In this document: positions 1-64,000 of the stretch, one piece after another
How the letters are laid out: every line of letters begins with the position of its first letter
Numbering within the stretch: the stretch's first letter is position 1
DNA from: Candidatus Marinacidobacterales bacterium
Lineage (GTDB): Bacteria; Acidobacteriota; Vicinamibacteria; Marinacidobacterales; SMYC01
Assembly (NCBI GenBank): GCA_965237955.1
Contig: OZ250169.1
Span: 8,000,001 to 8,064,000, forward strand
DNA length: 64,000 bases
Direction: 5' to 3'
Notes under the pieces: model-generated
The model's database searches: none
Told to the model about the DNA's origin: nothing
The model's input: only the letters and a program-made list of their open reading frames with translations
Program-made: the position numbers and the translations under genes

Positions 1-700
1 TTGGCTCTACCATCGCTTTTGTTTGAGCTTTCGAGATGTAGAGGACCTCCTTGCCCAGCGCGGGATCACCGTCTCGTATGAAGCGATCCGACTTTGGTGC
101 ATCAAGTTCGGTCCAGAATACGCTCGCGGGCTGAAGCGACGGCAAGGTCGCCTCGGCGATACGTGGCACCTGGACGAGGTGTTTGTAACCATCCAGGGTC
201 AACGGCAGTATCTCTGGCGTGCGGTGGACCAAGATGGCGACGTCATCGATATCCTCGTCCAGCCTCGACGCGATCGGCGAGCCGCTAAACGCTTCTTTTG
301 TAAGCTGCTGAAGGGGCAGGGCCGGCCACCCTGGCGGCTCGTCACCGACAAGCTGAGAAGCTACAGCGCCGCTCACCGCGAGGTCATGCCATCCGTCGTC
401 CACTGCACCGACCAGTACCAAAACAATAGAGCCGAGGTCTCGCACGAGCCGACGCGGCAACGTGAACGGCAAATGCGACGGTTCAAATCTCCGGGTCAAG
501 CCCAGCGATTCTTGTCCGTTCATGGACTTGTCCAAAACCTCTTCCGCGTCGGACGACACCTGTTGCAAGCGCGTCATCACCGACAGCTTCGAGGTCGCGC
601 GTTCCTCGCTTGGGACGCAGTAACGTGAGCGGCATGACCCGAACGGAGACGTCATGCCGACGGCACCGGCTTGCTCTCGCAACGTCAACTTGACAGTACC
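1..700 (+). mobile_element. IS6-family element, left part outside window
   Basis: IS6-type transposase; right IR AACTTGACAGTACC (rc GGTACTGTCAAGTT) ends at 700. Confidence 0.9.
2..628 (+). CDS. IS6-family DDE transposase (5' partial)
   Basis: LSFRDVEDLL, WHLDEVFV, YLWRAVD, LVTDKL, NNRAE motifs. Confidence 0.92.
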   Translation, partial: WLYHRFCLSFRDVEDLLAQRGITVSYEAIRLWCIKFGPEYARGLKRRQGRLGDTWHLDEVFVTIQGQRQYLWRAVDQDGDVIDILVQPRRDRRAAKRFFCKLLKGQGRPPWRLVTDKLRSYSAAHREVMPSVVHCTDQYQNNRAEVSHEPTRQRERQMRRFKSPGQAQRFLSVHGLVQNLFRVGRHLLQARHHRQLRGRAFLAWDAVT

Positions 701-759
701 TTCGGAATGGATGTTCACCTTCGGCTGGAATCTGCGTTCACGATGCCCCGGAATACGCA
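701..759 (-). mobile_element. Orphan IS21 left-end remnant
   Basis: Near-identical to 44835-44893 (ends ...GGAATACGCA); cut by the IS6 end. Confidence 0.85.
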
Positions 760-1711
760 GCAAGCTGCTCTCCGACACTGGCCTCCACCAATCAGCCTCA
801 AACTGGCCCAAATTCCCTGTCATGGTTTCCAGACTCGGATAGCTCCTTGTACTGGACCGTCTGCGGAGTCATCTTCGTTTCCTCCGTAAAACTCCGCTGG
901 ATGAATTCGAGGTTTGGCCAATTCGAATTCCGCTATTCGCCTTCTCCTCAGGCGCGATCTAGGCGTTAAGCGTCTTCTCATTGTCTGCACGATTAAGCGC
1001 AAAAACGTCCCGATAAGCCCCCAAATAGCACCAAATTGCCCGTTGATGGCCTGTTTTGCTCTCTTTCTGATAATTTCCAGCCAAGAACCGGAAGCTCCAC
1101 TCAAGCCTCCCGACTGCGATAGCCGGAAAGATGTTCCCGTCGACGAATATTCGCTGATGAGACGTAAAGCTTTTTATAACAATGAGTAACGGCCGGCGGT
1201 GGCGCCGGAGGGTTCACGACACGACCTTCTTTCAGGCGTCCGGGAGATTGAAATTGCCGTATAGAAAATCTTACTAAAGCCAATTAAAATCCAGGCTCGA
1301 ACGACCACCCGTCGATAATGCGTGCGGGGACCAGCACGTGACGGAGGCCGTTAAATCACTGTAGGGGAAGAGGATGGAACGAAATGGGCAGCATGGTTGA
1401 AACCCGAGAGGGCGTAAAACAGCCTTCTCCCAAAACCTGTGTACGCGTCAAGAAAGTCAAGAAATGCGCGAAACTCGAAACCTCCTAAATCTCCACTTAT
1501 TTTTCTCTTTGAGGATTTCCGCCAAAAGCTGGACCGCCTTTTGCCGAGACCGGCTAGTCCCCTGGATCTTTGATTACTATACAAAGTTAGGCTTTTCGCC
1601 AGCCCATAAGATTCATAAGATTCATGCACTTAGAAGGGTTTCGGCAAGCTCTGCTTTATCTAGTTTGTTCTGATACAGGGGACTAGCTCCAAACTGCACC
1701 ATCCGCCACCC
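757..1711 (+). repeat. Copy 1 of ~830-bp region found downstream of the serine recombinase; carries a MITE insertion
   Basis: Near-identical to 53518-54343 apart from the insertion at 1554-1686. Confidence 0.93.
1554..1686 (+). mobile_element. 133-bp CTAG MITE, copy 1
   Basis: CTAGTCCCCTG...CAGGGGACTAG termini; absent from the homologous region at ~54315. Confidence 0.93.
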
Positions 1712-1848
1712 CGTCCTGTGCCAAAACTCGGCCCTTTTGAAATAGGCCATAAATCAGCAACTTAGTGTCTGTGTTTGCGACCGGGCCAAGGGCCGTGGGC
1801 TTTACAATCATCTTGGGCGGGGGCGGGTCGTCACCATGCAGATGACCA
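1712..1848 (+). mobile_element. Orphan type-A left-end variant
   Basis: Starts CGTCCTGTGCCAAAACTCGGCCC; matches the rc of ~60985-61120; truncated by a second A end. Confidence 0.85.
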
Positions 1849-2219
1849 CGTCCTGTGCCAAAACTCGGCCCTTTTGAAATAGACCACAAATCAGCGGCTT
1901 AGACGCCCTTGGAATCCGCGCAGAATCGAGGGTATTTCGTGCTGCCGGGCTGTCTTCCGAGCGACAGGCCCACCGGGGGTACGCACGGCTGGCTCAAATC
2001 AGCTGCGGGGCGAGCTACGGGCAGTGAATTTCGCACCCGGAAGTTGCGGACCTAGCTTCTCGCGGGGAACAACGCGTTCTTTCTCGAGCACGTTATTGCG
2101 TCGGTGGCCCGGCAGCGACAGAGTGCAGAACCTCCACCGAGGCGAACACGAGTTCGCAGGACCTCAACTCCCATGGCTGTCTGCCCGTCAATTCGCGATC
2201 TTCTTTTTTGCGGATCACA
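1849..2219. mobile_element. Non-coding hybrid segment bounded by a type-A right end and a type-B end
   Basis: 1849-2044 matches 51183-51339 and rc 7238-7354; ends TTTTTTGCGGATCACA (B end). Confidence 0.65.
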
Positions 2220-2320
2220 GCGGTACAATGAGCCCACCCACCCCCGCTTGCGGGTGTGGGTTGGCCGAGCCGCCGGGTCTGGGGCGATGTACGGGGTGAA
2301 GTCAAGGTTAATGCTCAACT

Positions 2321-2654
2321 ATGAAGACAGGACGCTTTCGCTTAGCGCTGAGTAAACTGCAACCCTCCGATTGGGACCAGTTCGAGCACCTCGCCTCGAT
2401 CTATCTTGCGTCGGAGTTCCCGGGCCTTCGAACCCTTGCAACCCCGTCGGGAGACTCTGGTCGTGACGGAACGCTCTTCGCACCAAAAGGCGATGCCGTT
2501 GTGTTTCAATACTCGATATCGCAGGACTGGCGGCAGAAGATCCGACGCACAGTAAAGCGTCTAAACGAGGAGTTCCCGGAAACGGCGCGTGTCCTGGTGT
2601 ACGTCTCGAATTGCCGAATTGGTGCTGATGCGGACGAGTTCAAGCAGGAGTTAC
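2321..2654 (+). pseudogene. N-terminal fragment of restriction endonuclease-like (Mrr/PD-(D/E)xK) protein
   Basis: WDQFEHLAS...SGDSGRDG...FQYS pattern; frame runs into unrelated sequence near 2655. Confidence 0.55.
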
Positions 2655-2739
2655 ACGTACACATCACCAACAGCAAACAGCGCAAGCACCCTTTAATGTA
2701 AAGGGTGGGAACGTTCGATAGTGCAAACAGGAGATTCTG

Positions 2740-3942
2740 ATGCTGCACATGCTAGCCCACACCACCCGGAGCGCTGTCGCGGCCCTCGTCGTCGCGATGC
2801 TCCTGCCTGCCCTGCTACACGCCGAGACGTCCCAGGCACCCGACGGCCTGCTACCGGTCGAGGCCCTTTCGCCTGGATTCCTGGGCATGTATCGCAAGGT
2901 CATGGAGGTCGAGGACGACATCTCCAAGTATGCCGACAAGTACGACGTTGACCTGACGTTGGCACGCGCCCTGTGCATCCAAGAATCTGGGGGCAACGCG
3001 AACCTGAACTCGTGGGCCGGCGCGAAAGGCTACTTCCAGGTCATGCCATCCACATTCCGGACGCTGAAGGTCAAGACGAACATCGAGGCGGGCATCAAGT
3101 ACTTGTCGCAGATGATCCGGCGGTTCGACCGTGAGGACTACGCGGTTGGCGCATACAACGGTGGGCCGGGGCGGGTCGCCCGCGGCCGTCCTTTGCTCGA
3201 AACCCTGCAGTACATCCTGTTCGTAGGCCAGTACCGCAACGTCCTGAAGCTGCACGAGCCGTCGGTCCGGCATCACGCGTCCCAAATGCAGCTTGACGAG
3301 GTCCGTGAGGGCGACGACTGGTGGACGATCTCCGAACGGCTTGATGTGTCGGTGTTGCAGCTCCGCATGCACAACCCGTTTCTGGCAACCCGCGCGCTGA
3401 GAGTCGGACAACTCGTCGCGTTCCCGCCGACGCCGCGCACGGGTCTGTTCGTGTCCAATGGCGAGGGACTTGAGTATCGGACCCGCCACGGAGATAACTA
3501 CCTGCTCCTGTCGTTCGTCCTCGACGTGGACCGAGACGCGCTGCGCGATCAGAACGGGCTCTGGCGCCTGCAGACACTTCCGGCCGACCAAGTGCTACAG
3601 ATTCCGCTGACCTGGAAGGGAAAGTACAACGAGTACGAGACGAAGCCGGGTGACACCCTGAGGTCGGTGGCCAAGGTGATGAAGTCTCAGCCGTGGCGGA
3701 TCATCCGGGACAACAACTTGTTCTGGGACGAGACGCTTCGGCCCGGTACGGTGCTCAAGGTGAGACCATCGCCGCCCAATCCAACCTACGCCACCCACAA
3801 GGTGTCGCGCGGCGACACCCTCCTGGGCCTCGCGAGCAAGTACGGCACGAGCGTCCGAGCGATCCAGGCCTCCAACAACATGGGGCGTAAGACCACAATC
3901 CGAATCGGACATCGCCTTCGGGTGCCGACGCGCGCCAAATAG
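2740..3942 (+). CDS. Secreted lytic transglycosylase (SLT) with multiple LysM domains
   Basis: Signal peptide, QESGG catalytic motif, GYFQVMP, AYNGGPG, LysM repeats (GDTL..., HKVSRGDTL...KYGTSV). Confidence 0.9.
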   Translation: MLHMLAHTTRSAVAALVVAMLLPALLHAETSQAPDGLLPVEALSPGFLGMYRKVMEVEDDISKYADKYDVDLTLARALCIQESGGNANLNSWAGAKGYFQVMPSTFRTLKVKTNIEAGIKYLSQMIRRFDREDYAVGAYNGGPGRVARGRPLLETLQYILFVGQYRNVLKLHEPSVRHHASQMQLDEVREGDDWWTISERLDVSVLQLRMHNPFLATRALRVGQLVAFPPTPRTGLFVSNGEGLEYRTRHGDNYLLLSFVLDVDRDALRDQNGLWRLQTLPADQVLQIPLTWKGKYNEYETKPGDTLRSVAKVMKSQPWRIIRDNNLFWDETLRPGTVLKVRPSPPNPTYATHKVSRGDTLLGLASKYGTSVRAIQASNNMGRKTTIRIGHRLRVPTRAK

Positions 3943-3974
3943 AGGAGCGGGCCGTGCGGCAGCAGAAAAGAGGC

Positions 3975-4010
3975 TGTGCTCCGCAAAAAAGTCGATCCGG
4001 CGTTGATTGC
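3975..4010 (+). mobile_element. 36-bp type-B left-end remnant
   Basis: TGTGCTCCGCAAAAAAGTCGATCCGGCGTTGATTGC, same as the ends at 9126 and rc 21788. Confidence 0.85.
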
Positions 4011-4633
4011 TCGACGAGGACGGACAGGTAGACTTCAAGGGCAAGGCTAAGGCGTTCGAGCGCGCGTACGGCTTCCTCGCCTCAATCCTGCCATACACGC
4101 ACGCCGAGTGGGAGAAGCTCTCGATCTTCCTGAACTTCCTCGTGCCGAAGCTTCCCGCGCCTGTGGAAGAGGATCTGTCCAAAGGCATCCTTGAGTCCAT
4201 CGATATGGACAGCTACCGGGTCGAGAAGAAGGCGGCGATACATGTCCAACTGGCGGACGAGGATGCTGAGATCAAGCCGGTTCCGACTACCGGCGGCGGC
4301 CACAGACCGGAAGCCGAACTCGACCGGCTCTCGAACATCCTCAAGAGCTTCAACGACCAGTTCGGTAACATCCCCTGGACCGACGGCGACCGCATCCACC
4401 GACTCATTACGGAGGAAATTCCGAACCACGTGGCGGCCGACCGGGCCTACCAGAACGCCAAGCAGAACTCCGACAAGCAGAACGCGCGGATCGAGCACGA
4501 CAAGGCGCTCCGGCGGGTGATGACGGCGCTGCTGCAGGACGACACGGAGTTGTTCAAGCAGTTCAGCGACAACGAGTCGTTCCGGCGGTGGCTGACGGAC
4601 ACGATCTTCGCGATCACCTACAAGGCCGCGTAG
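4011..4633 (+). pseudogene. hsdR: C-terminal fragment of type I restriction subunit R
   Basis: DEDGQVDFKGKAKAF...LSNILKSFNDQFG...ELFKQFSDNESFRRWL typical of HsdR C-termini; no N-terminus. Confidence 0.8.
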
Positions 4634-4745
4634 GAGGTGCGGGGGCTCGGGCTCCCGAGCTGGCTGACGATGGAGGGTGCGCGGACCCTCTCAAGCATTG
4701 CCGGACCCTGATTGAGGCCGAATCCGAGGCAAGTAAGGACACTAA

Positions 4746-5864
4746 GGGCCGGCGACAAAATAAGTTCCCGTTTTCAAGACGGTCGGATGGTGTAGTTCCA
4801 TTTGGGTAGAGTCTGGTCCTTTGTAACGGAAAGCGCCTGCATCCGCTCGTCAGTGATTTTGACGCCCTTCGGATAACGACGCCGGATAAGGTGTGCGCGT
4901 ACTCGCAAACCGGAAGAGGTGGTGGTCGTGCGGATGTATTTGAGGATGGTTTCGTAGCTGTCGAGAGGCCTGCCCGCCCAGTTCTTGCTGATCTCGCTGA
5001 ACAGACGGTGCTCCACTGGATTCCACTTGGATGTACCGGACGGATAGTGGGCTATGGTGATAGCGATGTCGTGGCGATTGCAAATCCGCGTTTGAAGCCC
5101 GTGCTTCCAACCCCGACACCGATAGCCATTGCTGCCCCCGGCGTCTGCCAATATCGCGAGGCACGGGCTGCAGGATAGCGTCGCCGTCCTTCCGTTCGCC
5201 ACCACTTCTCGATGGCATTCACGGCGAAGTCCGGGGTGTTGTACGAGGTACCAATGAACACTGTCCCGCGGTTCGCGAGCAGATCGTAGACGCCGTAGGG
5301 GATTGCGATGCCGTTCGATTCGGAACGGAAGTCATGGTCTTTGACGAGAGTCGGCTCGCGGTTCCAGGCCTGCCCGCCGTTTTTGAATAATCCCACCAGC
5401 TCCCGTTTCTTCGTGTCTACGCTGATGATGGGATGACCAGCTGCGGCAAAACGCTCGCGCAGTTCGGCGATACACGCGAATTGGGTATCGCGATCTTCGG
5501 ACGTGGCACCGCATAGCTTCTTGTGGTTCACCCGCAACGAGAAGCCGAGCTGTTTGAGCAGTCGACCGACGGTTTTGCTGCTGACGTTCACACCGAGGCT
5601 TCTTAGCTCGCAAGCAATCTTGTCGGTGGTCCGCCGCGTCCATTTCACTCCCGTCATCGGATCGCCCGCGGTGTCGTGCTTCATGAGTTCTTCGATCTTG
5701 GCGATGACTTCTGGCGTTTTTTTTGCACGGCGCGCCGTCCGCCACCCTTTCGCCGAACTCCGTCGAGCTCAACATCTCTCATTAGCAATTCCCTACGACC
5801 TCTGGCTACCGTGCTCGGATCCATCCCGAGCAGTTCGGCAATCTGTTGGTCGCCACCGTGACCG
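4746..5864 (-). mobile_element. ISAzo13-family element, 3' part only, extra frameshift near 5160
   Basis: ISVDTKKRELVG and SKWNPVEHRLFS motifs; IR GGGCCGGCGACAAAATAA at 4746; near-identical to the copy at 40247; truncated by A end at 5865. Confidence 0.9.
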
Positions 5865-5996
5865 CGTCCTGTGCCAAAACTCGGCCCTTTTGAAATAGCC
5901 CATAAATCAACAGCTTAGAGTCTGTGTTTTGCGACCGGGTCAAGGGCCGTGGGCTTCACAATCGTCTGGTCCGAGGGTGTTATCTTCGAAGCCATC

Positions 5997-7064
5997 ATGA
6001 CGTACCACGTACAATTCTTACTGCTCGTTCTGGCTGGCTGGGTCAACCGCCAGCAGCAGGATGTGATTGACTACCTGCGAGAGGAGAACCGTGTGCTCCG
6101 GGGCGGGCTTCGGGGCAAGCGTCTCAGGCTCTCTGACGACGACCGGCGCAGGCTCGCCGTCAAGGCTCAGGCTTTGGGCCGCGAGGTGCTGGCCGAGATT
6201 GCCTCCGTTGCCACACCCGCTACGCTACTGCGCTGGTACCGCTACCTCATCGCAGCCAAGTACGATGGCAGCAAGAACCGGAGTCCAGGCCGACCTCCGA
6301 CGGCGAAGGACATCCGTGAGCTCATGATACGCGTGGCGCGGGAGAACCCGGCGTGGGGCTATACGCGCCTACAGGGCGCACTCAAGAACCTCGGACATGA
6401 ACTCGGACGCAACACCATCAAGAGGGTCCTCGCTGAGCACGGTATCGCGCCTGCCCCGGAGCGGGGCAAGAGCATGTCGTGGAGCAACTTCATCAAAGCT
6501 CATGGGGGCGCTATCGCTGCGACAGACCTGTTCACCGTCGAGGTGGTGAACCCGTTCGGGCTCGTCCGCTACCATGTCCTGTTTGTCATCGATATCGTCA
6601 CTCGCTGCGTGTGCATCGGTGGGATAACTTCGGACCCCAACGGAGAGTGGATGAAGCAGGTGGCAAGAAACCTCACGGACATGTGGGATGGTTTTCTCCT
6701 TGGCAAGCGATACCTCATCCACGACCGGGACCCGCTATTCACCGAGGCGGTACGTGGACTCTTGAGAGATTCAGGCGTGAAGCCCCTGCGCCTTCCCGCC
6801 AATAGTCCGAATCTGAACGCATACGCGGAAAGATTCATTCTCTCCATACGTCGAGAGTGTCTCAACCGTTTCGTACCTCTCAGTGAGGGACACCTGCGGA
6901 CAGCGGTAACCGAATATGTCGTGCACTATCACACCGAACGGAACCACCAAGGCATCGGCAACGAGCTCATCACACCTCTGCCTGCAAGCGTGAAGGACGC
7001 TGGCCCCGTCGTGTCGCGAGAGCGACTTGGAGGCATTCTCAATTACTACTACCGTGCCGCATAG
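5997..7064 (+). CDS. Type-A integrase-core DDE transposase
   Basis: HTH region ([10 protein letters not shown]), TDLF / HDRD / NAYAERF catalytic triad, [18 protein letters not shown]. Confidence 0.9.
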
Positions 7065-7145
7065 ATTGTCGTCGGCGACGGTCGCCTGTGCCTTCTATTT
7101 ATTCATCCGCGCGCCCCGAACTTGATTGGTCTCCGGTCTGCTGGG

Positions 7146-7237
7146 TGTGCTCCGCAAAAAGTCTATCCGGCGATGATTGCGCGTTTTAGGCCTACTATGG
7201 TCGGCTGCTTTTAGCCGATCTTTTTTTGCGGATCACA
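7146..7237 (+). mobile_element. ~92-bp type-B MITE
   Basis: TGTGCTCCGCAAAAA...TTTTTGCGGATCACA; homologous to 9126-9219 and 50447-50540. Confidence 0.85.
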
Positions 7238-7459
7238 ACAGGTCGGAAGACAGCCCTGCGGCGCGAAATACCCTCGATTCTGAGCGGATTCCAAGGGCGT
7301 CTAAGCTGTTGATTTGTGGTCTATTTCAAAAGGGCCGAGTTTTGACACAGGACGGGATCGACCTCAGCCACGAGCTACTCGACGGGAGCTCCGTCGAGCG
7401 CGAGGCAGTATTAATGAGCAACTACACCGCGCACTTGGACTACTACATGACCGCGACCC

Positions 7460-8366
7460 CGTCCTGTGCCAAAACTCGGCCCTCTTGAAATAGCCGATAA
7501 ATCAGCAGCTTAGCGTCTGTGTTTTGCGATGGTGCCAAGGGCCGTGGCCTTTACAATCGTCTGGCCCGAGGGTGTTCTCTTCGGATCCATCATGACGTAC
7601 CATGTGCAATTCCTACTGTTGGTCAGGCAGCCGTTGTTCGATCGGGCAGCCCTGCCGCTCACACAGAGCCACACGGGTCACGATGGCGACTTTCGCGAGG
7701 CTATTCGACTGGAAGGAAGCCCTTATCGTGGTCAAGCCCGATACGCTCGTTCTGTGGCACAGGAAAGGGTTTCGGCTGTTCTGGCGTTGGAAGTCTCGGC
7801 CAAAAGGACGTCCAACGCTGCCAGAGGAGCTGAAAAACTAATCGCTGAAATGGCGATCGCGAACATCACGTGGGGCGAAGAGAGGATCGCCCAGGAGCTG
7901 CTCGTCAAGCTTGGCGTCCGCGTCTCGCCGCGCACCGTTCGGAAGTACATACCCATTCGAGATGATGGCAGCCCGGACCGGCGCAATGCGTCGCATCGCT
8001 GGGCGACATTCGTGCGGAATCACGCAAAAGCGGTCGTCGCTGCGTATTTTTTTAACGTAGTCACCGTCAGCTTTCGCGTGCTTTAGGTCTTCGTCATCAT
8101 GGAAATCGGCACCCGCAAGATGCTTCACTTCAACGTGACGGCGCATCCGACCGCGGAGTGGACGCTGCAACAGTTCCGGGAGGCGATTGGGTGCGAGCAC
8201 GACTATCGATTCGTCATCGTGGACCGCGATGACAAGTTCTCAGCAGACCTCCGCCGCTCCGTTCGGGGGATGGGTGTTCGGCCGTTGAGGACGCCGCGCA
8301 GAGCACCGCAGGCAAATGCCTATTGTGAGAGACTCATCGGCATCACACGCCGGGAGTGCTTGGATC
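7460..8366 (+). pseudogene. Chimeric element: A left end and first codons fused to a degraded type-B transposase
   Basis: [11 protein letters not shown], then B-type LFDWKEALIVVKPDTL...WGEERIA...ANAYCERLIG with frameshifts and a stop. Confidence 0.8.
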
Positions 8367-8901
8367 AGGAAGCTCTGGCATGATCGTTCACCCAACGCCC
8401 GAGACTTCGCCAGCAGCAAAGAATGTCGTCGTAGCTGTAGTGCGCATTGCGACCACTGGGGTTCGGAAGAACGAACAACCGTGAGCCTCCCAGAATTTCG
8501 CCGCGCGGTCCGCATTGGATGGTCTTCGGTACGCGACCGGCGGAGAGCTCAGGCCAGAACCATCGAAAAACGGTGACACCGAGGAAGCCGATGGCCTTCG
8601 GACGGTAACGCATCACCTTCTCGGCGAGAAGCCTACGCCCTTTCTCGAACTCGACCCGGTCGAGTTCCGAGCTCCCACGCGACGCCCTCGCGACGATACT
8701 GGTCAAACCGATACCGAACTCGGGCAGACGCAAGTCATCCTCGTAGGTCATGAGCCGCGGGACCAGTCCGGACTCGTGCAGCAACCTCCAGAACTTGTTT
8801 CCACGGCCGGCAAAGTGATGGCCAAGCTCATCGGATCGCTTCCCTGGATTGATCCCGACCAGCAGGACATCGAGGCCGTGGGAAAGGTAGTCCGGTAACA
8901 C
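8365..8901 (-). CDS. mug: Mismatch-specific uracil/thymine DNA glycosylase (UDG family 2)
   Basis: LLVGINPG, HHFAGRGNKFW, LPNPSGRN motifs. Confidence 0.88.
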   Translation of the reverse strand: MLPDYLSHGLDVLLVGINPGKRSDELGHHFAGRGNKFWRLLHESGLVPRLMTYEDDLRLPEFGIGLTSIVARASRGSSELDRVEFEKGRRLLAEKVMRYRPKAIGFLGVTVFRWFWPELSAGRVPKTIQCGPRGEILGGSRLFVLPNPSGRNAHYSYDDILCCWRSLGRWVNDHARAS

Positions 8902-8924
8902 TCGGAAAGCATAGCGCAGGGCGG

Positions 8925-9125
8925 TGTGCTCCGTAAAAAGTCGTTCCAGCGTTGATTGCGCGGTTTAGAGCTGCCATGCTCGGCTGCTTCGTGCTGGTCG
9001 ACCGGACGACGCCACCGGCGTTTTAGGGACGTGGAGAAGGCTCGCGCTTGCGACTGTTTTCGGATATCCGGCCTATTCTCCTGGACGCCGTCGCGTTCGC
9101 TCGAAACGTATGCTGCTCGCGCAGC
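8925..9125 (+). mobile_element. Type-B left end plus first ~26 transposase codons
   Basis: TGTGCTCCGTAAAAAG end; MRLFSDIRPILLDAVAFARN resembles the N-terminus of 20574-21668; cut by a MITE. Confidence 0.8.
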
Positions 9126-9219
9126 TGTGCTCCGCAAAAAATCGATCCGGCGTTGATTGCGCGTTCTAGACCTGCTATGTTCGGCTGCTTCTGGCCAATC
9201 TTCTTTTTTGCGGAGCACA
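9126..9219 (+). mobile_element. ~94-bp type-B MITE
   Basis: TIR TGTGCTCCGCAAAAAA / TTTTTTGCGGAGCACA. Confidence 0.88.
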
Positions 9220-9351
9220 GGCCATCGAGGCGTTTATCCGCTAGACCGTATACCGATTCCCGAACGCGAAGCAAACCAGGAGTCCGCTTGATCGGGAGCG
9301 GTCTGGCATATGAACGGAGCGGACGAGACGGGAGCGGGGTAGGGCCGGCAC

Positions 9352-9568
9352 TTCGGGTTCCCCCGTACGCGCAGAGAAACACCATCCAGAAACGGGATAC
9401 CGTGCTCCCTGGGCGAAGACCCTTGGATCCAGGCCCTGGGCAAAGACGGACATCAAGGAGGCCCGGGCCGCACCTGGACCAGAACGTGCTAAGGCCAGCT
9501 CCAGCTACGCGGCGGTAACCTCAGCCTCGATTCTGGTCTCTCGGGTGGCCTCTTTTCCGCTGCCCGCA
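9352..9568 (+). repeat. Conserved ~215-bp non-coding element, copy 1
   Basis: Diverged homologue at rc 54534-54736 with frame-breaking indels. Confidence 0.8.
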
Positions 9569-9799
9569 AGGTATCCTTCTTAGAAATCAAGGATCTTGAG
9601 AATCTTGCGAGCAGATCTGCGCGGTTGGGCCAAGCATCTTGAGGTAGATCCGTGCTTCCAGGCGCGCCGGATCCGTCTTCGTGGTGTTGGCGATTCGACA
9701 ATATCGGCCTTGGTGGCGATGGTATCGGCGAAGATTCGAGCGGCTCGGAGGGGTGCTAGTCGTTAATCCGATGGCGAACCGGGTAGCGATCGTCACCAT

Positions 9800-9880
9800 T
9801 GTTAGCGGCGGCTGTAAATTGCACATTTGTGGCGGACGAAAATTGCACACTCGGCACCCCATGACGAACCCTTAGATGAT
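9800..9880. mobile_element. Orphan terminal sequence of a different IS21-like element
   Basis: TGTTAGCGGCGG end followed by two AAATTGCACA direct repeats, the usual IS21 end architecture. Confidence 0.55.
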
Positions 9881-9931
9881 GGCGGTCGGGGCTCTAAATT
9901 CATTTGGATCAATTAAATGGAAGGGACAGCT

Positions 9932-9949
9932 GAGTTTTGGCACAGGACG
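9932..9949 (-). mobile_element. 18-bp type-A end
   Basis: rc CGTCCTGTGCCAAAACTC; abuts truncated tnpA. Confidence 0.75.
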
Positions 9950-10363
9950 GGATACCGAAATATCGTAAAAAGGTGCTCATCGGTCCGGTAGCGGTTCGTG
10001 TGCGCGATCTCATTCGTCAGATCGCGATGGAACATGAGCTGCACATTATCTCGGGTAAGGTTGCACGCGACCACGTCCACGTCTTCCTGTCCTACCGTCC
10101 GCACCAGGACCTCAGTACGATCGTGCAGTGGCTAAAGGGTATCAGCTCCCGTATACTCCTTCAGGAGTTTGCTCACCTGAGGAAGAAGTTTTGGGGCCGG
10201 CACTTCTGGGCCCGAGGATATCTGGCGGTGAGTTCAGGATCCATAACGGACGAGATGGTAAAGGAGTACATAGACTCCCAGGAGGGTGAGCCCGTTCACG
10301 ACGACAGTCAATTTCCAATTGACAACCCTTGAAGCCACCGCCTTATAGGCGGTGGTTGTTCAC
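9950..10363 (+). mobile_element. tnpA: IS200/IS605-family tnpA, 5'-truncated, with right-end hairpin
   Basis: IPKYRKKVL, HUH motif DHVH, LKGISS, FWARGY, YIDSQ; hairpin CCACCGCCT-TAT-AGGCGGTGG then GTTCAC. Confidence 0.9.
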
Positions 10364-10393
10364 TATCATGTTTCTCATTGAGGAGCGTCTAGT

Positions 10394-12187
10394 TTGACGG
10401 ACGTCGAGCGCGGCTCGAACAGGGATCGGTGGTTTCCTTCTGGCCCCTGGATGCGTCCCGTCGGATGGTTGCTTCTCGTCGCCGCGGTCGCCACTCTCCT
10501 CACCAACGCTTACTACCTGAGATTCCTGGAGCCCGTCGTCTCCCGGAGACTTCTCGCCGTTTGTCTCCTCGGTTCCATTGGGCTCTTCTTCTTCGTTGCT
10601 CGGGTCGGACTTCCCCGCACCCGAGAGGACGTTTTCGGTATAGCCCGACGCCTCGCTGTACCGGCGTTGCTTGTCGCGATCCTGGCGTGGGGTTTCGCGC
10701 TTCGCGTTTGGGGCATTAGCTCCGGTCTTCCTCAGAGCTACGTCGCCGACGAGTACGACTACGTCCACTCGACCATCACGATGATAAAACGGGGTGAGCT
10801 CAACCCCTATTGGTGGTACTACCCCAGCCTCAAGACGTATCTAAACATGGGCACCTACACTGCGGTGTACCTGGCGGGAGCGCGTTCGGGACGTTGGCAG
10901 AGCGTGAACGAGATTACCGTCGAAGACATGTTGTACTGGGGCCGTTTCGTCGCCGTCGTCTTTGGTACCGCTGCTGTTCTGCTCACGTTCTTACTGGGAA
11001 GGCGACTCTTCGGGACCCGAGTTGGCTTGATGGCCGCTGCTTTGCTGGCGGTCTTCCCGTCGGCGGTCGTGCAGTCCCAAATCAATAAGCCCGATGGAAT
11101 GCTTGCTTTCATGACTACCTTAAGTGTCCTGGCCAGCGTCGTGTACTTTCAAAAAGGGGGGGCGAAGCTCGCCGTCTTAAACGGGCTCGCCATCGGTCTG
11201 GCGATGGGTACGAAGTACAACGGCGTTTTGGTCGCGTTTCCGTTTCTGGTTGCCGTATGGCTGCGTCACGGTCGGCGACTACTCGTCGACCCCGATTTGT
11301 ACGTGGGTGTGGCTGGCTCGATCGCGGCTTTTTTTGCTACCAATCCCTTTCTGATCACGGACTTCGCGAGATTCCTGAACGATATTACCGAGCCTCTATA
11401 CACCTACGCCGTTGCCGGCAAAGAAGGGGGTACCGGTGTCGACAACTGGTACCACCACGCACGTTACGCGGTGCTCTTCGGAACCGGTCGGTGGGCGTTC
11501 CTTGCGGCGCTAGCTGGTCTCACCCTAGCGCTTTACCGACTCAACGCCCTGCTTGCCGTCGCATTGTGCTTTCCTGTCGTCTATGCGTCACTCGCGAGCT
11601 CCCAGCGCGTCCATTGGGCGGGTTTGTTCATCCCCGTTTACCCGTTTCTTGCGATCCTCGCGGCCTTTGCCGTCAATGAGGTGGCGGTGTTCGTTGTCAA
11701 GCTGCGCCGCGCCGTATGGGTGGAGCCATACGTCTTGGCGGCCTTGGTCGTACTCCTCATGTTGTTCCCAACACGCATGTCGATCCTCCATGACTCGGAG
11801 GCAACGCTTCCCGATACGGGAAACGTGGCGCGAGAATGGATCAACGCAACGTTCGAGCCGGGCACACACTTCGTGGCGGAAAGATTCACGCCGGTTCCGG
11901 ATCGGAAGCGTTTCCGCGTGTCACAAGAAGCAAGAGCCATTCACAAGTCCGTCGCGGACTATCGCCGCGAGGGCGTAGAGTATATCGTCGTTTCGTCGCA
12001 GATCTATGGCCGCTGGGGACCGGAGCACCGGGTCACTCGTGCCTATCGGAGACTCTTCGAGCTTTGTCTGCCGGTTGCGGAGTTCGAGCCGGTCGAAGGA
12101 AGGCTGCAGGGCCCCGCGATCCGGATTCTCCGCGTGCCGCCGGAAAGCGAAGCGGCTTCGCTCAAGCCAGATGGCGGGGGAGCTTGA
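10394..12187 (+). CDS. GT-C membrane glycosyltransferase (GT39/ArnT/PMT-like)
   Basis: Multiple TM helices, luminal ADE motif, YYPSL, GTKY. Confidence 0.8.
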   Translation: MTDVERGSNRDRWFPSGPWMRPVGWLLLVAAVATLLTNAYYLRFLEPVVSRRLLAVCLLGSIGLFFFVARVGLPRTREDVFGIARRLAVPALLVAILAWGFALRVWGISSGLPQSYVADEYDYVHSTITMIKRGELNPYWWYYPSLKTYLNMGTYTAVYLAGARSGRWQSVNEITVEDMLYWGRFVAVVFGTAAVLLTFLLGRRLFGTRVGLMAAALLAVFPSAVVQSQINKPDGMLAFMTTLSVLASVVYFQKGGAKLAVLNGLAIGLAMGTKYNGVLVAFPFLVAVWLRHGRRLLVDPDLYVGVAGSIAAFFATNPFLITDFARFLNDITEPLYTYAVAGKEGGTGVDNWYHHARYAVLFGTGRWAFLAALAGLTLALYRLNALLAVALCFPVVYASLASSQRVHWAGLFIPVYPFLAILAAFAVNEVAVFVVKLRRAVWVEPYVLAALVVLLMLFPTRMSILHDSEATLPDTGNVAREWINATFEPGTHFVAERFTPVPDRKRFRVSQEARAIHKSVADYRREGVEYIVVSSQIYGRWGPEHRVTRAYRRLFELCLPVAEFEPVEGRLQGPAIRILRVPPESEAASLKPDGGGA

Positions 12188-13411
12188 TAGAAGAGGAGGG
12201 AAGCCGCTCGGCCTCGGCCAGACACCCGGCGTAATCGTTGAACATGGCGCTCGGGTTGTGCTCCACCTAGACGTATTCGCGCGCGCAGACTTCGAGCCTT
12301 CGCCTGCGTTCCGGATCGCGCAGGAGATCCATCACGTCACAGAAGAGACCGTCCTCGTCGCCGTCGAGGCTCGTTCGGGCGACGACGGTGTCGGGGTAGT
12401 CGAGCTCGCGCATCTGATCGGTCACCATGACGGCTCTACCCGCCGCCAGCAAGCGAAGCAATGTGGCAGAGGTCTCCCCGGCTGAGGGATAGCGGAGATT
12501 CAAACAAATGTCCGCGGCCGAGGCATAGAGTCGGAAATCGGATTCTGAAACGCGTTCCGTGAGAAGTATGCGCTCGGCCACGCCCAATTGCTCGGCCTCC
12601 CGGCGCGCGTTGTAGTGCGCTACGGTTCCCCCGACCAGCAGGTACCGCACATCGACGTCCTCATCGAGCATCCGTTTGAGACAACGAAGGGCGATCGAGA
12701 TGCGTTTTTCTGGAGACACCAACCCAAAAGACGCCGTGACAATCTGTTTTCCTAAACCCAACTGCAGGCGGGCCTCGTCGCGTGAAACAACTTCGGGCAG
12801 CTCGATGCCCATGCGCACGGCGCGAATCACGCTTTCCGGACACCGCTCGTCAAGGGCGGCGCGGCTGTGGACGAGCGTCACTTGCTGGCTCGCACCAGCA
12901 GTTCGTGAAGCGGGTACTGGTAGAGCAGCCGGGCGCCTCCCATCCGTATGGCGATCTCGGCGATTTCCCCGCCGCGGTTGGGGTACGAAGCTTCGACCTC
13001 CGCGGTGTACTCGGAGAGTTTGGCGATCAATCGATCTCGCTTCCCGGTATCGCCCATGTGCGCCTTGTAATCGGCGACTTCGGGGCTATTCGTGTACATG
13101 GCGAGCCGGTAGTGGTGCAGCACGAGATCGTGCAACACCAGCATGCCCGGGTGGTGAAAGACCAACGGGTACATAAAGTCGTGGTGCAGGCTGTTCCCCA
13201 TCTGATAGAGAGGCAGTGCCTTCGGTTCGACGGACTGTCTCTTCTCGAACTCCTGCCACGAATAGCAGGACACGTCGAGGGGTGGGTCGATCGGCTCGCC
13301 GGTATAAGCCTCCACCGGAAACGCTTCCGACAAGCCTTGCAGAAGAAGCCGGCTGTAATCCGCCACGCCGGTGGGCGAGGGAGGCAAGGGCGAGAACAGA
13401 GCGATTCTCAT
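12162..13411 (-). pseudogene. GT4 glycosyltransferase, frameshift near 12880 and premature stop at 12267
   Basis: MRIALFSPLPPSPTGVADYS, VLHDLVLHH, NLRYPSAGETS; split over ORFs 12878-13411 and 12267-12881. Confidence 0.8.
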
Positions 13412-13418
13412 CAGCCTT

Positions 13419-13650
13419 TTATGTCGCGAAGAAGTCTCTAACTTCCTTGGCGACGCGGCGGGCGTCGTCCTCGCCGAGCTCGGGGTAAATGGGAAGCGAG
13501 AGGACTTCTTCGGCCGCGGCTTCTGCCTCCGGAAAACTTCCTTTCTTCAAGCCGAGGTCCGCATAAGCAGGCTGGAGATGATGAGGGAGAGGATAGTGGA
13601 CGGCCGAGGCGACGGCGTTTTTCTCCAAGTATCGGCGCAGCGCCGGCCAG
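13419..13650 (-). pseudogene. C-terminal fragment of DegT/DnrJ/EryC1/StrS aminotransferase
   Basis: VHYPLPHHLQPAY...FPEAE...LSLPIYPEL. Confidence 0.85.
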
Positions 13651-13651
13651 C

Positions 13652-15313
13652 GTTCGTGGCCGCGCATACCGACTTCGGCACCTTCGAGGCAATGTTCGAG
13701 GCCAGCGGCTTCACCTTCGAATCGCCCGAAGACTTCGCGACGATCCCAGATGCCGAGTGGGATGCCTTCATCGCCAGCGTCACCCGGTTTCCCGATTGGA
13801 GATGCCCCTGAGATAGTTGAAGGTTAGGAGTGGCGGCTCCTAAGGCCGGGTTCGATAGAATCCGGCTGTGAAGGAAAAAGAAAGGAGCCACCACGATGTC
13901 AAATTACCAAATCATCGATGCGAAGAACAGGAAGAAGCTTCGAGAGATACTGAGCTCGAAGGGGCAAGCTCTGTTGCCGTTCTTGGATGCGATTGAGCGA
14001 ACCGAGATAGCGATCGACGAAGTGATCGACGTTGCTGGCCGAGCGACGATCGAAGCGGTCTTGGATCTGTCAGCCCAAAGTGTGGCTGGGGAGAAACACC
14101 CGGGGAAGAAGGGTAGCGATGTTCGCTGGCACGGCCGGCAGGGTGGCGTAGTAAGCCTTGCGGAGCGGAAGTTGAGAGTGAGCCGGCCACGTCTGCGGCG
14201 TAAGGGAAAGGCAGAGGGAGGGGAGGTTGCGATTCCTGCCTACGAAGCGGTGAACAACTCGTCTCGGCTGAGCCAACGCATCTGGGAAATCCTGATGCTG
14301 GGTGTGTCGACGCGCAAGTACGCGTCGGTTCTTCCCGAGATGGCGGAGACGGTAGGGGTTAGCAAGAGCGAGGTGAGCCGTGAGTTCGTGGAAGCAAGCG
14401 CGGAGCAGTTGCAGGGGCTGATGGAGCGTCCGCTGGACGAGCTGGAGATCGCGGTCGTGTACCTGGACGGGATTCGCTTCGGCGAGCACCACGCGCTGGC
14501 GGCAATCGGCGTAGATACAGAGGGATACAAGCATGTTCTGGGGCTTCGGGATGGAGCATCGGAGAACCAGATAGTGTGCAAGGCGCTGCTGGAGGACCTG
14601 GTCGAACGAGGCCTGAGCCCAGAGCGGTGTCGGCTGTTCGTGATCGATGGCTCCAAGGCGCTACGGGTCGCCGTCGACGCTGTGTTCGGTACCCACAACA
14701 AGGTCCAGCGTTGCAGGAAGCACAAGGAGCGCAATGTGCTCGGTTATCTGCCGCAGGAGCTGAAGCCGCAAGTGCAAGCGAGCCTGCGTTCGGCCTGGCA
14801 GCTCCCAGCAAAGAAGGGCAAAGCGCGGTTGGAGCAACAGGCGAAGTGGCTCGAGGACGACTACCCCTCGGCGGCGGAGAGCATCCGGGAGGGGCTCGAC
14901 GAGATGTTCACCATCAACGAGCTCGACCTCCCCGCATCTCTGAAACGCTGCCTTGGATCGACGAACATCATCGAGTCGTGCTTCAGCGGTGCGCGAGGTC
15001 GTACCCGTTCGCGTCACCCGCTGGCGCAATGGCAAGATGGTTCTGAGATGGGCCGCTTCGGCTCTGCTCGCCACGGAGAAAAATTTCCGTCGTATCATTG
15101 GATACCAATCGCTACCGATCCTCGAAGCGAAGTTAGCGGAGGTCACTGAGAATCAAGCGCTCGACAAGCACGCCAAAGTCGGGTAAACCATGTGTCAGGA
15201 GCCGCCACCACCTCGAACCTTCAACTATGGTGGGGGCACCTCCTCCCGATTGGAAGACGATGCAGGAAAAAGCTGCAGTGGACTGGATGGCCCGAGGGAT
15301 ACGCCTCGCGTAG
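13652..15313 (+). pseudogene. Small acidic hypothetical protein, 5'-truncated and split by IS256
   Basis: Removing the IS and one TSD restores ...DAEWDAFIASVTRFPDW-KTMQEKAAVDWMARGIRLA*. Confidence 0.65.
13798..15243 (+). mobile_element. IS256-family element (type alpha), copy 1; +1 frameshift near 15009
   Basis: IRs GGAGATGCCCC/GGGGCACCTCC; 8-bp TSD TCCCGATT (13790-13797, 15244-15251); transposase from 13896. Confidence 0.95.
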
Positions 15314-15399
15314 CTCGTGGATATCAAGTTCGACAGCTACCCGCGGGGGTCCCAACCCACAGGCCCGTCACCTGCCGATGGTGCCAGAGTCCTTCTTCC

Positions 15400-15672
15400 A
15401 CCGTCGCCGTCCGAGGCGCGTCGGGAGCGATAAGCGTCGGCGAGAGCCAACGGGGCTTCTATGTCGGCATCGAGTATGGCTTGGCGACCGCCGCGATTGT
15501 AGAGTCCTCCGTCTTCCATGTCAGTCATCGGACGAAGTGCGACGTGCTGCTCTATTCCGACCCGAGTATGGCTCCGACCGGTGCGGCGGAATGTAGCGAC
15601 GATACTCCGAGGATGTGCTCCAACAGCTTCGATCCGGGGACCGGGTTTGCGGGCGGCCTTAGCGCAGGCTAA
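15400..15672 (+). pseudogene. Fragment of an outer-membrane beta-barrel paralogous to 62988-63941
   Basis: GFYVGIEYG...KCD...EC...SNSFDPGTGFAGGLSAG* aligns with GFYFGSEWG...VCD...NC...QNAFDSAKGPLFGMALGY. Confidence 0.6.
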
Positions 15673-15839
15673 GACTGGGGCAAGCTGCGCTTCGAAGTCG
15701 AACACCTAAGCCGCTACCAGAGCGAGGACTCTTCGCCCCTCCGCACAGGAGGGGGCGGGAATGAAGTGCTGGCAGCCAAGTCCGGCGAGTGGAATCTGGA
15801 AGACCTGCCCTCGGAGAGAATTTCCGAATTCCGCGCCCA

Positions 15840-15897
15840 CCAACTCCAGAAGGCGATCGGCTATACCTTCCTGGCGCCCGACATCATCCGCCATTGT
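15840..15897 (+). pseudogene. Remnant of serine recombinase C-terminus
   Basis: KAIGYTFLAPDIIR vs KAIRYAFLAPDIVR at ~53332-53373. Confidence 0.6.
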
Positions 15898-15989
15898 ACC
15901 TTGTGCCAGAGAGGCAGGATCACTTTTGTGCCTTCGTTCATTTCGCGATTTACGAGACCATCCAACTCATACTGCGGCCAGTTCTTGGC

Positions 15990-16233
15990 GAAGAAGACCT
16001 CGCTCCACCTCGAGGAAGACTACTTCTTCATCGATACCGAAATCGTGGTCCAGCTTCACCGGGCTGGATTCCGCTACATTCAGAAAGGCGTTCGCCACTA
16101 TCCCCGCACCGCAGGGAAGTCGACGGTCGGCCCGACCGACGTTCCCCGTACCTTTCTAGCCCTCATGAGGCTCTGGGTAAAGCTGCGGCTGCTGAGCTCG
16201 GGTAAAACGAAACGCGCGGCACCGCGCGATTAG
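15990..16233 (+). pseudogene. GT2 glycosyltransferase C-terminal fragment
   Basis: FFIDTEIV...VRHYPRTAGKSTV. Confidence 0.7.
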
Positions 16234-16242
16234 TCGGCCAGA

Positions 16243-16474
16243 GTGTTCAACCTTTCCGTGTGTTCCGGCGTGTGGAAGGCGGCCGGCGCTAGTGCGCTCG
16301 GGACGATCCTCCTCTTAACGCTCGCCTACCGATTGCCCACGACGTTGGTCGTCGACATGGGCGACGCAGTGGTCGGCGCACTCCTCACCGACAACTTTCA
16401 CGACGCAGAGGAGGGCTACCGCTGGACCCGCGGCACGAGTCACATGCGTTTCCTGGATCCTGGCGCCAGCCCGA
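16243..16474 (+). pseudogene. N-terminal fragment of a membrane protein cut by IS256
   Basis: TM segment then VDMG...NFHDAE...YRWT; ends at the IS IR. Confidence 0.5.
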
Positions 16475-17842
16475 GGATGTGTCCCGAGGTCGGTGGAAAA
16501 AGAACAGCGCACCTCGACTCCGTCATCAGGGTATCAGATCAAGCGGCAACCTCCGCGTGTTCGAGAACCTCGCTCAGACGTTGGTAGCCGTCGATGCGTC
16601 GTAGTTGAATCTGGCCAGAGGCGATAAGCCCAAACAGCAAAGCGACCGCGGACTCCTCGCTGAGAACGACGCTTGGGTTTTCGTCCGGCGTCGAAACTCG
16701 CGGTTGAGATTCTCCAGAGCATTGGTCGTGCGAATCGATTTCCACATGGCACGAGGGAATTCGTAGAAGGTCAGCAGCTGATTACCGGCCTCCTCTAGGC
16801 TTCGGACGACGGCCGGCGCGAGAGGCGTCCACTTGGCGACGAGCTTGTCATAGGCTTTGCGAGCATCGATACCGTTTTTGCTGTAGACGATCCGGTTGTA
16901 GTCACGCCGGAGCTCGCGGCGTGCGTGCGCCGGGCAATGTTGGAGCAAGTTGGCGCGCTTGTGCTCGGTACATCGCTGCAACCGGCACTCCGGCCACTTC
17001 TCGAGCGCCTTCGTCAGCCCCTTGTGGCCGTCGCTGATCACCAGCTTGGGAGCCCGTAGTCCTCGGGCCTGGAGTCCTTCCAGCGCGGAGCCCCAATGCG
17101 TCGAGGATTCGCTCACTGCCAGACGCAATGACAACAGCCGTTTCTGGCCGTCTGGCGCGACCCCGAGCGCTGCCAGCACAGGCACGCTGATCACACGCTT
17201 CGCCATCCGCACCTTCAGGTGGAAGCCGTCCAGGTAAACGATCGCGTAGACTTCATCGCTAAGGTCACGGCTCTGCCATTCTTCGAAGCGCTCTTTTAGT
17301 CGGCTAACTACGCGAGACACCGCGCTTTTCGATAAGTGCTCTTCACCAAGCAGCGGTTTCAGCGCCCTGCGGATCCGACGGCTGTTCGCGCCCGACAAGT
17401 ACGTCCCCAAGATCGCCTCGTCGACCTCACGAGTGCGGCGCGCGTACCGGGGCAACAGCTCGCTTTTGAACTCTGTCGTCTCTCCCGTTTCCTCGTCTCG
17501 CACACGGGCTCGTGGCACTCGCAGCTCGCGTGTTCCCACCGATGTCGTCACGCGGCGGGTCTCGGCGCCGTTGCGATAACCACAGCGTCCTTCCGTACGC
17601 TCGTAGCTAACACAACCCAGCGCTTGGTCCACTTCCTCCTCGAGCACAACCTCGATCGCCTCCAGTACCCGCTTGCGCAACCGAAGCTGGACGAACTCCC
17701 GGTACTCGCTTACAGACTCCTTGGATATGGTGGTAGGCTTCTTCATGGCGTAATCCTCCTCCTCGCCTTTTCAGGCGCGGTTTTGATTTTGGTTAACCGG
17801 AGGTTGCGCCATTCTTATTTCCACGGAACCCGGGACAGATCC
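16475..17842 (-). mobile_element. IS256-family element (type beta), transposase 16539-17746 with 3' frameshift
   Basis: YRNG, VYLDGF, ISDGHKGL, QRCTEH, RTTNALE; IRs GGATGTGTCCCG/CGGGACAGATCC; no TSD. Confidence 0.9.
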
Positions 17843-18015
17843 CTCTCGCCCTGGACCGTGGAGCTTCGGGCTCGAAGCGGGGTCGCGTCCGACGAGACGG
17901 TTCGAGGGACGTTACTCCGCGCCGATGATTTCGAGCTATCGGGAGCTCTGAGCTCCGATTGGAGCCTCCACCGAGCGACGCTCCCCGCTGCTTTCCTGCA
18001 AATACTCTCGTAGCA

Positions 18016-18135
18016 AGTATTGTCAAGTTGAGGTCTCAAGCTCGGAGCGGGCCGCTAGATAATGGGGCTTGAGCGTACCGCGTTGCCAACATCTTGGGGT
18101 CGGATCGGCCCTGAATACCTCAACTTGACAGCAAT
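18016..18135. mobile_element. ~120-bp mini-element with IS6-like IRs
   Basis: TGTCAAGTTGAGGT...ACCTCAACTTGACA; core matches the IS6 IR at 687-700. Confidence 0.6.
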
Positions 18136-18202
18136 GGCACCGCCCGCGTGGGCGGAGGTCATCGGGGAGTGACCGAAATCGTTCGTTCACTCGAAAGTAC
18201 CC
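18121..18202 (+). repeat. ~80-bp repeat (IS6-like IR plus GC hairpin)
   Basis: Homologous to rc ~27623-27704. Confidence 0.75.
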
Positions 18203-18221
18203 TCCCGATGCCTGCCTGAAC

Positions 18222-19456
18222 TTGAGCTTGGTGGTGCCTTACAAGCAGTTTCTCACCACGCTCCTGAGGCCGGATTGGTACGGACGAAACCAACAGCAGA
18301 GCGGCCTGGGGTACTCGCTCCTCAGCCTTGCCTTGATCGCGGCCGTGGTTTTGTTTCTCTTCCCGAAGGCGTCCTCCCTTGCTTCTCGAGGTCACCCTCT
18401 TGACGATCCTGGTGACCTGGATACCGGCGCTGTCCTTCGACTACAAGCTGACGTTGATGTTCGTCCCTTTGTTGAGTGCTTTCGTTCGAAAGAGACGCGA
18501 AATCTGTTTCTGCCGATTCTCATGATCTCGTTGCTGTTGATCTCAAAGAAGATTTTCGGCTACGAGGGGGCGAAAACGATCGACCAGCTCGTTGTCGCTG
18601 CCCTGTTCCTCTGGACCGTGATCTCGATCCTCGAGTGGGAACGGCCTCAGGAAGAGGGCACGGTGGTGGTGCAAAAGCTTCCCTGGGTGGCGCTGACTTC
18701 GATGGTGACGATCCTGGTTCTGACTTATGGTTCGAAGACCCACGCCTTGATGGGACTACCCGAGTTTCGCGGAGAGGGCGAGACCATCGACTTCATCCCC
18801 AGAGAGCCGGAAGGACATTTCGGTCAAGGCTGGTTTGCTTTCGAGAGTGACGGAACAAATACCTACCGATGGATGAGCGCACCAGCCGCACACCTTTACG
18901 TTTGATTGGAAGCCGGCCGCAACTACCGCCTCGAGTTGGACCTGCGCAACCACGTTCACAATCCCGATCAACAGGTGCGGGTGTGGCTGGATTCGGTGGA
19001 GCTCGGCGCGTTCGACATGGAGAGCGGAGAGTAGAGACAGTTCGCCTGCCAGCCAGTCTCCTCTCTCCAGGTGCTTTTCGCTACAAGGTCTCCGTCAGCG
19101 TGGACGTTTTGAACCCGCCGGGGAGAGGAGATCCTCGGCGCCTGGGTGTGGCCTTGAACAGCATCACCTTTCACGGTGAGGAAGCGCTCCCTCTCTTCGA
19201 TGGACGGGGCGATGCGATCACCTTCTCGCCGTCAGACGAAACGATTCCGCTTCTGGCGTTGATTGGCGGCGGAGTGCTGATGTTGATGAGTGACGAGCTC
19301 ATCTGGGGTGGTGGCGGTCGTTTCGTTTTTGGCTGCTACCTGGGCCTGGTGATGTCTCACTTCGTGGTCGATACCGGCGTATGGCGGTTGAGCGGCTCGT
19401 TTCAAAGGCAGTATCTATCCGAGCCTTTCGATTTCATTCTTGCCCGGCCGCGGTAA
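18222..19456 (+). pseudogene. Degraded membrane protein fragments (glycosylation-cluster type)
   Basis: TM helices, GWFAFESDG...YRWMS, DPRRLGV; several frame breaks. Confidence 0.45.
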
Positions 19457-20260
19457 ATCAGTCACGTAATCGCGTTGCCGGCGGGCTTCGGCGACGCGCG
19501 TCCGGCTGCGCCACAACCACCACCTCATGCAAAAAACCCCTCGAACGTCCTTCCAGGCAGCGGAGATGATCCGGACCCGGCTGTCGTCGTCATCCACCCA
19601 CCGGACCGGCACGTCCTTGATGCGATAGCCCAGTTTCTCGGCAAGCACCAGTAGCTCGGTGTCGAAGAACCAGGCGCTGTCTTTCACTTGGGGCACCAGA
19701 TCGCGCGCCACTAGGGCCGACACCGCCTTGAAGCCGCACTGAGCGTCGCTGAAGCTGGTGAACAGCACCGATTTTAGAAACAGGTTATAGCCGCGGGAGA
19801 TGAACTCCCGCTTCAAGCCCCGCGTTACCCGGGAGTCTTTCATGAGCCGTGAGCCAATGGCGATGTCATAACCCTCTTCCCAGATGGCGCGACACAGCTT
19901 TTCCAGCGCTTCCAGTTCCGTGGAGATGTCGACATCGGTGTAGGCGAGGATGTCAGCAGAGCTCCGGGTCCAGACCTTGCGCAGAGCCCGGCCCCGTCCT
20001 CGCTCGCTGAGCGAGAAGGAGAAGACATCGTCGAACTTTCCTGCCAGCTCTTCGGCAATCTCGCTGGTGCCGTCCTCGGAGCCGTTGTCGGCAATCACGA
20101 TGCGGGCCGGGAAGGGAAAGCTCTGGTGGAGAAAGCCGCGGATGGTGGTCACGCTCTTCTCCAGCACTCGCGCCTCGTTGAGGCAGGGGATCACCAGCTC
20201 AACCAGCGGAGCCGCAGCGGGCTTGTCTACCAAACGATGACCTCCATCACGACGATTCAA
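19415..20260 (-). CDS. GT2 polyprenol-phosphate glycosyltransferase (DPM1/Alg5-like); C-terminus may be altered
   Basis: VIPCLNEA, ADNGSEDGT, YTDVD, IGSR, DAQCGFK, WFFDTELL. Confidence 0.88.
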   Translation of the reverse strand: MNRRDGGHRLVDKPAAAPLVELVIPCLNEARVLEKSVTTIRGFLHQSFPFPARIVIADNGSEDGTSEIAEELAGKFDDVFSFSLSERGRGRALRKVWTRSSADILAYTDVDISTELEALEKLCRAIWEEGYDIAIGSRLMKDSRVTRGLKREFISRGYNLFLKSVLFTSFSDAQCGFKAVSALVARDLVPQVKDSAWFFDTELLVLAEKLGYRIKDVPVRWVDDDDSRVRIISAAWKDVRGVFCMRWWLWRSRTRVAEARRQRDYVTDLPRPGKNEIERLG

Positions 20261-20339
20261 CGACAGCCACAGAGCTTATCATTGTCTTTCCTGAAAACGG
20301 ACACTGTACAGGGCGACCCCAAGGTTGCTGCTGTCCGCC

Positions 20340-20400
20340 TGTGCTCCGTAAAAAGTCGATCCAGCGTTGATTGCGCGTTCTAGACCTGTTATGGTCGGCT
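20340..20400 (+). mobile_element. Truncated type-B left end/MITE
   Basis: First 61 bp match 9126-9186; cut by the B element at 20401. Confidence 0.8.
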
Positions 20401-21788
20401 TGTCGTCCGCAAAAAAGAAGATCGCAACTCGCTGCGACAGAACTGGGAAGGCGATGCTCGTGAAATCGGTCTCGAGGCGTCGTTGATATCCTGAACTGGC
20501 TTCCTCCCCAGGACGAGAAAGACAAACGTCCAGCGCGAACCGAGCGCTCCTCTGCGCGCAGAGAATGCTTCAGTCAAGCGGCGTGGGCCAACCGGTAATC
20601 GTGATGGAGACCGCCAAGAACGGGCCTTGAGACGATTCGCTTTCCGCTCGGAATCTGGTGACGATAGGGAGCAGGATCGACATGAAGAGCGCTCGCCGGC
20701 TCGGGAACATTGGGTCCGAGAGACGAATGCGGCCTCGCGCGATTGTAGTAGTCACGCCATTCACACAACAGTCGACGCAGATGCTTCTCCGACAGCGGGA
20801 TAAGGAAGTCTAAACATTCTCGGCGGGTGGTGCCGATCAATCTCTCGCAATAACAATTCGCTTGCGGCGCGAATGGAGGTGTCCTCAACACCCTGACGCC
20901 CATCGCTCGCACGGACTTCCGTAGATCTTCGGAGAACTTGGTATCCCGGTAGACGATCACGAAGCGATAATCGTGCTCACACGGTATCGCCTCTCGGAAC
21001 TGCTGCAAGGTCCACTCCGCGCTCGGATGCGTGGTCACGTTCACGTGAGTCATCTTGCGCGTACCGACTTCCATCACGACGAGGACGTAGAGGAATTGGA
21101 ACCGAGCCGTGACGACCGTGAGGAAGTCGGTGGCGATGATTGCCTTCGCGTGATTGCGAACGAATGTGGACCAGCATTGCGATGAATGGCTTGCGTCTCG
21201 GTCGCTGTCATCTCGACTCGGCATGTACTTTCCCACCGTGCGCGGGGACACTCGGACCCCGAGCTTGACGAGGAGCTCATGAGCGATTCTCTCTTCGCCC
21301 CAGCTGACTTTCGCGATCGCCATCTCGACGATCAGCTTCTTGAGCTCTTCTGGCACGGGTGGGCGTCCTTTGTGCCGAGATTTCCACCGCCAAAACAGAC
21401 GAAATCCTTTCCGGTGCCAGCGGACGAGCGTGTCGGGCTTCACGACGACTAGGGCATTCTTCCAGTCGAACAGCCGAGCCAGCGCCGCCATCGTGAACCG
21501 TGTCACGTTGTCGGTATGGTGGGGCGTCTGCTCACGCTCGACAAAAAAGGTGCGCTGCTTACGGAGAAAGAGATTCTCGGCGGCGAGGGCACCCTGCGAA
21601 CGGACAAGATTCCGAGCGAACGCGAGGGCGTTGACGAAAGCGGGCACAATATTCGAGAGCAGACGCAAGACTGCACCTTTCCACGGTTACAATGACGTCG
21701 GATCACGTCATCCGTTCGCCACGAAACGGCCAATCCTGGCAGGTCTAAACTGCGGAATCAACGACGGATCGACTTTTTGCGGAGCACA
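20401..21788 (-). mobile_element. Type-B integrase-core IS element
   Basis: IRs TGTCGTCCGCAAAAAAG / rc TGTGCTCCGCAAAAAG; no TSD. Confidence 0.82.
20574..21668 (-). CDS. Type-B integrase-core transposase; second catalytic Asp region altered (IVYRD)
   Basis: AAENLFLRKQ, WGEERIAHEL, TDFL, CERLIG, YNRARPH, VLGGLHHDY. Confidence 0.85.
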   Translation of the reverse strand: MRLLSNIVPAFVNALAFARNLVRSQGALAAENLFLRKQRTFFVEREQTPHHTDNVTRFTMAALARLFDWKNALVVVKPDTLVRWHRKGFRLFWRWKSRHKGRPPVPEELKKLIVEMAIAKVSWGEERIAHELLVKLGVRVSPRTVGKYMPSRDDSDRDASHSSQCWSTFVRNHAKAIIATDFLTVVTARFQFLYVLVVMEVGTRKMTHVNVTTHPSAEWTLQQFREAIPCEHDYRFVIVYRDTKFSEDLRKSVRAMGVRVLRTPPFAPQANCYCERLIGTTRRECLDFLIPLSEKHLRRLLCEWRDYYNRARPHSSLGPNVPEPASALHVDPAPYRHQIPSGKRIVSRPVLGGLHHDYRLAHAA

Positions 21789-21886
21789 GGTCCGGAAGGA
21801 TCCCTGTAAGTGACGCAACCCGGGGGTACCTCCAGGTCGTCCGATGACTCCAACGTCGCTCCTGAGCCAATCTCGAGCGTCTCGTT

Positions 21887-22971
21887 GCCTTGGTGCACAA
21901 CTCGCGATCTCGGTCCACAATTGTCCTTTACTCACGGATTCGAGGTTCCCCATGAGCATTTTCAAACGCACTCAGCGGAAGTATGTGAAGAAGGCCTATC
22001 GCGTGAGGAATTGGCGTGAATATGAGGCGGGTCTACGCAACCGTGGGAGCCTGACCGTCTGGATCTCGCTCACCGCCGGCAAGCTTGTGAACTGGGACGC
22101 GCCCCGGCCGAGGAGGAGGAAACCGGGCCGTCAACGCAAGTACTCGAACCACGCCATCGAGACGGCTGTCACCCTGGGCATGGTGTTTCATCTGTCATCT
22201 AGGCAGAGCGAGGGATTGCTGCGATCGTTGTTCGCTCTGATGAAGCTAGACAATGATGTGCCCGATCACACCACGATCTCGAGGCGCAAGGCGAAGCTGG
22301 GTAAGGTCCCCTTCTACCAAGACAAGCAGAAGACGCCGTTGCACATCTTGATCGACAGCAGCGGTCTCGCTGTCCACGCCGGCCAGCTGCGCAGAGCACC
22401 AAAGAGCAGGGACTATCGCAAGCTCCATCTGTGTGTCGACGAGCAGAGTGGCGAAGTCGTCGCCGGCGAGCTGACGAGCAAAAGAGCCCGCGATTCATCG
22501 CGGGTTGCATCGCTTGTCGGACAGATCGACAGTCCCATCTCATCGGCCAGAGCTGACACCGCATACGACGCCGGCGGCGTCTATGAGGCGATCGAGAATC
22601 ACAGCGCTCATTGCTCGCCGAGGGTGCTGATACCGCCGCGCAAGGGCGCCCAGCTCGCATCGGGGCCGGCGAGCAGCCGACAGCGCAATCGCAACATTGC
22701 AGCACAAGCTCGGCTCGGCAAACGAAAGTGGCACACAGAATCGGGCTACAGCAAACGGAGCAAAGTCGAGACAACGTTCCATCGCTACAAGGCTATCGTG
22801 GGCTCAGCGATGCGAGCGAGAGGGTTGGCGGCACAGAGAGTCGAGGCAAGGATCGGGTGCAAGATTCTCAACACCATGACGGCGCTCGGGATGCCTGATA
22901 GCGAGATGATCGGATGATGGGAGTCGGGGCCAAGCGAGCTCTCGGCCTCTATCGGAGTTGTGCACCAAGGC
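21887..22971 (+). mobile_element. IS5-family element (IS903-like group)
   Basis: Perfect IR GCCTTGGTGCACAACTC at both ends; no TSD found. Confidence 0.9.
21952..22917 (+). CDS. IS5-family transposase
   Basis: YRVRNWREYEAGLRNRGSLTVW, PDHTTISRR, IDSSG, ADTAYD, YSKRSKVET. Confidence 0.92.
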   Translation: MSIFKRTQRKYVKKAYRVRNWREYEAGLRNRGSLTVWISLTAGKLVNWDAPRPRRRKPGRQRKYSNHAIETAVTLGMVFHLSSRQSEGLLRSLFALMKLDNDVPDHTTISRRKAKLGKVPFYQDKQKTPLHILIDSSGLAVHAGQLRRAPKSRDYRKLHLCVDEQSGEVVAGELTSKRARDSSRVASLVGQIDSPISSARADTAYDAGGVYEAIENHSAHCSPRVLIPPRKGAQLASGPASSRQRNRNIAAQARLGKRKWHTESGYSKRSKVETTFHRYKAIVGSAMRARGLAAQRVEARIGCKILNTMTALGMPDSEMIG

Positions 22972-22973
22972 AA

Positions 22974-23173
22974 TTCTCGGCCACGAGATACTCGTTCCGC
23001 AGTAGCAGGTCCTCATCCACGGAACCTGAAATGTAGGCCAGCATCGTCTTCCAGTCCATCGCGACTCCTTCCGAAGAATGGAATACCTATACGACCGCGA
23101 TGGCGGTTTCAAGTGACCTGCGGGTTCATCGAACGTGCTGAGCCGCTGGCCGTTCGAGTATTTTGACCGCACG
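22974..23173 (-). mobile_element. Type-E integrase-core element: left end and N-terminal codons
   Basis: End rc CGTGCGGTCAAAATACTC; MDWKTMLAYISGSVDEDLLLRNEYLVAEN; cut by IS5. Confidence 0.7.
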
Positions 23174-23400
23174 GGAACGGTGGCAACCGTTTCCGTGCCC
23201 ATCGGGATTCCGCTGGCGATGTGCCGTGCTAGAGGCCAAGTAATGATGAGAGCGAGCAGGAAGTAAACGACGAGCTCGAGAATACGAAACGCCGGCTCTG
23301 GAAGAACAGTCCCGGCAGGAGGCGCGCTGGTTCCGTCGTCACGGCCAGCTTTGACGCCTCTCGAGCGCGATTTCTCGGACGTCGTGCGGCGACGGCTCAA
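23174..23400 (-). pseudogene. N-terminal fragment of a membrane (YfhO/GT-C-like) protein
   Basis: YFLLALIITWPLARH; start overlaps the upstream stop; cut by the E end. Confidence 0.55.
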
Positions 23401-26132
23401 TGTTCCTGCTGAGTTTGCTCGGGGGTTCGCGCAGTGCCCTCGTCGAGCTCATCAAGGTGCTCGCGCAAGGCACGAACCCTCTCCTCGTATCCTTGGATCA
23501 GCTCCTGGAGCTCGTCTCTGTTCTGCTCGAGCTCGCTCGCACCGCTGGTAGCATCTCCAGTGGCATAGAGGCGGTTGAACTCTTCCATCGCGCGGAACGC
23601 TCCACCACCATCGCCCGCATGATCGAGCACTCGGGCGACATGAAGGCTCAGGCCAGCTCGCACGTGGCCGAGCTCCATTGGTGACAGCTCGCGCAGGTAC
23701 GGGTCGTTTTCTGGCGGCGCGGCGATCCAAAGCTCGGCGAGAAGCTCGACGAGCTCCTTCCCAACGAGCCACGAAGTCTCGTTGGCCCGACCCCGCCGAT
23801 GCGTGACCGGGGCGTTGTACTCGATGAAAGGGCGATCATCCGTATTCACCGGGTAGGTTCGAAGAAGCCTTTCCGCCGCCATGAGGTTTCCCGAGTACTG
23901 CAGCAAAACGTCGCGGAATCCAAGGGGAGGGACCTCCGCGTCGGCATCGTCTCCGGAGTCGACGCGCTGCTCCCTGAGTGCGATGTTGCCAGATTCTGCC
24001 AATCGGCGCTCGATGGCGTCGCGGTCGAGCGGTGCCGCGTTCCGATGGCCTACGAGCGCGACCGTCTCCCAGCCGGGAGCGATGGTTCCGCGCCAAAGGG
24101 TCACCAGCGCAAAAACTTCACACATCGTGCGGGCGACCACGCCGAGCTCCTTCCGGGAGATTTGGTAGAGTGGAAGCCACTGCACATAGAGTCCTCCATC
24201 CTTCAGCCGGTCTCGCGCGACCTCGTAGTGCTCCAAGCTGTACAGGCTGCCTACGCCCGCCTTCCACGGCATGAACAGGTCGGCCACGATGACGTCGAAC
24301 CGCTCCGATGTCCCTAACAGATAGTTGCGGCCGTCCTCCGCCACCACACTAGCCCTCGGGTCCTCGAAAAGCCCGTGCACATAGGGCTCGAAATACGTGC
24401 GCGCCGCCTCGACGACGTCGGCCCCGAGCTCGCTAACCACGACACGCTCGACTGGATGTACGAGGGCGGCCCCTGCAGTAATGCCCGTCCCCATACCGAG
24501 AAAGAAAATGGAATCGGGTTGGGGGTGGAGGAGCAAGGGAAGATGTGTCTGCCCCTCCTCGAATGCCGAAGCACCCGTACCTCCCAGGGAGTAGTCGTTG
24601 TCCATCTTGATGGTGAGCGATGCGGGCTGCCGGATCACAGAGACGATGCCCGAGCTGCCTTCCCAGACCTCGAGAATGCTCTCTCCCTTCTCGAGCGGAT
24701 CGACCTTCACGATCGGCAGCCGCGAAGGATCGAGAAAGGACACGAGAAGCAAGAGACCACCGAGAGGAATGGCCCGGACGAGCTTTTTATTGATCTCCAC
24801 CTTGTGTGCCACGAGAAGGGCCGCGCAAAAGTAAGCAGCCGCCACGAGTCGGATGCTGGCCCAGAGACCAAAAAGATCCAAGAGGACGAAGCCGGCCACG
24901 AGCGATCCAACGACGGCGCCTACCGTGTTGATCGCCGTGAGGTCGCCCACCGTTCGTCCGGCGCCTGTCGAGAGGGGCTCGGCCAAGTGCAACAGGTAGG
25001 GAAAGAGGGTTCCGAGAAGAATGCCGGGTATCAGCATCACGGAAGCGGCACACCAGAACGAGCCGATCATGTAGCCACCAAAGCTCAACCCTCCCCCGAA
25101 ATACTCCAGCCCGTTCGTCATCCAGTTGAAAACGAAGGGCGTCGTGGCGACGAGAAGCGCGGAGGCGGTCAGGATAGCGAAGAGTAGAAAGATCGGCTCG
25201 CGACCTTTTCGAATGAGCCAGCTCGCCAAGGCCGCTCCGATCGCGAGGGCGAGGAGGAAGGTCACCAGGATCGTCGAGAAGGTGTATACCGAGTTCTGGA
25301 GCACCTGGGCGAACATCCGTGTCCAGAGCACTTCGAGGCTCAAGGCGGCAAACCCGGAAAAGAACGCCAGCGCACGAATGCCGTCTCGGGACAAATCCGA
25401 GACGATCTGTTCGGCGTCCCCCGCTTGCTCCGGTAGCGCGCTTTCGGCGGCGGCCGTTGTCGAGCTCAGAGCCCAAGCGACAACGGCGGCGGCGGCCGTC
25501 ACTGCCATGGCGACGAAATAGGATCTCGCGAAACCCAGCTCGCGGGGCAGAACGAAACCGGCCGCGAAAGCACCGAAAGCGGCACCCAAGGTGTTGACGG
25601 CATAGAGGACCGAAGCGATCCGGCCGAGGGTTTCCGGACTCCGGACGAGGTGCTGGCTCATCATGGGCAGCGTTCCGCCCATGAAAAAAGACGGCGGAAA
25701 CAGCACCATCATGGCCAGTAAGAACTTCACCGCCAAGAAGAGAGCCGGCCGGTCCCCCAAGGCCTGAAACAGCGGCGCATACACGGCGTGATACAGATCG
25801 AGTAAGAGAAAGTACGCAAGCGCGCTCAGGCTCACCCCGGCTTCCAGAAGCGCGTAGGCCGCGAGCGGTTTGCTCAGGCCACCGGCGCGCCTTCCCCAGA
25901 AGCGCGCTCCGGCAACGAGGCCGAGAAAGAACGCGGCCAAGGTGGTGGCCGCGGCATGGGACGTGTTGCCGAAGAGGAGTCCGAGCTCCTTCATCCAGAG
26001 GACTTCGTACACGAGACCCGCAAAACCGGAGGCGAAGAACAGGACGAGAGTGGATCCGACGTGGAAGCGCGCGAGCTCAACGGTCGGCGCCACTCGGGAC
26101 AAGCTCTCCATCTCGGCGTGCTCTTTCCCCAT
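23397..26132 (-). CDS. Fused MFS-like membrane domain / spermidine synthase-like protein
   Basis: SGFAGLVYEVLW, LYAVNTLGA, LGMGTGIT, EDGRNYL, FDVIVADLF, QWLPLYQ. Confidence 0.9.
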   Translation of the reverse strand: MGKEHAEMESLSRVAPTVELARFHVGSTLVLFFASGFAGLVYEVLWMKELGLLFGNTSHAAATTLAAFFLGLVAGARFWGRRAGGLSKPLAAYALLEAGVSLSALAYFLLLDLYHAVYAPLFQALGDRPALFLAVKFLLAMMVLFPPSFFMGGTLPMMSQHLVRSPETLGRIASVLYAVNTLGAAFGAFAAGFVLPRELGFARSYFVAMAVTAAAAVVAWALSSTTAAAESALPEQAGDAEQIVSDLSRDGIRALAFFSGFAALSLEVLWTRMFAQVLQNSVYTFSTILVTFLLALAIGAALASWLIRKGREPIFLLFAILTASALLVATTPFVFNWMTNGLEYFGGGLSFGGYMIGSFWCAASVMLIPGILLGTLFPYLLHLAEPLSTGAGRTVGDLTAINTVGAVVGSLVAGFVLLDLFGLWASIRLVAAAYFCAALLVAHKVEINKKLVRAIPLGGLLLLVSFLDPSRLPIVKVDPLEKGESILEVWEGSSGIVSVIRQPASLTIKMDNDYSLGGTGASAFEEGQTHLPLLLHPQPDSIFFLGMGTGITAGAALVHPVERVVVSELGADVVEAARTYFEPYVHGLFEDPRASVVAEDGRNYLLGTSERFDVIVADLFMPWKAGVGSLYSLEHYEVARDRLKDGGLYVQWLPLYQISRKELGVVARTMCEVFALVTLWRGTIAPGWETVALVGHRNAAPLDRDAIERRLAESGNIALREQRVDSGDDADAEVPPLGFRDVLLQYSGNLMAAERLLRTYPVNTDDRPFIEYNAPVTHRRGRANETSWLVGKELVELLAELWIAAPPENDPYLRELSPMELGHVRAGLSLHVARVLDHAGDGGGAFRAMEEFNRLYATGDATSGASELEQNRDELQELIQGYEERVRALREHLDELDEGTARTPEQTQQEH

Positions 26133-26195
26133 GGGACGTCCACCTTCGAGTTGCATATCAGATTCTTACGCTGATTCCTGTCATCATCTCGTCGA

Positions 26196-26767
26196 GTGGC
26201 CCGCGTGCAACCGCAGCAAGACGAAATCCGCCGGGTTAACGACTTCGACCGCCGGGAACCCGACAGGTCGGGCCACGTCTCCGGCCGCCGTAGCTACCTC
26301 AAAGCCGCTCTCCCCGTCGCGCTGGCGGGGTTGTTGCTGGGTGTCGCTTCCTATCTTTTCTTCGACCCTGCCCTTCTCGATTCCGCGCCCGATTTGCATC
26401 TCTCCCAGCTGGTGCAGGGCCTTCTGGCCTCGCTCGCCGTGGCCATTTTGGTCGTTTGGTACCACGGCGCTCGTCGTGATCCCACCTTCCCGCGGACGTC
26501 GGATGCCCTTTCTCTTCCCTTGCGCGGCGACCGTGTGCGCCGCCATGCGCAGTGGTTCGTGCAGATGAGGTGGGTCGCCGTAGCAGTGAGCCTCGCCCTC
26601 ATCTTCATCGCCGTCTTCCTTTCGGAGATTCTACCCTATGCGGCACTCCCCACTCTTCTCGCGTGGTGGGTCGCCCTGATAGGGACGAACGTCTGGTTCG
26701 CCCGACGGCTGCGATGGGCTCAAGATCTGGAAAAGGAGATCGTGCTCCAAGCCTCGGTGGATCTAGT
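26196..26767 (+). pseudogene. N-terminal membrane fragment, probably of a sensor histidine kinase
   Basis: TM helices, WFVQMRWVAV...LQASVDL; abrupt end. Confidence 0.45.
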
Positions 26768-27125
26768 TCACGGGCTCACCGCTTCTGTTGACACTTCTGT
26801 GCCTCGTGGTGCTCCAGGGTGGCGAGATCCCGAAACGCCGCGCCGACTTCTACCGGCAGTGTCTCGAAGTGCTCCTGAGCAAGTGGCGAAAACCCCTGGT
26901 CGACGTCGACGCGGCGGTCTCCATTCTTCGCCAGCTCGCCTACAAGCTTCACACGCGAGGAAAGACCGACGATCTCTCGAAGATGGAGTTCCTTTCCCTT
27001 GCGAAACGCCGCCTCGAGGAGCTGAAGCTGAAGCCAACGCCTCTAGAGCTTCTCACCTGGCTTCACCAGCAAGCCGGCGTGCTCCAGGAGTTCCGGACGA
27101 ACCGGTACGGCTTCTCGCATCTCGG
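26768..27125 (+). pseudogene. Internal fragment of a NACHT NTPase
   Basis: LLTLLCLV...PKRRADFY...LRQLAY...GVL...YGFSHL. Confidence 0.7.
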
Positions 27126-27480
27126 ACGACGCGGAGAGGGTTCATCCGTTCGTGCTCGTCGCCTTGGAGCTTGCGTGGCGGTTCGGGAACGCCTCTCAGG
27201 ATGGGTATCGTGAACAGAATCCACCAGATGGCGACGCTTAGAAACGCGTACCGGGATGCCTCGGCTCCGTCGGCGAACCCGAACTTGTCCGGCCAACTGA
27301 TCCACGCAAAATGCAGGGCGAGGAGTAGTCCGCCCCCGACGTAGCCTATTGCGTAGCCGGCGGTGGAAACGCGGTCGATCTCGTCGGGCTTGGCGACGTG
27401 CGGCAGGAGCGACTCGTAGAAGACGTTTCCGGAGGCGAACCCGATGTTCCCGATGATGAACGCGACCGATGCGAACAACC
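27126..27480 (-). pseudogene. Internal fragment of a UMF1/ATG22-like MFS transporter
   Basis: [13 protein letters not shown]...[16 protein letters not shown]...[11 protein letters not shown]. Confidence 0.8.
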
Positions 27481-27689
27481 ATTGGCCCTCGGTCGCGAAG
27501 AAGAGCTACGGCGTGTCCGGTCTCTGGGTTGGGATGCTCGTGGGACCGTGCTTCGTGGGAGCGGTCCTGCTGCCGGTTTGGACCTGCCGTCTGAGAAGCT
27601 ACTCGAGCCCAGCGTAGGCGTCGGTACTTTTCGGTGAACGAACGGATTTCGTTCATTCCCCGATGACCTCCGCCCATTCGGGCGGTGCC

Positions 27690-27918
27690 ATTGCTGTCAA
27701 GTTGGGAGCGCGGACCACAAGATATGGGCGTTGCTACACCTAGTCCCCTGTATCAGAACAAACTAGATAAAGCAGAGCTTGCCGAAACACTTCTAAGTGC
27801 ATGAATCTTATGAATCTTATGGGCTGGCGAAAAGCCTAACTTTGTATAGTAATCAAAGATCCAGGGGACTAGCCTGACCACACCATATTGTGGTACCTCA
27901 CCTTAATTTGACAATATC
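27690..27918. mobile_element. Second IS6-like mini-element, interrupted by the CTAG MITE
   Basis: GCTGTCAAGTT...AATTTGACAATA inverted termini. Confidence 0.55.
27740..27872 (-). mobile_element. 133-bp CTAG MITE, copy 2
   Basis: Reverse complement of 1554-1686. Confidence 0.93.
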
Positions 27919-28046
27919 GGGCCGATGCTCCGAGCTTTCAAACCGGCAAGCTCGGAGATGTCCGTCTGGGACCGCGCCGTTGACGCCGCGGCAAGGATGG
28001 TCATGAGGAAAATCGCCAAAAGGCGGGGGGAAAGATCCGCGTGCAT
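27919..28046 (-). pseudogene. N-terminal fragment of a secreted VPS10/BNR-type glycosyl hydrolase-like protein
   Basis: RBS, signal peptide, then LKARSIGP; cut at the IS6-like IR. Confidence 0.55.
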
Positions 28047-28437
28047 CGTGGCTGACTCCCTGTATTGAATTTTGGTAAATTTCGTGCGTCCCCCGGGCGT
28101 TGCCGCACGGAATACTACACCATCACCGCGAGGGTCACATCACCTTGCTTGTGGCGTTCAAAAAAATCGCCGGTTAACCATGATTCCGACTATTTGGGTT
28201 AAAAATCCAATCTCCCGAAGGCGCCGATCCATCGTTCTGAACGACGGATTCGTCAGTCGCTAGTCCCTCCAAGCTATTCTCAGATAGAAGATTAATCTGA
28301 TCGAGGGTTCCGGACTGACCGTCTGGTCGGTCGGATGACATCCAAATTTTTGAACAGGAAAGGGTATCGGGCAGGGGTACGGCCATCTAACACGTTTATT
28401 TCTATGGACTTATGTGTTATTTTTCGGTGGCTGGCAG

Positions 28438-28453
28438 TGGAATACAACTTGCA
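28438..28453 (+). promoter_or_regulatory. Putative sigma-54 promoter of the TBDR gene
   Basis: TGGAATACAACTTGCA has GG-N10-GC spacing; ~30 bp upstream of AGGAGG (28482-28487). Confidence 0.5.
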
Positions 28454-28503
28454 TATGTTCGCGCAGGAGTCTTACATTCACAGGAGGTAGAACTAAATGT
28501 TAT

Positions 28504-29887
28504 GGGTCTACGCGGGTTCGTGTGGGTTGAAAACGGCATTTCTGGGTAATGGCGGAAGGAATGCCGCCACGATCTTCAGCTTGAGATATCCCTCGTCACG
28601 ATAGCCGTAGGCGCGTCGTTGCAGAACACGGATTTTGTTGTTGACCCCTTCAACCAGTCCGAGACTGACTTTGTTCTCAGGATGACAGTAGGAGGCGATA
28701 CCATCCCAATGGGACTCAATCATTCCGGCGAACTTCTGGTAGGGATGCAGGCGCTGCCATTTGAGGCTGTCTTTCCAACGTGTGAAAAAGGCGCGAGCCC
28801 CGCGTTCGGTGCGGTAATCCCAGAGTTGCCCGAAGGCCTCCTTCAAAACATAGGCGGTGTTCAGGCGCCGGTTGGCCTGGAGCAACTTCTTGAGTGCGCG
28901 GCGACCGTCCAGGCTCAGGTTCTCCCGCCGGGAAAGCAACGTGTAACGCTGCCCCTTGATATACGACCGGTCCTCGCCGCTGAGGCGTTTGTACTCACGG
29001 CGCCGGACCTCATCGAGAGCCTTTGACAGGTGACGCATGATATGAAACTTGTCGAAGATGATCCGCGCATTGGGTGCGTTGTTAATCACCGAGTTCCGGA
29101 AGGGCTTCCACATATCCATGGCGGCCAGCTTGATACGGGCGCTTTTCTTCCCGCCCAGCGCCTTGAAGAACAAATCGATGTCGGTTTCTTTGCGACCCTC
29201 ACCGCCCACCCAGATGGGACGCGCCCGCTCCAGGTCGCTGACAATGACACGATAGTTATGTCCCTTGCGGATGGAGATCTCATCGATACCGATGGCCCGA
29301 GGCGCCGGCAGCCCCGCCCGCTCGACTTGCTCTTGCATGTAGAGCTTATCCAGGTCCTTCACCGTAGTGTGGTGCAGACGTTCCATCTCGGCCACCGCCT
29401 TGTTCGGCATATCCCGGCACAGCTTGCCCACATGCGTCGCAAAGCGCTGGGTGTAGCGCGGGTTGTTCGCCAGCCAGTCCAAGTGTTCTACATGCACACC
29501 ACCGCACCCACGACAGTTGACGCGCCAACGCTCGTATTCCAGATAGATCCGCCAGCCTGCCAACGACAGGTCGCGGACCCGGCACACTTGCTTGTCATAG
29601 CGCCCCCGGCACCGATGCCCACAGTACGAGCACACGGCTGTTTTTTTCGCCTCTTGAGCTGGATGACGCGGGCGTATCGGTCACCGAATACACCGTTCAA
29701 TCGGGCGCCAGCCACGAAACCTGGTAGCGCAAAAAGCGAGCGGATCGACTGGGGATTTTTCACTCGGTTAGCCTATCCGAAAAACGGATCACTTCTCAGC
29801 ACCTGATGAAGTGCTGAATACCTTTTCCACACAATGAGTTACACTATTTCTCCGTCAGCATTCGCCCACAGATTTCCGCGTAGACCC
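28504..29887 (-). mobile_element. ISL3-family element, complete
   Basis: IR GGGTCTACGCGG; 8-bp TSD AATGTTAT (28496-28503, 29888-29895). Confidence 0.95.
28508..29763 (-). CDS. ISL3 transposase in two frames joined by a probable -1 frameshift at A7 (29641-29647)
   Basis: CSYC/CRGC Zn finger, IGIDE, AMDMW, FDKFH, VEGVNNKI...RRAYGYR. Confidence 0.9.
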
Positions 29888-29888
29888 A

Positions 29889-32858
29889 ATGTTATTTAAG
29901 GCAATTGCTCAAGGTGGACCACGACGCGCCTTGGTGGTGGTGCCGCTGGCCCTTTTACTGGCCTGCGGGGCGGCCTTCGCGCAGGAAATCACCGGACAAA
30001 TCTACGGCAAGGTCACGGATGTTCAAGGGCTCGGGGTACCGGGCGCTACGGTGACGGTCACGAGTCCGGATCACATCAAGGCGGAAGTTCGAACAACGTC
30101 GGAACTGGGTACCTACCGTGTTCTGAGGCTACAGCCCTCGTCCAACTACACGGTGATGGTCGAGTTGACGGGATTCCAAACCGCTACCTATACAGAGATC
30201 ATCCTGCGGGCAGGGCAGGTCATTGCAATCGATGCGACGCTGTCCCCGTCCGGGGTGGAGGAGAGCGTGACCGTCGTTGGAACATCGCCGCTGGTCGACA
30301 TCAAGAGCTCGCAGGCGATGCGGACGCTCGAGCGGGAGCGGCTCGAGAACATCCCCCTGGGACGCGATTACGACGATCTCCTCACGTCGATGGCGGGCAT
30401 CATCGATACTGAGTATCAATTCGCTCCGGCACAATCGGTTCTCGGGAGCGACCCCCGGGGCAACCTGTACCTCATCGATGGAGCGGTCGCCAATGACACC
30501 ACGGTAGGCTACATTTTGACGGAAATCCCGATCGACATGATCGAGGAAGTCCAGGTAACGACCACGGGTCAAACGGCGGAGTTTGGCATGTCCCATGGCG
30601 GGGTTTTCAACTTCGTGACCAAGTCAGGAGGAAACGACCTCTCCGGTTCAGCGTACATGTTCTACAAAGGCGATAGCTTGGAGTGGGACAACCTCACGGC
30701 TGAGGAAGTGGAACAAGCTGGGGGGGTCGGAACGAGTGTGATCAAGGACCAGGACATAGGCGGAACTTTCGGGGGACCGATCAAGAAAGATGCTGTCTGG
30801 TTCTTCGGCAATCTCCGTCGGCTGAACCACTCGCTGCAACAACCCATCATCCCCACCCAGCCATTCGAGACCAATCAGACTCATTCGTTCTTCAAGATCA
30901 CGGCTCAGCTGGCCTCGGCCACCCGGTTATACGGCTCAATCACAACTCGGAATCAAGATAGGTATCCGTCCAACGTTACCAGTTTCAGAAACGCCGACGA
31001 CCCGTTGACCTGGCAGACCCAAAGGCGGAACCAGTATCTCTTCGGTTTCGGTCTGACGCACCTAATCGGCACCGATACCATTGTGGACGCAAGGTACAAC
31101 CGGCAGTGGAAAGAGTTTGTTCACGATATTCCCAACAACCCTGACGCGATCATCGGCTATACGGACGGGGTGACCGGATTGGAATTCGGGGGGCTCACCG
31201 GGGACCTATACCATATGATTTGCCGGTGCACGTGGGGAACGGGCGCTAATGTCTCGCACTTCATGGAGAACGCGAGTGGCTCACACGAGTTCAAGGTTGG
31301 CGTCTCCGTGGATTTCCCTAACTCCGAGCGGACGTTTACTTTCCCCAATAATGTCGACACCCGACAACAGCTTTCGAACGGAGCGGCCTATCGTATAACC
31401 AAGGAGTGGTTACCGAACACTCAATCCACGGGCATTGACCGCTTTTCATTCTTTGTGCAGGACCAATGGACGATCGGAGATCGGCTCACCCTGAACGTGG
31501 GACTACGCCACGTAACCACGGAAGGCTGGCTCCCCACCCAGAGTCGGGGTGGCGGCCGCTGGTTCCCCGTGGCCACCTTCCAGGAGGTCCGCGACGTCAT
31601 CAACTTTAGCACCTGGGCGCCGCGCCTTGGCATGGTGTACGCGCTGGGTGAGCAAAAAAGGACCTCTATCAAGGCCTACTACGGGCGACAGTTCAAGGCC
31701 CTCCTCACCCAGGATATGAGTTCCGTCGGACCCTCTTCAGGAGGAAGGGAGACCTACGAATGGAACGACTTCAATGGTGACCTCACATTCCAGGCGGGTG
31801 AGGAGGGGGACCTTCTCTCGAGTACCTTGAACCCCGTTATTAGAGATCGTTCGGACCTCGCCGACCCCGACATGACAGATTCCTACGTGGATTCGTTTCA
31901 CTTCACCGTCGAGCACGAGGTGAGTAGCAACATGGTGGCCTCGGTGCAAGCAACCATTAAGAGGGAGCGTAACCTCCTCGAGACGATTGTTATTCGGAGC
32001 TCAGGAGACCAAACAAACCCGTTTAATGATTACCGTACGCTTGGCGTGACCAACCAGAGCACCGGCGAGCCTGACACCATCTTTGTCCTGCGGCCGGAAT
32101 TCCGGGGAGACTCGAGTAGAACGGTGATGACCAACCCCAGCTTTGCGGACGAAATTTACCGAGACTACAACGGAATTGAGTTTGCCGTACGAAGGCGCTT
32201 TCGTGACGGCTGGCAATTGATGGCCGCCTACAACTTTAGCTCAAGCACGGGCAACGTCGCCAATGACTTCCAAGGCACGACGACCAGGAACCGGATATAC
32301 AATAGCCCCAATGAGTTCATCAGAGCTATTGGCCCTCTCGCCCTGGACGCTCCCCACCAGTTCAAGCTCCAGGGGACCTATACCTTGCCCTACGATGTTC
32401 TCCTGAGCGGCTTCTACCAGGCCCAGACCGGTTTTCCCATCAAGTTAATCGAAAGTGACCAATCCATTCAGGGATCCCACAAGCAGCGCTTCTACCCGCT
32501 CTGCCCCTCCGGTAGTGCTGGCGGCGGAGCGAAAGGAGACGGCGGCGGTGGTGGCGGTTGCCAGCAGCCTCCGCTGGGTATTCCCGGAATCGTGGTGGAG
32601 GGCAACATCGATTCGGCTGCACTGCAAGCCGGTGGCATACGCCACGACTTCAGACACAAGATCGACGTCCGATTGGAAAAGCAGTTTCCGTTCGGGGACC
32701 GAATGAAACTGGGGCTCATCTTGGATGTCTTCAATCTAGGCAACGTCAGCCGGATTCAATCCTATAAGTCACTGCAAATAGATAACTCCAATTTCCTGAT
32801 TCCAGCGTCGTTCGAAGCACCCCGTATTTTAAGATTGGGAGTGCGCTTCAATTTTTGA
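29889..32858 (+). CDS. TonB-dependent receptor, Oar-like, with N-terminal carboxypeptidase-regulatory-like domain
   Basis: Signal peptide, ITGQIYGKVTD...VPGA, VTKSGGN, FVQDQW, WAPRLG, C-terminal LGVRFNF. Confidence 0.93.
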   Translation: MLFKAIAQGGPRRALVVVPLALLLACGAAFAQEITGQIYGKVTDVQGLGVPGATVTVTSPDHIKAEVRTTSELGTYRVLRLQPSSNYTVMVELTGFQTATYTEIILRAGQVIAIDATLSPSGVEESVTVVGTSPLVDIKSSQAMRTLERERLENIPLGRDYDDLLTSMAGIIDTEYQFAPAQSVLGSDPRGNLYLIDGAVANDTTVGYILTEIPIDMIEEVQVTTTGQTAEFGMSHGGVFNFVTKSGGNDLSGSAYMFYKGDSLEWDNLTAEEVEQAGGVGTSVIKDQDIGGTFGGPIKKDAVWFFGNLRRLNHSLQQPIIPTQPFETNQTHSFFKITAQLASATRLYGSITTRNQDRYPSNVTSFRNADDPLTWQTQRRNQYLFGFGLTHLIGTDTIVDARYNRQWKEFVHDIPNNPDAIIGYTDGVTGLEFGGLTGDLYHMICRCTWGTGANVSHFMENASGSHEFKVGVSVDFPNSERTFTFPNNVDTRQQLSNGAAYRITKEWLPNTQSTGIDRFSFFVQDQWTIGDRLTLNVGLRHVTTEGWLPTQSRGGGRWFPVATFQEVRDVINFSTWAPRLGMVYALGEQKRTSIKAYYGRQFKALLTQDMSSVGPSSGGRETYEWNDFNGDLTFQAGEEGDLLSSTLNPVIRDRSDLADPDMTDSYVDSFHFTVEHEVSSNMVASVQATIKRERNLLETIVIRSSGDQTNPFNDYRTLGVTNQSTGEPDTIFVLRPEFRGDSSRTVMTNPSFADEIYRDYNGIEFAVRRRFRDGWQLMAAYNFSSSTGNVANDFQGTTTRNRIYNSPNEFIRAIGPLALDAPHQFKLQGTYTLPYDVLLSGFYQAQTGFPIKLIESDQSIQGSHKQRFYPLCPSGSAGGGAKGDGGGGGGCQQPPLGIPGIVVEGNIDSAALQAGGIRHDFRHKIDVRLEKQFPFGDRMKLGLILDVFNLGNVSRIQSYKSLQIDNSNFLIPASFEAPRILRLGVRFNF

Positions 32859-32911
32859 CCAGGGTTAGAAGTTTGAAAAGACGTAAGCTCTAGTCTCGAA
32901 GCACCGACTCG

Positions 32912-32945
32912 AAACGGGGCGCCAGTTGGCGCCCCGTTTTTTTTT
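32912..32945 (+). terminator. Rho-independent terminator
   Basis: AAACGGGGCGCCA-GT-TGGCGCCCCGTTT followed by a T run. Confidence 0.9.
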
Positions 32946-33080
32946 GCTCGTTTTTGACCCCGGTGGCTGTCGCTGGGTACTCGGGGGGGTGAGTATAATG
33001 GGGCGAGTCTACGGGCCGTTATGAATGATGGGCAGGGTGTTCCCGTAACCCCCCACCTGTAAAGGATTAGGAGTCGCAGC

Positions 33081-33673
33081 GTGTTACCGAGCGGACGGAC
33101 GACTCGGCGGATGGTAACGGTCTTTTTGGCCGTGGCGGTGGCACTGCTACGCTTTGGAGAGGCGGGGTTATCGACGCAGTGGTCATTGCTCGATTTGGAG
33201 GGTCGACAGGTCGACCCCCTAAAGCAGACGGATGCCAAAGCGACCGTCTTTCTCTTCACCCGTACCGATTGTCCGATCTCGAACCGTTACACACCGGAGC
33301 TCCAACGACTGCAAGCGAAGTTCCGTCGGACAACGTCCGGTTCTGGCTCGTGTATTCCGATCCGGACGAATCGGTGAAAGCCATTCGTGAGCATGTGAAG
33401 GAATACGGTTACTCCTGGGGTGTTCTGCGCGATCTGCAACACGGGCTGGTCAGGAAAACCCAGGTGAGGGTGACACCGGAGGCTGCCGTCTTCGTGAGTG
33501 GGCGGATGGTGTATCGCGGCCGTATTGATGACCGCTACGTCGATTTTGGCAAGGCACGGGCGAAACCGACCCAACACGATCTCGAGCAAGCCCTACAGGC
33601 GATCCTCGAGGGGAGGCCGGTGGAACGCGCCATGACCCCTGCCGTCGGCTGCTTTATCCCGGATTTGCAATGA
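33081..33673 (+). pseudogene. Redoxin/AhpC-TSA family protein, frameshift near 33325
   Basis: TDCPISNRY in one frame; VTPEAAV...YRGRIDDRY...AVGCFI in another. Confidence 0.8.
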
Positions 33674-35613
33674 CCCGCTCGGCCCACTTAGCCCTCGCAA
33701 TACTCATCTTCCCAGGCGTCGTTGTATTCGGCGCTACGAAAGGAGTGCGATCTCAGAACGCGAGCCTTCTAGGCTCTTCAAGCAGGTTGACGTTCAACAA
33801 GGATATTGCGCCGATTGTGTTTGAAAACTGTGCAGCGTGTCATCGCCCCGGTGAGCCGGCACCCTTCAGCTTGTTGAGCTACCAAGATGTGCGCAAACGG
33901 GCCAGACAGATTGCGGTCGTCACCGGAAGTCGGTTCATGCCACCTTGGCTGCCCGAAGAAGGATACGGCGAATTCCTGGGCCAGCGCCGCCTCACGTCCG
34001 ACCAAATCGCCACCTTCCGCAAGTGGGTCGAGGACGGCGCCCTGGAGGGAGACCCGGATGATTTGCCCCCACTGCCGCAGTTTACCGAGGGCTGGCAACT
34101 CGGCGAACCGGATCTGGTGATCGAAATGGCTGAGCCTTACACTCTGCCGGCCGGGGATCGAGATGTGTTTCGCAGCTTCGTGATCCCGATACCGTTACCG
34201 ACCAGGAAATACGTGAGAGCCGTCGAATTTCGAGGAGGGAATCCGCGAATCGTCCATCACACCGTAATGCAAATTGATAAAACGCGTTCGACCCGATATC
34301 TCGATGAACAAGATCCCGAGCCGGGCTATGAGGGCATGTATCCTGGAGACGCCAGTAGCCCCGACGGCCAATTCTTGGGCTGGACACCGGGCAAGGTCCC
34401 GATGGCCGCCCCCGAGGGTATGGCCTGGCGCCTGGAGAAAGGCAGCGACCTTCTCCTCAAGGTGCACCTTCTGCCCAGCGGCAAGCCAGAGGTGGTTCGC
34501 TGCGCGGTAGGATTCTACTTTACCGAGAAGGCACCCACGCGCATTCCTCTCGGACTCAGGCTTGGCTCCCATACCATCGACATTCCTGCCGGAAAGAAAG
34601 ACTATACGATCAAAGACTCCTTCGAGTTGCCAGTCGACGTGGAGGTGCTCGGCGTGTACCCGCATGCCCATTACCTGGCACGGGACATGAAAGGCTATGC
34701 CACGCTTGCCGATGGCACGACGAGGTGGCTCATCCGTATCAAGGAATGGGATTTCAACTGGCAGGACGAGTATCGATTCGCCGAGCCGGTGTTCTTACCC
34801 CGGGGTACCAAGCTCGAAATGGAATACACCTACGACAACTCCTCCGACAATGTGTTCAACCCGCACCATCCTCCCCGGCGTGTGGTATTCGGTCCGCACT
34901 CATCGGATGAGATGGGGGACTTGTGGTTTCAGCTGGTGCCTACCGATAGCGCCGAGCTGGCGATTCTGAAACGCGATTTCGCGATAAAGGATCACCGGGC
35001 GCGCCTCGACGGCTACAAACATCGAATTCGCACCACTCCCGGAGATGCCCAACCACACTATGACCTGGGCATCATGCTATCGGCTCGAGGTAAGCGAGAG
35101 GAAGCGATTCGACATTATCGTCGCGCCGTCGAGATCAAACCAGACTTTGCCCTAGCGCACAACAACCTGGGCCACGTGCTGCTGGCGCAGCGCAAGACGG
35201 ACGAGGCGATGAAGCTCTTTCGTTACGCTTTGCGAGTCGATCCGGACCTGGCTCTAGCACACAACAATCTCGGTGTCGCACTGTTGATGCAGGGGGATAG
35301 CGAGGAAGCGATCCGGCATTTTCGTAGTGCCCTGCGGGCCTGGCCCGACTTCGCTGATGTGCACCACAACTTGGGCAAGGCCCTGTTGCTCCAGGGTAGC
35401 GGCGAAGAAGCGATCGGTCACTATCGTCAGGCCGTGTCAATCAAGCCCGACTCGGTTCTGGCGCACTTGAGCCTCGGCAACGCTCTCGCCCGACAAGGGA
35501 TTTTGGTCGAGGCCGCGGCCCACTATGAACGGGTGCTGCAGATCCAACCCGGCCATGTCAAAGCACAAAAAAACCTAAAACTGGTTAGGTCGCATCTCGA
35601 GAAGAACCGCTAG
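33670..35613 (+). CDS. Secreted cytochrome c + copper type II monooxygenase (PHM-like) + TPR protein
   Basis: CAACH heme motif, IVHH, PHAH, WDFNWQ, DEM; C-terminal AHNNLG TPR repeats. Confidence 0.85.
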   Translation: MTRSAHLALAILIFPGVVVFGATKGVRSQNASLLGSSSRLTFNKDIAPIVFENCAACHRPGEPAPFSLLSYQDVRKRARQIAVVTGSRFMPPWLPEEGYGEFLGQRRLTSDQIATFRKWVEDGALEGDPDDLPPLPQFTEGWQLGEPDLVIEMAEPYTLPAGDRDVFRSFVIPIPLPTRKYVRAVEFRGGNPRIVHHTVMQIDKTRSTRYLDEQDPEPGYEGMYPGDASSPDGQFLGWTPGKVPMAAPEGMAWRLEKGSDLLLKVHLLPSGKPEVVRCAVGFYFTEKAPTRIPLGLRLGSHTIDIPAGKKDYTIKDSFELPVDVEVLGVYPHAHYLARDMKGYATLADGTTRWLIRIKEWDFNWQDEYRFAEPVFLPRGTKLEMEYTYDNSSDNVFNPHHPPRRVVFGPHSSDEMGDLWFQLVPTDSAELAILKRDFAIKDHRARLDGYKHRIRTTPGDAQPHYDLGIMLSARGKREEAIRHYRRAVEIKPDFALAHNNLGHVLLAQRKTDEAMKLFRYALRVDPDLALAHNNLGVALLMQGDSEEAIRHFRSALRAWPDFADVHHNLGKALLLQGSGEEAIGHYRQAVSIKPDSVLAHLSLGNALARQGILVEAAAHYERVLQIQPGHVKAQKNLKLVRSHLEKNR

Positions 35614-35634
35614 CTCAGAACTCCGTTGACCGAG

Positions 35635-35776
35635 GGAACACGTCCATCCTCACGCCTCGCCATTTGTTCGTAACGGCCAGGAGGACGGCGTAGCTGATTT
35701 TCACAGCGGCGTCCTCGGTGAAGAAGTGAGGAATGACCTTCGTCCGACGCTTATGCTCTCCGAAGGTACGCTCGAG
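35635..35776 (-). pseudogene. IS256 transposase C-terminal fragment
   Basis: LERTFGEHKRRTKVIPHFFTEDAAVKISYAVL. Confidence 0.65.
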
Positions 35777-36523
35777 TGCGTATTCCGAGCACCGCTACTC
35801 AGTACCGAGCGGCCTCTTATCCAATACCCTATACTCTGACCTGTTCACTTACTACGGATCTCAGCATGGGTAGGTGCGGAGTGACGAACCCATGACTGCG
35901 TTCACCCGGCGCCGCGCGTCCGCAGCTGCCGTGGTTCTCCTGCTGGTTGGAGGTGTCGTCTGGTGCGCCCAGGCAATTCGCAAGGCAGAGCGGCCGAGTG
36001 GAGACGACCTGGTAAGCTACCTTGCGTCGTCCACAGCGCTGTACTCCGGCTCGGACCCGTATAACACTGGTAGCCAGTTTCCCTACATCTACCCGTTGTT
36101 GCTGGCCACGCTCATCAGGCCGTTGGCCGAGCTCCCCCCCCGCACCGTAGCGGTCCTGTGGTTCATGCTTTCGTCGGCGTGCCTGCTGTACGTCGTGAAT
36201 GCCGCTGCCCGTTGTCCGGGGCGGGCGCGCACTTTTGGCGTTCTCGCCCTCGCTGGCGTCGTTGCGGTTTTCGGTGACGTAATCCACAGAACGAGTTGCT
36301 GAACGGGCAGGTGAACCTGCTGGTGCTGGCGCTGGTCGTGGCCTCAGTGCGATTGGCGAACAGACCACATGCAGCGCCCGCTCTGCTTGGTGCTGCGATC
36401 GCGCTCAAACTCACGCCTGCGCTGCTGCTCATCTACTGGTGCGTCAAGGGCCGCTTCCAGTATGCCGTCCAGGTTGTGCTCTGGGCGGCAGTCTTTATGC
36501 TTGCGCCCTGGCTCGTAGTGCAG

Positions 36524-37968
36524 GGAGGTGCCCCCACCATAGTTGGAGGTTCGAGGTGGTGGCGGCTCCTGACACATGGTTTACCCGACTTTGGCGTGCT
36601 TGTCGAGCGCTTGATTCTCAGTGACCTCCGCTAACTTCGCTTCGAGGATAGGTAGCGATTGGTATCCAATGATACGACGGAAATTTTTCTCCGTGGCGAG
36701 CAGAGCCGAAGCGGCCCATCTCAGAACCATCTTGCCATTGCGCCAGCGGGTGACGCGACGGGTACGACCTCGCGCACCGCTGAAGCACGACTCGATGATG
36801 TTCGTCGATCCAAGGCAGCGTTTCAGAGATGCGGGGAGGTCGAGCTCGTTGATGGTGAACATCTCGTCGAGCCCCTCCCGGATGCTCTCCGCCGCCGAGG
36901 GGTAGTCGTCCTCGAGCCACTTCGCCTGTTGCTCCAACCGCGCTTTGCCCTTCTTTGCTGGGAGCTGCCAGGCCGAACGCAGGCTCGCTTGCACTTGCGG
37001 CTTCAGCTCCTGCGGCAGATAACCGAGCACATTGCGCTCCTTGTGCTTCCTGCAACGCTGGACCTTGTTGTGGGTACCGAACACAGCGTCGACGGCGACC
37101 CGTAGCGCCTTGGAGCCATCGATCACGAACAGCCGACACCGCTCTGGGCTCAGGCCTCGTTCGACCAGGTCCTCCAGCAGCGCCTTGCACACTATCTGGT
37201 TCTCCGATGCTCCATCCCGAAGCCCCAGAACATGCTTGTATCCCTCTGTATCTACGCCGATTGCCGCCAGCGCGTGGTGCTCGCCGAAGCGAATCCCGTC
37301 CAGGTACACGACCGCGATCTCCAGCTCGTCCAGCGGATGCTCCATCAGCCCCTGCAACTGCTCCGCGCTTGCTTCCACGAACTCACGGCTCACCTCGCTC
37401 TTGCTAACCCCTACCGTCTCCGCCATCTCGGGAAGAACCGACGCGTACTTGCGCGTCGACACACCCAGCATCAGGATTTCCCAGATGCGTTGGCTCAGCC
37501 GAGACGAGTTGTTCACCGCTTCGTAGGCAGGAATCGCAACCTCCCCTCCCTCTGCCTTTCCCTTACGCCGCAGACGTGGCCGGCTCACTCTCAACTTCCG
37601 CTCCGCAAGGCTTACTACGCCACCCTGCCGGCCGTGCCAGCGAACATCGCTACCCTTCTTCCCCGGGTGTTTCTCCCCAGCCACACTTTGGGCTGACAGA
37701 TCCAAGACCGCTTCGATCGTCGCTCGGCCAGCAACGTCGATCACTTCGTCGATCGCTATCTCGGTTCGCTCAATCGCATCCAAGAACGGCAACAGAGCTT
37801 GCCCCTTCGAGCTCAGTATCTCTCGAAGCTTCTTCCTGTTCTTCGCATCGATGATTTGGTGATTTGACATCGTGGTGGCTCCTTTCTTTTTCCTTCACAG
37901 CCGGATTCTATCGAACCCGGCCTTAGGAGCCGCCACTCCTAACCTTCAACTATCTCAGGGGCATCTCC
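36524..37968 (-). mobile_element. IS256-family element (type alpha), copy 2, intact
   Basis: 8-bp TSD TAGTGCAG (36516-36523, 37969-37976); same IRs as 13798-15243. Confidence 0.95.
36581..37870 (-). CDS. IS256 transposase
   Basis: GVSTRKY, VYLDG, VIDGSKAL, QRCRKHK, STNIIES. Confidence 0.93.
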   Translation of the reverse strand: MSNHQIIDAKNRKKLREILSSKGQALLPFLDAIERTEIAIDEVIDVAGRATIEAVLDLSAQSVAGEKHPGKKGSDVRWHGRQGGVVSLAERKLRVSRPRLRRKGKAEGGEVAIPAYEAVNNSSRLSQRIWEILMLGVSTRKYASVLPEMAETVGVSKSEVSREFVEASAEQLQGLMEHPLDELEIAVVYLDGIRFGEHHALAAIGVDTEGYKHVLGLRDGASENQIVCKALLEDLVERGLSPERCRLFVIDGSKALRVAVDAVFGTHNKVQRCRKHKERNVLGYLPQELKPQVQASLRSAWQLPAKKGKARLEQQAKWLEDDYPSAAESIREGLDEMFTINELDLPASLKRCLGSTNIIESCFSGARGRTRRVTRWRNGKMVLRWAASALLATEKNFRRIIGYQSLPILEAKLAEVTENQALDKHAKVG

Positions 37969-38617
37969 TAGTGCAGAATGCCTTGTGGCTTCTCTATGCG
38001 GGCTATCTCAGCGACTTCGCACTCGCGCGATTGTCGGTGCCGCAAGGCCAAGGCCCGGGACTCTTCTTCACGATCTACGGTTTCTGGTCATGGCTGACAG
38101 GAACGCATCCCGCGGACCCGCTGCTCATTCTCAGCACGGCCCTAGGCACGGCGGTAGCCCTGGCAGTCTGGCACCGCCGGATGCTCACGAGGAGGCAAGC
38201 GATCCTAAACGACTCGCCTGCGGCTTGGGTCTACATAGCGGCAGTTCCGCTGCTCAGCCCGATGTCTGAAGTGCACCATCTCACCTCACTGCTTCCAGCC
38301 GCAGCATACAGCGTAGCTGCATGCGCCGGATATGTCGAGAAGGCGGGCCTCGTCCTGTCGGCAGTACTCCTTTGGCTTGGTTGGCTCGACCCCACGGGCC
38401 CCTGGTACTTCCTTGCAGTGCTCGCACTGATCAGCTCGGCTGCTGTCGTGCTGTCCCGCGTGTCAGACCAGGCGGCGCCCGCTGAACTACTGTCGCCCGC
38501 GTAGCAGTATCCCCGGTGCTTGCGCTGTTCGCTTCTTGAAGCCAAGAAATACCGTGTTCGTCTTCACGCGGTCCGTCACATGGTAGAAGAGGGTTTCCGA
38601 GAAAACGACATTCTGAC

Positions 38618-40246
38618 GGAGGTGCTCGAGCGGTGTAAAAATTGGAAGACTATCCGGATGATTCGCGGTGTTTACTAATTGGACATTTTTCGATGATTGA
38701 CAACGTCAGCTCGCCCTTGGGGGATGTCCCGGCCGCTGGTCGGGTAGCGGCGGCACCTGTGAATACTCTTAGGCAGCAAACTCATCGCTGTCAAGAGATT
38801 TCTGTTTGCTTCTAAGCGCGTGAACGAGAGCGCCCATATGGCGATAGCCTTTGATACGCCGGAACTCTTTCTGCGCGGTGACGACGCCAAGAGCGGTCCA
38901 TCGGCGAACCATGGAAGGACTCTTCCAACGCTTGACGTTTCTCGATACTCTGCGAATGGTTCCGTTGAGATTCTCAATGGCGTTCGTCGTGGCAAGAGAC
39001 TGGCGAAGTAAGGCGGGCAGCGCGAGCTTCACGACCGTGAGTGTCTCTTCCATCCCTTCACGAAGGCTTCCGGCAGCTTCGTCGTAGCCGTTTCGCTCGA
39101 GCCACGACACCAATACCTGAAGTCGCTTGCGCGCCTTGTCGGCACTCTTGCACTTGTAGGCTTCCTTCATCGTCTGGAGCACGTAGGCGTGACGAGACTC
39201 TGGGAAGGTACGAGCGAAGATTTCGGAGTTTATGGATCTGGCACCTTTGGATGACCGCGAGGTCCCCAAAAACGTCGACGAGTGCCTTGCGGATGCCTTT
39301 GCCTCCGTCCACTACGCAGAGAATCGACGCATCGACGCGCAAGCCTCGCTCGAGAAGGTCCTGCAACATCGCGGTGCACACCCGAGAGTTCTCCGTCGAG
39401 CCCAGCCATATACCCAGGGGCACCTTCGTTCCATCTATTGTGATACCGAGAGTTACGACGACGGTCTGTCCGGCCACCTCAAGGCCATCCAGCATCAGTG
39501 CCGCAAGCTCGAACTCCTCTAGCCGCCGAGACAGGTATTCCTCGAGCTTCTTAGTCGTCTGGCTCACGAGGTGACGGCTGGCGGCACTCTTACTCGTGCC
39601 ACGAGACTTCAACTTGGCCGCGGGTTTGTCCAGACTCGATTCGTAATTTCGGGTCGATACCCCCATCAAGATCTGATTCAACACTCGCTCTGGAAGCGGG
39701 TCTTCTTCGCGGAAGGCTTCGAAGTGTGGAAGCGACGCCTCCTCGCCCGACTTCGAGCGAACTCGAGGTCGCGACACTTGGATGCGACGACCACCGAAGC
39801 TCAGCTCTCCGTTCGTGCTCCCCCAGTGGTTATGAGTTCGCTCCTTCTCGTGCTTGCCCTTGAGCCCCGCGATCTCCTCGGCGTCCTCTCTGAGCAGTAG
39901 GTGCAGAGCTGTCAGTCCTTGCTCGTACACCCATTCCGTCAGATCCGCCTTCGTGGCCGCGATCCCAGCTATCATCGGTAGCAGTATCTGACCGACTTGG
40001 CCAACTACCTTGCCCGTAGGCGAGTGCGTTTGCTTTCTTACTGGCTTCTTTGATTTCCTAGTCCCCTGGATCTTTGATTACTATACAAAGTTAGGCTTTT
40101 CGCCAGCCCATAAGATTCATAAGATTCATGCACTTAGAAGGGTTTCGGCAAGCTCTGTTTTATCTAGTTTGTTCTGATACAGGGGACTAGGCATTGGTGG
40201 CTCCTTGTCCCCCTCTGGAGACGGTTTATTGGCAGACCTATTCTTA
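38618..40246 (-). mobile_element. IS256-family element (type gamma), inactivated
   Basis: LMLDG, VVDGGKGI, QRCQIHK, TTNAIE; frameshift near 39200; MITE after codon 2; left end lost to ISAzo13; right end approximate. Confidence 0.8.
40058..40190 (+). mobile_element. 133-bp CTAG MITE, copy 3
   Basis: Same termini; removal restores ATG CCT AGG AAA... of the IS256 transposase. Confidence 0.93.
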
Positions 40247-41950
40247 GGGCCGCCGACAAAATAACTGTCTTGTTTTGAGCACACTCTTCCTGTTTCAGGT
40301 CGTGATCGCGATGTCGTCTGGCATCACGAGAGCCTGGCAAGCTCCCTAGAAACGGAACATTTGTAGATCTTCAGCAACCAGCGCGTGTTTGACAAACGGT
40401 CCTCATTTTAGGGAGGATTACGCCTATCAAGGAGCACTTCTCCTATTATGAGACCTACGAGCTATCAGTCTGAAGATCTCGACCGCCTGTTGAGGAAGCA
40501 CAAAATAGCTACCCTCGATGATTTGAAGGCAGTGTTGGGTACCGATGTGGACTCGACCGTCTTCCGAAAGCTCAATGAGTTGGCGTATCGGACAAGCTAC
40601 TCCCACCGTGGTAGCTACTACACGTTGGACGAGATCGCCCAGTTCGATCGAAAAGGTCTTTGGTCGTTGCGCTCAGTGTGGTTCTCGAAGTACGGGACGT
40701 TGCTTGCGACGGTAAAAGCGTTGGTCGCGGCCTGTGAGGCAGGCTACTACGTCGACGAGCTCGAGGACGTGGTGCAGGTTGACGTCAAGGCTCCTCTGTT
40801 GAAACTGGTCCGAGAGAAAAGATTGGCGCGCGAGCAGGTGTTCGGCCGATATCTGTATCTGGCCACCGATGTGAGCACGCGCAAGCAACAGCTCTCGGCC
40901 CGCCAGGTACATGAGGCGTCACCTTCCACGTTGGGCTGGGTCGGGGGAGTCCGCGTGCTCCCCGTGGAGTTGAAGGCTGCGATCGTTCTTTTCTACAGCC
41001 TGCTCGATGAAAAGCAGCGCCGTCTCTACGCGGGAGTCGAGGCCATGAAGCTCGGTCACGGTGGCGACCAACAGATTGCCGAACTGCTCGGGATGGATCC
41101 GAGCACGGTAGCCAGAGGTCGTAGGGAATTGCTAATGAGAGATGTTGAGCTCGACGGAGTTCGGCGAAAGGGTGGCGGACGGCGCGCCGTGCAAAAAAAA
41201 CGCCAGAAGTCATCGCCAAGATCGAAGAACTCATGAAGCACGACACCGCGGGCGATCCGATGACGGGAGTGAAATGGACGCGGCGGACCACCGACAAGAT
41301 TGCTTGCGAGCTAAGAAGCCTCGGTGTGAACGTCAGCAGCAAAACCGTCGGTCGACTGCTCAAACAGCTCGGCTTCTCGTTGCGGGTGAACCACAAGAAG
41401 CTGTGCGGTGCCACGTCCGAAGATCGCGATACCCAATTCGCGTGTATCGCCGAACTGCGCGAGCGTTTTGCCGCAGCTGGTCATCCCATCATCAGCGTAG
41501 ACACGAAGAAACGGGAGCTGGTGGGATTATTCAAAAACGGCGGGCAGGCCTGGAACCGCGAGCCGACTCTCGTCAAAGACCATGACTTCCGTTCCGAATC
41601 GAACGGCATCGCAATCCCCTACGGCGTCTACGATCTGCTCGCGAACCGCGGGACAGTGTTCATTGGTACCTCGTACAACACCCCGGACTTCGCCGTGAAT
41701 GCCATCGAGAAGTGGTGGCGAACGGAAGGACGGCGACGCTATCCTGCAGCCCGTGACCTCGCGATATTGGCAGACGCCGGGGGCAGCAATGGCTATCGGT
41801 GTCGGGGTTGGAAGCACGGGCTTCAAACGCGGATTTGCAATCGCCACGACATCGCTATCACCATAGCCCACTATCCGTCCGGTACATCCAAGTGGAATCC
41901 AGTGGAGCACCGTCTGTTCAGCGAGATCAGCAAGAACTGGGCGGGCAGGC
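40247..41950 (+). mobile_element. ISAzo13-family element, 3' end removed by IS21; ORFs 40448-41236 and ~41200-41950
   Basis: IR GGGCCGCCGACAAAATAA; LDEKQRRLYAG; A8 slippery site at 41193-41200. Confidence 0.9.
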
Positions 41951-42364
41951 TGCGTATTCCAGCCATCGTGAACGCCGAATCCAGAGCAAGCTGAACAGCG
42001 AATCCGGTGAAGCCGAACGCTCATCGAAGCGATGAAGTGTTGGGTGACCTCCTTCCCACTGATTGAAAACGTGAACCTATCTTACCTGCGTGTTGTGTAG
42101 CAAGGGGCGGCAGGTCGGTGCCGGAGGGAGCGGGCGTAAGGAAAGACGCGAAGCGACCTTCCCGCTCCCGTAGGCAGCGACCTGCCGCGGCCGAACCCCG
42201 GGCGATGTGGGGCTGGTTTCGGGGGGTTGCTGGGGTATGGCCTGGCTCGAGAAGACGCTTCCTGAGGCATTCTCGCGCGTCGTTTTGGCACCGCATCGTC
42301 TGGTACCCCGGGTTTGGCGGTTTCACCCGTTTTTATCGCATCGACGCTGTGGTCCCTCGCTCGC

Positions 42365-43123
42365 TCATGCATCGGCGTTGTCAAATGCCTTTGGCGCAGC
42401 CTTGGTCTTTCTCAGAGAAGCTCCTTTGAGAGTGATGCGGTGCGCGCTGTGGAGAATGCGATCGCAGATAGCGTCTGCCTGGTTTGGGTCGCCAATCGCT
42501 TCGTGCCACTGCTTGAGCGGAATCTGGGTCGCGATGAGTGTGGAGCCACGCTCGGCGCGGTCTTCGATGACCTCCATTAGATCCCGTCTCTCCGATTCTT
42601 TCAGCGGGTGAAGCAGCCAATCATCGATAGCCAGTAAGTCCAGCTTGGCGAGTTTCGTCAAAAGCCGGGCGTAGGAACCATCACCACGAGCGACCGCGAG
42701 CTCGTGGAGCAAGCGCGGTGCTCGCACGTAGCATCCGGTGAAGCCGCGACGACAGGCCCGCTCCACGAAGGCGCAAGCCAAGAACGATTTGCCAATCCCC
42801 GTCGGGCCGGTGATGAGCAGGTTATGGCGCTCACCGACAAAGCGGCAGTTGCCCAGGCTCAAGATCTGTTCGCGGTTTAAGCCTCGAGGCGCTTGGAAGT
42901 TCACGTTCTCCAAACATGCCGGATAGCGGAGCTTTGCCGCTCGCAGTCGTCGAGAAAGCTTACGCTGTTCGCGGGCGGTCCACTCGGCATCGACCAGGAG
43001 TCCCACACGTTCCTCGAAGCTCAGCTCCTTGTATTCGCTCGAGCTCAACTGGGTTTCGAACGCGGACACCAAGCCGAACAACTTCATGGCGTTCATCTTT
43101 TCTATCGTTTCGGGTGTCAGCAT
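42365..43123 (-). CDS. istB: IS21 helper ATPase
   Basis: Walker A GPTGIGKS, LLAIDDW, ADAICDRI; ATG overlaps the istA stop. Confidence 0.95.
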   Translation of the reverse strand: MLTPETIEKMNAMKLFGLVSAFETQLSSSEYKELSFEERVGLLVDAEWTAREQRKLSRRLRAAKLRYPACLENVNFQAPRGLNREQILSLGNCRFVGERHNLLITGPTGIGKSFLACAFVERACRRGFTGCYVRAPRLLHELAVARGDGSYARLLTKLAKLDLLAIDDWLLHPLKESERRDLMEVIEDRAERGSTLIATQIPLKQWHEAIGDPNQADAICDRILHSAHRITLKGASLRKTKAAPKAFDNADA

Positions 43124-44673
43124 CGGGACTCTCCTCCTTCGTAGTGATCCGCGCCTCGGATGTTCTCGTGCTCCTCTCGCGGTTTCGCTTCGGCGTCCGA
43201 TTCGAGCACCACACGATCTAGACCAGCCGAGAGAATGTTTTTCACCGTGCGATAGCTGTAAGAGCTCAAAGCTTCCGCTCGTGCGCAAGCGGCCTCGAGA
43301 CGCTCACTGCCCCAGCGGCTGCCTAGTCGCATGACTCCCAGGCAAGAGCGAAATCCCTGCTCCGGGTGAGGCCGACTCTCTAGAATCCCCGCAACCAGCC
43401 TTCCCGTGGCGCGACCTGACTGCTCCGCCCAGTGGAGCAGCCGCGACGGCGTCCACTCCAGGTGCTCCCGATGCGAACGTGGCATATGCTCCGGGTTCGT
43501 GGAGTAGTGCCCCTTTCCTTTCTTGCGGGGATGCGACGCGACGCGCTTTCCCTTGAACAGGACCTCCACCACCGAGGCCGTCACCCGTGCCTCGACTTTC
43601 TCGTGAATGAGCTGATAGGGAACGCTGTACAAGTTGTTCTCCACCTCCACGTGGTAGTCGATGTTCACTCTGCACCGCTTCCACGTCGATAACTCGTAGC
43701 TCTCCTGCGGTAGCGGTTTCAGTACGGGCCGGTCTAGCCTTTCGTACAACTCCCGCCGACTCACACCGAGCTTCTGCATCGGACGCGCATTCAGGACCTC
43801 TAACTTCTCCCAGATGGCTTCGTTCAGTTCCGCCAGGCTGAAGAACGTGCGATGACGAAGCACCGCCAGGATCCAGCGCTGCGCCACCTGCACTGCCGAC
43901 TCCACCTTCGCTTTGTCTTTCGGCTTGAACACCCGAGCCGGGACCACAACCGCACCGTAATGCGTCGCCAGCTCTTCGTACGTCCGGTTGATCCCTGGCT
44001 CGTAACGGTCCACCAAATCCACGCCGCTCTTCAAGTTGTCCGGAACCCAGATCTCCGTACTGCCACCGAAGTAATCCGACATCCCCTTATGGGCCTTCGC
44101 CCACGATTCCAGCGACTGGTTCAGTGTCGCTTCGACGTAGGTGTAACTGCTCGCGCCCAACGTCCCGACGAACAGCTCCATTTCGACGAGCTCTCCCGTT
44201 TTCGGATCGACGATGTGAGGCTTCTTCCCCGAAAAATCGACGAATGTCTTCTCGCCTGCTCGATGCCGTTGACGCATCGTCGGGTTCAGCTTCTTCTTCC
44301 ACTGACCGTACAGCTCGCAATAACGGCTGTAGCCGTACGCTCCCGGCTTATTCTCCGCGTACTCCACCCACAGCTGCAGCAACGTCAGCTCTCGGTGACG
44401 CCTCAGCTCCTCGTGGATGTGGGCATAGTCCAGACCCGGCCGTGCGCCAGACGAGCCCGGCGGCGGAAACAGCCCTGCCTCCAGCTCCCCGTCGCTCAGC
44501 TCCTCCGGGAGCGGCCAGCTCAGACCACCCTTCTTCGCCTTGGCCAGGTACTCACTCACCGTTCCAACCGCCACGCGAAGTGCCTTTGCGATCATGCGGT
44601 GAGTAAAACCCAGCTCGTACTTTAACCTTAGAACCTCTCGTGTTTTTCTCATCGATAACCTCTTAGCTGCCAT
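43117..44673 (-). CDS. istA: IS21 transposase
   Basis: HRAGEKTFVDF, VPDNLKS, PKDKAKVE, YSVPY. Confidence 0.95.
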   Translation of the reverse strand: MAAKRLSMRKTREVLRLKYELGFTHRMIAKALRVAVGTVSEYLAKAKKGGLSWPLPEELSDGELEAGLFPPPGSSGARPGLDYAHIHEELRRHRELTLLQLWVEYAENKPGAYGYSRYCELYGQWKKKLNPTMRQRHRAGEKTFVDFSGKKPHIVDPKTGELVEMELFVGTLGASSYTYVEATLNQSLESWAKAHKGMSDYFGGSTEIWVPDNLKSGVDLVDRYEPGINRTYEELATHYGAVVVPARVFKPKDKAKVESAVQVAQRWILAVLRHRTFFSLAELNEAIWEKLEVLNARPMQKLGVSRRELYERLDRPVLKPLPQESYELSTWKRCRVNIDYHVEVENNLYSVPYQLIHEKVEARVTASVVEVLFKGKRVASHPRKKGKGHYSTNPEHMPRSHREHLEWTPSRLLHWAEQSGRATGRLVAGILESRPHPEQGFRSCLGVMRLGSRWGSERLEAACARAEALSSYSYRTVKNILSAGLDRVVLESDAEAKPREEHENIRGADHYEGGESRC

Positions 44674-44734
44674 TTCCTAGATCGTCCTCCTTCCGGGTAC
44701 GACCTAGAGTTGCCTTGAAACGTGCTATCGATGA

Positions 44735-44893
44735 GCGTTCGCGATGCCGGAACCGGCGTTCACGTTGCCTGGAATCCGTGTTCACCTTCCCCGGAATCGA
44801 TGTTCACGATCCCCGGAATCCGTGTTCACGATGCTTTGGAATGGATGTTCACCTTCGGCTGGAATCTGCGTTCACGATGCCCCGGAATACGCA
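44735..44893. repeat. Seven ~22-bp IS21 left-end repeats
   Basis: GYGTTCACG/C...GGAATC units in tandem. Confidence 0.85.
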
Positions 44894-45171
44894 CGCTTCC
44901 AGCCCATCAAAGAGAAGGTCAAAGGTATTTGGGAGCTTTTGAGAACCCGCAGCAGCGTCGAGCTCGAAGACGTTACCTTCGAAGGCAAGGCGACGTCCCG
45001 CAAAGTGAGCCTCGACGTGACCGTCGACGGCACCGAAGGTGCCGCCCTCGGCGTCATGAGCCAGGGCGAGCTTCATTCGCTCGCGCTCGCTTTGTTTCTC
45101 CCCAGAGCGACCCTTGAGGCGAGCCCGTTCCGATTCCTCGTCATCGACGACCCGGTTCAGTCCATGGACCC
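44894..45171 (+). pseudogene. Internal fragment of an ABC/SMC-like (AAA) ATPase
   Basis: MSQGELHSLALALFL...FLVIDDPVQSMD (signature and Walker B); bounded by IS21 and A ends. Confidence 0.8.
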
Positions 45172-45324
45172 CGTCCTGTGCCAAAACTCGGCCCTTTTGA
45201 AATAGACCACAAATCAGCAGCTTAGACGCCCTTGGATGATGGTGGCGCTCTACATAATATAGATGAACTCGACGATGGCCCGTCGCGCGGGTCTTAGAGT
45301 GCGTTTGTATTCTTGGACACGACG
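45172..45324. mobile_element. 153-bp hybrid mini-element (A right end + C end)
   Basis: CGTCCTGTGCCAAAA...TTCTTGGACACGACG. Confidence 0.65.
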
Positions 45325-45442
45325 CGCAGACCTACCCGCCAGGTCCGCCCGTTGCGGACGCATTCCGGGCCGACTTCGAAGCTGAGAAGGAAAGGCTTGC
45401 GCGAGAGCTCGGGCCCGCGCCGCCCACCTAGGGTGGCCGTCG

Positions 45443-46201
45443 CTACCGACGAATGATCTGCTGCTTCAGGAGCGCGTCGACGGCGACGACGAGATTCTCG
45501 AAAGGCTGCTCCGTACTCGGCGCGGGTTGCAGCCGTCCTTCGCGATCGATTAGGTAGTTGGCGGGGTATCGCGCCGTCGTCTGATAAATCTCGGGGACGT
45601 CCCCCTCGATCGTCAGAAGGGGGTAGCTCACCGACAGGACGTTTTCTTCGAAGTTGAGCTGCGTTTCGAGGTCCTCTGTGGAGAGGCCGAAGACCATGAA
45701 TCCCTGTTTCTTGCGTTCCTGATAGAGCTTGTCGAGACCCGGCATTTCCTTGCGGCACGGCGGACACCAGGTCGCCCAAACGTTTACGAGCACGACCTTT
45801 CCTCCATGCTCGTCGAGACGATGAGTGTTGCCGTGGATGTCCGCCGTCGAGAAAGGCGGCGCCTCGACGTCACTGAGCGCCAGATTCCGCGCCTGCGTAG
45901 CGCGCTCGACGACGCCTCGAATCGGAAGGAACACGAGACCGAGCGACAAAATGCCGAGCATCAGGCCCACCTTGCTCACGGTTGAGAAGGCTCCTTTGCG
46001 GTGGTCGGCGAGCGCGAGGACGAGAGTGATGATGCCCGGCAAGGCCATCGCGATCGCGACTATGGAGAGACGGAAGACGAAGTCGGCGTCCCTGTCGGCG
46101 CTCGCGCGCGTCAGGCTCCGATAGACGAACAGGCCAAGACCCGCTGCCGCAAAGGGCGACGCGACGCCGGCCCATAGAGTCCGAAAGTACAGCTTCGACA
46201 T
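45443..46201 (-). CDS. Membrane-anchored TlpA/ResA-like thiol-disulfide oxidoreductase
   Basis: Three N-terminal TM segments; VNVWATWCPPCRKEMP; YLIDREG. Confidence 0.9.
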   Translation of the reverse strand: MSKLYFRTLWAGVASPFAAAGLGLFVYRSLTRASADRDADFVFRLSIVAIAMALPGIITLVLALADHRKGAFSTVSKVGLMLGILSLGLVFLPIRGVVERATQARNLALSDVEAPPFSTADIHGNTHRLDEHGGKVVLVNVWATWCPPCRKEMPGLDKLYQERKKQGFMVFGLSTEDLETQLNFEENVLSVSYPLLTIEGDVPEIYQTTARYPANYLIDREGRLQPAPSTEQPFENLVVAVDALLKQQIIRR

Positions 46202-46442
46202 AACGAAGCCATTCTAGCGTGAGACGGTTCGGTAGCGTGCTAGGGTATTGTCAGGTGCTATCAAGTTGAGACGGCGACTGACACAATGAGCCGATGAACA
46301 GCCAGCCATCCCGCTACCACATTAATAAGGGGCAATGCCGTTCGCCGAATGATGGAGGCCAAAAGCGAGCGTGGCAGTAGCCGCGGGTTGGCTTTACAGG
46401 CGTGGCCTACCTTAAAGCGTTGCGACGAGGGCGCGTTGCTAG

Positions 46443-46478
46443 CCGGTCTTGAGTTCGTTTGTATTTTTGGACACGACG
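46443..46478 (-). mobile_element. Orphan type-C end
   Basis: rc CGTCGTGTCCAAAAATACAAACG; truncates the adjacent C copy. Confidence 0.8.
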
Positions 46479-46848
46479 GCGATGAGCCTTCGGTGCCAAG
46501 CCAGAAGGGTTTCCGGTGTGACGATACCGGCGACTTCTGCCAAGAGTTTCCGGCCAAGCGCCTTACCCTTTACCGCGAGCCGACGTCGCTCGTCGTCTGT
46601 GAGACGAAGCTTCCTCCCGCAGAGCCGAGCTTTGAGGATTTTGTTCTCCTCGAGCAAGTAGACGATAGCGGCCTGATGGTCACGCTGGAGCCAACCAGCG
46701 ATGGCGACGACCAACAAGGTCAAGGGCTGGACCGGCGTGCTCATGACCGAGGATTCTAGCTCCCATTGGCCAATCAAACGTAGATACGTCTATTCCGAAA
46801 CGTCCCGGCGGGCCGGTCTTGAGTTCGTTTGTGTTTCTGGACACGACG
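46479..46848 (-). mobile_element. Truncated type-C element (left end and ~88 codons)
   Basis: MSTPVQPLTLL...LLAWHRRLIA, homologous to 61427-62509. Confidence 0.85.
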
Positions 46849-46862
46849 CCCTACCGCGGTCC

Positions 46863-47294
46863 TCAGACTTGGAAGCTACCATGCTGGGCGCGACCCCGAA
46901 CTAACTTTCGAATGTGTCGCTTGTCGTAGTATCGTCCGATACCGATACCAGGACAGTGCTCTCGCGCCGTGTTCCACTGTGAACGAGTAGCGATTGGCGA
47001 GTCTTTGCCCGGCGTGAAGGGGAAGTTCCGGCACTGCGTCGGCCGCACGTCGTAGATCCCACAGCCCTTCGTTCTCGGATCCAGGAATACGCAGGTGCCC
47101 GAAGCCTCCGATAGAACGCGATGGTCGCCACGTTCCTCAATCGCCCACGCAACCCCAGCCGTCTGCAACCGACCCACATCGCGCTTGCTCAAAAAGACGC
47201 CCTCGACGTCACCCTTGCCGAACATTGACTGTGAGCAGCAGTGACCGCAGTCTGGTTGGCACTCGAATCTCAAACCTTTCTTAATCCATCTCAT
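46863..47294 (-). CDS. YkgJ / CxxCxxCC cysteine-cluster protein
   Basis: FECQPDCGHCC...CVFL...CGIYDVRPTQCRNFPF...CPGIG. Confidence 0.85.
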   Translation of the reverse strand: MRWIKKGLRFECQPDCGHCCSQSMFGKGDVEGVFLSKRDVGRLQTAGVAWAIEERGDHRVLSEASGTCVFLDPRTKGCGIYDVRPTQCRNFPFTPGKDSPIATRSQWNTAREHCPGIGIGRYYDKRHIRKLVRGRAQHGSFQV

Positions 47295-47381
47295 TCCATG
47301 TACCGCGCAGTCGCCGCTCGGAGCTCCCGACTTGGACCCCTCATTCGTCCTCTTGCGCTCCGACTGGCATGAACAGCATCC

Positions 47382-47480
47382 AAATAACGAACCGGGGAGT
47401 TGCGGCCGGGGGCCGGGCAAAAGAGACAGACTACAGCTAATGCAGTGCGCCCGGCCGTCAGCTTCAATGGCGCGTTAGAA
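47382..47480 (-). other. Integron attC site, partly degenerate
   Basis: Minus strand: TTCTAAC-gcgcc-ATTGAAGC-tgaCGGCCGGG...CCCGGCCG...GTTATTT; R'' overlaps the gene's TAA. Confidence 0.7.
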
Positions 47481-47786
47481 TGCCCCCTGCCACATGCCGT
47501 CGTCATATGACTCCATCGTGGTTTTTAGCCGCTCATAGAGATGGTCGAGTTCCTTTTGGAGCTTCTTGTCATCCGTGTGATTTGCTTCCGCCGCGATGTA
47601 GCCAATTATCTCATCCAGATCATCCAGAGTCAGCTTAACGATGAGTTTCTTACCTTTGACCACCGCCATCCGTAGAGGGCCAGTGACCTCGGGCCCACCC
47701 ATCGCATGCTCCAGTATGAGACTCCTTTGCCGTGGTGTAATGGCGACTTCAATGGGTTGGCCGTATTCGATCTTCTGTCGGTTCAT
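47475..47786 (-). CDS. Hypothetical gene-cassette protein (103 aa)
   Basis: Preceded by GTTAGAA (47809-47815) and ending in the complementary TTCTAAC. Confidence 0.7.
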   Translation of the reverse strand: MNRQKIEYGQPIEVAITPRQRSLILEHAMGGPEVTGPLRMAVVKGKKLIVKLTLDDLDEIIGYIAAEANHTDDKKLQKELDHLYERLKTTMESYDDGMWQGAF

Positions 47787-47808
47787 GATTTGCTGAGACT
47801 TCGGGTCG

Positions 47809-47850
47809 TTCTAACGTTCTACCGCCTAAGTATTGTATCTGGCGCACGGG
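47809..47850 (-). other. 3' half of an upstream attC site
   Basis: ...GCGCCAGATACAATACTTAGGCGGTAGAAC-GTTAGAA; 5' half lost. Confidence 0.5.
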
Positions 47851-47901
47851 GAACCAGAAAGAGGTAGGCAGGTAACTCGCGTTACAGTGATTCCCATGGC
47901 G

Positions 47902-47950
47902 TGAACCGCCCCGGGTTTTCCAGGAGACTGTTTTAGTTGAGTCTCGCCAT
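47902..47950. mobile_element. IS3-family terminal IR remnant
   Basis: TGAACCGCCCCGGGTTTTCCAGGAGAC, IS51/IS3411-like end. Confidence 0.65.
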
Positions 47951-47954
47951 CTAT

Positions 47955-48027
47955 GTCGAATCCTAGAGGCGTTCTCAAAACTCGCGGAGACCAGCCGACG
48001 CGGCACTGGCTCTGCGATAGGCGACCC
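47955..48027. mobile_element. Piece of the type-C subterminal region
   Basis: Matches 61299-61371; cut by an A end. Confidence 0.8.
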
Positions 48028-48344
48028 CGTCCTGTGCCAAAACTCGGCCCTTTTGAAAAACCATGTCTGTAATTTAATGCACCGTAAAGTCTTAGTGTCA
48101 TTTTACCAACACTTAATGGCGGAAGCACCCATGAGGTCTGTGTGAGCGGCAGGGCTGCCCGATCGAACAACGGCTGCCTGACCAACAGTAGGAATTGCAC
48201 ATGGTACGTCATGATGGATCCGAAGATAACACCCTCGGGCCAGACGATTGTAAAGCCCACGGCCCTTGGCACCATCGCAAAACACAGACGCTAAGCTGCT
48301 GATTTATAGGCTATTTCAAGAGGGCCGAGTTTTGGCACAGGACG
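48028..48344. mobile_element. 317-bp non-autonomous segment with two type-A ends
   Basis: Inward-facing CGTCCTGTGCCAAAACTCGGCCC at both termini; 48137-48344 matches rc 7460-7665. Confidence 0.75.
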
Positions 48345-48562
48345 GGGTCGGCAAGGGCATGAAGAAGGGCGAACGGCTTGACCCGTTGGTCACCCGCGGC
48401 CCGGAATGGTTCGAGATTATCGACGCAACAGTGCAGCAAATTCGCGAGGCTCTTGAGAATCGGGACGATGGCACTGAATGACGTGGTCTGGAAGAACGAG
48501 CGGCAGCGGGTGAAGCCGTGGTCAGCGCGTGGCAAGGCGGCAGCTGCGAAGTGGAGCCTGTT

Positions 48563-48903
48563 GGTTTCCGGTGTGACGATACCGACGACTTCTGCCAAGA
48601 GTTTCCGGCCAAGCGCCTTACCCTTTACCGCGAGCCGATGTCGCTCGTCGTCCGTGAGGCGAAGCTTCCTCCCGCGAAGCCGAGCTTTGAGGACTCTGTT
48701 CTCCTCGAGCAAGTAGACGATAGCCGCCTGTTGGTCACGCTGGACCCAACCAGTGATGCCGACCACCAACCATGTCAAGGGCTGCATCGGCGTGCTCATG
48801 ACCGAGGATTCTAGCTTCCATTGGCAAACCAAGCCTAGACACCTCTCATCCGATACGGCCCGGCGCGCCGGTCTTGAGTTCGTTTGTGTTTTTGGACACG
48901 ACG
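48563..48903 (-). mobile_element. Truncated type-C element
   Basis: Left end plus MSTPMQPLTW...IVTPET; holds the MITE-empty CTAG at 48835. Confidence 0.85.
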
Positions 48904-48930
48904 GCCGTCAAACTCGCCTGTCTGCTGCCG

Positions 48931-50259
48931 CTACTTCTTCGCGGGCATCAGCTCTCTGAGCGCGATGACGGTAGCGATGACGCCGCTTCGGACCGCAGGC
49001 TCGGGCGCGATCTCGAAGAGTGGCGAATGGTGTGACGGCACCGGAGGCCCGCCTGCGGCTTCTCTTTCGAAACTCTCTTTGGGGGTGCCGCCAATCCCGA
49101 AGTAGGCGCTGGGGACGTAAGGCTCCATCGTCAAGAACGGAAAGTCCTCACCGCCCATCCCTTCTCGCTGATAGTCGGCGAAAGCGTCATCGCCGAGCTC
49201 CGAGCGCCAACGAGCCTCCAATCTCTTGACCAGAGTGGTGTCGTTCACGGTGACGGGCACACCTCCCTTCATCTCGACGCGGGGAAGCCGCTCGTCCGGA
49301 AGTCCCGCGGCCCGGCCGATGTTCACTGCGATCCGTTCGATACCCTCCAAGAGTTTCTGGCGGGTTTCCTGGGTGTCGGAGCGCACCGTGAGCTCGAGCA
49401 CGGCTTCCTCGCCGATCACGTTACGCTTATTGCCGGCTCGGAATACACCGACAGTTACGACGCCGGGCTCTCGCGGGCTCAGCTCTCTCGAAACCAGTTG
49501 CTGGAGTGCGACGACGATCTGCGCTCCAATGAGCACGGGGTCTTTTCCGCGGTGGGGACTCGCGCCATGGGCGCCGATGCCGGACACGATGATGTCCACG
49601 CTGTCGACACCCGAGTACGCCGCACTCTCGGCGACGTGGAGCTTTCCAGCTTCGATGTCGGCAGCCACATGAAAGGCGAGGGCGTAGTCCGGCTGGCCAA
49701 AGCGCTCCCACAGCCGATCCTGGTGCATCGCCTGAGCGCCCGAGATCTTCCACTCTTCCGCAGGCTGGCCGATGAGCATCAGCGTACCGGACCAGGAATC
49801 GAGCTCGGCGGCCATCCGTCGCGCCGTCCCCACGAGAGAGGTAATGTGCACGTCGTGCCCGCAAGCATGCATCACGGGAAATTCCTGTCCGTCGTCATTG
49901 ACCTGCGTGACGGTCGAGGCGTATGGAAGATCGGCGAGCTCCTTCACGGGAAGTCCGTCCATGTCGGCACGCATCATGACGAGGGGTCCGTCGCCATTCT
50001 CCATGATGGCCACCACGCCCGTTCTTCCGACACCCTCCGTAACCTCGAAACCCGCGTCGCGGAACTCCTTGGCGAGTCGCGCCGCGGTCTTGACCTCGAC
50101 GAACGACAGCTCGGGGTTCGCGTGAAAGTGCTTGAAGAGCGCGTCGAGGTGAGCATCGTAGTCCGCCTTGACCGCCGACTCGAGCTTGTCGTCGGCTCGC
50201 GATTCCACCGACAGTGTCACGAGAGTCGCAATGGCTACGCTTGTTGCTAGGAACTTCAT
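48931..50259 (-). CDS. M20D amidohydrolase (hippurate hydrolase-like) with signal peptide
   Basis: HANPELSF, RADMDGLP, MHACGHDVH, QPAEE, GGEDF, HHSP. Confidence 0.92.
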   Translation of the reverse strand: MKFLATSVAIATLVTLSVESRADDKLESAVKADYDAHLDALFKHFHANPELSFVEVKTAARLAKEFRDAGFEVTEGVGRTGVVAIMENGDGPLVMMRADMDGLPVKELADLPYASTVTQVNDDGQEFPVMHACGHDVHITSLVGTARRMAAELDSWSGTLMLIGQPAEEWKISGAQAMHQDRLWERFGQPDYALAFHVAADIEAGKLHVAESAAYSGVDSVDIIVSGIGAHGASPHRGKDPVLIGAQIVVALQQLVSRELSPREPGVVTVGVFRAGNKRNVIGEEAVLELTVRSDTQETRQKLLEGIERIAVNIGRAAGLPDERLPRVEMKGGVPVTVNDTTLVKRLEARWRSELGDDAFADYQREGMGGEDFPFLTMEPYVPSAYFGIGGTPKESFEREAAGGPPVPSHHSPLFEIAPEPAVRSGVIATVIALRELMPAKK

Positions 50260-50446
50260 CGTTTCCTCCGATAGCTATCGAGTTTCAGAATTCTATCAAG
50301 ATCAGCGGCCCGGTCAGGCGGTACGTCGTGCGTTCCGATCGGACGGCGCTCTCGAATCAAGGCCGGGGTGCCGCGAAACGTAAGCAGGCTTGCACGTTCT
50401 GGCCCAGATGCGCCTGGGCCTCCTCACAGACAGTACGAAGCACAGC

Positions 50447-50540
50447 TGTGATCCGCAAAAAAGAAAACCGGCCAGAAGCAGCCGACCATGGCGGGTCTAA
50501 AACGCGCAATCAACACTGGATAGACTTTTTGCGGAGCACA
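50447..50540 (-). mobile_element. ~94-bp type-B MITE
   Basis: rc homologue of 9126-9219. Confidence 0.88.
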
Positions 50541-50620
50541 AGGCCAAGGTCGTGATTGAAAGGTGGCGGCAAGAGTTCAATTGCTTCAGACCCTACAGCT
50601 CGTTGAGTTACCAACCGCCG
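50541..50620 (+). pseudogene. IS3-family transposase C-terminal fragment
   Basis: AKVVIERWRQEFNCFRPYSSLSYQPPA. Confidence 0.7.
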
Positions 50621-50959
50621 GCCGTCGTCCGAAGCCTAGAGGAGGCCGGTAATTAGCTGCTGACCTTCTACGAATTCCCTCGTGCCATGTGGAAATCGAT
50701 TCGAACGACCAATGCTCTGGAGAATCTCAACCGCGAGTTTCGACGCCGGACGAAAACCCAAGCGTCGTTCTCCAGCGAGGAGTCCGCGGTCGCTTTGCTG
50801 TTTGGGCTTATCGCCTCTGGCCAGATTCAACTACGGCGCGTCGACGGCTACCAAGGTCTGAGCGAGGTTCTCGAACACGCGGAGGTTGCCGCCTGATCTG
50901 ATACCCTGATGGCGGAGTGGAGGGCGCCGTTCTTTTTCCACGAACCTCGGGACACATCC
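50617..50959 (+). mobile_element. 3' fragment of IS256 type beta with right IR
   Basis: Matches rc 16475-16817; in-frame TAG. Confidence 0.85.
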
Positions 50960-51182
50960 AAACGCGGGTAGGCCCACAAGGTCGGGACCGGGGCATCTTC
51001 CTTCTTGGCCCAGGCCGACCGGATCATCTGCAACACCGATTCGGCGGTCGGCGCCTGCAACGCCAACGCCCGGGTTTTCTCCTTCAGCAGCCCCTCGGTT
51101 CACTGGACACGGCTTTGGCCATGCGGTAGCCGACACCCGAGGCTCGGTCACGATGTAGGCGGGGCTGGTGGCAACGTCACCC

Positions 51183-51339
51183 CGTCCTGTGCCAAAACTC
51201 GGCCCATTTGAAATAGACCACAAATCAGCAGCTTAGACGCTCTTGGAATCCGCGCAGAATCGAGGGTATTTCGCGCCGCAGGGCTGGCTCAAATCGGCTG
51301 CGGGGCGAGCTACGGGCAGTGAACTGCGCACCCGGAAGT
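51183..51339 (+). mobile_element. Orphan type-A right end
   Basis: Matches 1849-2044 with an internal deletion. Confidence 0.8.
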
Positions 51340-51386
51340 CTCTGATTAGACTGGACTTTACCGGGCAGAAGAGCGAACGTTCGGTG

Positions 51387-51818
51387 ATGCCGCAGGATAC
51401 AGGGGTTGGGCGGAACGTCGTTCTGGACGGTTTGGACTTCGCCAGCTTGCGGCGGGTCTGGGAGCAGACCTTTGGGGCAGCTCCGCCAAGCTCGCTCTCG
51501 CGTATCTTCATGCGCCGCGTTCTCTTGCACGAACGCCAGTGCCGGACCCATGGCGGGCTTTCGGCCGCAACCCGGCGCGCTCTGGCCGCTATGGCGAACG
51601 AGACACCAGGCAACGCCGCTCCCGCAGGGTCCGTTTCTGCCGGCACCCATATCGTCCGCGAGTGGAATGGCCGGACCTACCAGGTCGAGGTAGTCGACAA
51701 CGGCTATCGGTTCGATGGCAAAACCTATCCGTCCCTCACCGCCATCACAAAGCGAATCACCGGCACCCACTGGTCAGGACCACGCTTTTTCGGTCTCACG
51801 CCCAAGCGCAAGGCCTAA
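51387..51818 (+). CDS. DUF2924 family protein
   Basis: LRRVW...GGLS...GTHIVREWNG...SLTAITKRITGTHWSGPRFFGL. Confidence 0.9.
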   Translation: MPQDTGVGRNVVLDGLDFASLRRVWEQTFGAAPPSSLSRIFMRRVLLHERQCRTHGGLSAATRRALAAMANETPGNAAPAGSVSAGTHIVREWNGRTYQVEVVDNGYRFDGKTYPSLTAITKRITGTHWSGPRFFGLTPKRKA

Positions 51819-51819
51819 C

Positions 51820-53481
51820 ATGAAGAAGATCCGCTGTGCCATCTATACGCGAAAGAGTGCGGAAGAGGGTCTCGAACAGGAGTTCAACTCCCTCGATGCG
51901 CAGCGAGAAGCCTGCGCCGCGTATGTCGCGAGCCAGAAAGCGGAGGGCTGGGTGCTGCTGCCAACTGTCTACGAGGACGCGGGGCTCTCGGGAGGAACCC
52001 TGGAGCGCCCGGGCCTGCAGCGCTTGCTCGCCGACATCGACGCAGGTCTCGTCGACCAGATTGTGGTCTACAAGGTCGACCGGCTGACCCGTTCCCTCTC
52101 CGACTTTGCAAAGCTCGTCGAGCGGCTCGAGGCGGCCGGCGCGGTTTTCGTCTCGGTGACTCAGTCCTTCAACACCGCGACCAGCATGGGACGACTGACG
52201 CTGCATATGCTGCTGTCCTTCGCACAATTCGAACGCGAGGTCACGGCCGAGCGGATCCGCGATAAGGTCGCTGCCTCCAAGCGCAAGGGACTATGGATGG
52301 GCGGCCGCGTACCGCTCGGCTATGAGAAGGACGGGCGCACGCTGCGCATCAACGAGGCTGAGGCCGAAACGGTCCGGACGCTCTATGCGCTGTACCGAAA
52401 GCACGAAACGCTCCGGCAGGTGAAGGCCGAGGCGGACCGTCTGAGACTGCGTACCAAGCAACGCTTCACCGCGGATGGAACCCGAACGGGCGGGCTGCCG
52501 TTCCGTCGCGGACACCTCCACTGCCTGCTGACCAATCCTCTCTACGCCGGCCGCATCCGGCACCAGAGGCGTGTCTACGAGGGCCAGCATCCATCGATCA
52601 TTGCTCCGGAGCTCTGGGACGCGGTCCAAACGCAGCTGCAGGCAGGGGCTGCCAAACCAAGGAGACGCACGACGAAGGGCCGTGCCGCCCGTTCCCCACT
52701 GGCAGGCAAGCTCTTCGACGAGACCGGGGACCGGCTGACGCCGAGCCACACCAAAAAGAAAAACGGGCAACGGCTCCGCTACTACGTCTCCCGGCGCCTC
52801 ATCCAGCACAGTGGCCAAAAGGACCTCTCCGGCTGGCGACTGCCCGCCCCGATGCTGGAACAGACCGTCGTGCATCTCATCCGACAGCATGTGGATGCCA
52901 CGACCTTCTCGGCCTCGTTGATCCACACTCCGACGATGCAAGAGCTCGCCTCGGTGCGTCGCTTTTTAGACGGGCTGTGTTCCGGTAGTAACAATGATAG
53001 TGCCTCGGCAGCCCCCCTGCTCCGTCTTATCCGGCGGGTCGACATCAGCCCCGGCTCTGTGTCCATCCTGCTCGACCGCGATGCGTTCGCTGCTTGCCTC
53101 TCTATGGGACCCGAACGCATTCGCGACGATGCACTCCGCATCCTCGCACCGTTCCGCTTGCGTCGACGCGGCGTCGAGACCAAGCTCGTTCTGGGCAACC
53201 CCACGAAATCCGTCGACCGCACACTCCTGCGCAATATCAGAAACGCCCTCTCCTGGCTCGACCGAATCAAAGCAGGCAAAACCTATGAGCAGATTGCCAC
53301 CGAACACGCCATCCCAACGGACCGCGTGCGCAAGGCAATCCGTTATGCCTTCCTGGCTCCCGACATCGTCCGCGCCATTGTCGAAGGCCGCCAGCCCGTT
53401 GGGCTGACCTCGAGCTACCTCTTGCATCATCCGCTTCCCGACGATTGGGAGAAACAGCGAGTGCTCGTCAAAACGCTGTGA
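51820..53481 (+). CDS. Large serine recombinase
   Basis: RCAIYTRKS, FNSLDAQRE, VYKVDRLTRS, FAQFERE, GLWMGG...PLGY, C-terminal FLAPDIV. Confidence 0.95.
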   Translation: MKKIRCAIYTRKSAEEGLEQEFNSLDAQREACAAYVASQKAEGWVLLPTVYEDAGLSGGTLERPGLQRLLADIDAGLVDQIVVYKVDRLTRSLSDFAKLVERLEAAGAVFVSVTQSFNTATSMGRLTLHMLLSFAQFEREVTAERIRDKVAASKRKGLWMGGRVPLGYEKDGRTLRINEAEAETVRTLYALYRKHETLRQVKAEADRLRLRTKQRFTADGTRTGGLPFRRGHLHCLLTNPLYAGRIRHQRRVYEGQHPSIIAPELWDAVQTQLQAGAAKPRRRTTKGRAARSPLAGKLFDETGDRLTPSHTKKKNGQRLRYYVSRRLIQHSGQKDLSGWRLPAPMLEQTVVHLIRQHVDATTFSASLIHTPTMQELASVRRFLDGLCSGSNNDSASAAPLLRLIRRVDISPGSVSILLDRDAFAACLSMGPERIRDDALRILAPFRLRRRGVETKLVLGNPTKSVDRTLLRNIRNALSWLDRIKAGKTYEQIATEHAIPTDRVRKAIRYAFLAPDIVRAIVEGRQPVGLTSSYLLHHPLPDDWEKQRVLVKTL

Positions 53482-53517
53482 GCCTGCCAGCGCCCACTCC
53501 GTGAATGGGCTCGGTTA

Positions 53518-54343
53518 GCAGCAAGCTGCTCTCCGACACTGGCCTCCACCAATCAGCCTCAAACTGGCCCCAATTCCCTGTCATGGTTTCCAGACTCGGA
53601 TAGCTCCTTGTACTGGACCGTCTGCGGAGTCATCTTCGTTTCCTCCGTAAAACTCCGCTGGATGAATTCGAGGTTTGGCCAATTCGAATTCCGCTATTCG
53701 CCTTCTCCTCAGGCGCGATCTAGGCGTTAAGCGTCTTCTCATTGTCTGCGCGATTAAGCGCAAAAACGTCCCGATAAGCCCCAAAATCGCCCCAAACTGC
53801 ACGTTAATGGCCTGTTGTGCTCTGTTTCTGATCGTTTCCAGCCAAGAATCGGAAGCTCCACTCAAGCCTCCCGACTGCGATAGCCGGAAAGATGTTCCCG
53901 TCGACGAATATTCGCTGATGAGACGTAAAGCTTTTTATAACAATGAGTAACGGCCGGCGGTGGCGCCGGAGGGTTCACGACACGACCTTCTTTCAGGCGT
54001 CCGGGAGATTGAAATTGCCGTATAGAAAATCTTACTAAAGCCAATTAAAATCCCGGCTCGAACGACCACCCGTCGATAATGCGTGCGGGGACCAGCACGT
54101 GACGGAGGCCGTTAAATCACTGTAGGGGAAGAGGATGGAACGAAATGGGCAGCATGGTTGAAACCCGAGAGGGCGTAAAACAGCCTTCTCCCAAAACCTG
54201 TGTACGCGTCAAGAAAGTCAAGAAATGCGCGAAACTCGAAACCTCCTAAATCTCCACTTATTTTTCTCTTTGAGGATTTCCGCCAAAAGCTGGACCGCCT
54301 TTTGCCGAGACCGGATAGCTCCAAACTGCACCATCCGCCACCC
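53518..54343 (+). repeat. Copy 2 (uninterrupted) of the recombinase-downstream region
   Basis: Near-identical to 757-1711. Confidence 0.93.
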
Positions 54344-54533
54344 AGTCTGGCCAATTGCGGCCCCGCAGAGACGGGTGGGATTTCCCGCGCGGTTGGCGGG
54401 GTTTTGCAGAGGTAGGTGGCACCAGAGACGCGCTATAAGGGCTGAACAGGCCTCATTTTCGGTATTGGTCTCTAATCTCGATTTTCGAGTGCCACGTTTG
54501 CGCTAAAGGGGAGAACGGGCGCTGACCGGGCCG

Positions 54534-54736
54534 TGCGGCGGCGGAAAAGAGGCCACCCGAGAAGCCCAGAATCGAAGCCGGGGATACCGCAGCGTAGCTC
54601 GCCTAGCACGTTCTGGTCCAGGTGCGGCCCTGGCCTACTGGATTTCCATCTTGTCCCAGGCCCGGATCCAGGGTCTTCGCCCGGGAGCATGGCATCCCGT
54701 TTCTGGACGTTGTTTCCCAGTACGGGGGAACCCGAA
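54534..54736 (-). repeat. Conserved ~205-bp non-coding element, copy 2
   Basis: rc homologue of 9352-9568. Confidence 0.8.
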
Positions 54737-55054
54737 TTGCTTGCCGCAATGTCACCCTTCTAGGGCATTGGTGTCACCTCGTTCGAATAGGCGAGGATTT
54801 CCACAACCGCCTAGGGGTCAGCCCTGGCGTTCAGAACAATAGGCCAGAGATTCGGAAACGGTTGCAAGAGCGAGCACTGGTAATGTCCTAAGATTCTTGT
54901 CAAAGAAAAACGATGTATGGTTCCCAGGTCTCACAACCCTCCCCGGAATGGGGACAGAAACGGAGAACCATACATCATGGGGAAAGTACTACCGAGTCAG
55001 CGATTGCTCAAGCAGTTCGAGGAACGACTGGTTTACCCATCAATGTAAAGTAGT

Positions 55055-56548
55055 CTACAACGCTGGCTTGCGTTCAATCTTGAAGGTGAAAGCATGCTCG
55101 CAAGGCTTTTTGTCCGGGGTTTTGATTGTAAGGCCGTCTTCAGTCATCGTCCATTCCAGTTCTTCATCAACACCAAGCATCTTTATGGATTCGATCTCCG
55201 ATTCATATAATCTAAATTCTGCGCCAGGAGGTAATCCAACGCCAGCCAGGAATTTAATGGTAACCTCATCTCCTGGCCAATCGAGACTAATCGCATAGAT
55301 GACGTTATCCTTGACCGTAAACCTGATATCCTGAGCTGTATATAGGGGTTTCTTCCCCTCCCCGAGACCAGAATCACTTACCTTTGTAGGACCTTCTCCA
55401 TGTCTTATCCAAGCCGTGGTACCATAAATCGCTTCGCCGTTTACCTTCAGCCATTCGCCCAACCCCAGCAGACTTTTCTTGGCCTCTTCAGGGATCGTTC
55501 CATCAGGTTTGGGACCAACATTGAGTAAAACAAACCCATTCTTGCTGACTCTATCCACCAGAAGATCCACCAGCCTATTTACCGGTTTGAAGTTTGAGTC
55601 CTCAACCCAAGACCATGCGCCCTGGTCATCTACAGAGGGATCCGACATCCACATGTGATATGTCACCTGGGTTTTTCCCCCTGAGTTCTCGATACCAACG
55701 CCGGGCGGAAAATCATGAACTTTGTATGACAGTAAAACTTCCTTGCCGCGTTCAACGGATTTGTTGTAGTAATAGGCCAGAAAGTTCTTTTGATAAACAT
55801 CTTTCCTTACTCCATCCAGAGGAGAGTCAAACCATATAAAGTCGGGATCATATTTATCTACAACTTCTATTATTTTCCCGTACCATTCATCTAAGTACTC
55901 CTCGTTGGGCTCTTCTCCCCTCTCGTGTATCTGGCCGTATAATCCCGAATACTTCGGATCGGAACAGTCGAATCTCTCGTCCCATACCGGAAACTTGTAC
56001 CATTTCGAGGAATGGTGGAATGTCGTTACGAATTTCATGTTGCGTTTTTTTATGGCTTTTTCTAACTCCCCGACGACATCTCTTTTCGGTCCCATCTTCG
56101 CAGCATTCCATTCTGAGTACTCGGTATCCCACATTGCGAAGCCATCTTGATGCTCTGCGACTGGACCGGCGAATTTTGCGCCAGCCTTTTCGAAAAGCTC
56201 TGCCCATTCGTCAGCATCGAACTTCTCTGCCTTAAACATAGGTATAAATTCCTTGTATCCGAATTCCGAGAGAGAACCATATGTTTCTACATGGTGTTTA
56301 TGCTGTTTGGAATCTTCACGATACATTTCACCGGGATACGATGTACCATCGGGACCCCCCATGGCTGGTACCGAATAAACTCCCCAATGTGTATAAATTC
56401 CAAACTTGCCATCTTTTACCCACTGCGGGACTGGATAGCGTTTTAGAGATCTCCAGGTAGGTTCATAGGTTTCCTCGGCCAATAACAAACCTGTCGCCAT
56501 TATCACTACAGCCAATACCGCTGCCGATACAATCGACTTTCTTAACAT
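55055..56548 (-). CDS. Alpha-L-fucosidase (GH29), secreted; visibly more AT-rich than its flanks
   Basis: KFGIYTHWGVYSVPA, FDADEWA...AGAKF, IWFD, VSKNG..LLNVGP..DGTIP, WLKVNGEAIYGT. Confidence 0.92.
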   Translation of the reverse strand: MLRKSIVSAAVLAVVIMATGLLLAEETYEPTWRSLKRYPVPQWVKDGKFGIYTHWGVYSVPAMGGPDGTSYPGEMYREDSKQHKHHVETYGSLSEFGYKEFIPMFKAEKFDADEWAELFEKAGAKFAGPVAEHQDGFAMWDTEYSEWNAAKMGPKRDVVGELEKAIKKRNMKFVTTFHHSSKWYKFPVWDERFDCSDPKYSGLYGQIHERGEEPNEEYLDEWYGKIIEVVDKYDPDFIWFDSPLDGVRKDVYQKNFLAYYYNKSVERGKEVLLSYKVHDFPPGVGIENSGGKTQVTYHMWMSDPSVDDQGAWSWVEDSNFKPVNRLVDLLVDRVSKNGFVLLNVGPKPDGTIPEEAKKSLLGLGEWLKVNGEAIYGTTAWIRHGEGPTKVSDSGLGEGKKPLYTAQDIRFTVKDNVIYAISLDWPGDEVTIKFLAGVGLPPGAEFRLYESEIESIKMLGVDEELEWTMTEDGLTIKTPDKKPCEHAFTFKIERKPAL

Positions 56549-56744
56549 TTCTTCCTCCTATTTGTTTCAGATTAAGGTATCAATGGATTGAATTAAACTT
56601 ATTTCATGCTTTTAACAATGTTAAGGATAGGAAATTTCATGGCCCATTGAGAAGCGTGTTCCTCCAATTTCCTCGGCTTGCATGCGGCTCAGCGAGTCTA
56701 TTGAAGCTCGCTGAGGATATCAGGTCGTAGGGATCTTTGAAGCC

Positions 56745-57368
56745 CGTAGTGTGCCAAAACTCAACCGGCGCGAAGCAGAGTGGCGTTGGGTGACGTTTTC
56801 TAAGAGCAAGAGTAGTGCCAGTGCTCCGCGCGGCTAGAATGCGGTCTATGCAGTCCCACCTATGGCAGCTCCTCGCGTTGACCTTCGCAGGGTGAGTCAA
56901 CCGGTCCCAGCAGGATGTAATCGAATACCTGAAGGAAGAGAATCGAGTGCTCCGGGAGCAGCTCGGTGCTCGTCGCATACGTTTCACGGATGATCAGCGT
57001 CGGCGCCTGGCAGCGAAGGCGAAGGCCATGTGCCGGGACAACCTGAAGGAAATCGCGGACCTCGTGACACCTGACACATTGTTGCGCTGGTACAGAGAGC
57101 TCATTGCAACAAAGTACGATGGGAGCCAGCGCCGCGGTCCAGGGCGACCTCGCGTGATGGAAACGATACGTGAGCTCGTGCTCACGATGGCGAAGGAAAA
57201 CTCAAGCTGGGGATATACGAGAATTTGTGGGGCTCTCGCCAACATGGGCCATGAGGTCGGCAGAAACACCGTGAAACGTATCCTCGCGGAACACGGTATC
57301 GAGCCCGCACCCGTGAGGGACAAACGCACTCCCTGGAGCACCTTTCTGAAAGCCCATTGGGGAGCTAT
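56745..57368 (+). mobile_element. Type-D integrase-core element, truncated pseudogene
   Basis: End CGTAGTGTGCCAAAACTC; [27 protein letters not shown] (internal stop); cut by IS21. Confidence 0.8.
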
Positions 57369-57544
57369 TGCGTATTCCGGGGCATCGTGAACGCAGATTC
57401 CAGCCGAAGGTGAACATCCATTCCAAAGCATCGTGAACACGGATTCCAGGCAACGTGAACGCCGGTTCCGGCATCGCGAACGCTCATCGATAGCACGTTT
57501 CAAGGCAACTCTAGGTCGTACCCGGAAGGAGGACGATCTAGGAA

Positions 57545-59101
57545 ATGGCAGCTAAGAGGGTATCGATGAGAAAAATACGAGAGGTTCTAAGGTTAAAGTA
57601 CGAGCTGGGTTTTACTCACCGCATGATCGCAAAGGCACTTCGCGTGGCGGTTGGAACGGTGAGTGAGTACCTGGCCAAGGCGAAGAAGGGTGGTCTGAGC
57701 TGGCCGCTCCCGGAGGAGCTGAGCGACGGGGAGCTGGAGGCAGGGCTGTTTCCGCCGCCGGGCTCGTCTGGCGCACGGCCGGGTCTGGACTATGCCCACA
57801 TCCACGAGGAGCTGAGGCGTCACCGAGAGCTGACGTTGCTGCAGCTGTGGGTGGAGTACGCGGAGAATAAGCCGGGAGCGTACGGCTACAGCCGTTATTG
57901 CGAGCTGTACGGTCAGTGGAAGAAGAAGCTGAACCCGACGATGCGTCAACGGCATCGAGCAGGCGAGAAGACATTCGTCGATTTTTCGGGGAAGAAGCCT
58001 CACATCGTCGATCCGAAAACGGGAGAGCTCGTCGAAATGGAGCTGTTCGTCGGGACGTTGGGCGCGAGCAGTTACACCTACGTCGAAGCGACACTGAACC
58101 AGTCGCTGGAATCGTGGGCGAAGGCCCATAAGGGGATGTCGGATTACTTCGGTGGCAGTACGGAGATCTGGGTTCCGGACAACTTGAAGAGCGGCGTGGA
58201 TTTGGTGGACCGTTACGAGCCAGGGATCAACCGGACGTACGAAGAGCTGGCGACGCATTACGGTGCGGTTGTGGTCCCGGCTCGGGTGTTCAAGCCGAAA
58301 GACAAAGCGAAGGTGGAGTCGGCAGTGCAGGTGGCGCAGCGCTGGATCCTGGCGGTGCTTCGTCATCGCACGTTCTTCAGCCTGGCGGAACTGAACGAAG
58401 CCATCTGGGAGAAGTTAGAGGTCCTGAATGCGCGTCCGATGCAGAAGCTCGGTGTGAGTCGGCGGGAGTTGTACGAAAGGCTAGACCGGCCCGTACTGAA
58501 ACCGCTACCGCAGGAGAGCTACGAGTTATCGACGTGGAAGCGGTGCAGAGTGAACATCGACTACCACGTGGAGGTGGAGAACAACTTGTACAGCGTTCCC
58601 TATCAGCTCATTCACGAGAAAGTCGAGGCACGGGTGACGGCCTCGGTGGTGGAGGTCCTGTTCAAGGGAAAGCGCGTCGCGTCGCATCCCCGCAAGAAAG
58701 GAAAGGGGCACTACTCCACGAACCCGGAGCATATGCCACGTTCGCATCGGGAGCACCTGGAGTGGACGCCGTCGCGGCTGCTCCACTGGGCGGAGCAGTC
58801 AGGTCGCGCCACGGGAAGGCTGGTTGCGGGGATTCTAGAGAGTCGGCCTCACCCGGAGCAGGGATTTCGCTCTTGCCTGGGAGTCATGCGACTAGGCAGC
58901 CGCTGGGGCAGTGAGCGTCTCGAGGCCGCTTGCGCACGAGCGGAAGCTTTGAGCTCTTACAGCTATCGCACGGTGAAAAACATTCTCTCGGCTGGTCTGG
59001 ATCGTGTGGTGCTCGAATCGGACGCCGAAGCGAAACCGCGAGAGGAGCACGAGAACATCCGAGGCGCGGATCACTACGAAGGAGGAGAGTCCCGATGCTG
59101 A
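57545..59101 (+). CDS. istA: IS21 transposase
   Basis: 518 aa, two residues different from 43117-44673. Confidence 0.95.
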   Translation: MAAKRVSMRKIREVLRLKYELGFTHRMIAKALRVAVGTVSEYLAKAKKGGLSWPLPEELSDGELEAGLFPPPGSSGARPGLDYAHIHEELRRHRELTLLQLWVEYAENKPGAYGYSRYCELYGQWKKKLNPTMRQRHRAGEKTFVDFSGKKPHIVDPKTGELVEMELFVGTLGASSYTYVEATLNQSLESWAKAHKGMSDYFGGSTEIWVPDNLKSGVDLVDRYEPGINRTYEELATHYGAVVVPARVFKPKDKAKVESAVQVAQRWILAVLRHRTFFSLAELNEAIWEKLEVLNARPMQKLGVSRRELYERLDRPVLKPLPQESYELSTWKRCRVNIDYHVEVENNLYSVPYQLIHEKVEARVTASVVEVLFKGKRVASHPRKKGKGHYSTNPEHMPRSHREHLEWTPSRLLHWAEQSGRATGRLVAGILESRPHPEQGFRSCLGVMRLGSRWGSERLEAACARAEALSSYSYRTVKNILSAGLDRVVLESDAEAKPREEHENIRGADHYEGGESRC

Positions 59102-59692
59102 CACCCGAAACGATAGAAAAGATGAACGCCATGAAGTTGTTCGGCTTGGTGTCCGCGTTCGAAACCCAGTTGAGCTCGAGCGAATACAAGGAGCTGAGCT
59201 TCGAGGAACGTGTGGGACTCCTGGTCGATGCCGAGTGGACCGCCCGCGAACAGCGTAAGCTTTCTCGACGACTGCGAGCGGCAAAGCTCCGCTATCCGGC
59301 ATGTTTGGAGAACGTGAACTTCCAAGCGCCTCGAGGCTTAAACCGCGAACAGATCTTGAGCCTGGGCAACTGCCGCTTTGTCGGTGAGCGCCATAACCTG
59401 CTCATCACCGGCCCGACGGGGATTGGCAAATCGTTCTTGGCTTGCGCCTTCGTGGAGCGGGCCTGTCGTCGCGGCTTCACCGGATGCTACGTGCGAGCAC
59501 CGCGCTTGCTCCACGAGCTCGCGGTCGCTCGTGGTGATGGTTCCTACGCCCGGCTTTTGACGAAACTCGCCAAGCTGGACTTACTGGCTATCGATGATTG
59601 GCTGCTTCACCCGCTGAAAGAATCGGAGAGACGGGATCTAATGGAGGTCATCGAAGACCGCGCCGAGCGTGGCTCCACACTCATCGCGACCC
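59095..59692 (+). pseudogene. istB: istB, 3'-truncated
   Basis: Identical to the intact copy up to STLIAT. Confidence 0.9.
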
Positions 59693-61120
59693 CGTCCTGT
59701 GCCAAAACTCGGCCCTTTTGAAATAGGCCATAAATCAGCAGCTTAGTGTCTGTGTTTGCGCCGGGGCCAAGGGCCGTAGGCTTTACAATCGTCTGGCCCG
59801 AGGGTGTTATCTTCAGATCCATGATGACGTACCACGTGCAATTCCTACTGCTCGTTCTAGCTGGCTGGGTCAACCGCCAGCAGCAGGATGTGATCGACTA
59901 CCTGCAAGAGGAGAACCGTGTGCTCCGAGCCGGGCTTCGGGGCAAGCGTCTCAGTCTCTCGGACGACGACCGGCGCAGGCTCGCGGTCAAGGCCCAGGCT
60001 TTGGGCCGCGAGGCGCTGGCCCAGATTGCGTCCGTTGCCACACCCGCTACGCTTCTGCGCTGGTACCGCCACCTCATTGCAGCCAAGTACGATGGCAGCA
60101 AGAACCGGAGTCCAGGCCGACCTCCGACGGCGAAGGACATCCGTGAGCTCATTGTGCGCGTGGCGCGGGAGAACCCGACGTGGGGATATACGCGCCTGCG
60201 AGGCGCACTCAAGAACCTAGGACATGAACTCGGACGCAACACTATCAAGAGGATCCTCGCCGAGCACGGTATCGCGCCTGCGCCGGAGCGGGGCAGGAGC
60301 ATGTCGTGGAGCACCTTCATCAAGGCTCATTGGGGCGCCATCGCTGCGACAGACCTGTTCGCCGTCGAGGTTGTGAACCCGTTCGGGCTCGTCCGCTACC
60401 ATGTCCTGTTTGTCATCGATATCGCCACTCGCTGCGTGTGCATCGGTGGGATAACGTCGGACCCCAACGGGGAGTGGATGAAGCAGGTGGCAAGAAACCT
60501 CACTGACATGTGGGATGGTTTCCTCCTTGGCAAGCGATACCTCATCCACGACCGGGACCCGCTATTCACCGAGGCGGTACGTGGGCTGTTGAGAGATTCA
60601 GGCGTGAAGCCCCTGCGCCTTCCAGCCAATAGTCCAAATCTGAACGCATACGCGGAAAGATTCGTTCTCTCCATACGTCGAGAGTGTCTCGACCGCTTCG
60701 TACCTCTCAGTGAGCGACACCTGCGCACAGCGGTAACCGAATACGTAGTGCACTATCACACAGAACGGAACCACCAAGGTCTCGGCAACGAGCTCCTCAC
60801 ACCTCTGCCGGCAAGCGCGAATGACGCTGGCCCCATCGTGTCGCGAGAGCGACTTGGGGGCATTCTCAACTACTACTGCCGTGCCGCGTAGATGGTCGCC
60901 GGCGACGGTAGCCCCTCGGCGGGATCGACCGGCGTAGCGTGGAAACAGCTTCAGGAACACGCTTCGATATTCGCTCTCGACTAGGTGGTCATCTGCATGG
61001 TGACGACCCGCCCGCCCAAGACGATTGTAAAGCCCACGGCCCTTGACCCGGTCGCAAACACAGACACTAAGTTGCTGATTTATGGCCTATTTCAAAAGGG
61101 CCGAGTTTTGGCACAGGACG
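59693..61120 (+). mobile_element. Type-A element bounded by two left-type ends (~100-bp TIRs)
   Basis: 59693-59794 matches rc 61020-61120; flanks GACCC / GGGTC, no TSD. Confidence 0.85.
59821..60891 (+). CDS. Type-A integrase-core DDE transposase
   Basis: Close homologue of 5997-7064, frame intact. Confidence 0.9.
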
Positions 61121-61265
61121 GGGTCCGTCTCCTCTAGATCCGGCGCGTAAAAGGATCGACAGGCGTTTGCCACGAACGCGTCAAAGCCATCGGCATCGAG
61201 CAAGGCGTTCAAGCGCGTGTAGAAAGGATGCCCCGGCGAAACCGGCAGATCAGACGCGGCGATCC
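61121..61265 (-). pseudogene. N-terminal fragment of an IS1182/IS5-like (DUF772) transposase
   Basis: DLPVSPGHPFYTRLNALL...FDAFV...C..FYA. Confidence 0.7.
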
Positions 61266-61426
61266 CGTCCTGTCCGAAAACGCGAACGGAGCGGCAAGGT
61301 CGAATCCTAGAGGCGTTCTCAAAACTCGCGGAGACCAGCCGACGCGGTACTGGCTCTGCGATAGGCGACCCCGAGCAGACCTCTCCTGCAGACCATCCGT
61401 TCCGTCCAACTGGCGCGCCCGAACTC

Positions 61427-62509
61427 CTATGCGGCGTCGCGGTGGTAATAGCTGAGCAAGCCGCCCAATCGCTTACGACATCGCACCTTCCCGTGAGGAC
61501 TGCCGACGCATTCTTCCGCTTCGAGCAACGCGTTCCCGAGCCCTTGATGGTTGCGCTCTCCGTGATAATGATGGATGAACTCAGCGACGGCACGGCGCAG
61601 CGATTGCTCACTGAAGAAGATCATCCGCTCCAAGCACTCGCTCTTGATCGACAAAACAAACCTTTCGACGTAAGCGTTCAGATTCGGCGAACGGTGCGGC
61701 AGCCGCATGACGTCCGTTCCGGCGTGCTCGAGCAAATCGCGAAACTCCGTGGTGAACTTCTTGTCGCGGTCCAAGATGAGGAATCGCTTGCCGCGCAGAA
61801 AGCCGTCGAATGGGTCGGTGAGATTCCGACCGACCTGCATCATGAACGGGCCAACCGGCCCCGGAGTGATTCCGGCGATGTGTACTTTTCGCGAAGACAG
61901 CTCGATGACGACGAGCACATAGTAGGTCACGAGCCTGCAAACTGTGGCGACCTCGACGGTGAAGAAGTCGGTCGCAGCAACGGTTTCCCAATGGGCGGCG
62001 AGAAACGTGCGCCATGGCGTTCGCTCACTTCGCTCCGGCGCGGGCTCGATGCCATGTTCTCGCAGAATATTGGCGATGGTGCTCCTGGCTACCGTATGGC
62101 CGAGATTCGAGAGGGCGCCGCGAATGCGTGTATACCCCCACCTCGGATTCGACTTCGCCATCCCTACGACAAGCTTGCTAATCTCGGCCATGACCCGGGG
62201 CCGTCCAGGCTGTTTCCGCCGCTCGCTGTAGTCCCACTTCCCCGCAATCAGCCTTCGGTGCCAAGCCAGCAGGGTTTCCGGTGTGACGATACCGGCGACT
62301 TCTGCCAAGAGTTTCCGACCAAGCGCCTTACCCTTTACCGCGAGCCGACGTCGCTCGTCGTCTGTGAGACGAAGCTTCCTCCCGCAAAGCCGAGCTTTGA
62401 GGACTTTGTTCTCCTCGAGCAAGTAGAAAATAGCGGCCTGTTGGTCACGCTGGAGCCAACCAGCGACGGCGACGACCAACAAGGTCAAGGGCTGGACCGG
62501 CGTGCTCAT
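61427..62509 (-). CDS. Type-C integrase-core DDE transposase
   Basis: WGYTRIRGAL, TDFF / LDRD / NAYVERF, YHGERNHQG, RLGGLLSYY. Confidence 0.9.
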   Translation of the reverse strand: MSTPVQPLTLLVVAVAGWLQRDQQAAIFYLLEENKVLKARLCGRKLRLTDDERRRLAVKGKALGRKLLAEVAGIVTPETLLAWHRRLIAGKWDYSERRKQPGRPRVMAEISKLVVGMAKSNPRWGYTRIRGALSNLGHTVARSTIANILREHGIEPAPERSERTPWRTFLAAHWETVAATDFFTVEVATVCRLVTYYVLVVIELSSRKVHIAGITPGPVGPFMMQVGRNLTDPFDGFLRGKRFLILDRDKKFTTEFRDLLEHAGTDVMRLPHRSPNLNAYVERFVLSIKSECLERMIFFSEQSLRRAVAEFIHHYHGERNHQGLGNALLEAEECVGSPHGKVRCRKRLGGLLSYYHRDAA

Positions 62510-62544
62510 GACTGAGGATTCTAGCTCCCATTGGCCAACCAAGC

Positions 62545-62677
62545 CTAGTCCCCTGGATCTTTGATTACTATACAAAGTTAGGCTTTTCGCCAGCCCATAA
62601 GATTCATAAGATTCATGCACTTAGAATGGTTTCGGCAAGCTCTGCTTTATCTAGTTTGTTCTGATACAGGGGACTAG
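62545..62677 (+). mobile_element. 133-bp CTAG MITE, copy 4
   Basis: Empty site AAGCCTAGACAC at 48831-48842. Confidence 0.93.
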
Positions 62678-62849
62678 ACACGTTTATTACCAAACGTCCC
62701 GGCGAGCTCGTCTTGAGTTCGTTTGTATTTTTGGACACGACGCCTTCGCTGCGCGCTAAACGGAGTGTAAGCGCCTCTTTTGCAAAGGGATGCGCACACA
62801 TCACCAACAGTAAATGGCGCAAGCACCGCACAGGACGGCGTCGAAGACG

Positions 62850-62915
62850 AGTTCGCAGGGCGGCGCTCTCATGGCTGTCTGCCCGTCGATACGCGATCTT
62901 TTTTTTCGGATCACA
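62850..62915. mobile_element. Type-B right-end remnant
   Basis: Homologous to 2149-2219, ends TTTTCGGATCACA. Confidence 0.7.
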
Positions 62916-62987
62916 GGCGGATTACACGGACACGAACGGGACGCCGACCAGTAGTTTTCCGCTCAATCTTAATCTCAATCAGACCCT

Positions 62988-63941
62988 CTAGAAAAGGTAC
63001 TTTAAGTTCAGGCCGACGCCGAACATTTGGATGTCGCCGACCTCAAGGCCGCCCGACACAGGCTCGCTGCCATCCCTGCGAAGATTGGGCGGGTGGCTGC
63101 GCAGTGGATCCCAGACAATACTGTCGTCGTTTCGAAAAGAATGAAAGTTAACCCAGCGTCCCTTAACCCCGAGCAGTAATGCCTCCGTGAGCGCGTAGTC
63201 CACACCAAATAATACCTGGTAGCCGAACAGCGTATCGCTGAGCACGGTCTGTGCGCTGCTAGTCGATCCGGCAAGGGTCTGACGGATCTGCTCCACATTG
63301 TCTAGCCCCTCCCCGGTCGTGATCGCATTCGCATCAAGGTTCCTCTGCCACAGGGAACCATAATCCATATTGGTAAACCCGGTGCCCACACCAACCCCGA
63401 CATACGGCGTAAGCCGGCTAGCGTTCTTAAAATCGAAATACAGGTTGGCAAACAAGTTGTGCGAGGTAAGGCTGCCGATGCGGTCTGTGGCTACCTGGAG
63501 TTCCTGGGCGAGCTTGTCACCGGAGGCTCCAGTGGCCCCGGGAATATCGGAAGTTTGGTCATGGCCGGTGTCACGGTAGAAGTATTCCAGTTCAAAACGG
63601 AAGGAGTTATCCGCGAAGCGATAGCCGAGCGCCATACCGAACAGAGGGCCCTTGGCGGAATCGAATGCGTTTTGCCAATCGTCACCCTGACCGCGATTTG
63701 CGCCGGTGCAGTTGTAGTTCTCGTACCCCAGAGTGCCCATGACTGTATCGAACGCAGGGTTGATGTATTCGTCACACACACTCGCCCGGTCGTTGCTGAA
63801 TCCGACCATATCCAACGACGAGCCGAAATTCGCTCCCCACTCGCTGCCGAAATAGAACCCCGATTGGGCGTGCGCCGGGGTGCCTATCCAGAATGTAATG
63901 AAGATAACTATCAAAATTACGGACTGGAAAAACTTGTTCAT
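62988..63941 (-). CDS. Outer-membrane beta-barrel protein (OmpA-like/opacity/P44-Msp2-type)
   Basis: Signal peptide AHA-Q, GFYFG, FRFELEY, ANLYFDF, TPYVGVGVG, FGYQ...GVDY, terminal LKYLF. Confidence 0.85.
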   Translation of the reverse strand: MNKFFQSVILIVIFITFWIGTPAHAQSGFYFGSEWGANFGSSLDMVGFSNDRASVCDEYINPAFDTVMGTLGYENYNCTGANRGQGDDWQNAFDSAKGPLFGMALGYRFADNSFRFELEYFYRDTGHDQTSDIPGATGASGDKLAQELQVATDRIGSLTSHNLFANLYFDFKNASRLTPYVGVGVGTGFTNMDYGSLWQRNLDANAITTGEGLDNVEQIRQTLAGSTSSAQTVLSDTLFGYQVLFGVDYALTEALLLGVKGRWVNFHSFRNDDSIVWDPLRSHPPNLRRDGSEPVSGGLEVGDIQMFGVGLNLKYLF

Positions 63942-64000
63942 GAAGTCCCTCTCACTTTTGTCGAAATACTCATGCGTACATTGTACCGCGCCCGGTGATC

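Follow-up and report, generated by a model that had tools for sequence, protein, structure and literature searches.

Ends of an unclassified DDE insertion sequence join a polar target motif and leave no target duplication

The type-A element is a 1428 bp insertion sequence with 5'-CGT tips and a single gene, which encodes a 356-amino-acid DD35E transposase. Both of its ends are joined to the same polar target motif, the copies lack a target duplication and the other half of the target is lost. Comparison of Streptomyces plasmids shows, in addition, that one end can be re-joined while the other stays put. We consider it somewhat better than an even bet (probability about 0.55) that each end acts alone, being nicked and then transferred to a single strand at a target site of its own. 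On the prevailing view, a DDE transposase brings the two ends together in a complex and joins both at a fixed stagger, and elements are defined and found by their target duplications. A widespread family in which no such duplication ever shows (2,090 clusters) would escape current tools or be mislabelled by them.

The window, the whole 64,000-nucleotide stretch of DNA analysed, carries 12 type-A ends. All were recovered at the coordinates, on the strands and with the outside pentamers that the initial annotation had listed. The two complete elements (5865/7354 and 59693/61120) account for four of them and a miniature (48028/48344) for two. The remaining six belong to fragments, of which those classified measure 65–219 bp and the one at 9949 is a bare tip (Table 1). 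The inverted repeats of the type copy are 102 bp long, left and right being identical at 97 of 102 bases. The second copy is 93% identical to it across the first 1222 bp and differs at the right end. Genome-wide, the transposase frame is intact in 17 of 21 full copies, and no promoter or terminator match was found within the element. Contigs from related strains (X17 and X20) cease to match the window at 45173, where their own sequence goes on.

Pfam matches and a structure model suggest that the transposase consists of a long N-terminal helix, an HTH region and an RNase H core. D178 and D244 are invariant in 68 homologues, and E279 is present in 90% or more of them. The predicted fold is of the RNase H/DDE type, with IstA, TnsB, Mos1 and retroviral integrase as the nearest structures; comparison with PDB sequences gave weak matches only. 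Family proteins are annotated merely as ‘integrase core domain-containing protein’. Judged by its sequence, the element is an unclassified DDE insertion sequence, kin of IS481 and IS3.

Table 1. Type-A elements, end fragments, empty targets and sister transposases in the window
Feature	Position	Strand	Remarks
Complete type copy, 1428 bp	59693..61120	+	Terminal inverted repeats 59693-59794 and 61019-61120; tips 5'-CGTCCTGTG
356-aa transposase of type copy	59821..60891	+	Pfam rve_3, HTH_32, HTH_21
Catalytic residues of type-copy transposase	D178 (60352), D244 (60550), E279 (60655)	+	Homologue comparison; codon positions
Second complete copy, 1490 bp	5865..7354	+	Transposase 5997-7064; ends and Pfam
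Non-autonomous miniature with type-A ends, 317 bp	48028..48344	+	15 full-length genome copies, 96-100% identity
Right-end fragment, ~138 bp	1712..1848	+	Severed by the next end at 1849
Alternative right-end fragment, ~112 bp	1849..1960	+	Joined within the right end of another copy
Miniature-type left-end fragment	7460..7678	+	Back to back with end 7354, 105-bp spacer
Bare tip, 18 bp	9932..9949	-	Sister-family end at 9928 comes next
Right-end fragment, 65 bp	45172..45236	+	Truncates a gene fragment that is longer in related strains
Right-end fragment, 107 bp	51183..51289	+	End classification
Empty target of 1712 junction, CACCC^AGT	54339..54346	+	Uninterrupted homologue; junction 54343
Empty target of 59693 junction, istB of IS21, GACCC^AGA	42523..42530	-	44 uninterrupted copies; junction 42526
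Empty target of 5865 junction, ISAzo13, GACCG^AGC	41050..41057	-	Junction 41053
Empty target of 1849 junction, GACCA^CCT	60983..60990	-	Within the element's own right end; junction 60986
Empty target of 48028 junction, GACCC^CGA	61367..61374	+	Junction 61371
Family C sister transposase, 55% identical	61427..62620	-	Ends 61266(+), 62742(-); own polar target
Remoter sister transposase, 34% identical	20574..21668	-	TGT-tipped ends nearby, 20340(+), 21788(-)

The genome holds 496 type-A ends, and left and right ends share the polar target [G]AYCC^[C/A]GT. Among 454 distinct flanks, NAYCN occurs 253 times (background 3.3%) and its reverse complement NGRTN once. Separate logos for the two sides gave the same motif: NAYCN was present at 46 of 84 left ends and 35 of 65 right ends, with NGRTN at none of either, and alternative right ends gave 50 and 1 out of 76. 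In relatives, 86 of 178 ends carry NAYCN and none NGRTN. Genome-wide, in relatives and in Streptomyces alike, the data bear out the polar, end-by-end choice of target put forward in the initial annotation, and likewise the loss of the second half of the target. The strict invariance of A(−4), Y(−3) and C(−2) is confined to the window; genome-wide these positions are conserved at 68%, 87% and 89%. The motif extends beyond the junction, with C or A at +1, G at +2 (68%) and T at +3 (59%). A or T stands at −2 in just 3 of the 454 flanks, so that exceptions to the polar rule are very rare.

All five uninterrupted homologues from which the pentamer had been assigned to the target exist (Table 1), and the assignment is borne out: positions −5 to −1 match the empty allele in 91–96% of 153 cases, so the flank is target-derived. 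The CGTCC tip, exact in 478 of 515 core matches, belongs to the element. Several other readings of the junction were rejected. Base-pairing of the tip with a CGT-like target at +1 to +3 fails on the sister families, which have CGT or TGT tips and favour TCT, CCT or GCC. If the element really ended at the inner TGTG and CGTCC were target sequence, empty alleles would have to carry CGTCC, which they match at only 33–65% per base. A flank carried over from the donor is ruled out by the agreement of flanks with empty alleles, and a palindromic GAC-NNN-GTC target with a 1 bp duplication by the mirror test described below. Inspection by eye in 250 kb bins gave no clear strand bias of the kind expected from lagging-strand targeting.

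No duplication of at least 4 bp was found at 21 complete copies in the genome (nor any at 3–9 bp), at 53 inward-facing pairs tested to 5 kb, at 25 complete copies in relatives or at six Streptomyces plasmid copies. The same was true of 14 distant homologues, comprising 12 clean pairs and two from the survey of relatives; five of 17 automatic pairs (L075, L079, L082, L087 and L097) had been dropped as mis-called or doubtful, and seven of 24 loci yielded no pair. The pattern that would have contradicted the initial annotation, ordinary direct duplications with NAYCN and NGRTN in equal numbers, was not seen. Within 15 kb of type-A ends, duplications are kept by ISL3 (4/5), IS256 (3/3), IS3-like (4/5) and IS21 (8/16) elements, compared with 0/21 for type-A. 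A mirror test on 148 targets detected no symmetry at staggers from −6 to 15, with a fitted share of reciprocal junctions of at most 0.009; applied to controls, it recovered 9 bp for an IS903-like element and 6 bp for IS21.

As had been proposed, the missing target half is absent from the partner end. For 184 ends with an empty allele, the other half was on no end at offsets from −23 to +10, and no partner junctions were found at 4–14 bp. Of 27 ends that lie inside another insertion sequence, 26 lack the remainder of that sequence within 4 kb. As for the alternative of a long duplication that has always been erased, one of fixed length can be ruled out for about 97% of ends, and no long duplication survives at 94 inward pairs. 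The 317 bp miniatures behave like full-length elements, and the closest copy pair in the genome (99.79% identical) has no flank in common.

No first insertion was caught together with its pre-insertion allele in the genome, relatives, same-genus synteny or read contigs, so uncoupling at the first step is something that we infer. For low-copy elements, searches for synteny in genomes of the same genus led to the interior of an island, to a break in synteny or to no match; no short-read contig bridged an empty site; and among 13 flank frames, one of which had Pfam hits, none revealed a gene divided by an element. Three candidate first-deletion pairs, at offsets −326, +37 and −203, proved to be repeats and not single events.

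The ends at 2061123 and 3650753 of the genome each lie in one half of a related transposase gene of low copy number, and they overlap there by exactly 20 bp. This pair resembles a split duplication and its arrangement is inverted. Three of eight back-to-back pairs less than 200 bp apart have spacers of 24, 25 and 27 bp, 24 bp being the genome minimum. The inverted motif occurs at 24 bp from 15 of the 454 flanks (4.6 expected), an excess that is absent from the 178 ends of relatives; it is not enriched at 5–290 bp.

Movement of single ends can be followed in near-identical copies on Streptomyces plasmids that encode the same transposase. NBC_00826 and NBC_00257 have the left junction and 50 kb in common and differ in their right junctions. 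NBC_01243 and NBC_00053 likewise have the left junction in common, with the right side shifted by 6.4 kb. The left junction of NBC_01369 is displaced outwards by 24.9 kb; 19.9 kb of this interval were searched for, and its record lacks them. The NBC_00826 record holds a second copy that is the mirror of the first, and fusions occur at plasmid arm boundaries. One end is thus re-joined while the other remains in place, in line with the one-ended joining that the initial annotation had offered as an alternative.

In the mechanism that we propose, the transposase would nick one tip, and the freed ...GGACG-3'OH would be transferred to a single strand at 5'-AC[G/T]^GGRTC-3'. Chemically this would be step one of IS3/IS30 circle formation, but directed at an ordinary site and not at the other end, and the resulting branch would be resolved by host replication and repair. 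A join in cis would produce an adjacent deletion, and one in trans an arm swap or fusion. New copies would arise from two uncoupled joins, the element replacing the interval between both sites; with the geometry reversed, a long tandem duplication would form and quickly disappear. Because each end would make its own single-strand transfer, type-A movement would amount to deletion or fusion and, since each move would cost flanking DNA, ends would survive only in dispensable islands, eroding them. Type-A ends occupy 52 of 163 50 kb bins, whereas 84–85% of the ends of ISL3 and IS256 are found in other bins.

More tentatively, and at odds that we put a little short of even, the family may have wholly abandoned concerted integration and may inchworm along by alternating one-ended single-strand joins at the polar motif. 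Every move would then delete, swap or fuse host DNA, and DDE elements would have a third way of moving in addition to cut-and-paste and copy-in/copy-out. A large unnamed family in Acidobacteriota, Myxococcota, Actinomycetota, Pseudomonadota and Spirochaetota would be dedicated to eroding genomes and to exchanging the arms of linear plasmids. Single-end joining would be a direct cause of island erosion in element-rich genomes and of the mosaic structure of linear Streptomyces plasmids. It would also provide a mechanism for duplication-less deletions and duplications that recent work left unexplained (PMC11708052).

The main rival to uncoupled joining is an ordinary concerted insertion, with a short duplication or one of 20–27 bp as in IS1202, that is always overwritten by commoner one-ended adjacent deletions. 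IS3 and IS150 frequently produce such deletions (PMC11708052, PMC8860574), and this genome shows that overwriting can be almost complete: the IS903-like element retains a duplication in 0 of 78 copies, although 14 of its 214 ends still have a 9 bp partner, and IS6, in a control set freed of CRISPR repeats, in 0 of 7. Reciprocal type-A junctions, however, amount to at most about 1% at staggers from −6 to 15 and about 3% at 24 bp. The 20 bp overlap pair, the 24, 25 and 27 bp spacers and the small 24 bp excess would fit overwriting; the rarity of A or T at −2 would not, and single-copy plasmid elements (99–100% identity) and low-copy genomes show the same pattern. On balance we regard it as unlikely.

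Two-ended replicative transposition of the Shapiro type, nearly always intramolecular and with asymmetric target capture, would keep the proximal junction and lose the reciprocal one on a circle. It accounts for the deletions, the fusions at plasmid arm boundaries and the inverted 20 bp pair, and IS6/IS903-type elements use cointegrates (in part PMC11708052). Inversions and cointegrates retain both junctions, however, so that partners should be common at the offsets where none were found, and the target of the IS903-like control is symmetric while that of type-A is not. This makes the explanation distinctly improbable.

Still less probable is a single complex that holds both ends on two inverted motifs at a variable, often long distance, after which long repeats collapse or deletions stay; the long direct repeats of IS1549/IS1634-like elements, or a Dup-IS-Dup arrangement, are a parallel. 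Such a complex would directly yield the same motif at both ends, and an IS481 copy is centred in a 60 kb duplication without a short repeat (PMC11708052). Against it stand the 94 inward pairs that lack a surviving long duplication and the unenriched inverted motif at 5–290 bp; in 0 of 41 junctions do the two ends of one copy lie in the same reference insertion sequence, and single-end moves are left unexplained. An origin in host processes or in the assembly (through copies recombining with each other, insertion at breaks already present, as proposed in PMC11708052, or mis-joined repeats) merits hardly any credence despite hundreds of near-identical repeats and junctions known from assembly, because recombination or mis-assembly would relocate partner halves and not erase them and could not create a polar motif, control elements of the same zones retain duplications, and the miniatures, six independent short-read runs with many differing flanks at the tips, and other phyla tell the same story.

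The pattern is repeated in other phyla, and related ends occur in relatives from several bacterial phyla. Related protein clusters number about 2,090 at E 1e-30 or better, and cultured Streptomyces strains contain an intact 1194 bp member (protein WP_266425385.1). CGT tips mark the type-A clade, and TGT tips the Streptomyces and 1346 bp sisters; flanks without CC are seen in some other Streptomyces subfamilies. The 1346 bp sister has 3 bp matches in 4 of 16 copies (permutation p 0.08). Clade support was 82/66 in a transposase tree built without curated IS481 sequences, in which rows L079 and L052, and probably the 1714 bp and 2089 bp elements too, are wrong frames and were ignored.

No description of the type-A system was found in a search confined to the literature, consistent with the suggestion that it was undescribed; passages of a Frankia paper (PMC2770080) contain nothing on the family. 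In NCBIfam, IS481 is the best match for all 68 homologues scanned, although the transposase scores far below the curated cut-offs of both IS481 (93.9 and 101.4 against 224 bits) and IS3 (76–83 against 160 bits); one of the 68 touches the ISNCY model (E 6e-4). None of the plasmid matches listed (60 of 97) is annotated as IS481 or IS3. Type-A resembles IS481 in its single DD35E gene, its size and its terminal inverted repeats, but it differs in its CGT tips, its score under the family cut-off and its lack of the IS481 duplications of 2–15 bp, mostly 6 (PMC10045372). The IS1202 subgroup without duplication (ISEsa1, ISCARN112 and ISRor8), a few members only, is also related to IS481 (PMC10132070). 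IS1202 elements have 394–507-aa transposases, 15–29 bp repeats and TGT tips, and no conserved target was found for that subgroup (PMC10132070), whereas type-A has 356 aa, CGT tips and no duplication of 5, 16 or 27 bp.

With the copy-out-paste-in elements IS3 and IS30, type-A has a related catalytic core in common. Their step one is a one-ended single-strand transfer, their insertion next to an end also proceeds by single-strand transfer (PMC9333248), and IS3 makes adjacent deletions (PMC8860574). That step targets the other end and the circle inserts with a 2–5 bp duplication, whereas type-A targets a free polar motif. Among the joints listed (8; 15 of 169) no abutted end-to-end joint was present, and contigs drop rare forms. 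Unlike IS3, type-A has one frame without a frameshift, CGT and not TG..CA tips, and no 3–5 bp duplication. Like IS6/IS26 and IS903, it consumes its neighbours and its copies mostly lack a duplication, as both do in this genome; it differs from the IS903-like control, with its symmetric 9 bp target and surviving partners, in being polar and in having a different transposase. IS91 and IS200/IS605 combine a short polar target, no duplication and one-ended events with HUH enzymes and unlike ends, while type-A has a DDE enzyme and inverted repeats, and its two ends both abut the motif. Finally, IS1272 is a DDE element with inverted repeats that replaces its target without duplication, but it aims at inverted-repeat structures and its replacements are small (PMC5678879), whereas the type-A target is linear and polar and the losses run to kilobases.

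The initial annotation had listed 12 type-A ends in the window with their outside pentamers, together with five uninterrupted homologues of the invaded sequences, and all of these were recovered. The window covers 8.00-8.064 Mb of its genome (G000), a single 8.13-Mb contig in which we counted 496 type-A ends with 454 distinct flanks, 21 full copies, 17 of them with an intact frame, and a 317-bp miniature. The type copy encodes its transposase in one 356-aa frame that contains rve_3 and HTH domains and the DD35E triad D178, D244, E279. The structures closest to its model (pLDDT 89.8) are those of IstA, TnsB, Mos1 and retroviral integrases, the top ranks sharing 12-16% identity. Elements start with the tip CGT. 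An exact CGTCC was present in 478 of 515 core matches; it is missing from empty alleles (uninterrupted homologues of the target) and derives from the element. Long arrays of CRISPR-like 36-37-bp repeats, of three kinds (about 130, 59 and 39 copies), also occur in G000 outside the window.

Coordinates of the type-A copy and of associated features (window positions unless marked)
Feature	Position	Remarks
Type-A type copy, complete element	59693-61120	1428 bp; 102-bp inverted repeats, 97/102 alike
Family B ends (sister element), TGTG[A/C]TCCGCAAAAA	2219, 3975, 7146-7237, 9126-9219, 50447-50540	form 94-bp miniatures without duplication; tips similar to Leptospira element ends
133-bp miniature, CTAG tips	1554-1686, 40060-40190, 62546-62677	76 copies; one end in common with a 1189-bp IS630-like element
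DUF2924 gene and large serine recombinase gene	51243-53481	multicopy unit, itself often cut by type-A ends
IS903-like element, IS5 family	21886-22972	1087 bp; 77 more copies in G000
Back-to-back type-A ends (G000)	326432/326457, 7838746/7838772, 7854559/7854587	spacers 24, 25 and 27 bp, none shorter; bits of multicopy sequence
Flank pair with exact 20-bp overlap (G000)	2061123(-), 3650753(-)	apparent two halves of a low-copy related transposase gene
Type-A island of a related genome (G025, contig C1)	2559-24063, 6218810-6320193	spans contig start

Outside the tip (negative positions), G000 ends favour G at -5 (49%), A at -4 (68%), C or T at -3 (62% and 25%), C at -2 (89%) and C at -1 (77%), with little base preference further out to -40. 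These bases are target-derived, matching empty alleles at 91-96% (153 cases), and the motif extends past the junction, with C or A at +1 (40% and 32%), G at +2 (68%) and T at +3 (59%; 148 empty alleles). True left ends, right ends and alternative right ends share one logo. The polarity claimed initially was borne out: NAYCN occurs in 253 of 454 flanks and its mirror image NGRTN in one, with a background of 3.3%, and the corresponding counts in relatives are 86 and 0 of 178. Concerted attack by two ends predicts either a target that is its own mirror about the stagger or junctions of both kinds, forward and reciprocal. Fitting such a mixture for staggers of -6 to 15 gave a reciprocal share of at most 0.009. 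The mirror score of the IS903-like control peaked at 9 bp (1.7 versus 1.69 forward) and that of the IS21 control at 6 bp; the type-A mirror score never rose above -2.8, versus 3.26 forward. Inverted copies of the motif 5-290 bp outside type-A ends were not enriched. True sites pass the threshold in 69% of cases; the distance with the most hits, 24 bp (15 of 454 observed versus 4.6 expected), showed an excess that was not repeated in relatives.

The type-A feature is real and family-wide. Copies at 93-99% identity occur in nine of 40 related genomes, spread over two families, and five further genomes match more weakly or in part. G000 itself contains sister elements, 55-62% and 32-34% identical to type A, which likewise lack duplications; the family C target is polar, as are probably those of families E and H, which have TGT tips. 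Since the sisters' +1 to +3 bases are unlike their own tips, target choice is likely to be made by the protein rather than by base pairing with the tip. In Myxococcota, Gemmatimonadota, Gammaproteobacteria and other Marinacidobacterales, 14 homologous elements at 59-86% identity carry tips of the form CGTnn-TGT and are flanked by the motif on each side; no repeat exceeds 2 bp. Members on Leptospira plasmids mostly have CC or GC ahead of a TGAG tip. At the Leptospira plasmid loci L149-L154 the element closely follows a conserved helix-turn-helix gene and precedes variable cassette regions that contain stacked right ends; a second copy in L152 bears a right end where the left end belongs. Related clusters number 2,090 at E 1e-30 or better, and 97 records among 72,556 plasmids matched in a translated search at E 1e-6; the 60 listed included none annotated as IS3 or IS481. 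On the NCBIfam models, scores reached less than half of the IS481 cut-off and roughly half of that for IS3.

The proposed absence of target duplications also held. Exact repeats sought up to 5 kb in 53 inward pairs gave a longest match of 3 bp, and no long duplication survives among 94 inward pairs. An all-against-all comparison of flanks yielded 74 overlaps of at least 11 bp, none of which joins the two ends of one copy; those inspected were mostly back-to-back ends or matches in multicopy repeats. The 20-bp overlap in the table is the best candidate for a split duplication, and the 24-27-bp spacers might point to a long duplication that is rare, or to a minimal distance between complexes. 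Control elements (the labels IS903-like and IS3-like are tentative, given by Pfam or size) kept duplications genome-wide in 39/50 (ISL3), 25/28 (IS256), 9/11 (IS3-like) and 15/30 (IS21) cases, and inside type-A zones in 4/5, 3/3, 4/5 and 8/16; a second IS256 inside these zones had none in three. The target of the IS903-like element is symmetric and 9 bp long, yet a duplication is present in 0 of 78 copies, even in regions free of type-A ends, and 14 of its 214 ends have a 9-bp partner elsewhere. Because this element and IS6 (0/7) also lack duplications, absence alone proves little, and the trait that sets type A apart is polarity. As stated initially, the missing target half does not reappear: empty alleles were found for 184 of the 496 ends, and at offsets of -23 to +10 the other half was not carried by any end. 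Where ends lie inside another reference IS, the remainder of that IS is missing within 4 kb in 26 of 27 cases.

Re-joining of one end could be followed in six Streptomyces plasmid records that carry a 1194-bp member (99.1-100% identity; protein 35% identical to type A). Nine of its 10 distinct junctions have C at -2, and none has a repeat longer than 1 bp; the empty alleles have C at +2 in 7/7. Strains NBC_00826 and NBC_00257 agree at the left junction and across 50 kb of flanking sequence, and their right ends join sequences that are uninterrupted in two different NBC_01369 plasmids. The right junction of NBC_01243 lies 6.4 kb further out than in NBC_00053, and the left junction of NBC_01369 24.9 kb further out than in NBC_00826; the 19.9 kb of this latter interval that was searched is absent from the NBC_01369 record. 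Repeats aside, the matches listed from the same records did not include the other target halves. In G000, two pairs of miniatures have one flank only in common. One 892-kb record (NZ_CP108874.1, loci L122 and L128) carries the element and its flanks twice, at mirror positions summing to the record length, and may be a fold-back assembly of a ~446-kb plasmid.

Type-A ends occupy 52 of 163 50-kb bins, with 2.7 Mb free, and 84-85% of ISL3 and IS256 ends lie outside these bins; in G025, 25 of 28 ends fall within about 125 kb. Such clustering would be consistent with each move costing flanking DNA, or with the elements acting locally. Contigs of six short-read runs showed many different flanks at the tips as well as uninterrupted targets; none bridged an empty site, and the joints listed included no end-to-end circle joint.

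Elements of this family join polar targets at both ends, show no duplication, lack the other target half and re-join on one side. We favour uncoupled one-ended joining as their only mode of movement, with a probability of roughly 0.55. An unlikelier account is that ordinary insertions occur rarely and are then overwritten; both accounts hold that the junctions observed are polar one-ended joins. One-ended joining would begin with a nick at one tip, the resulting ...GGACG-3'OH would be transferred to one strand at AC[G/T]^GGRTC, and host replication would resolve the branch.

In the freely accessible papers searched we found neither the type-A family described nor any DDE element that has a polar motif at each end; names for some members may exist in subscription papers or in the curated catalogues ISfinder and TnPedia. 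Single-end transfer is performed by IS911. For IS30, PMC9333248 describes the first step as one-ended transfer to the same strand. The type-A family would aim such an IS30-like one-ended step at a free motif, without a concerted second step.
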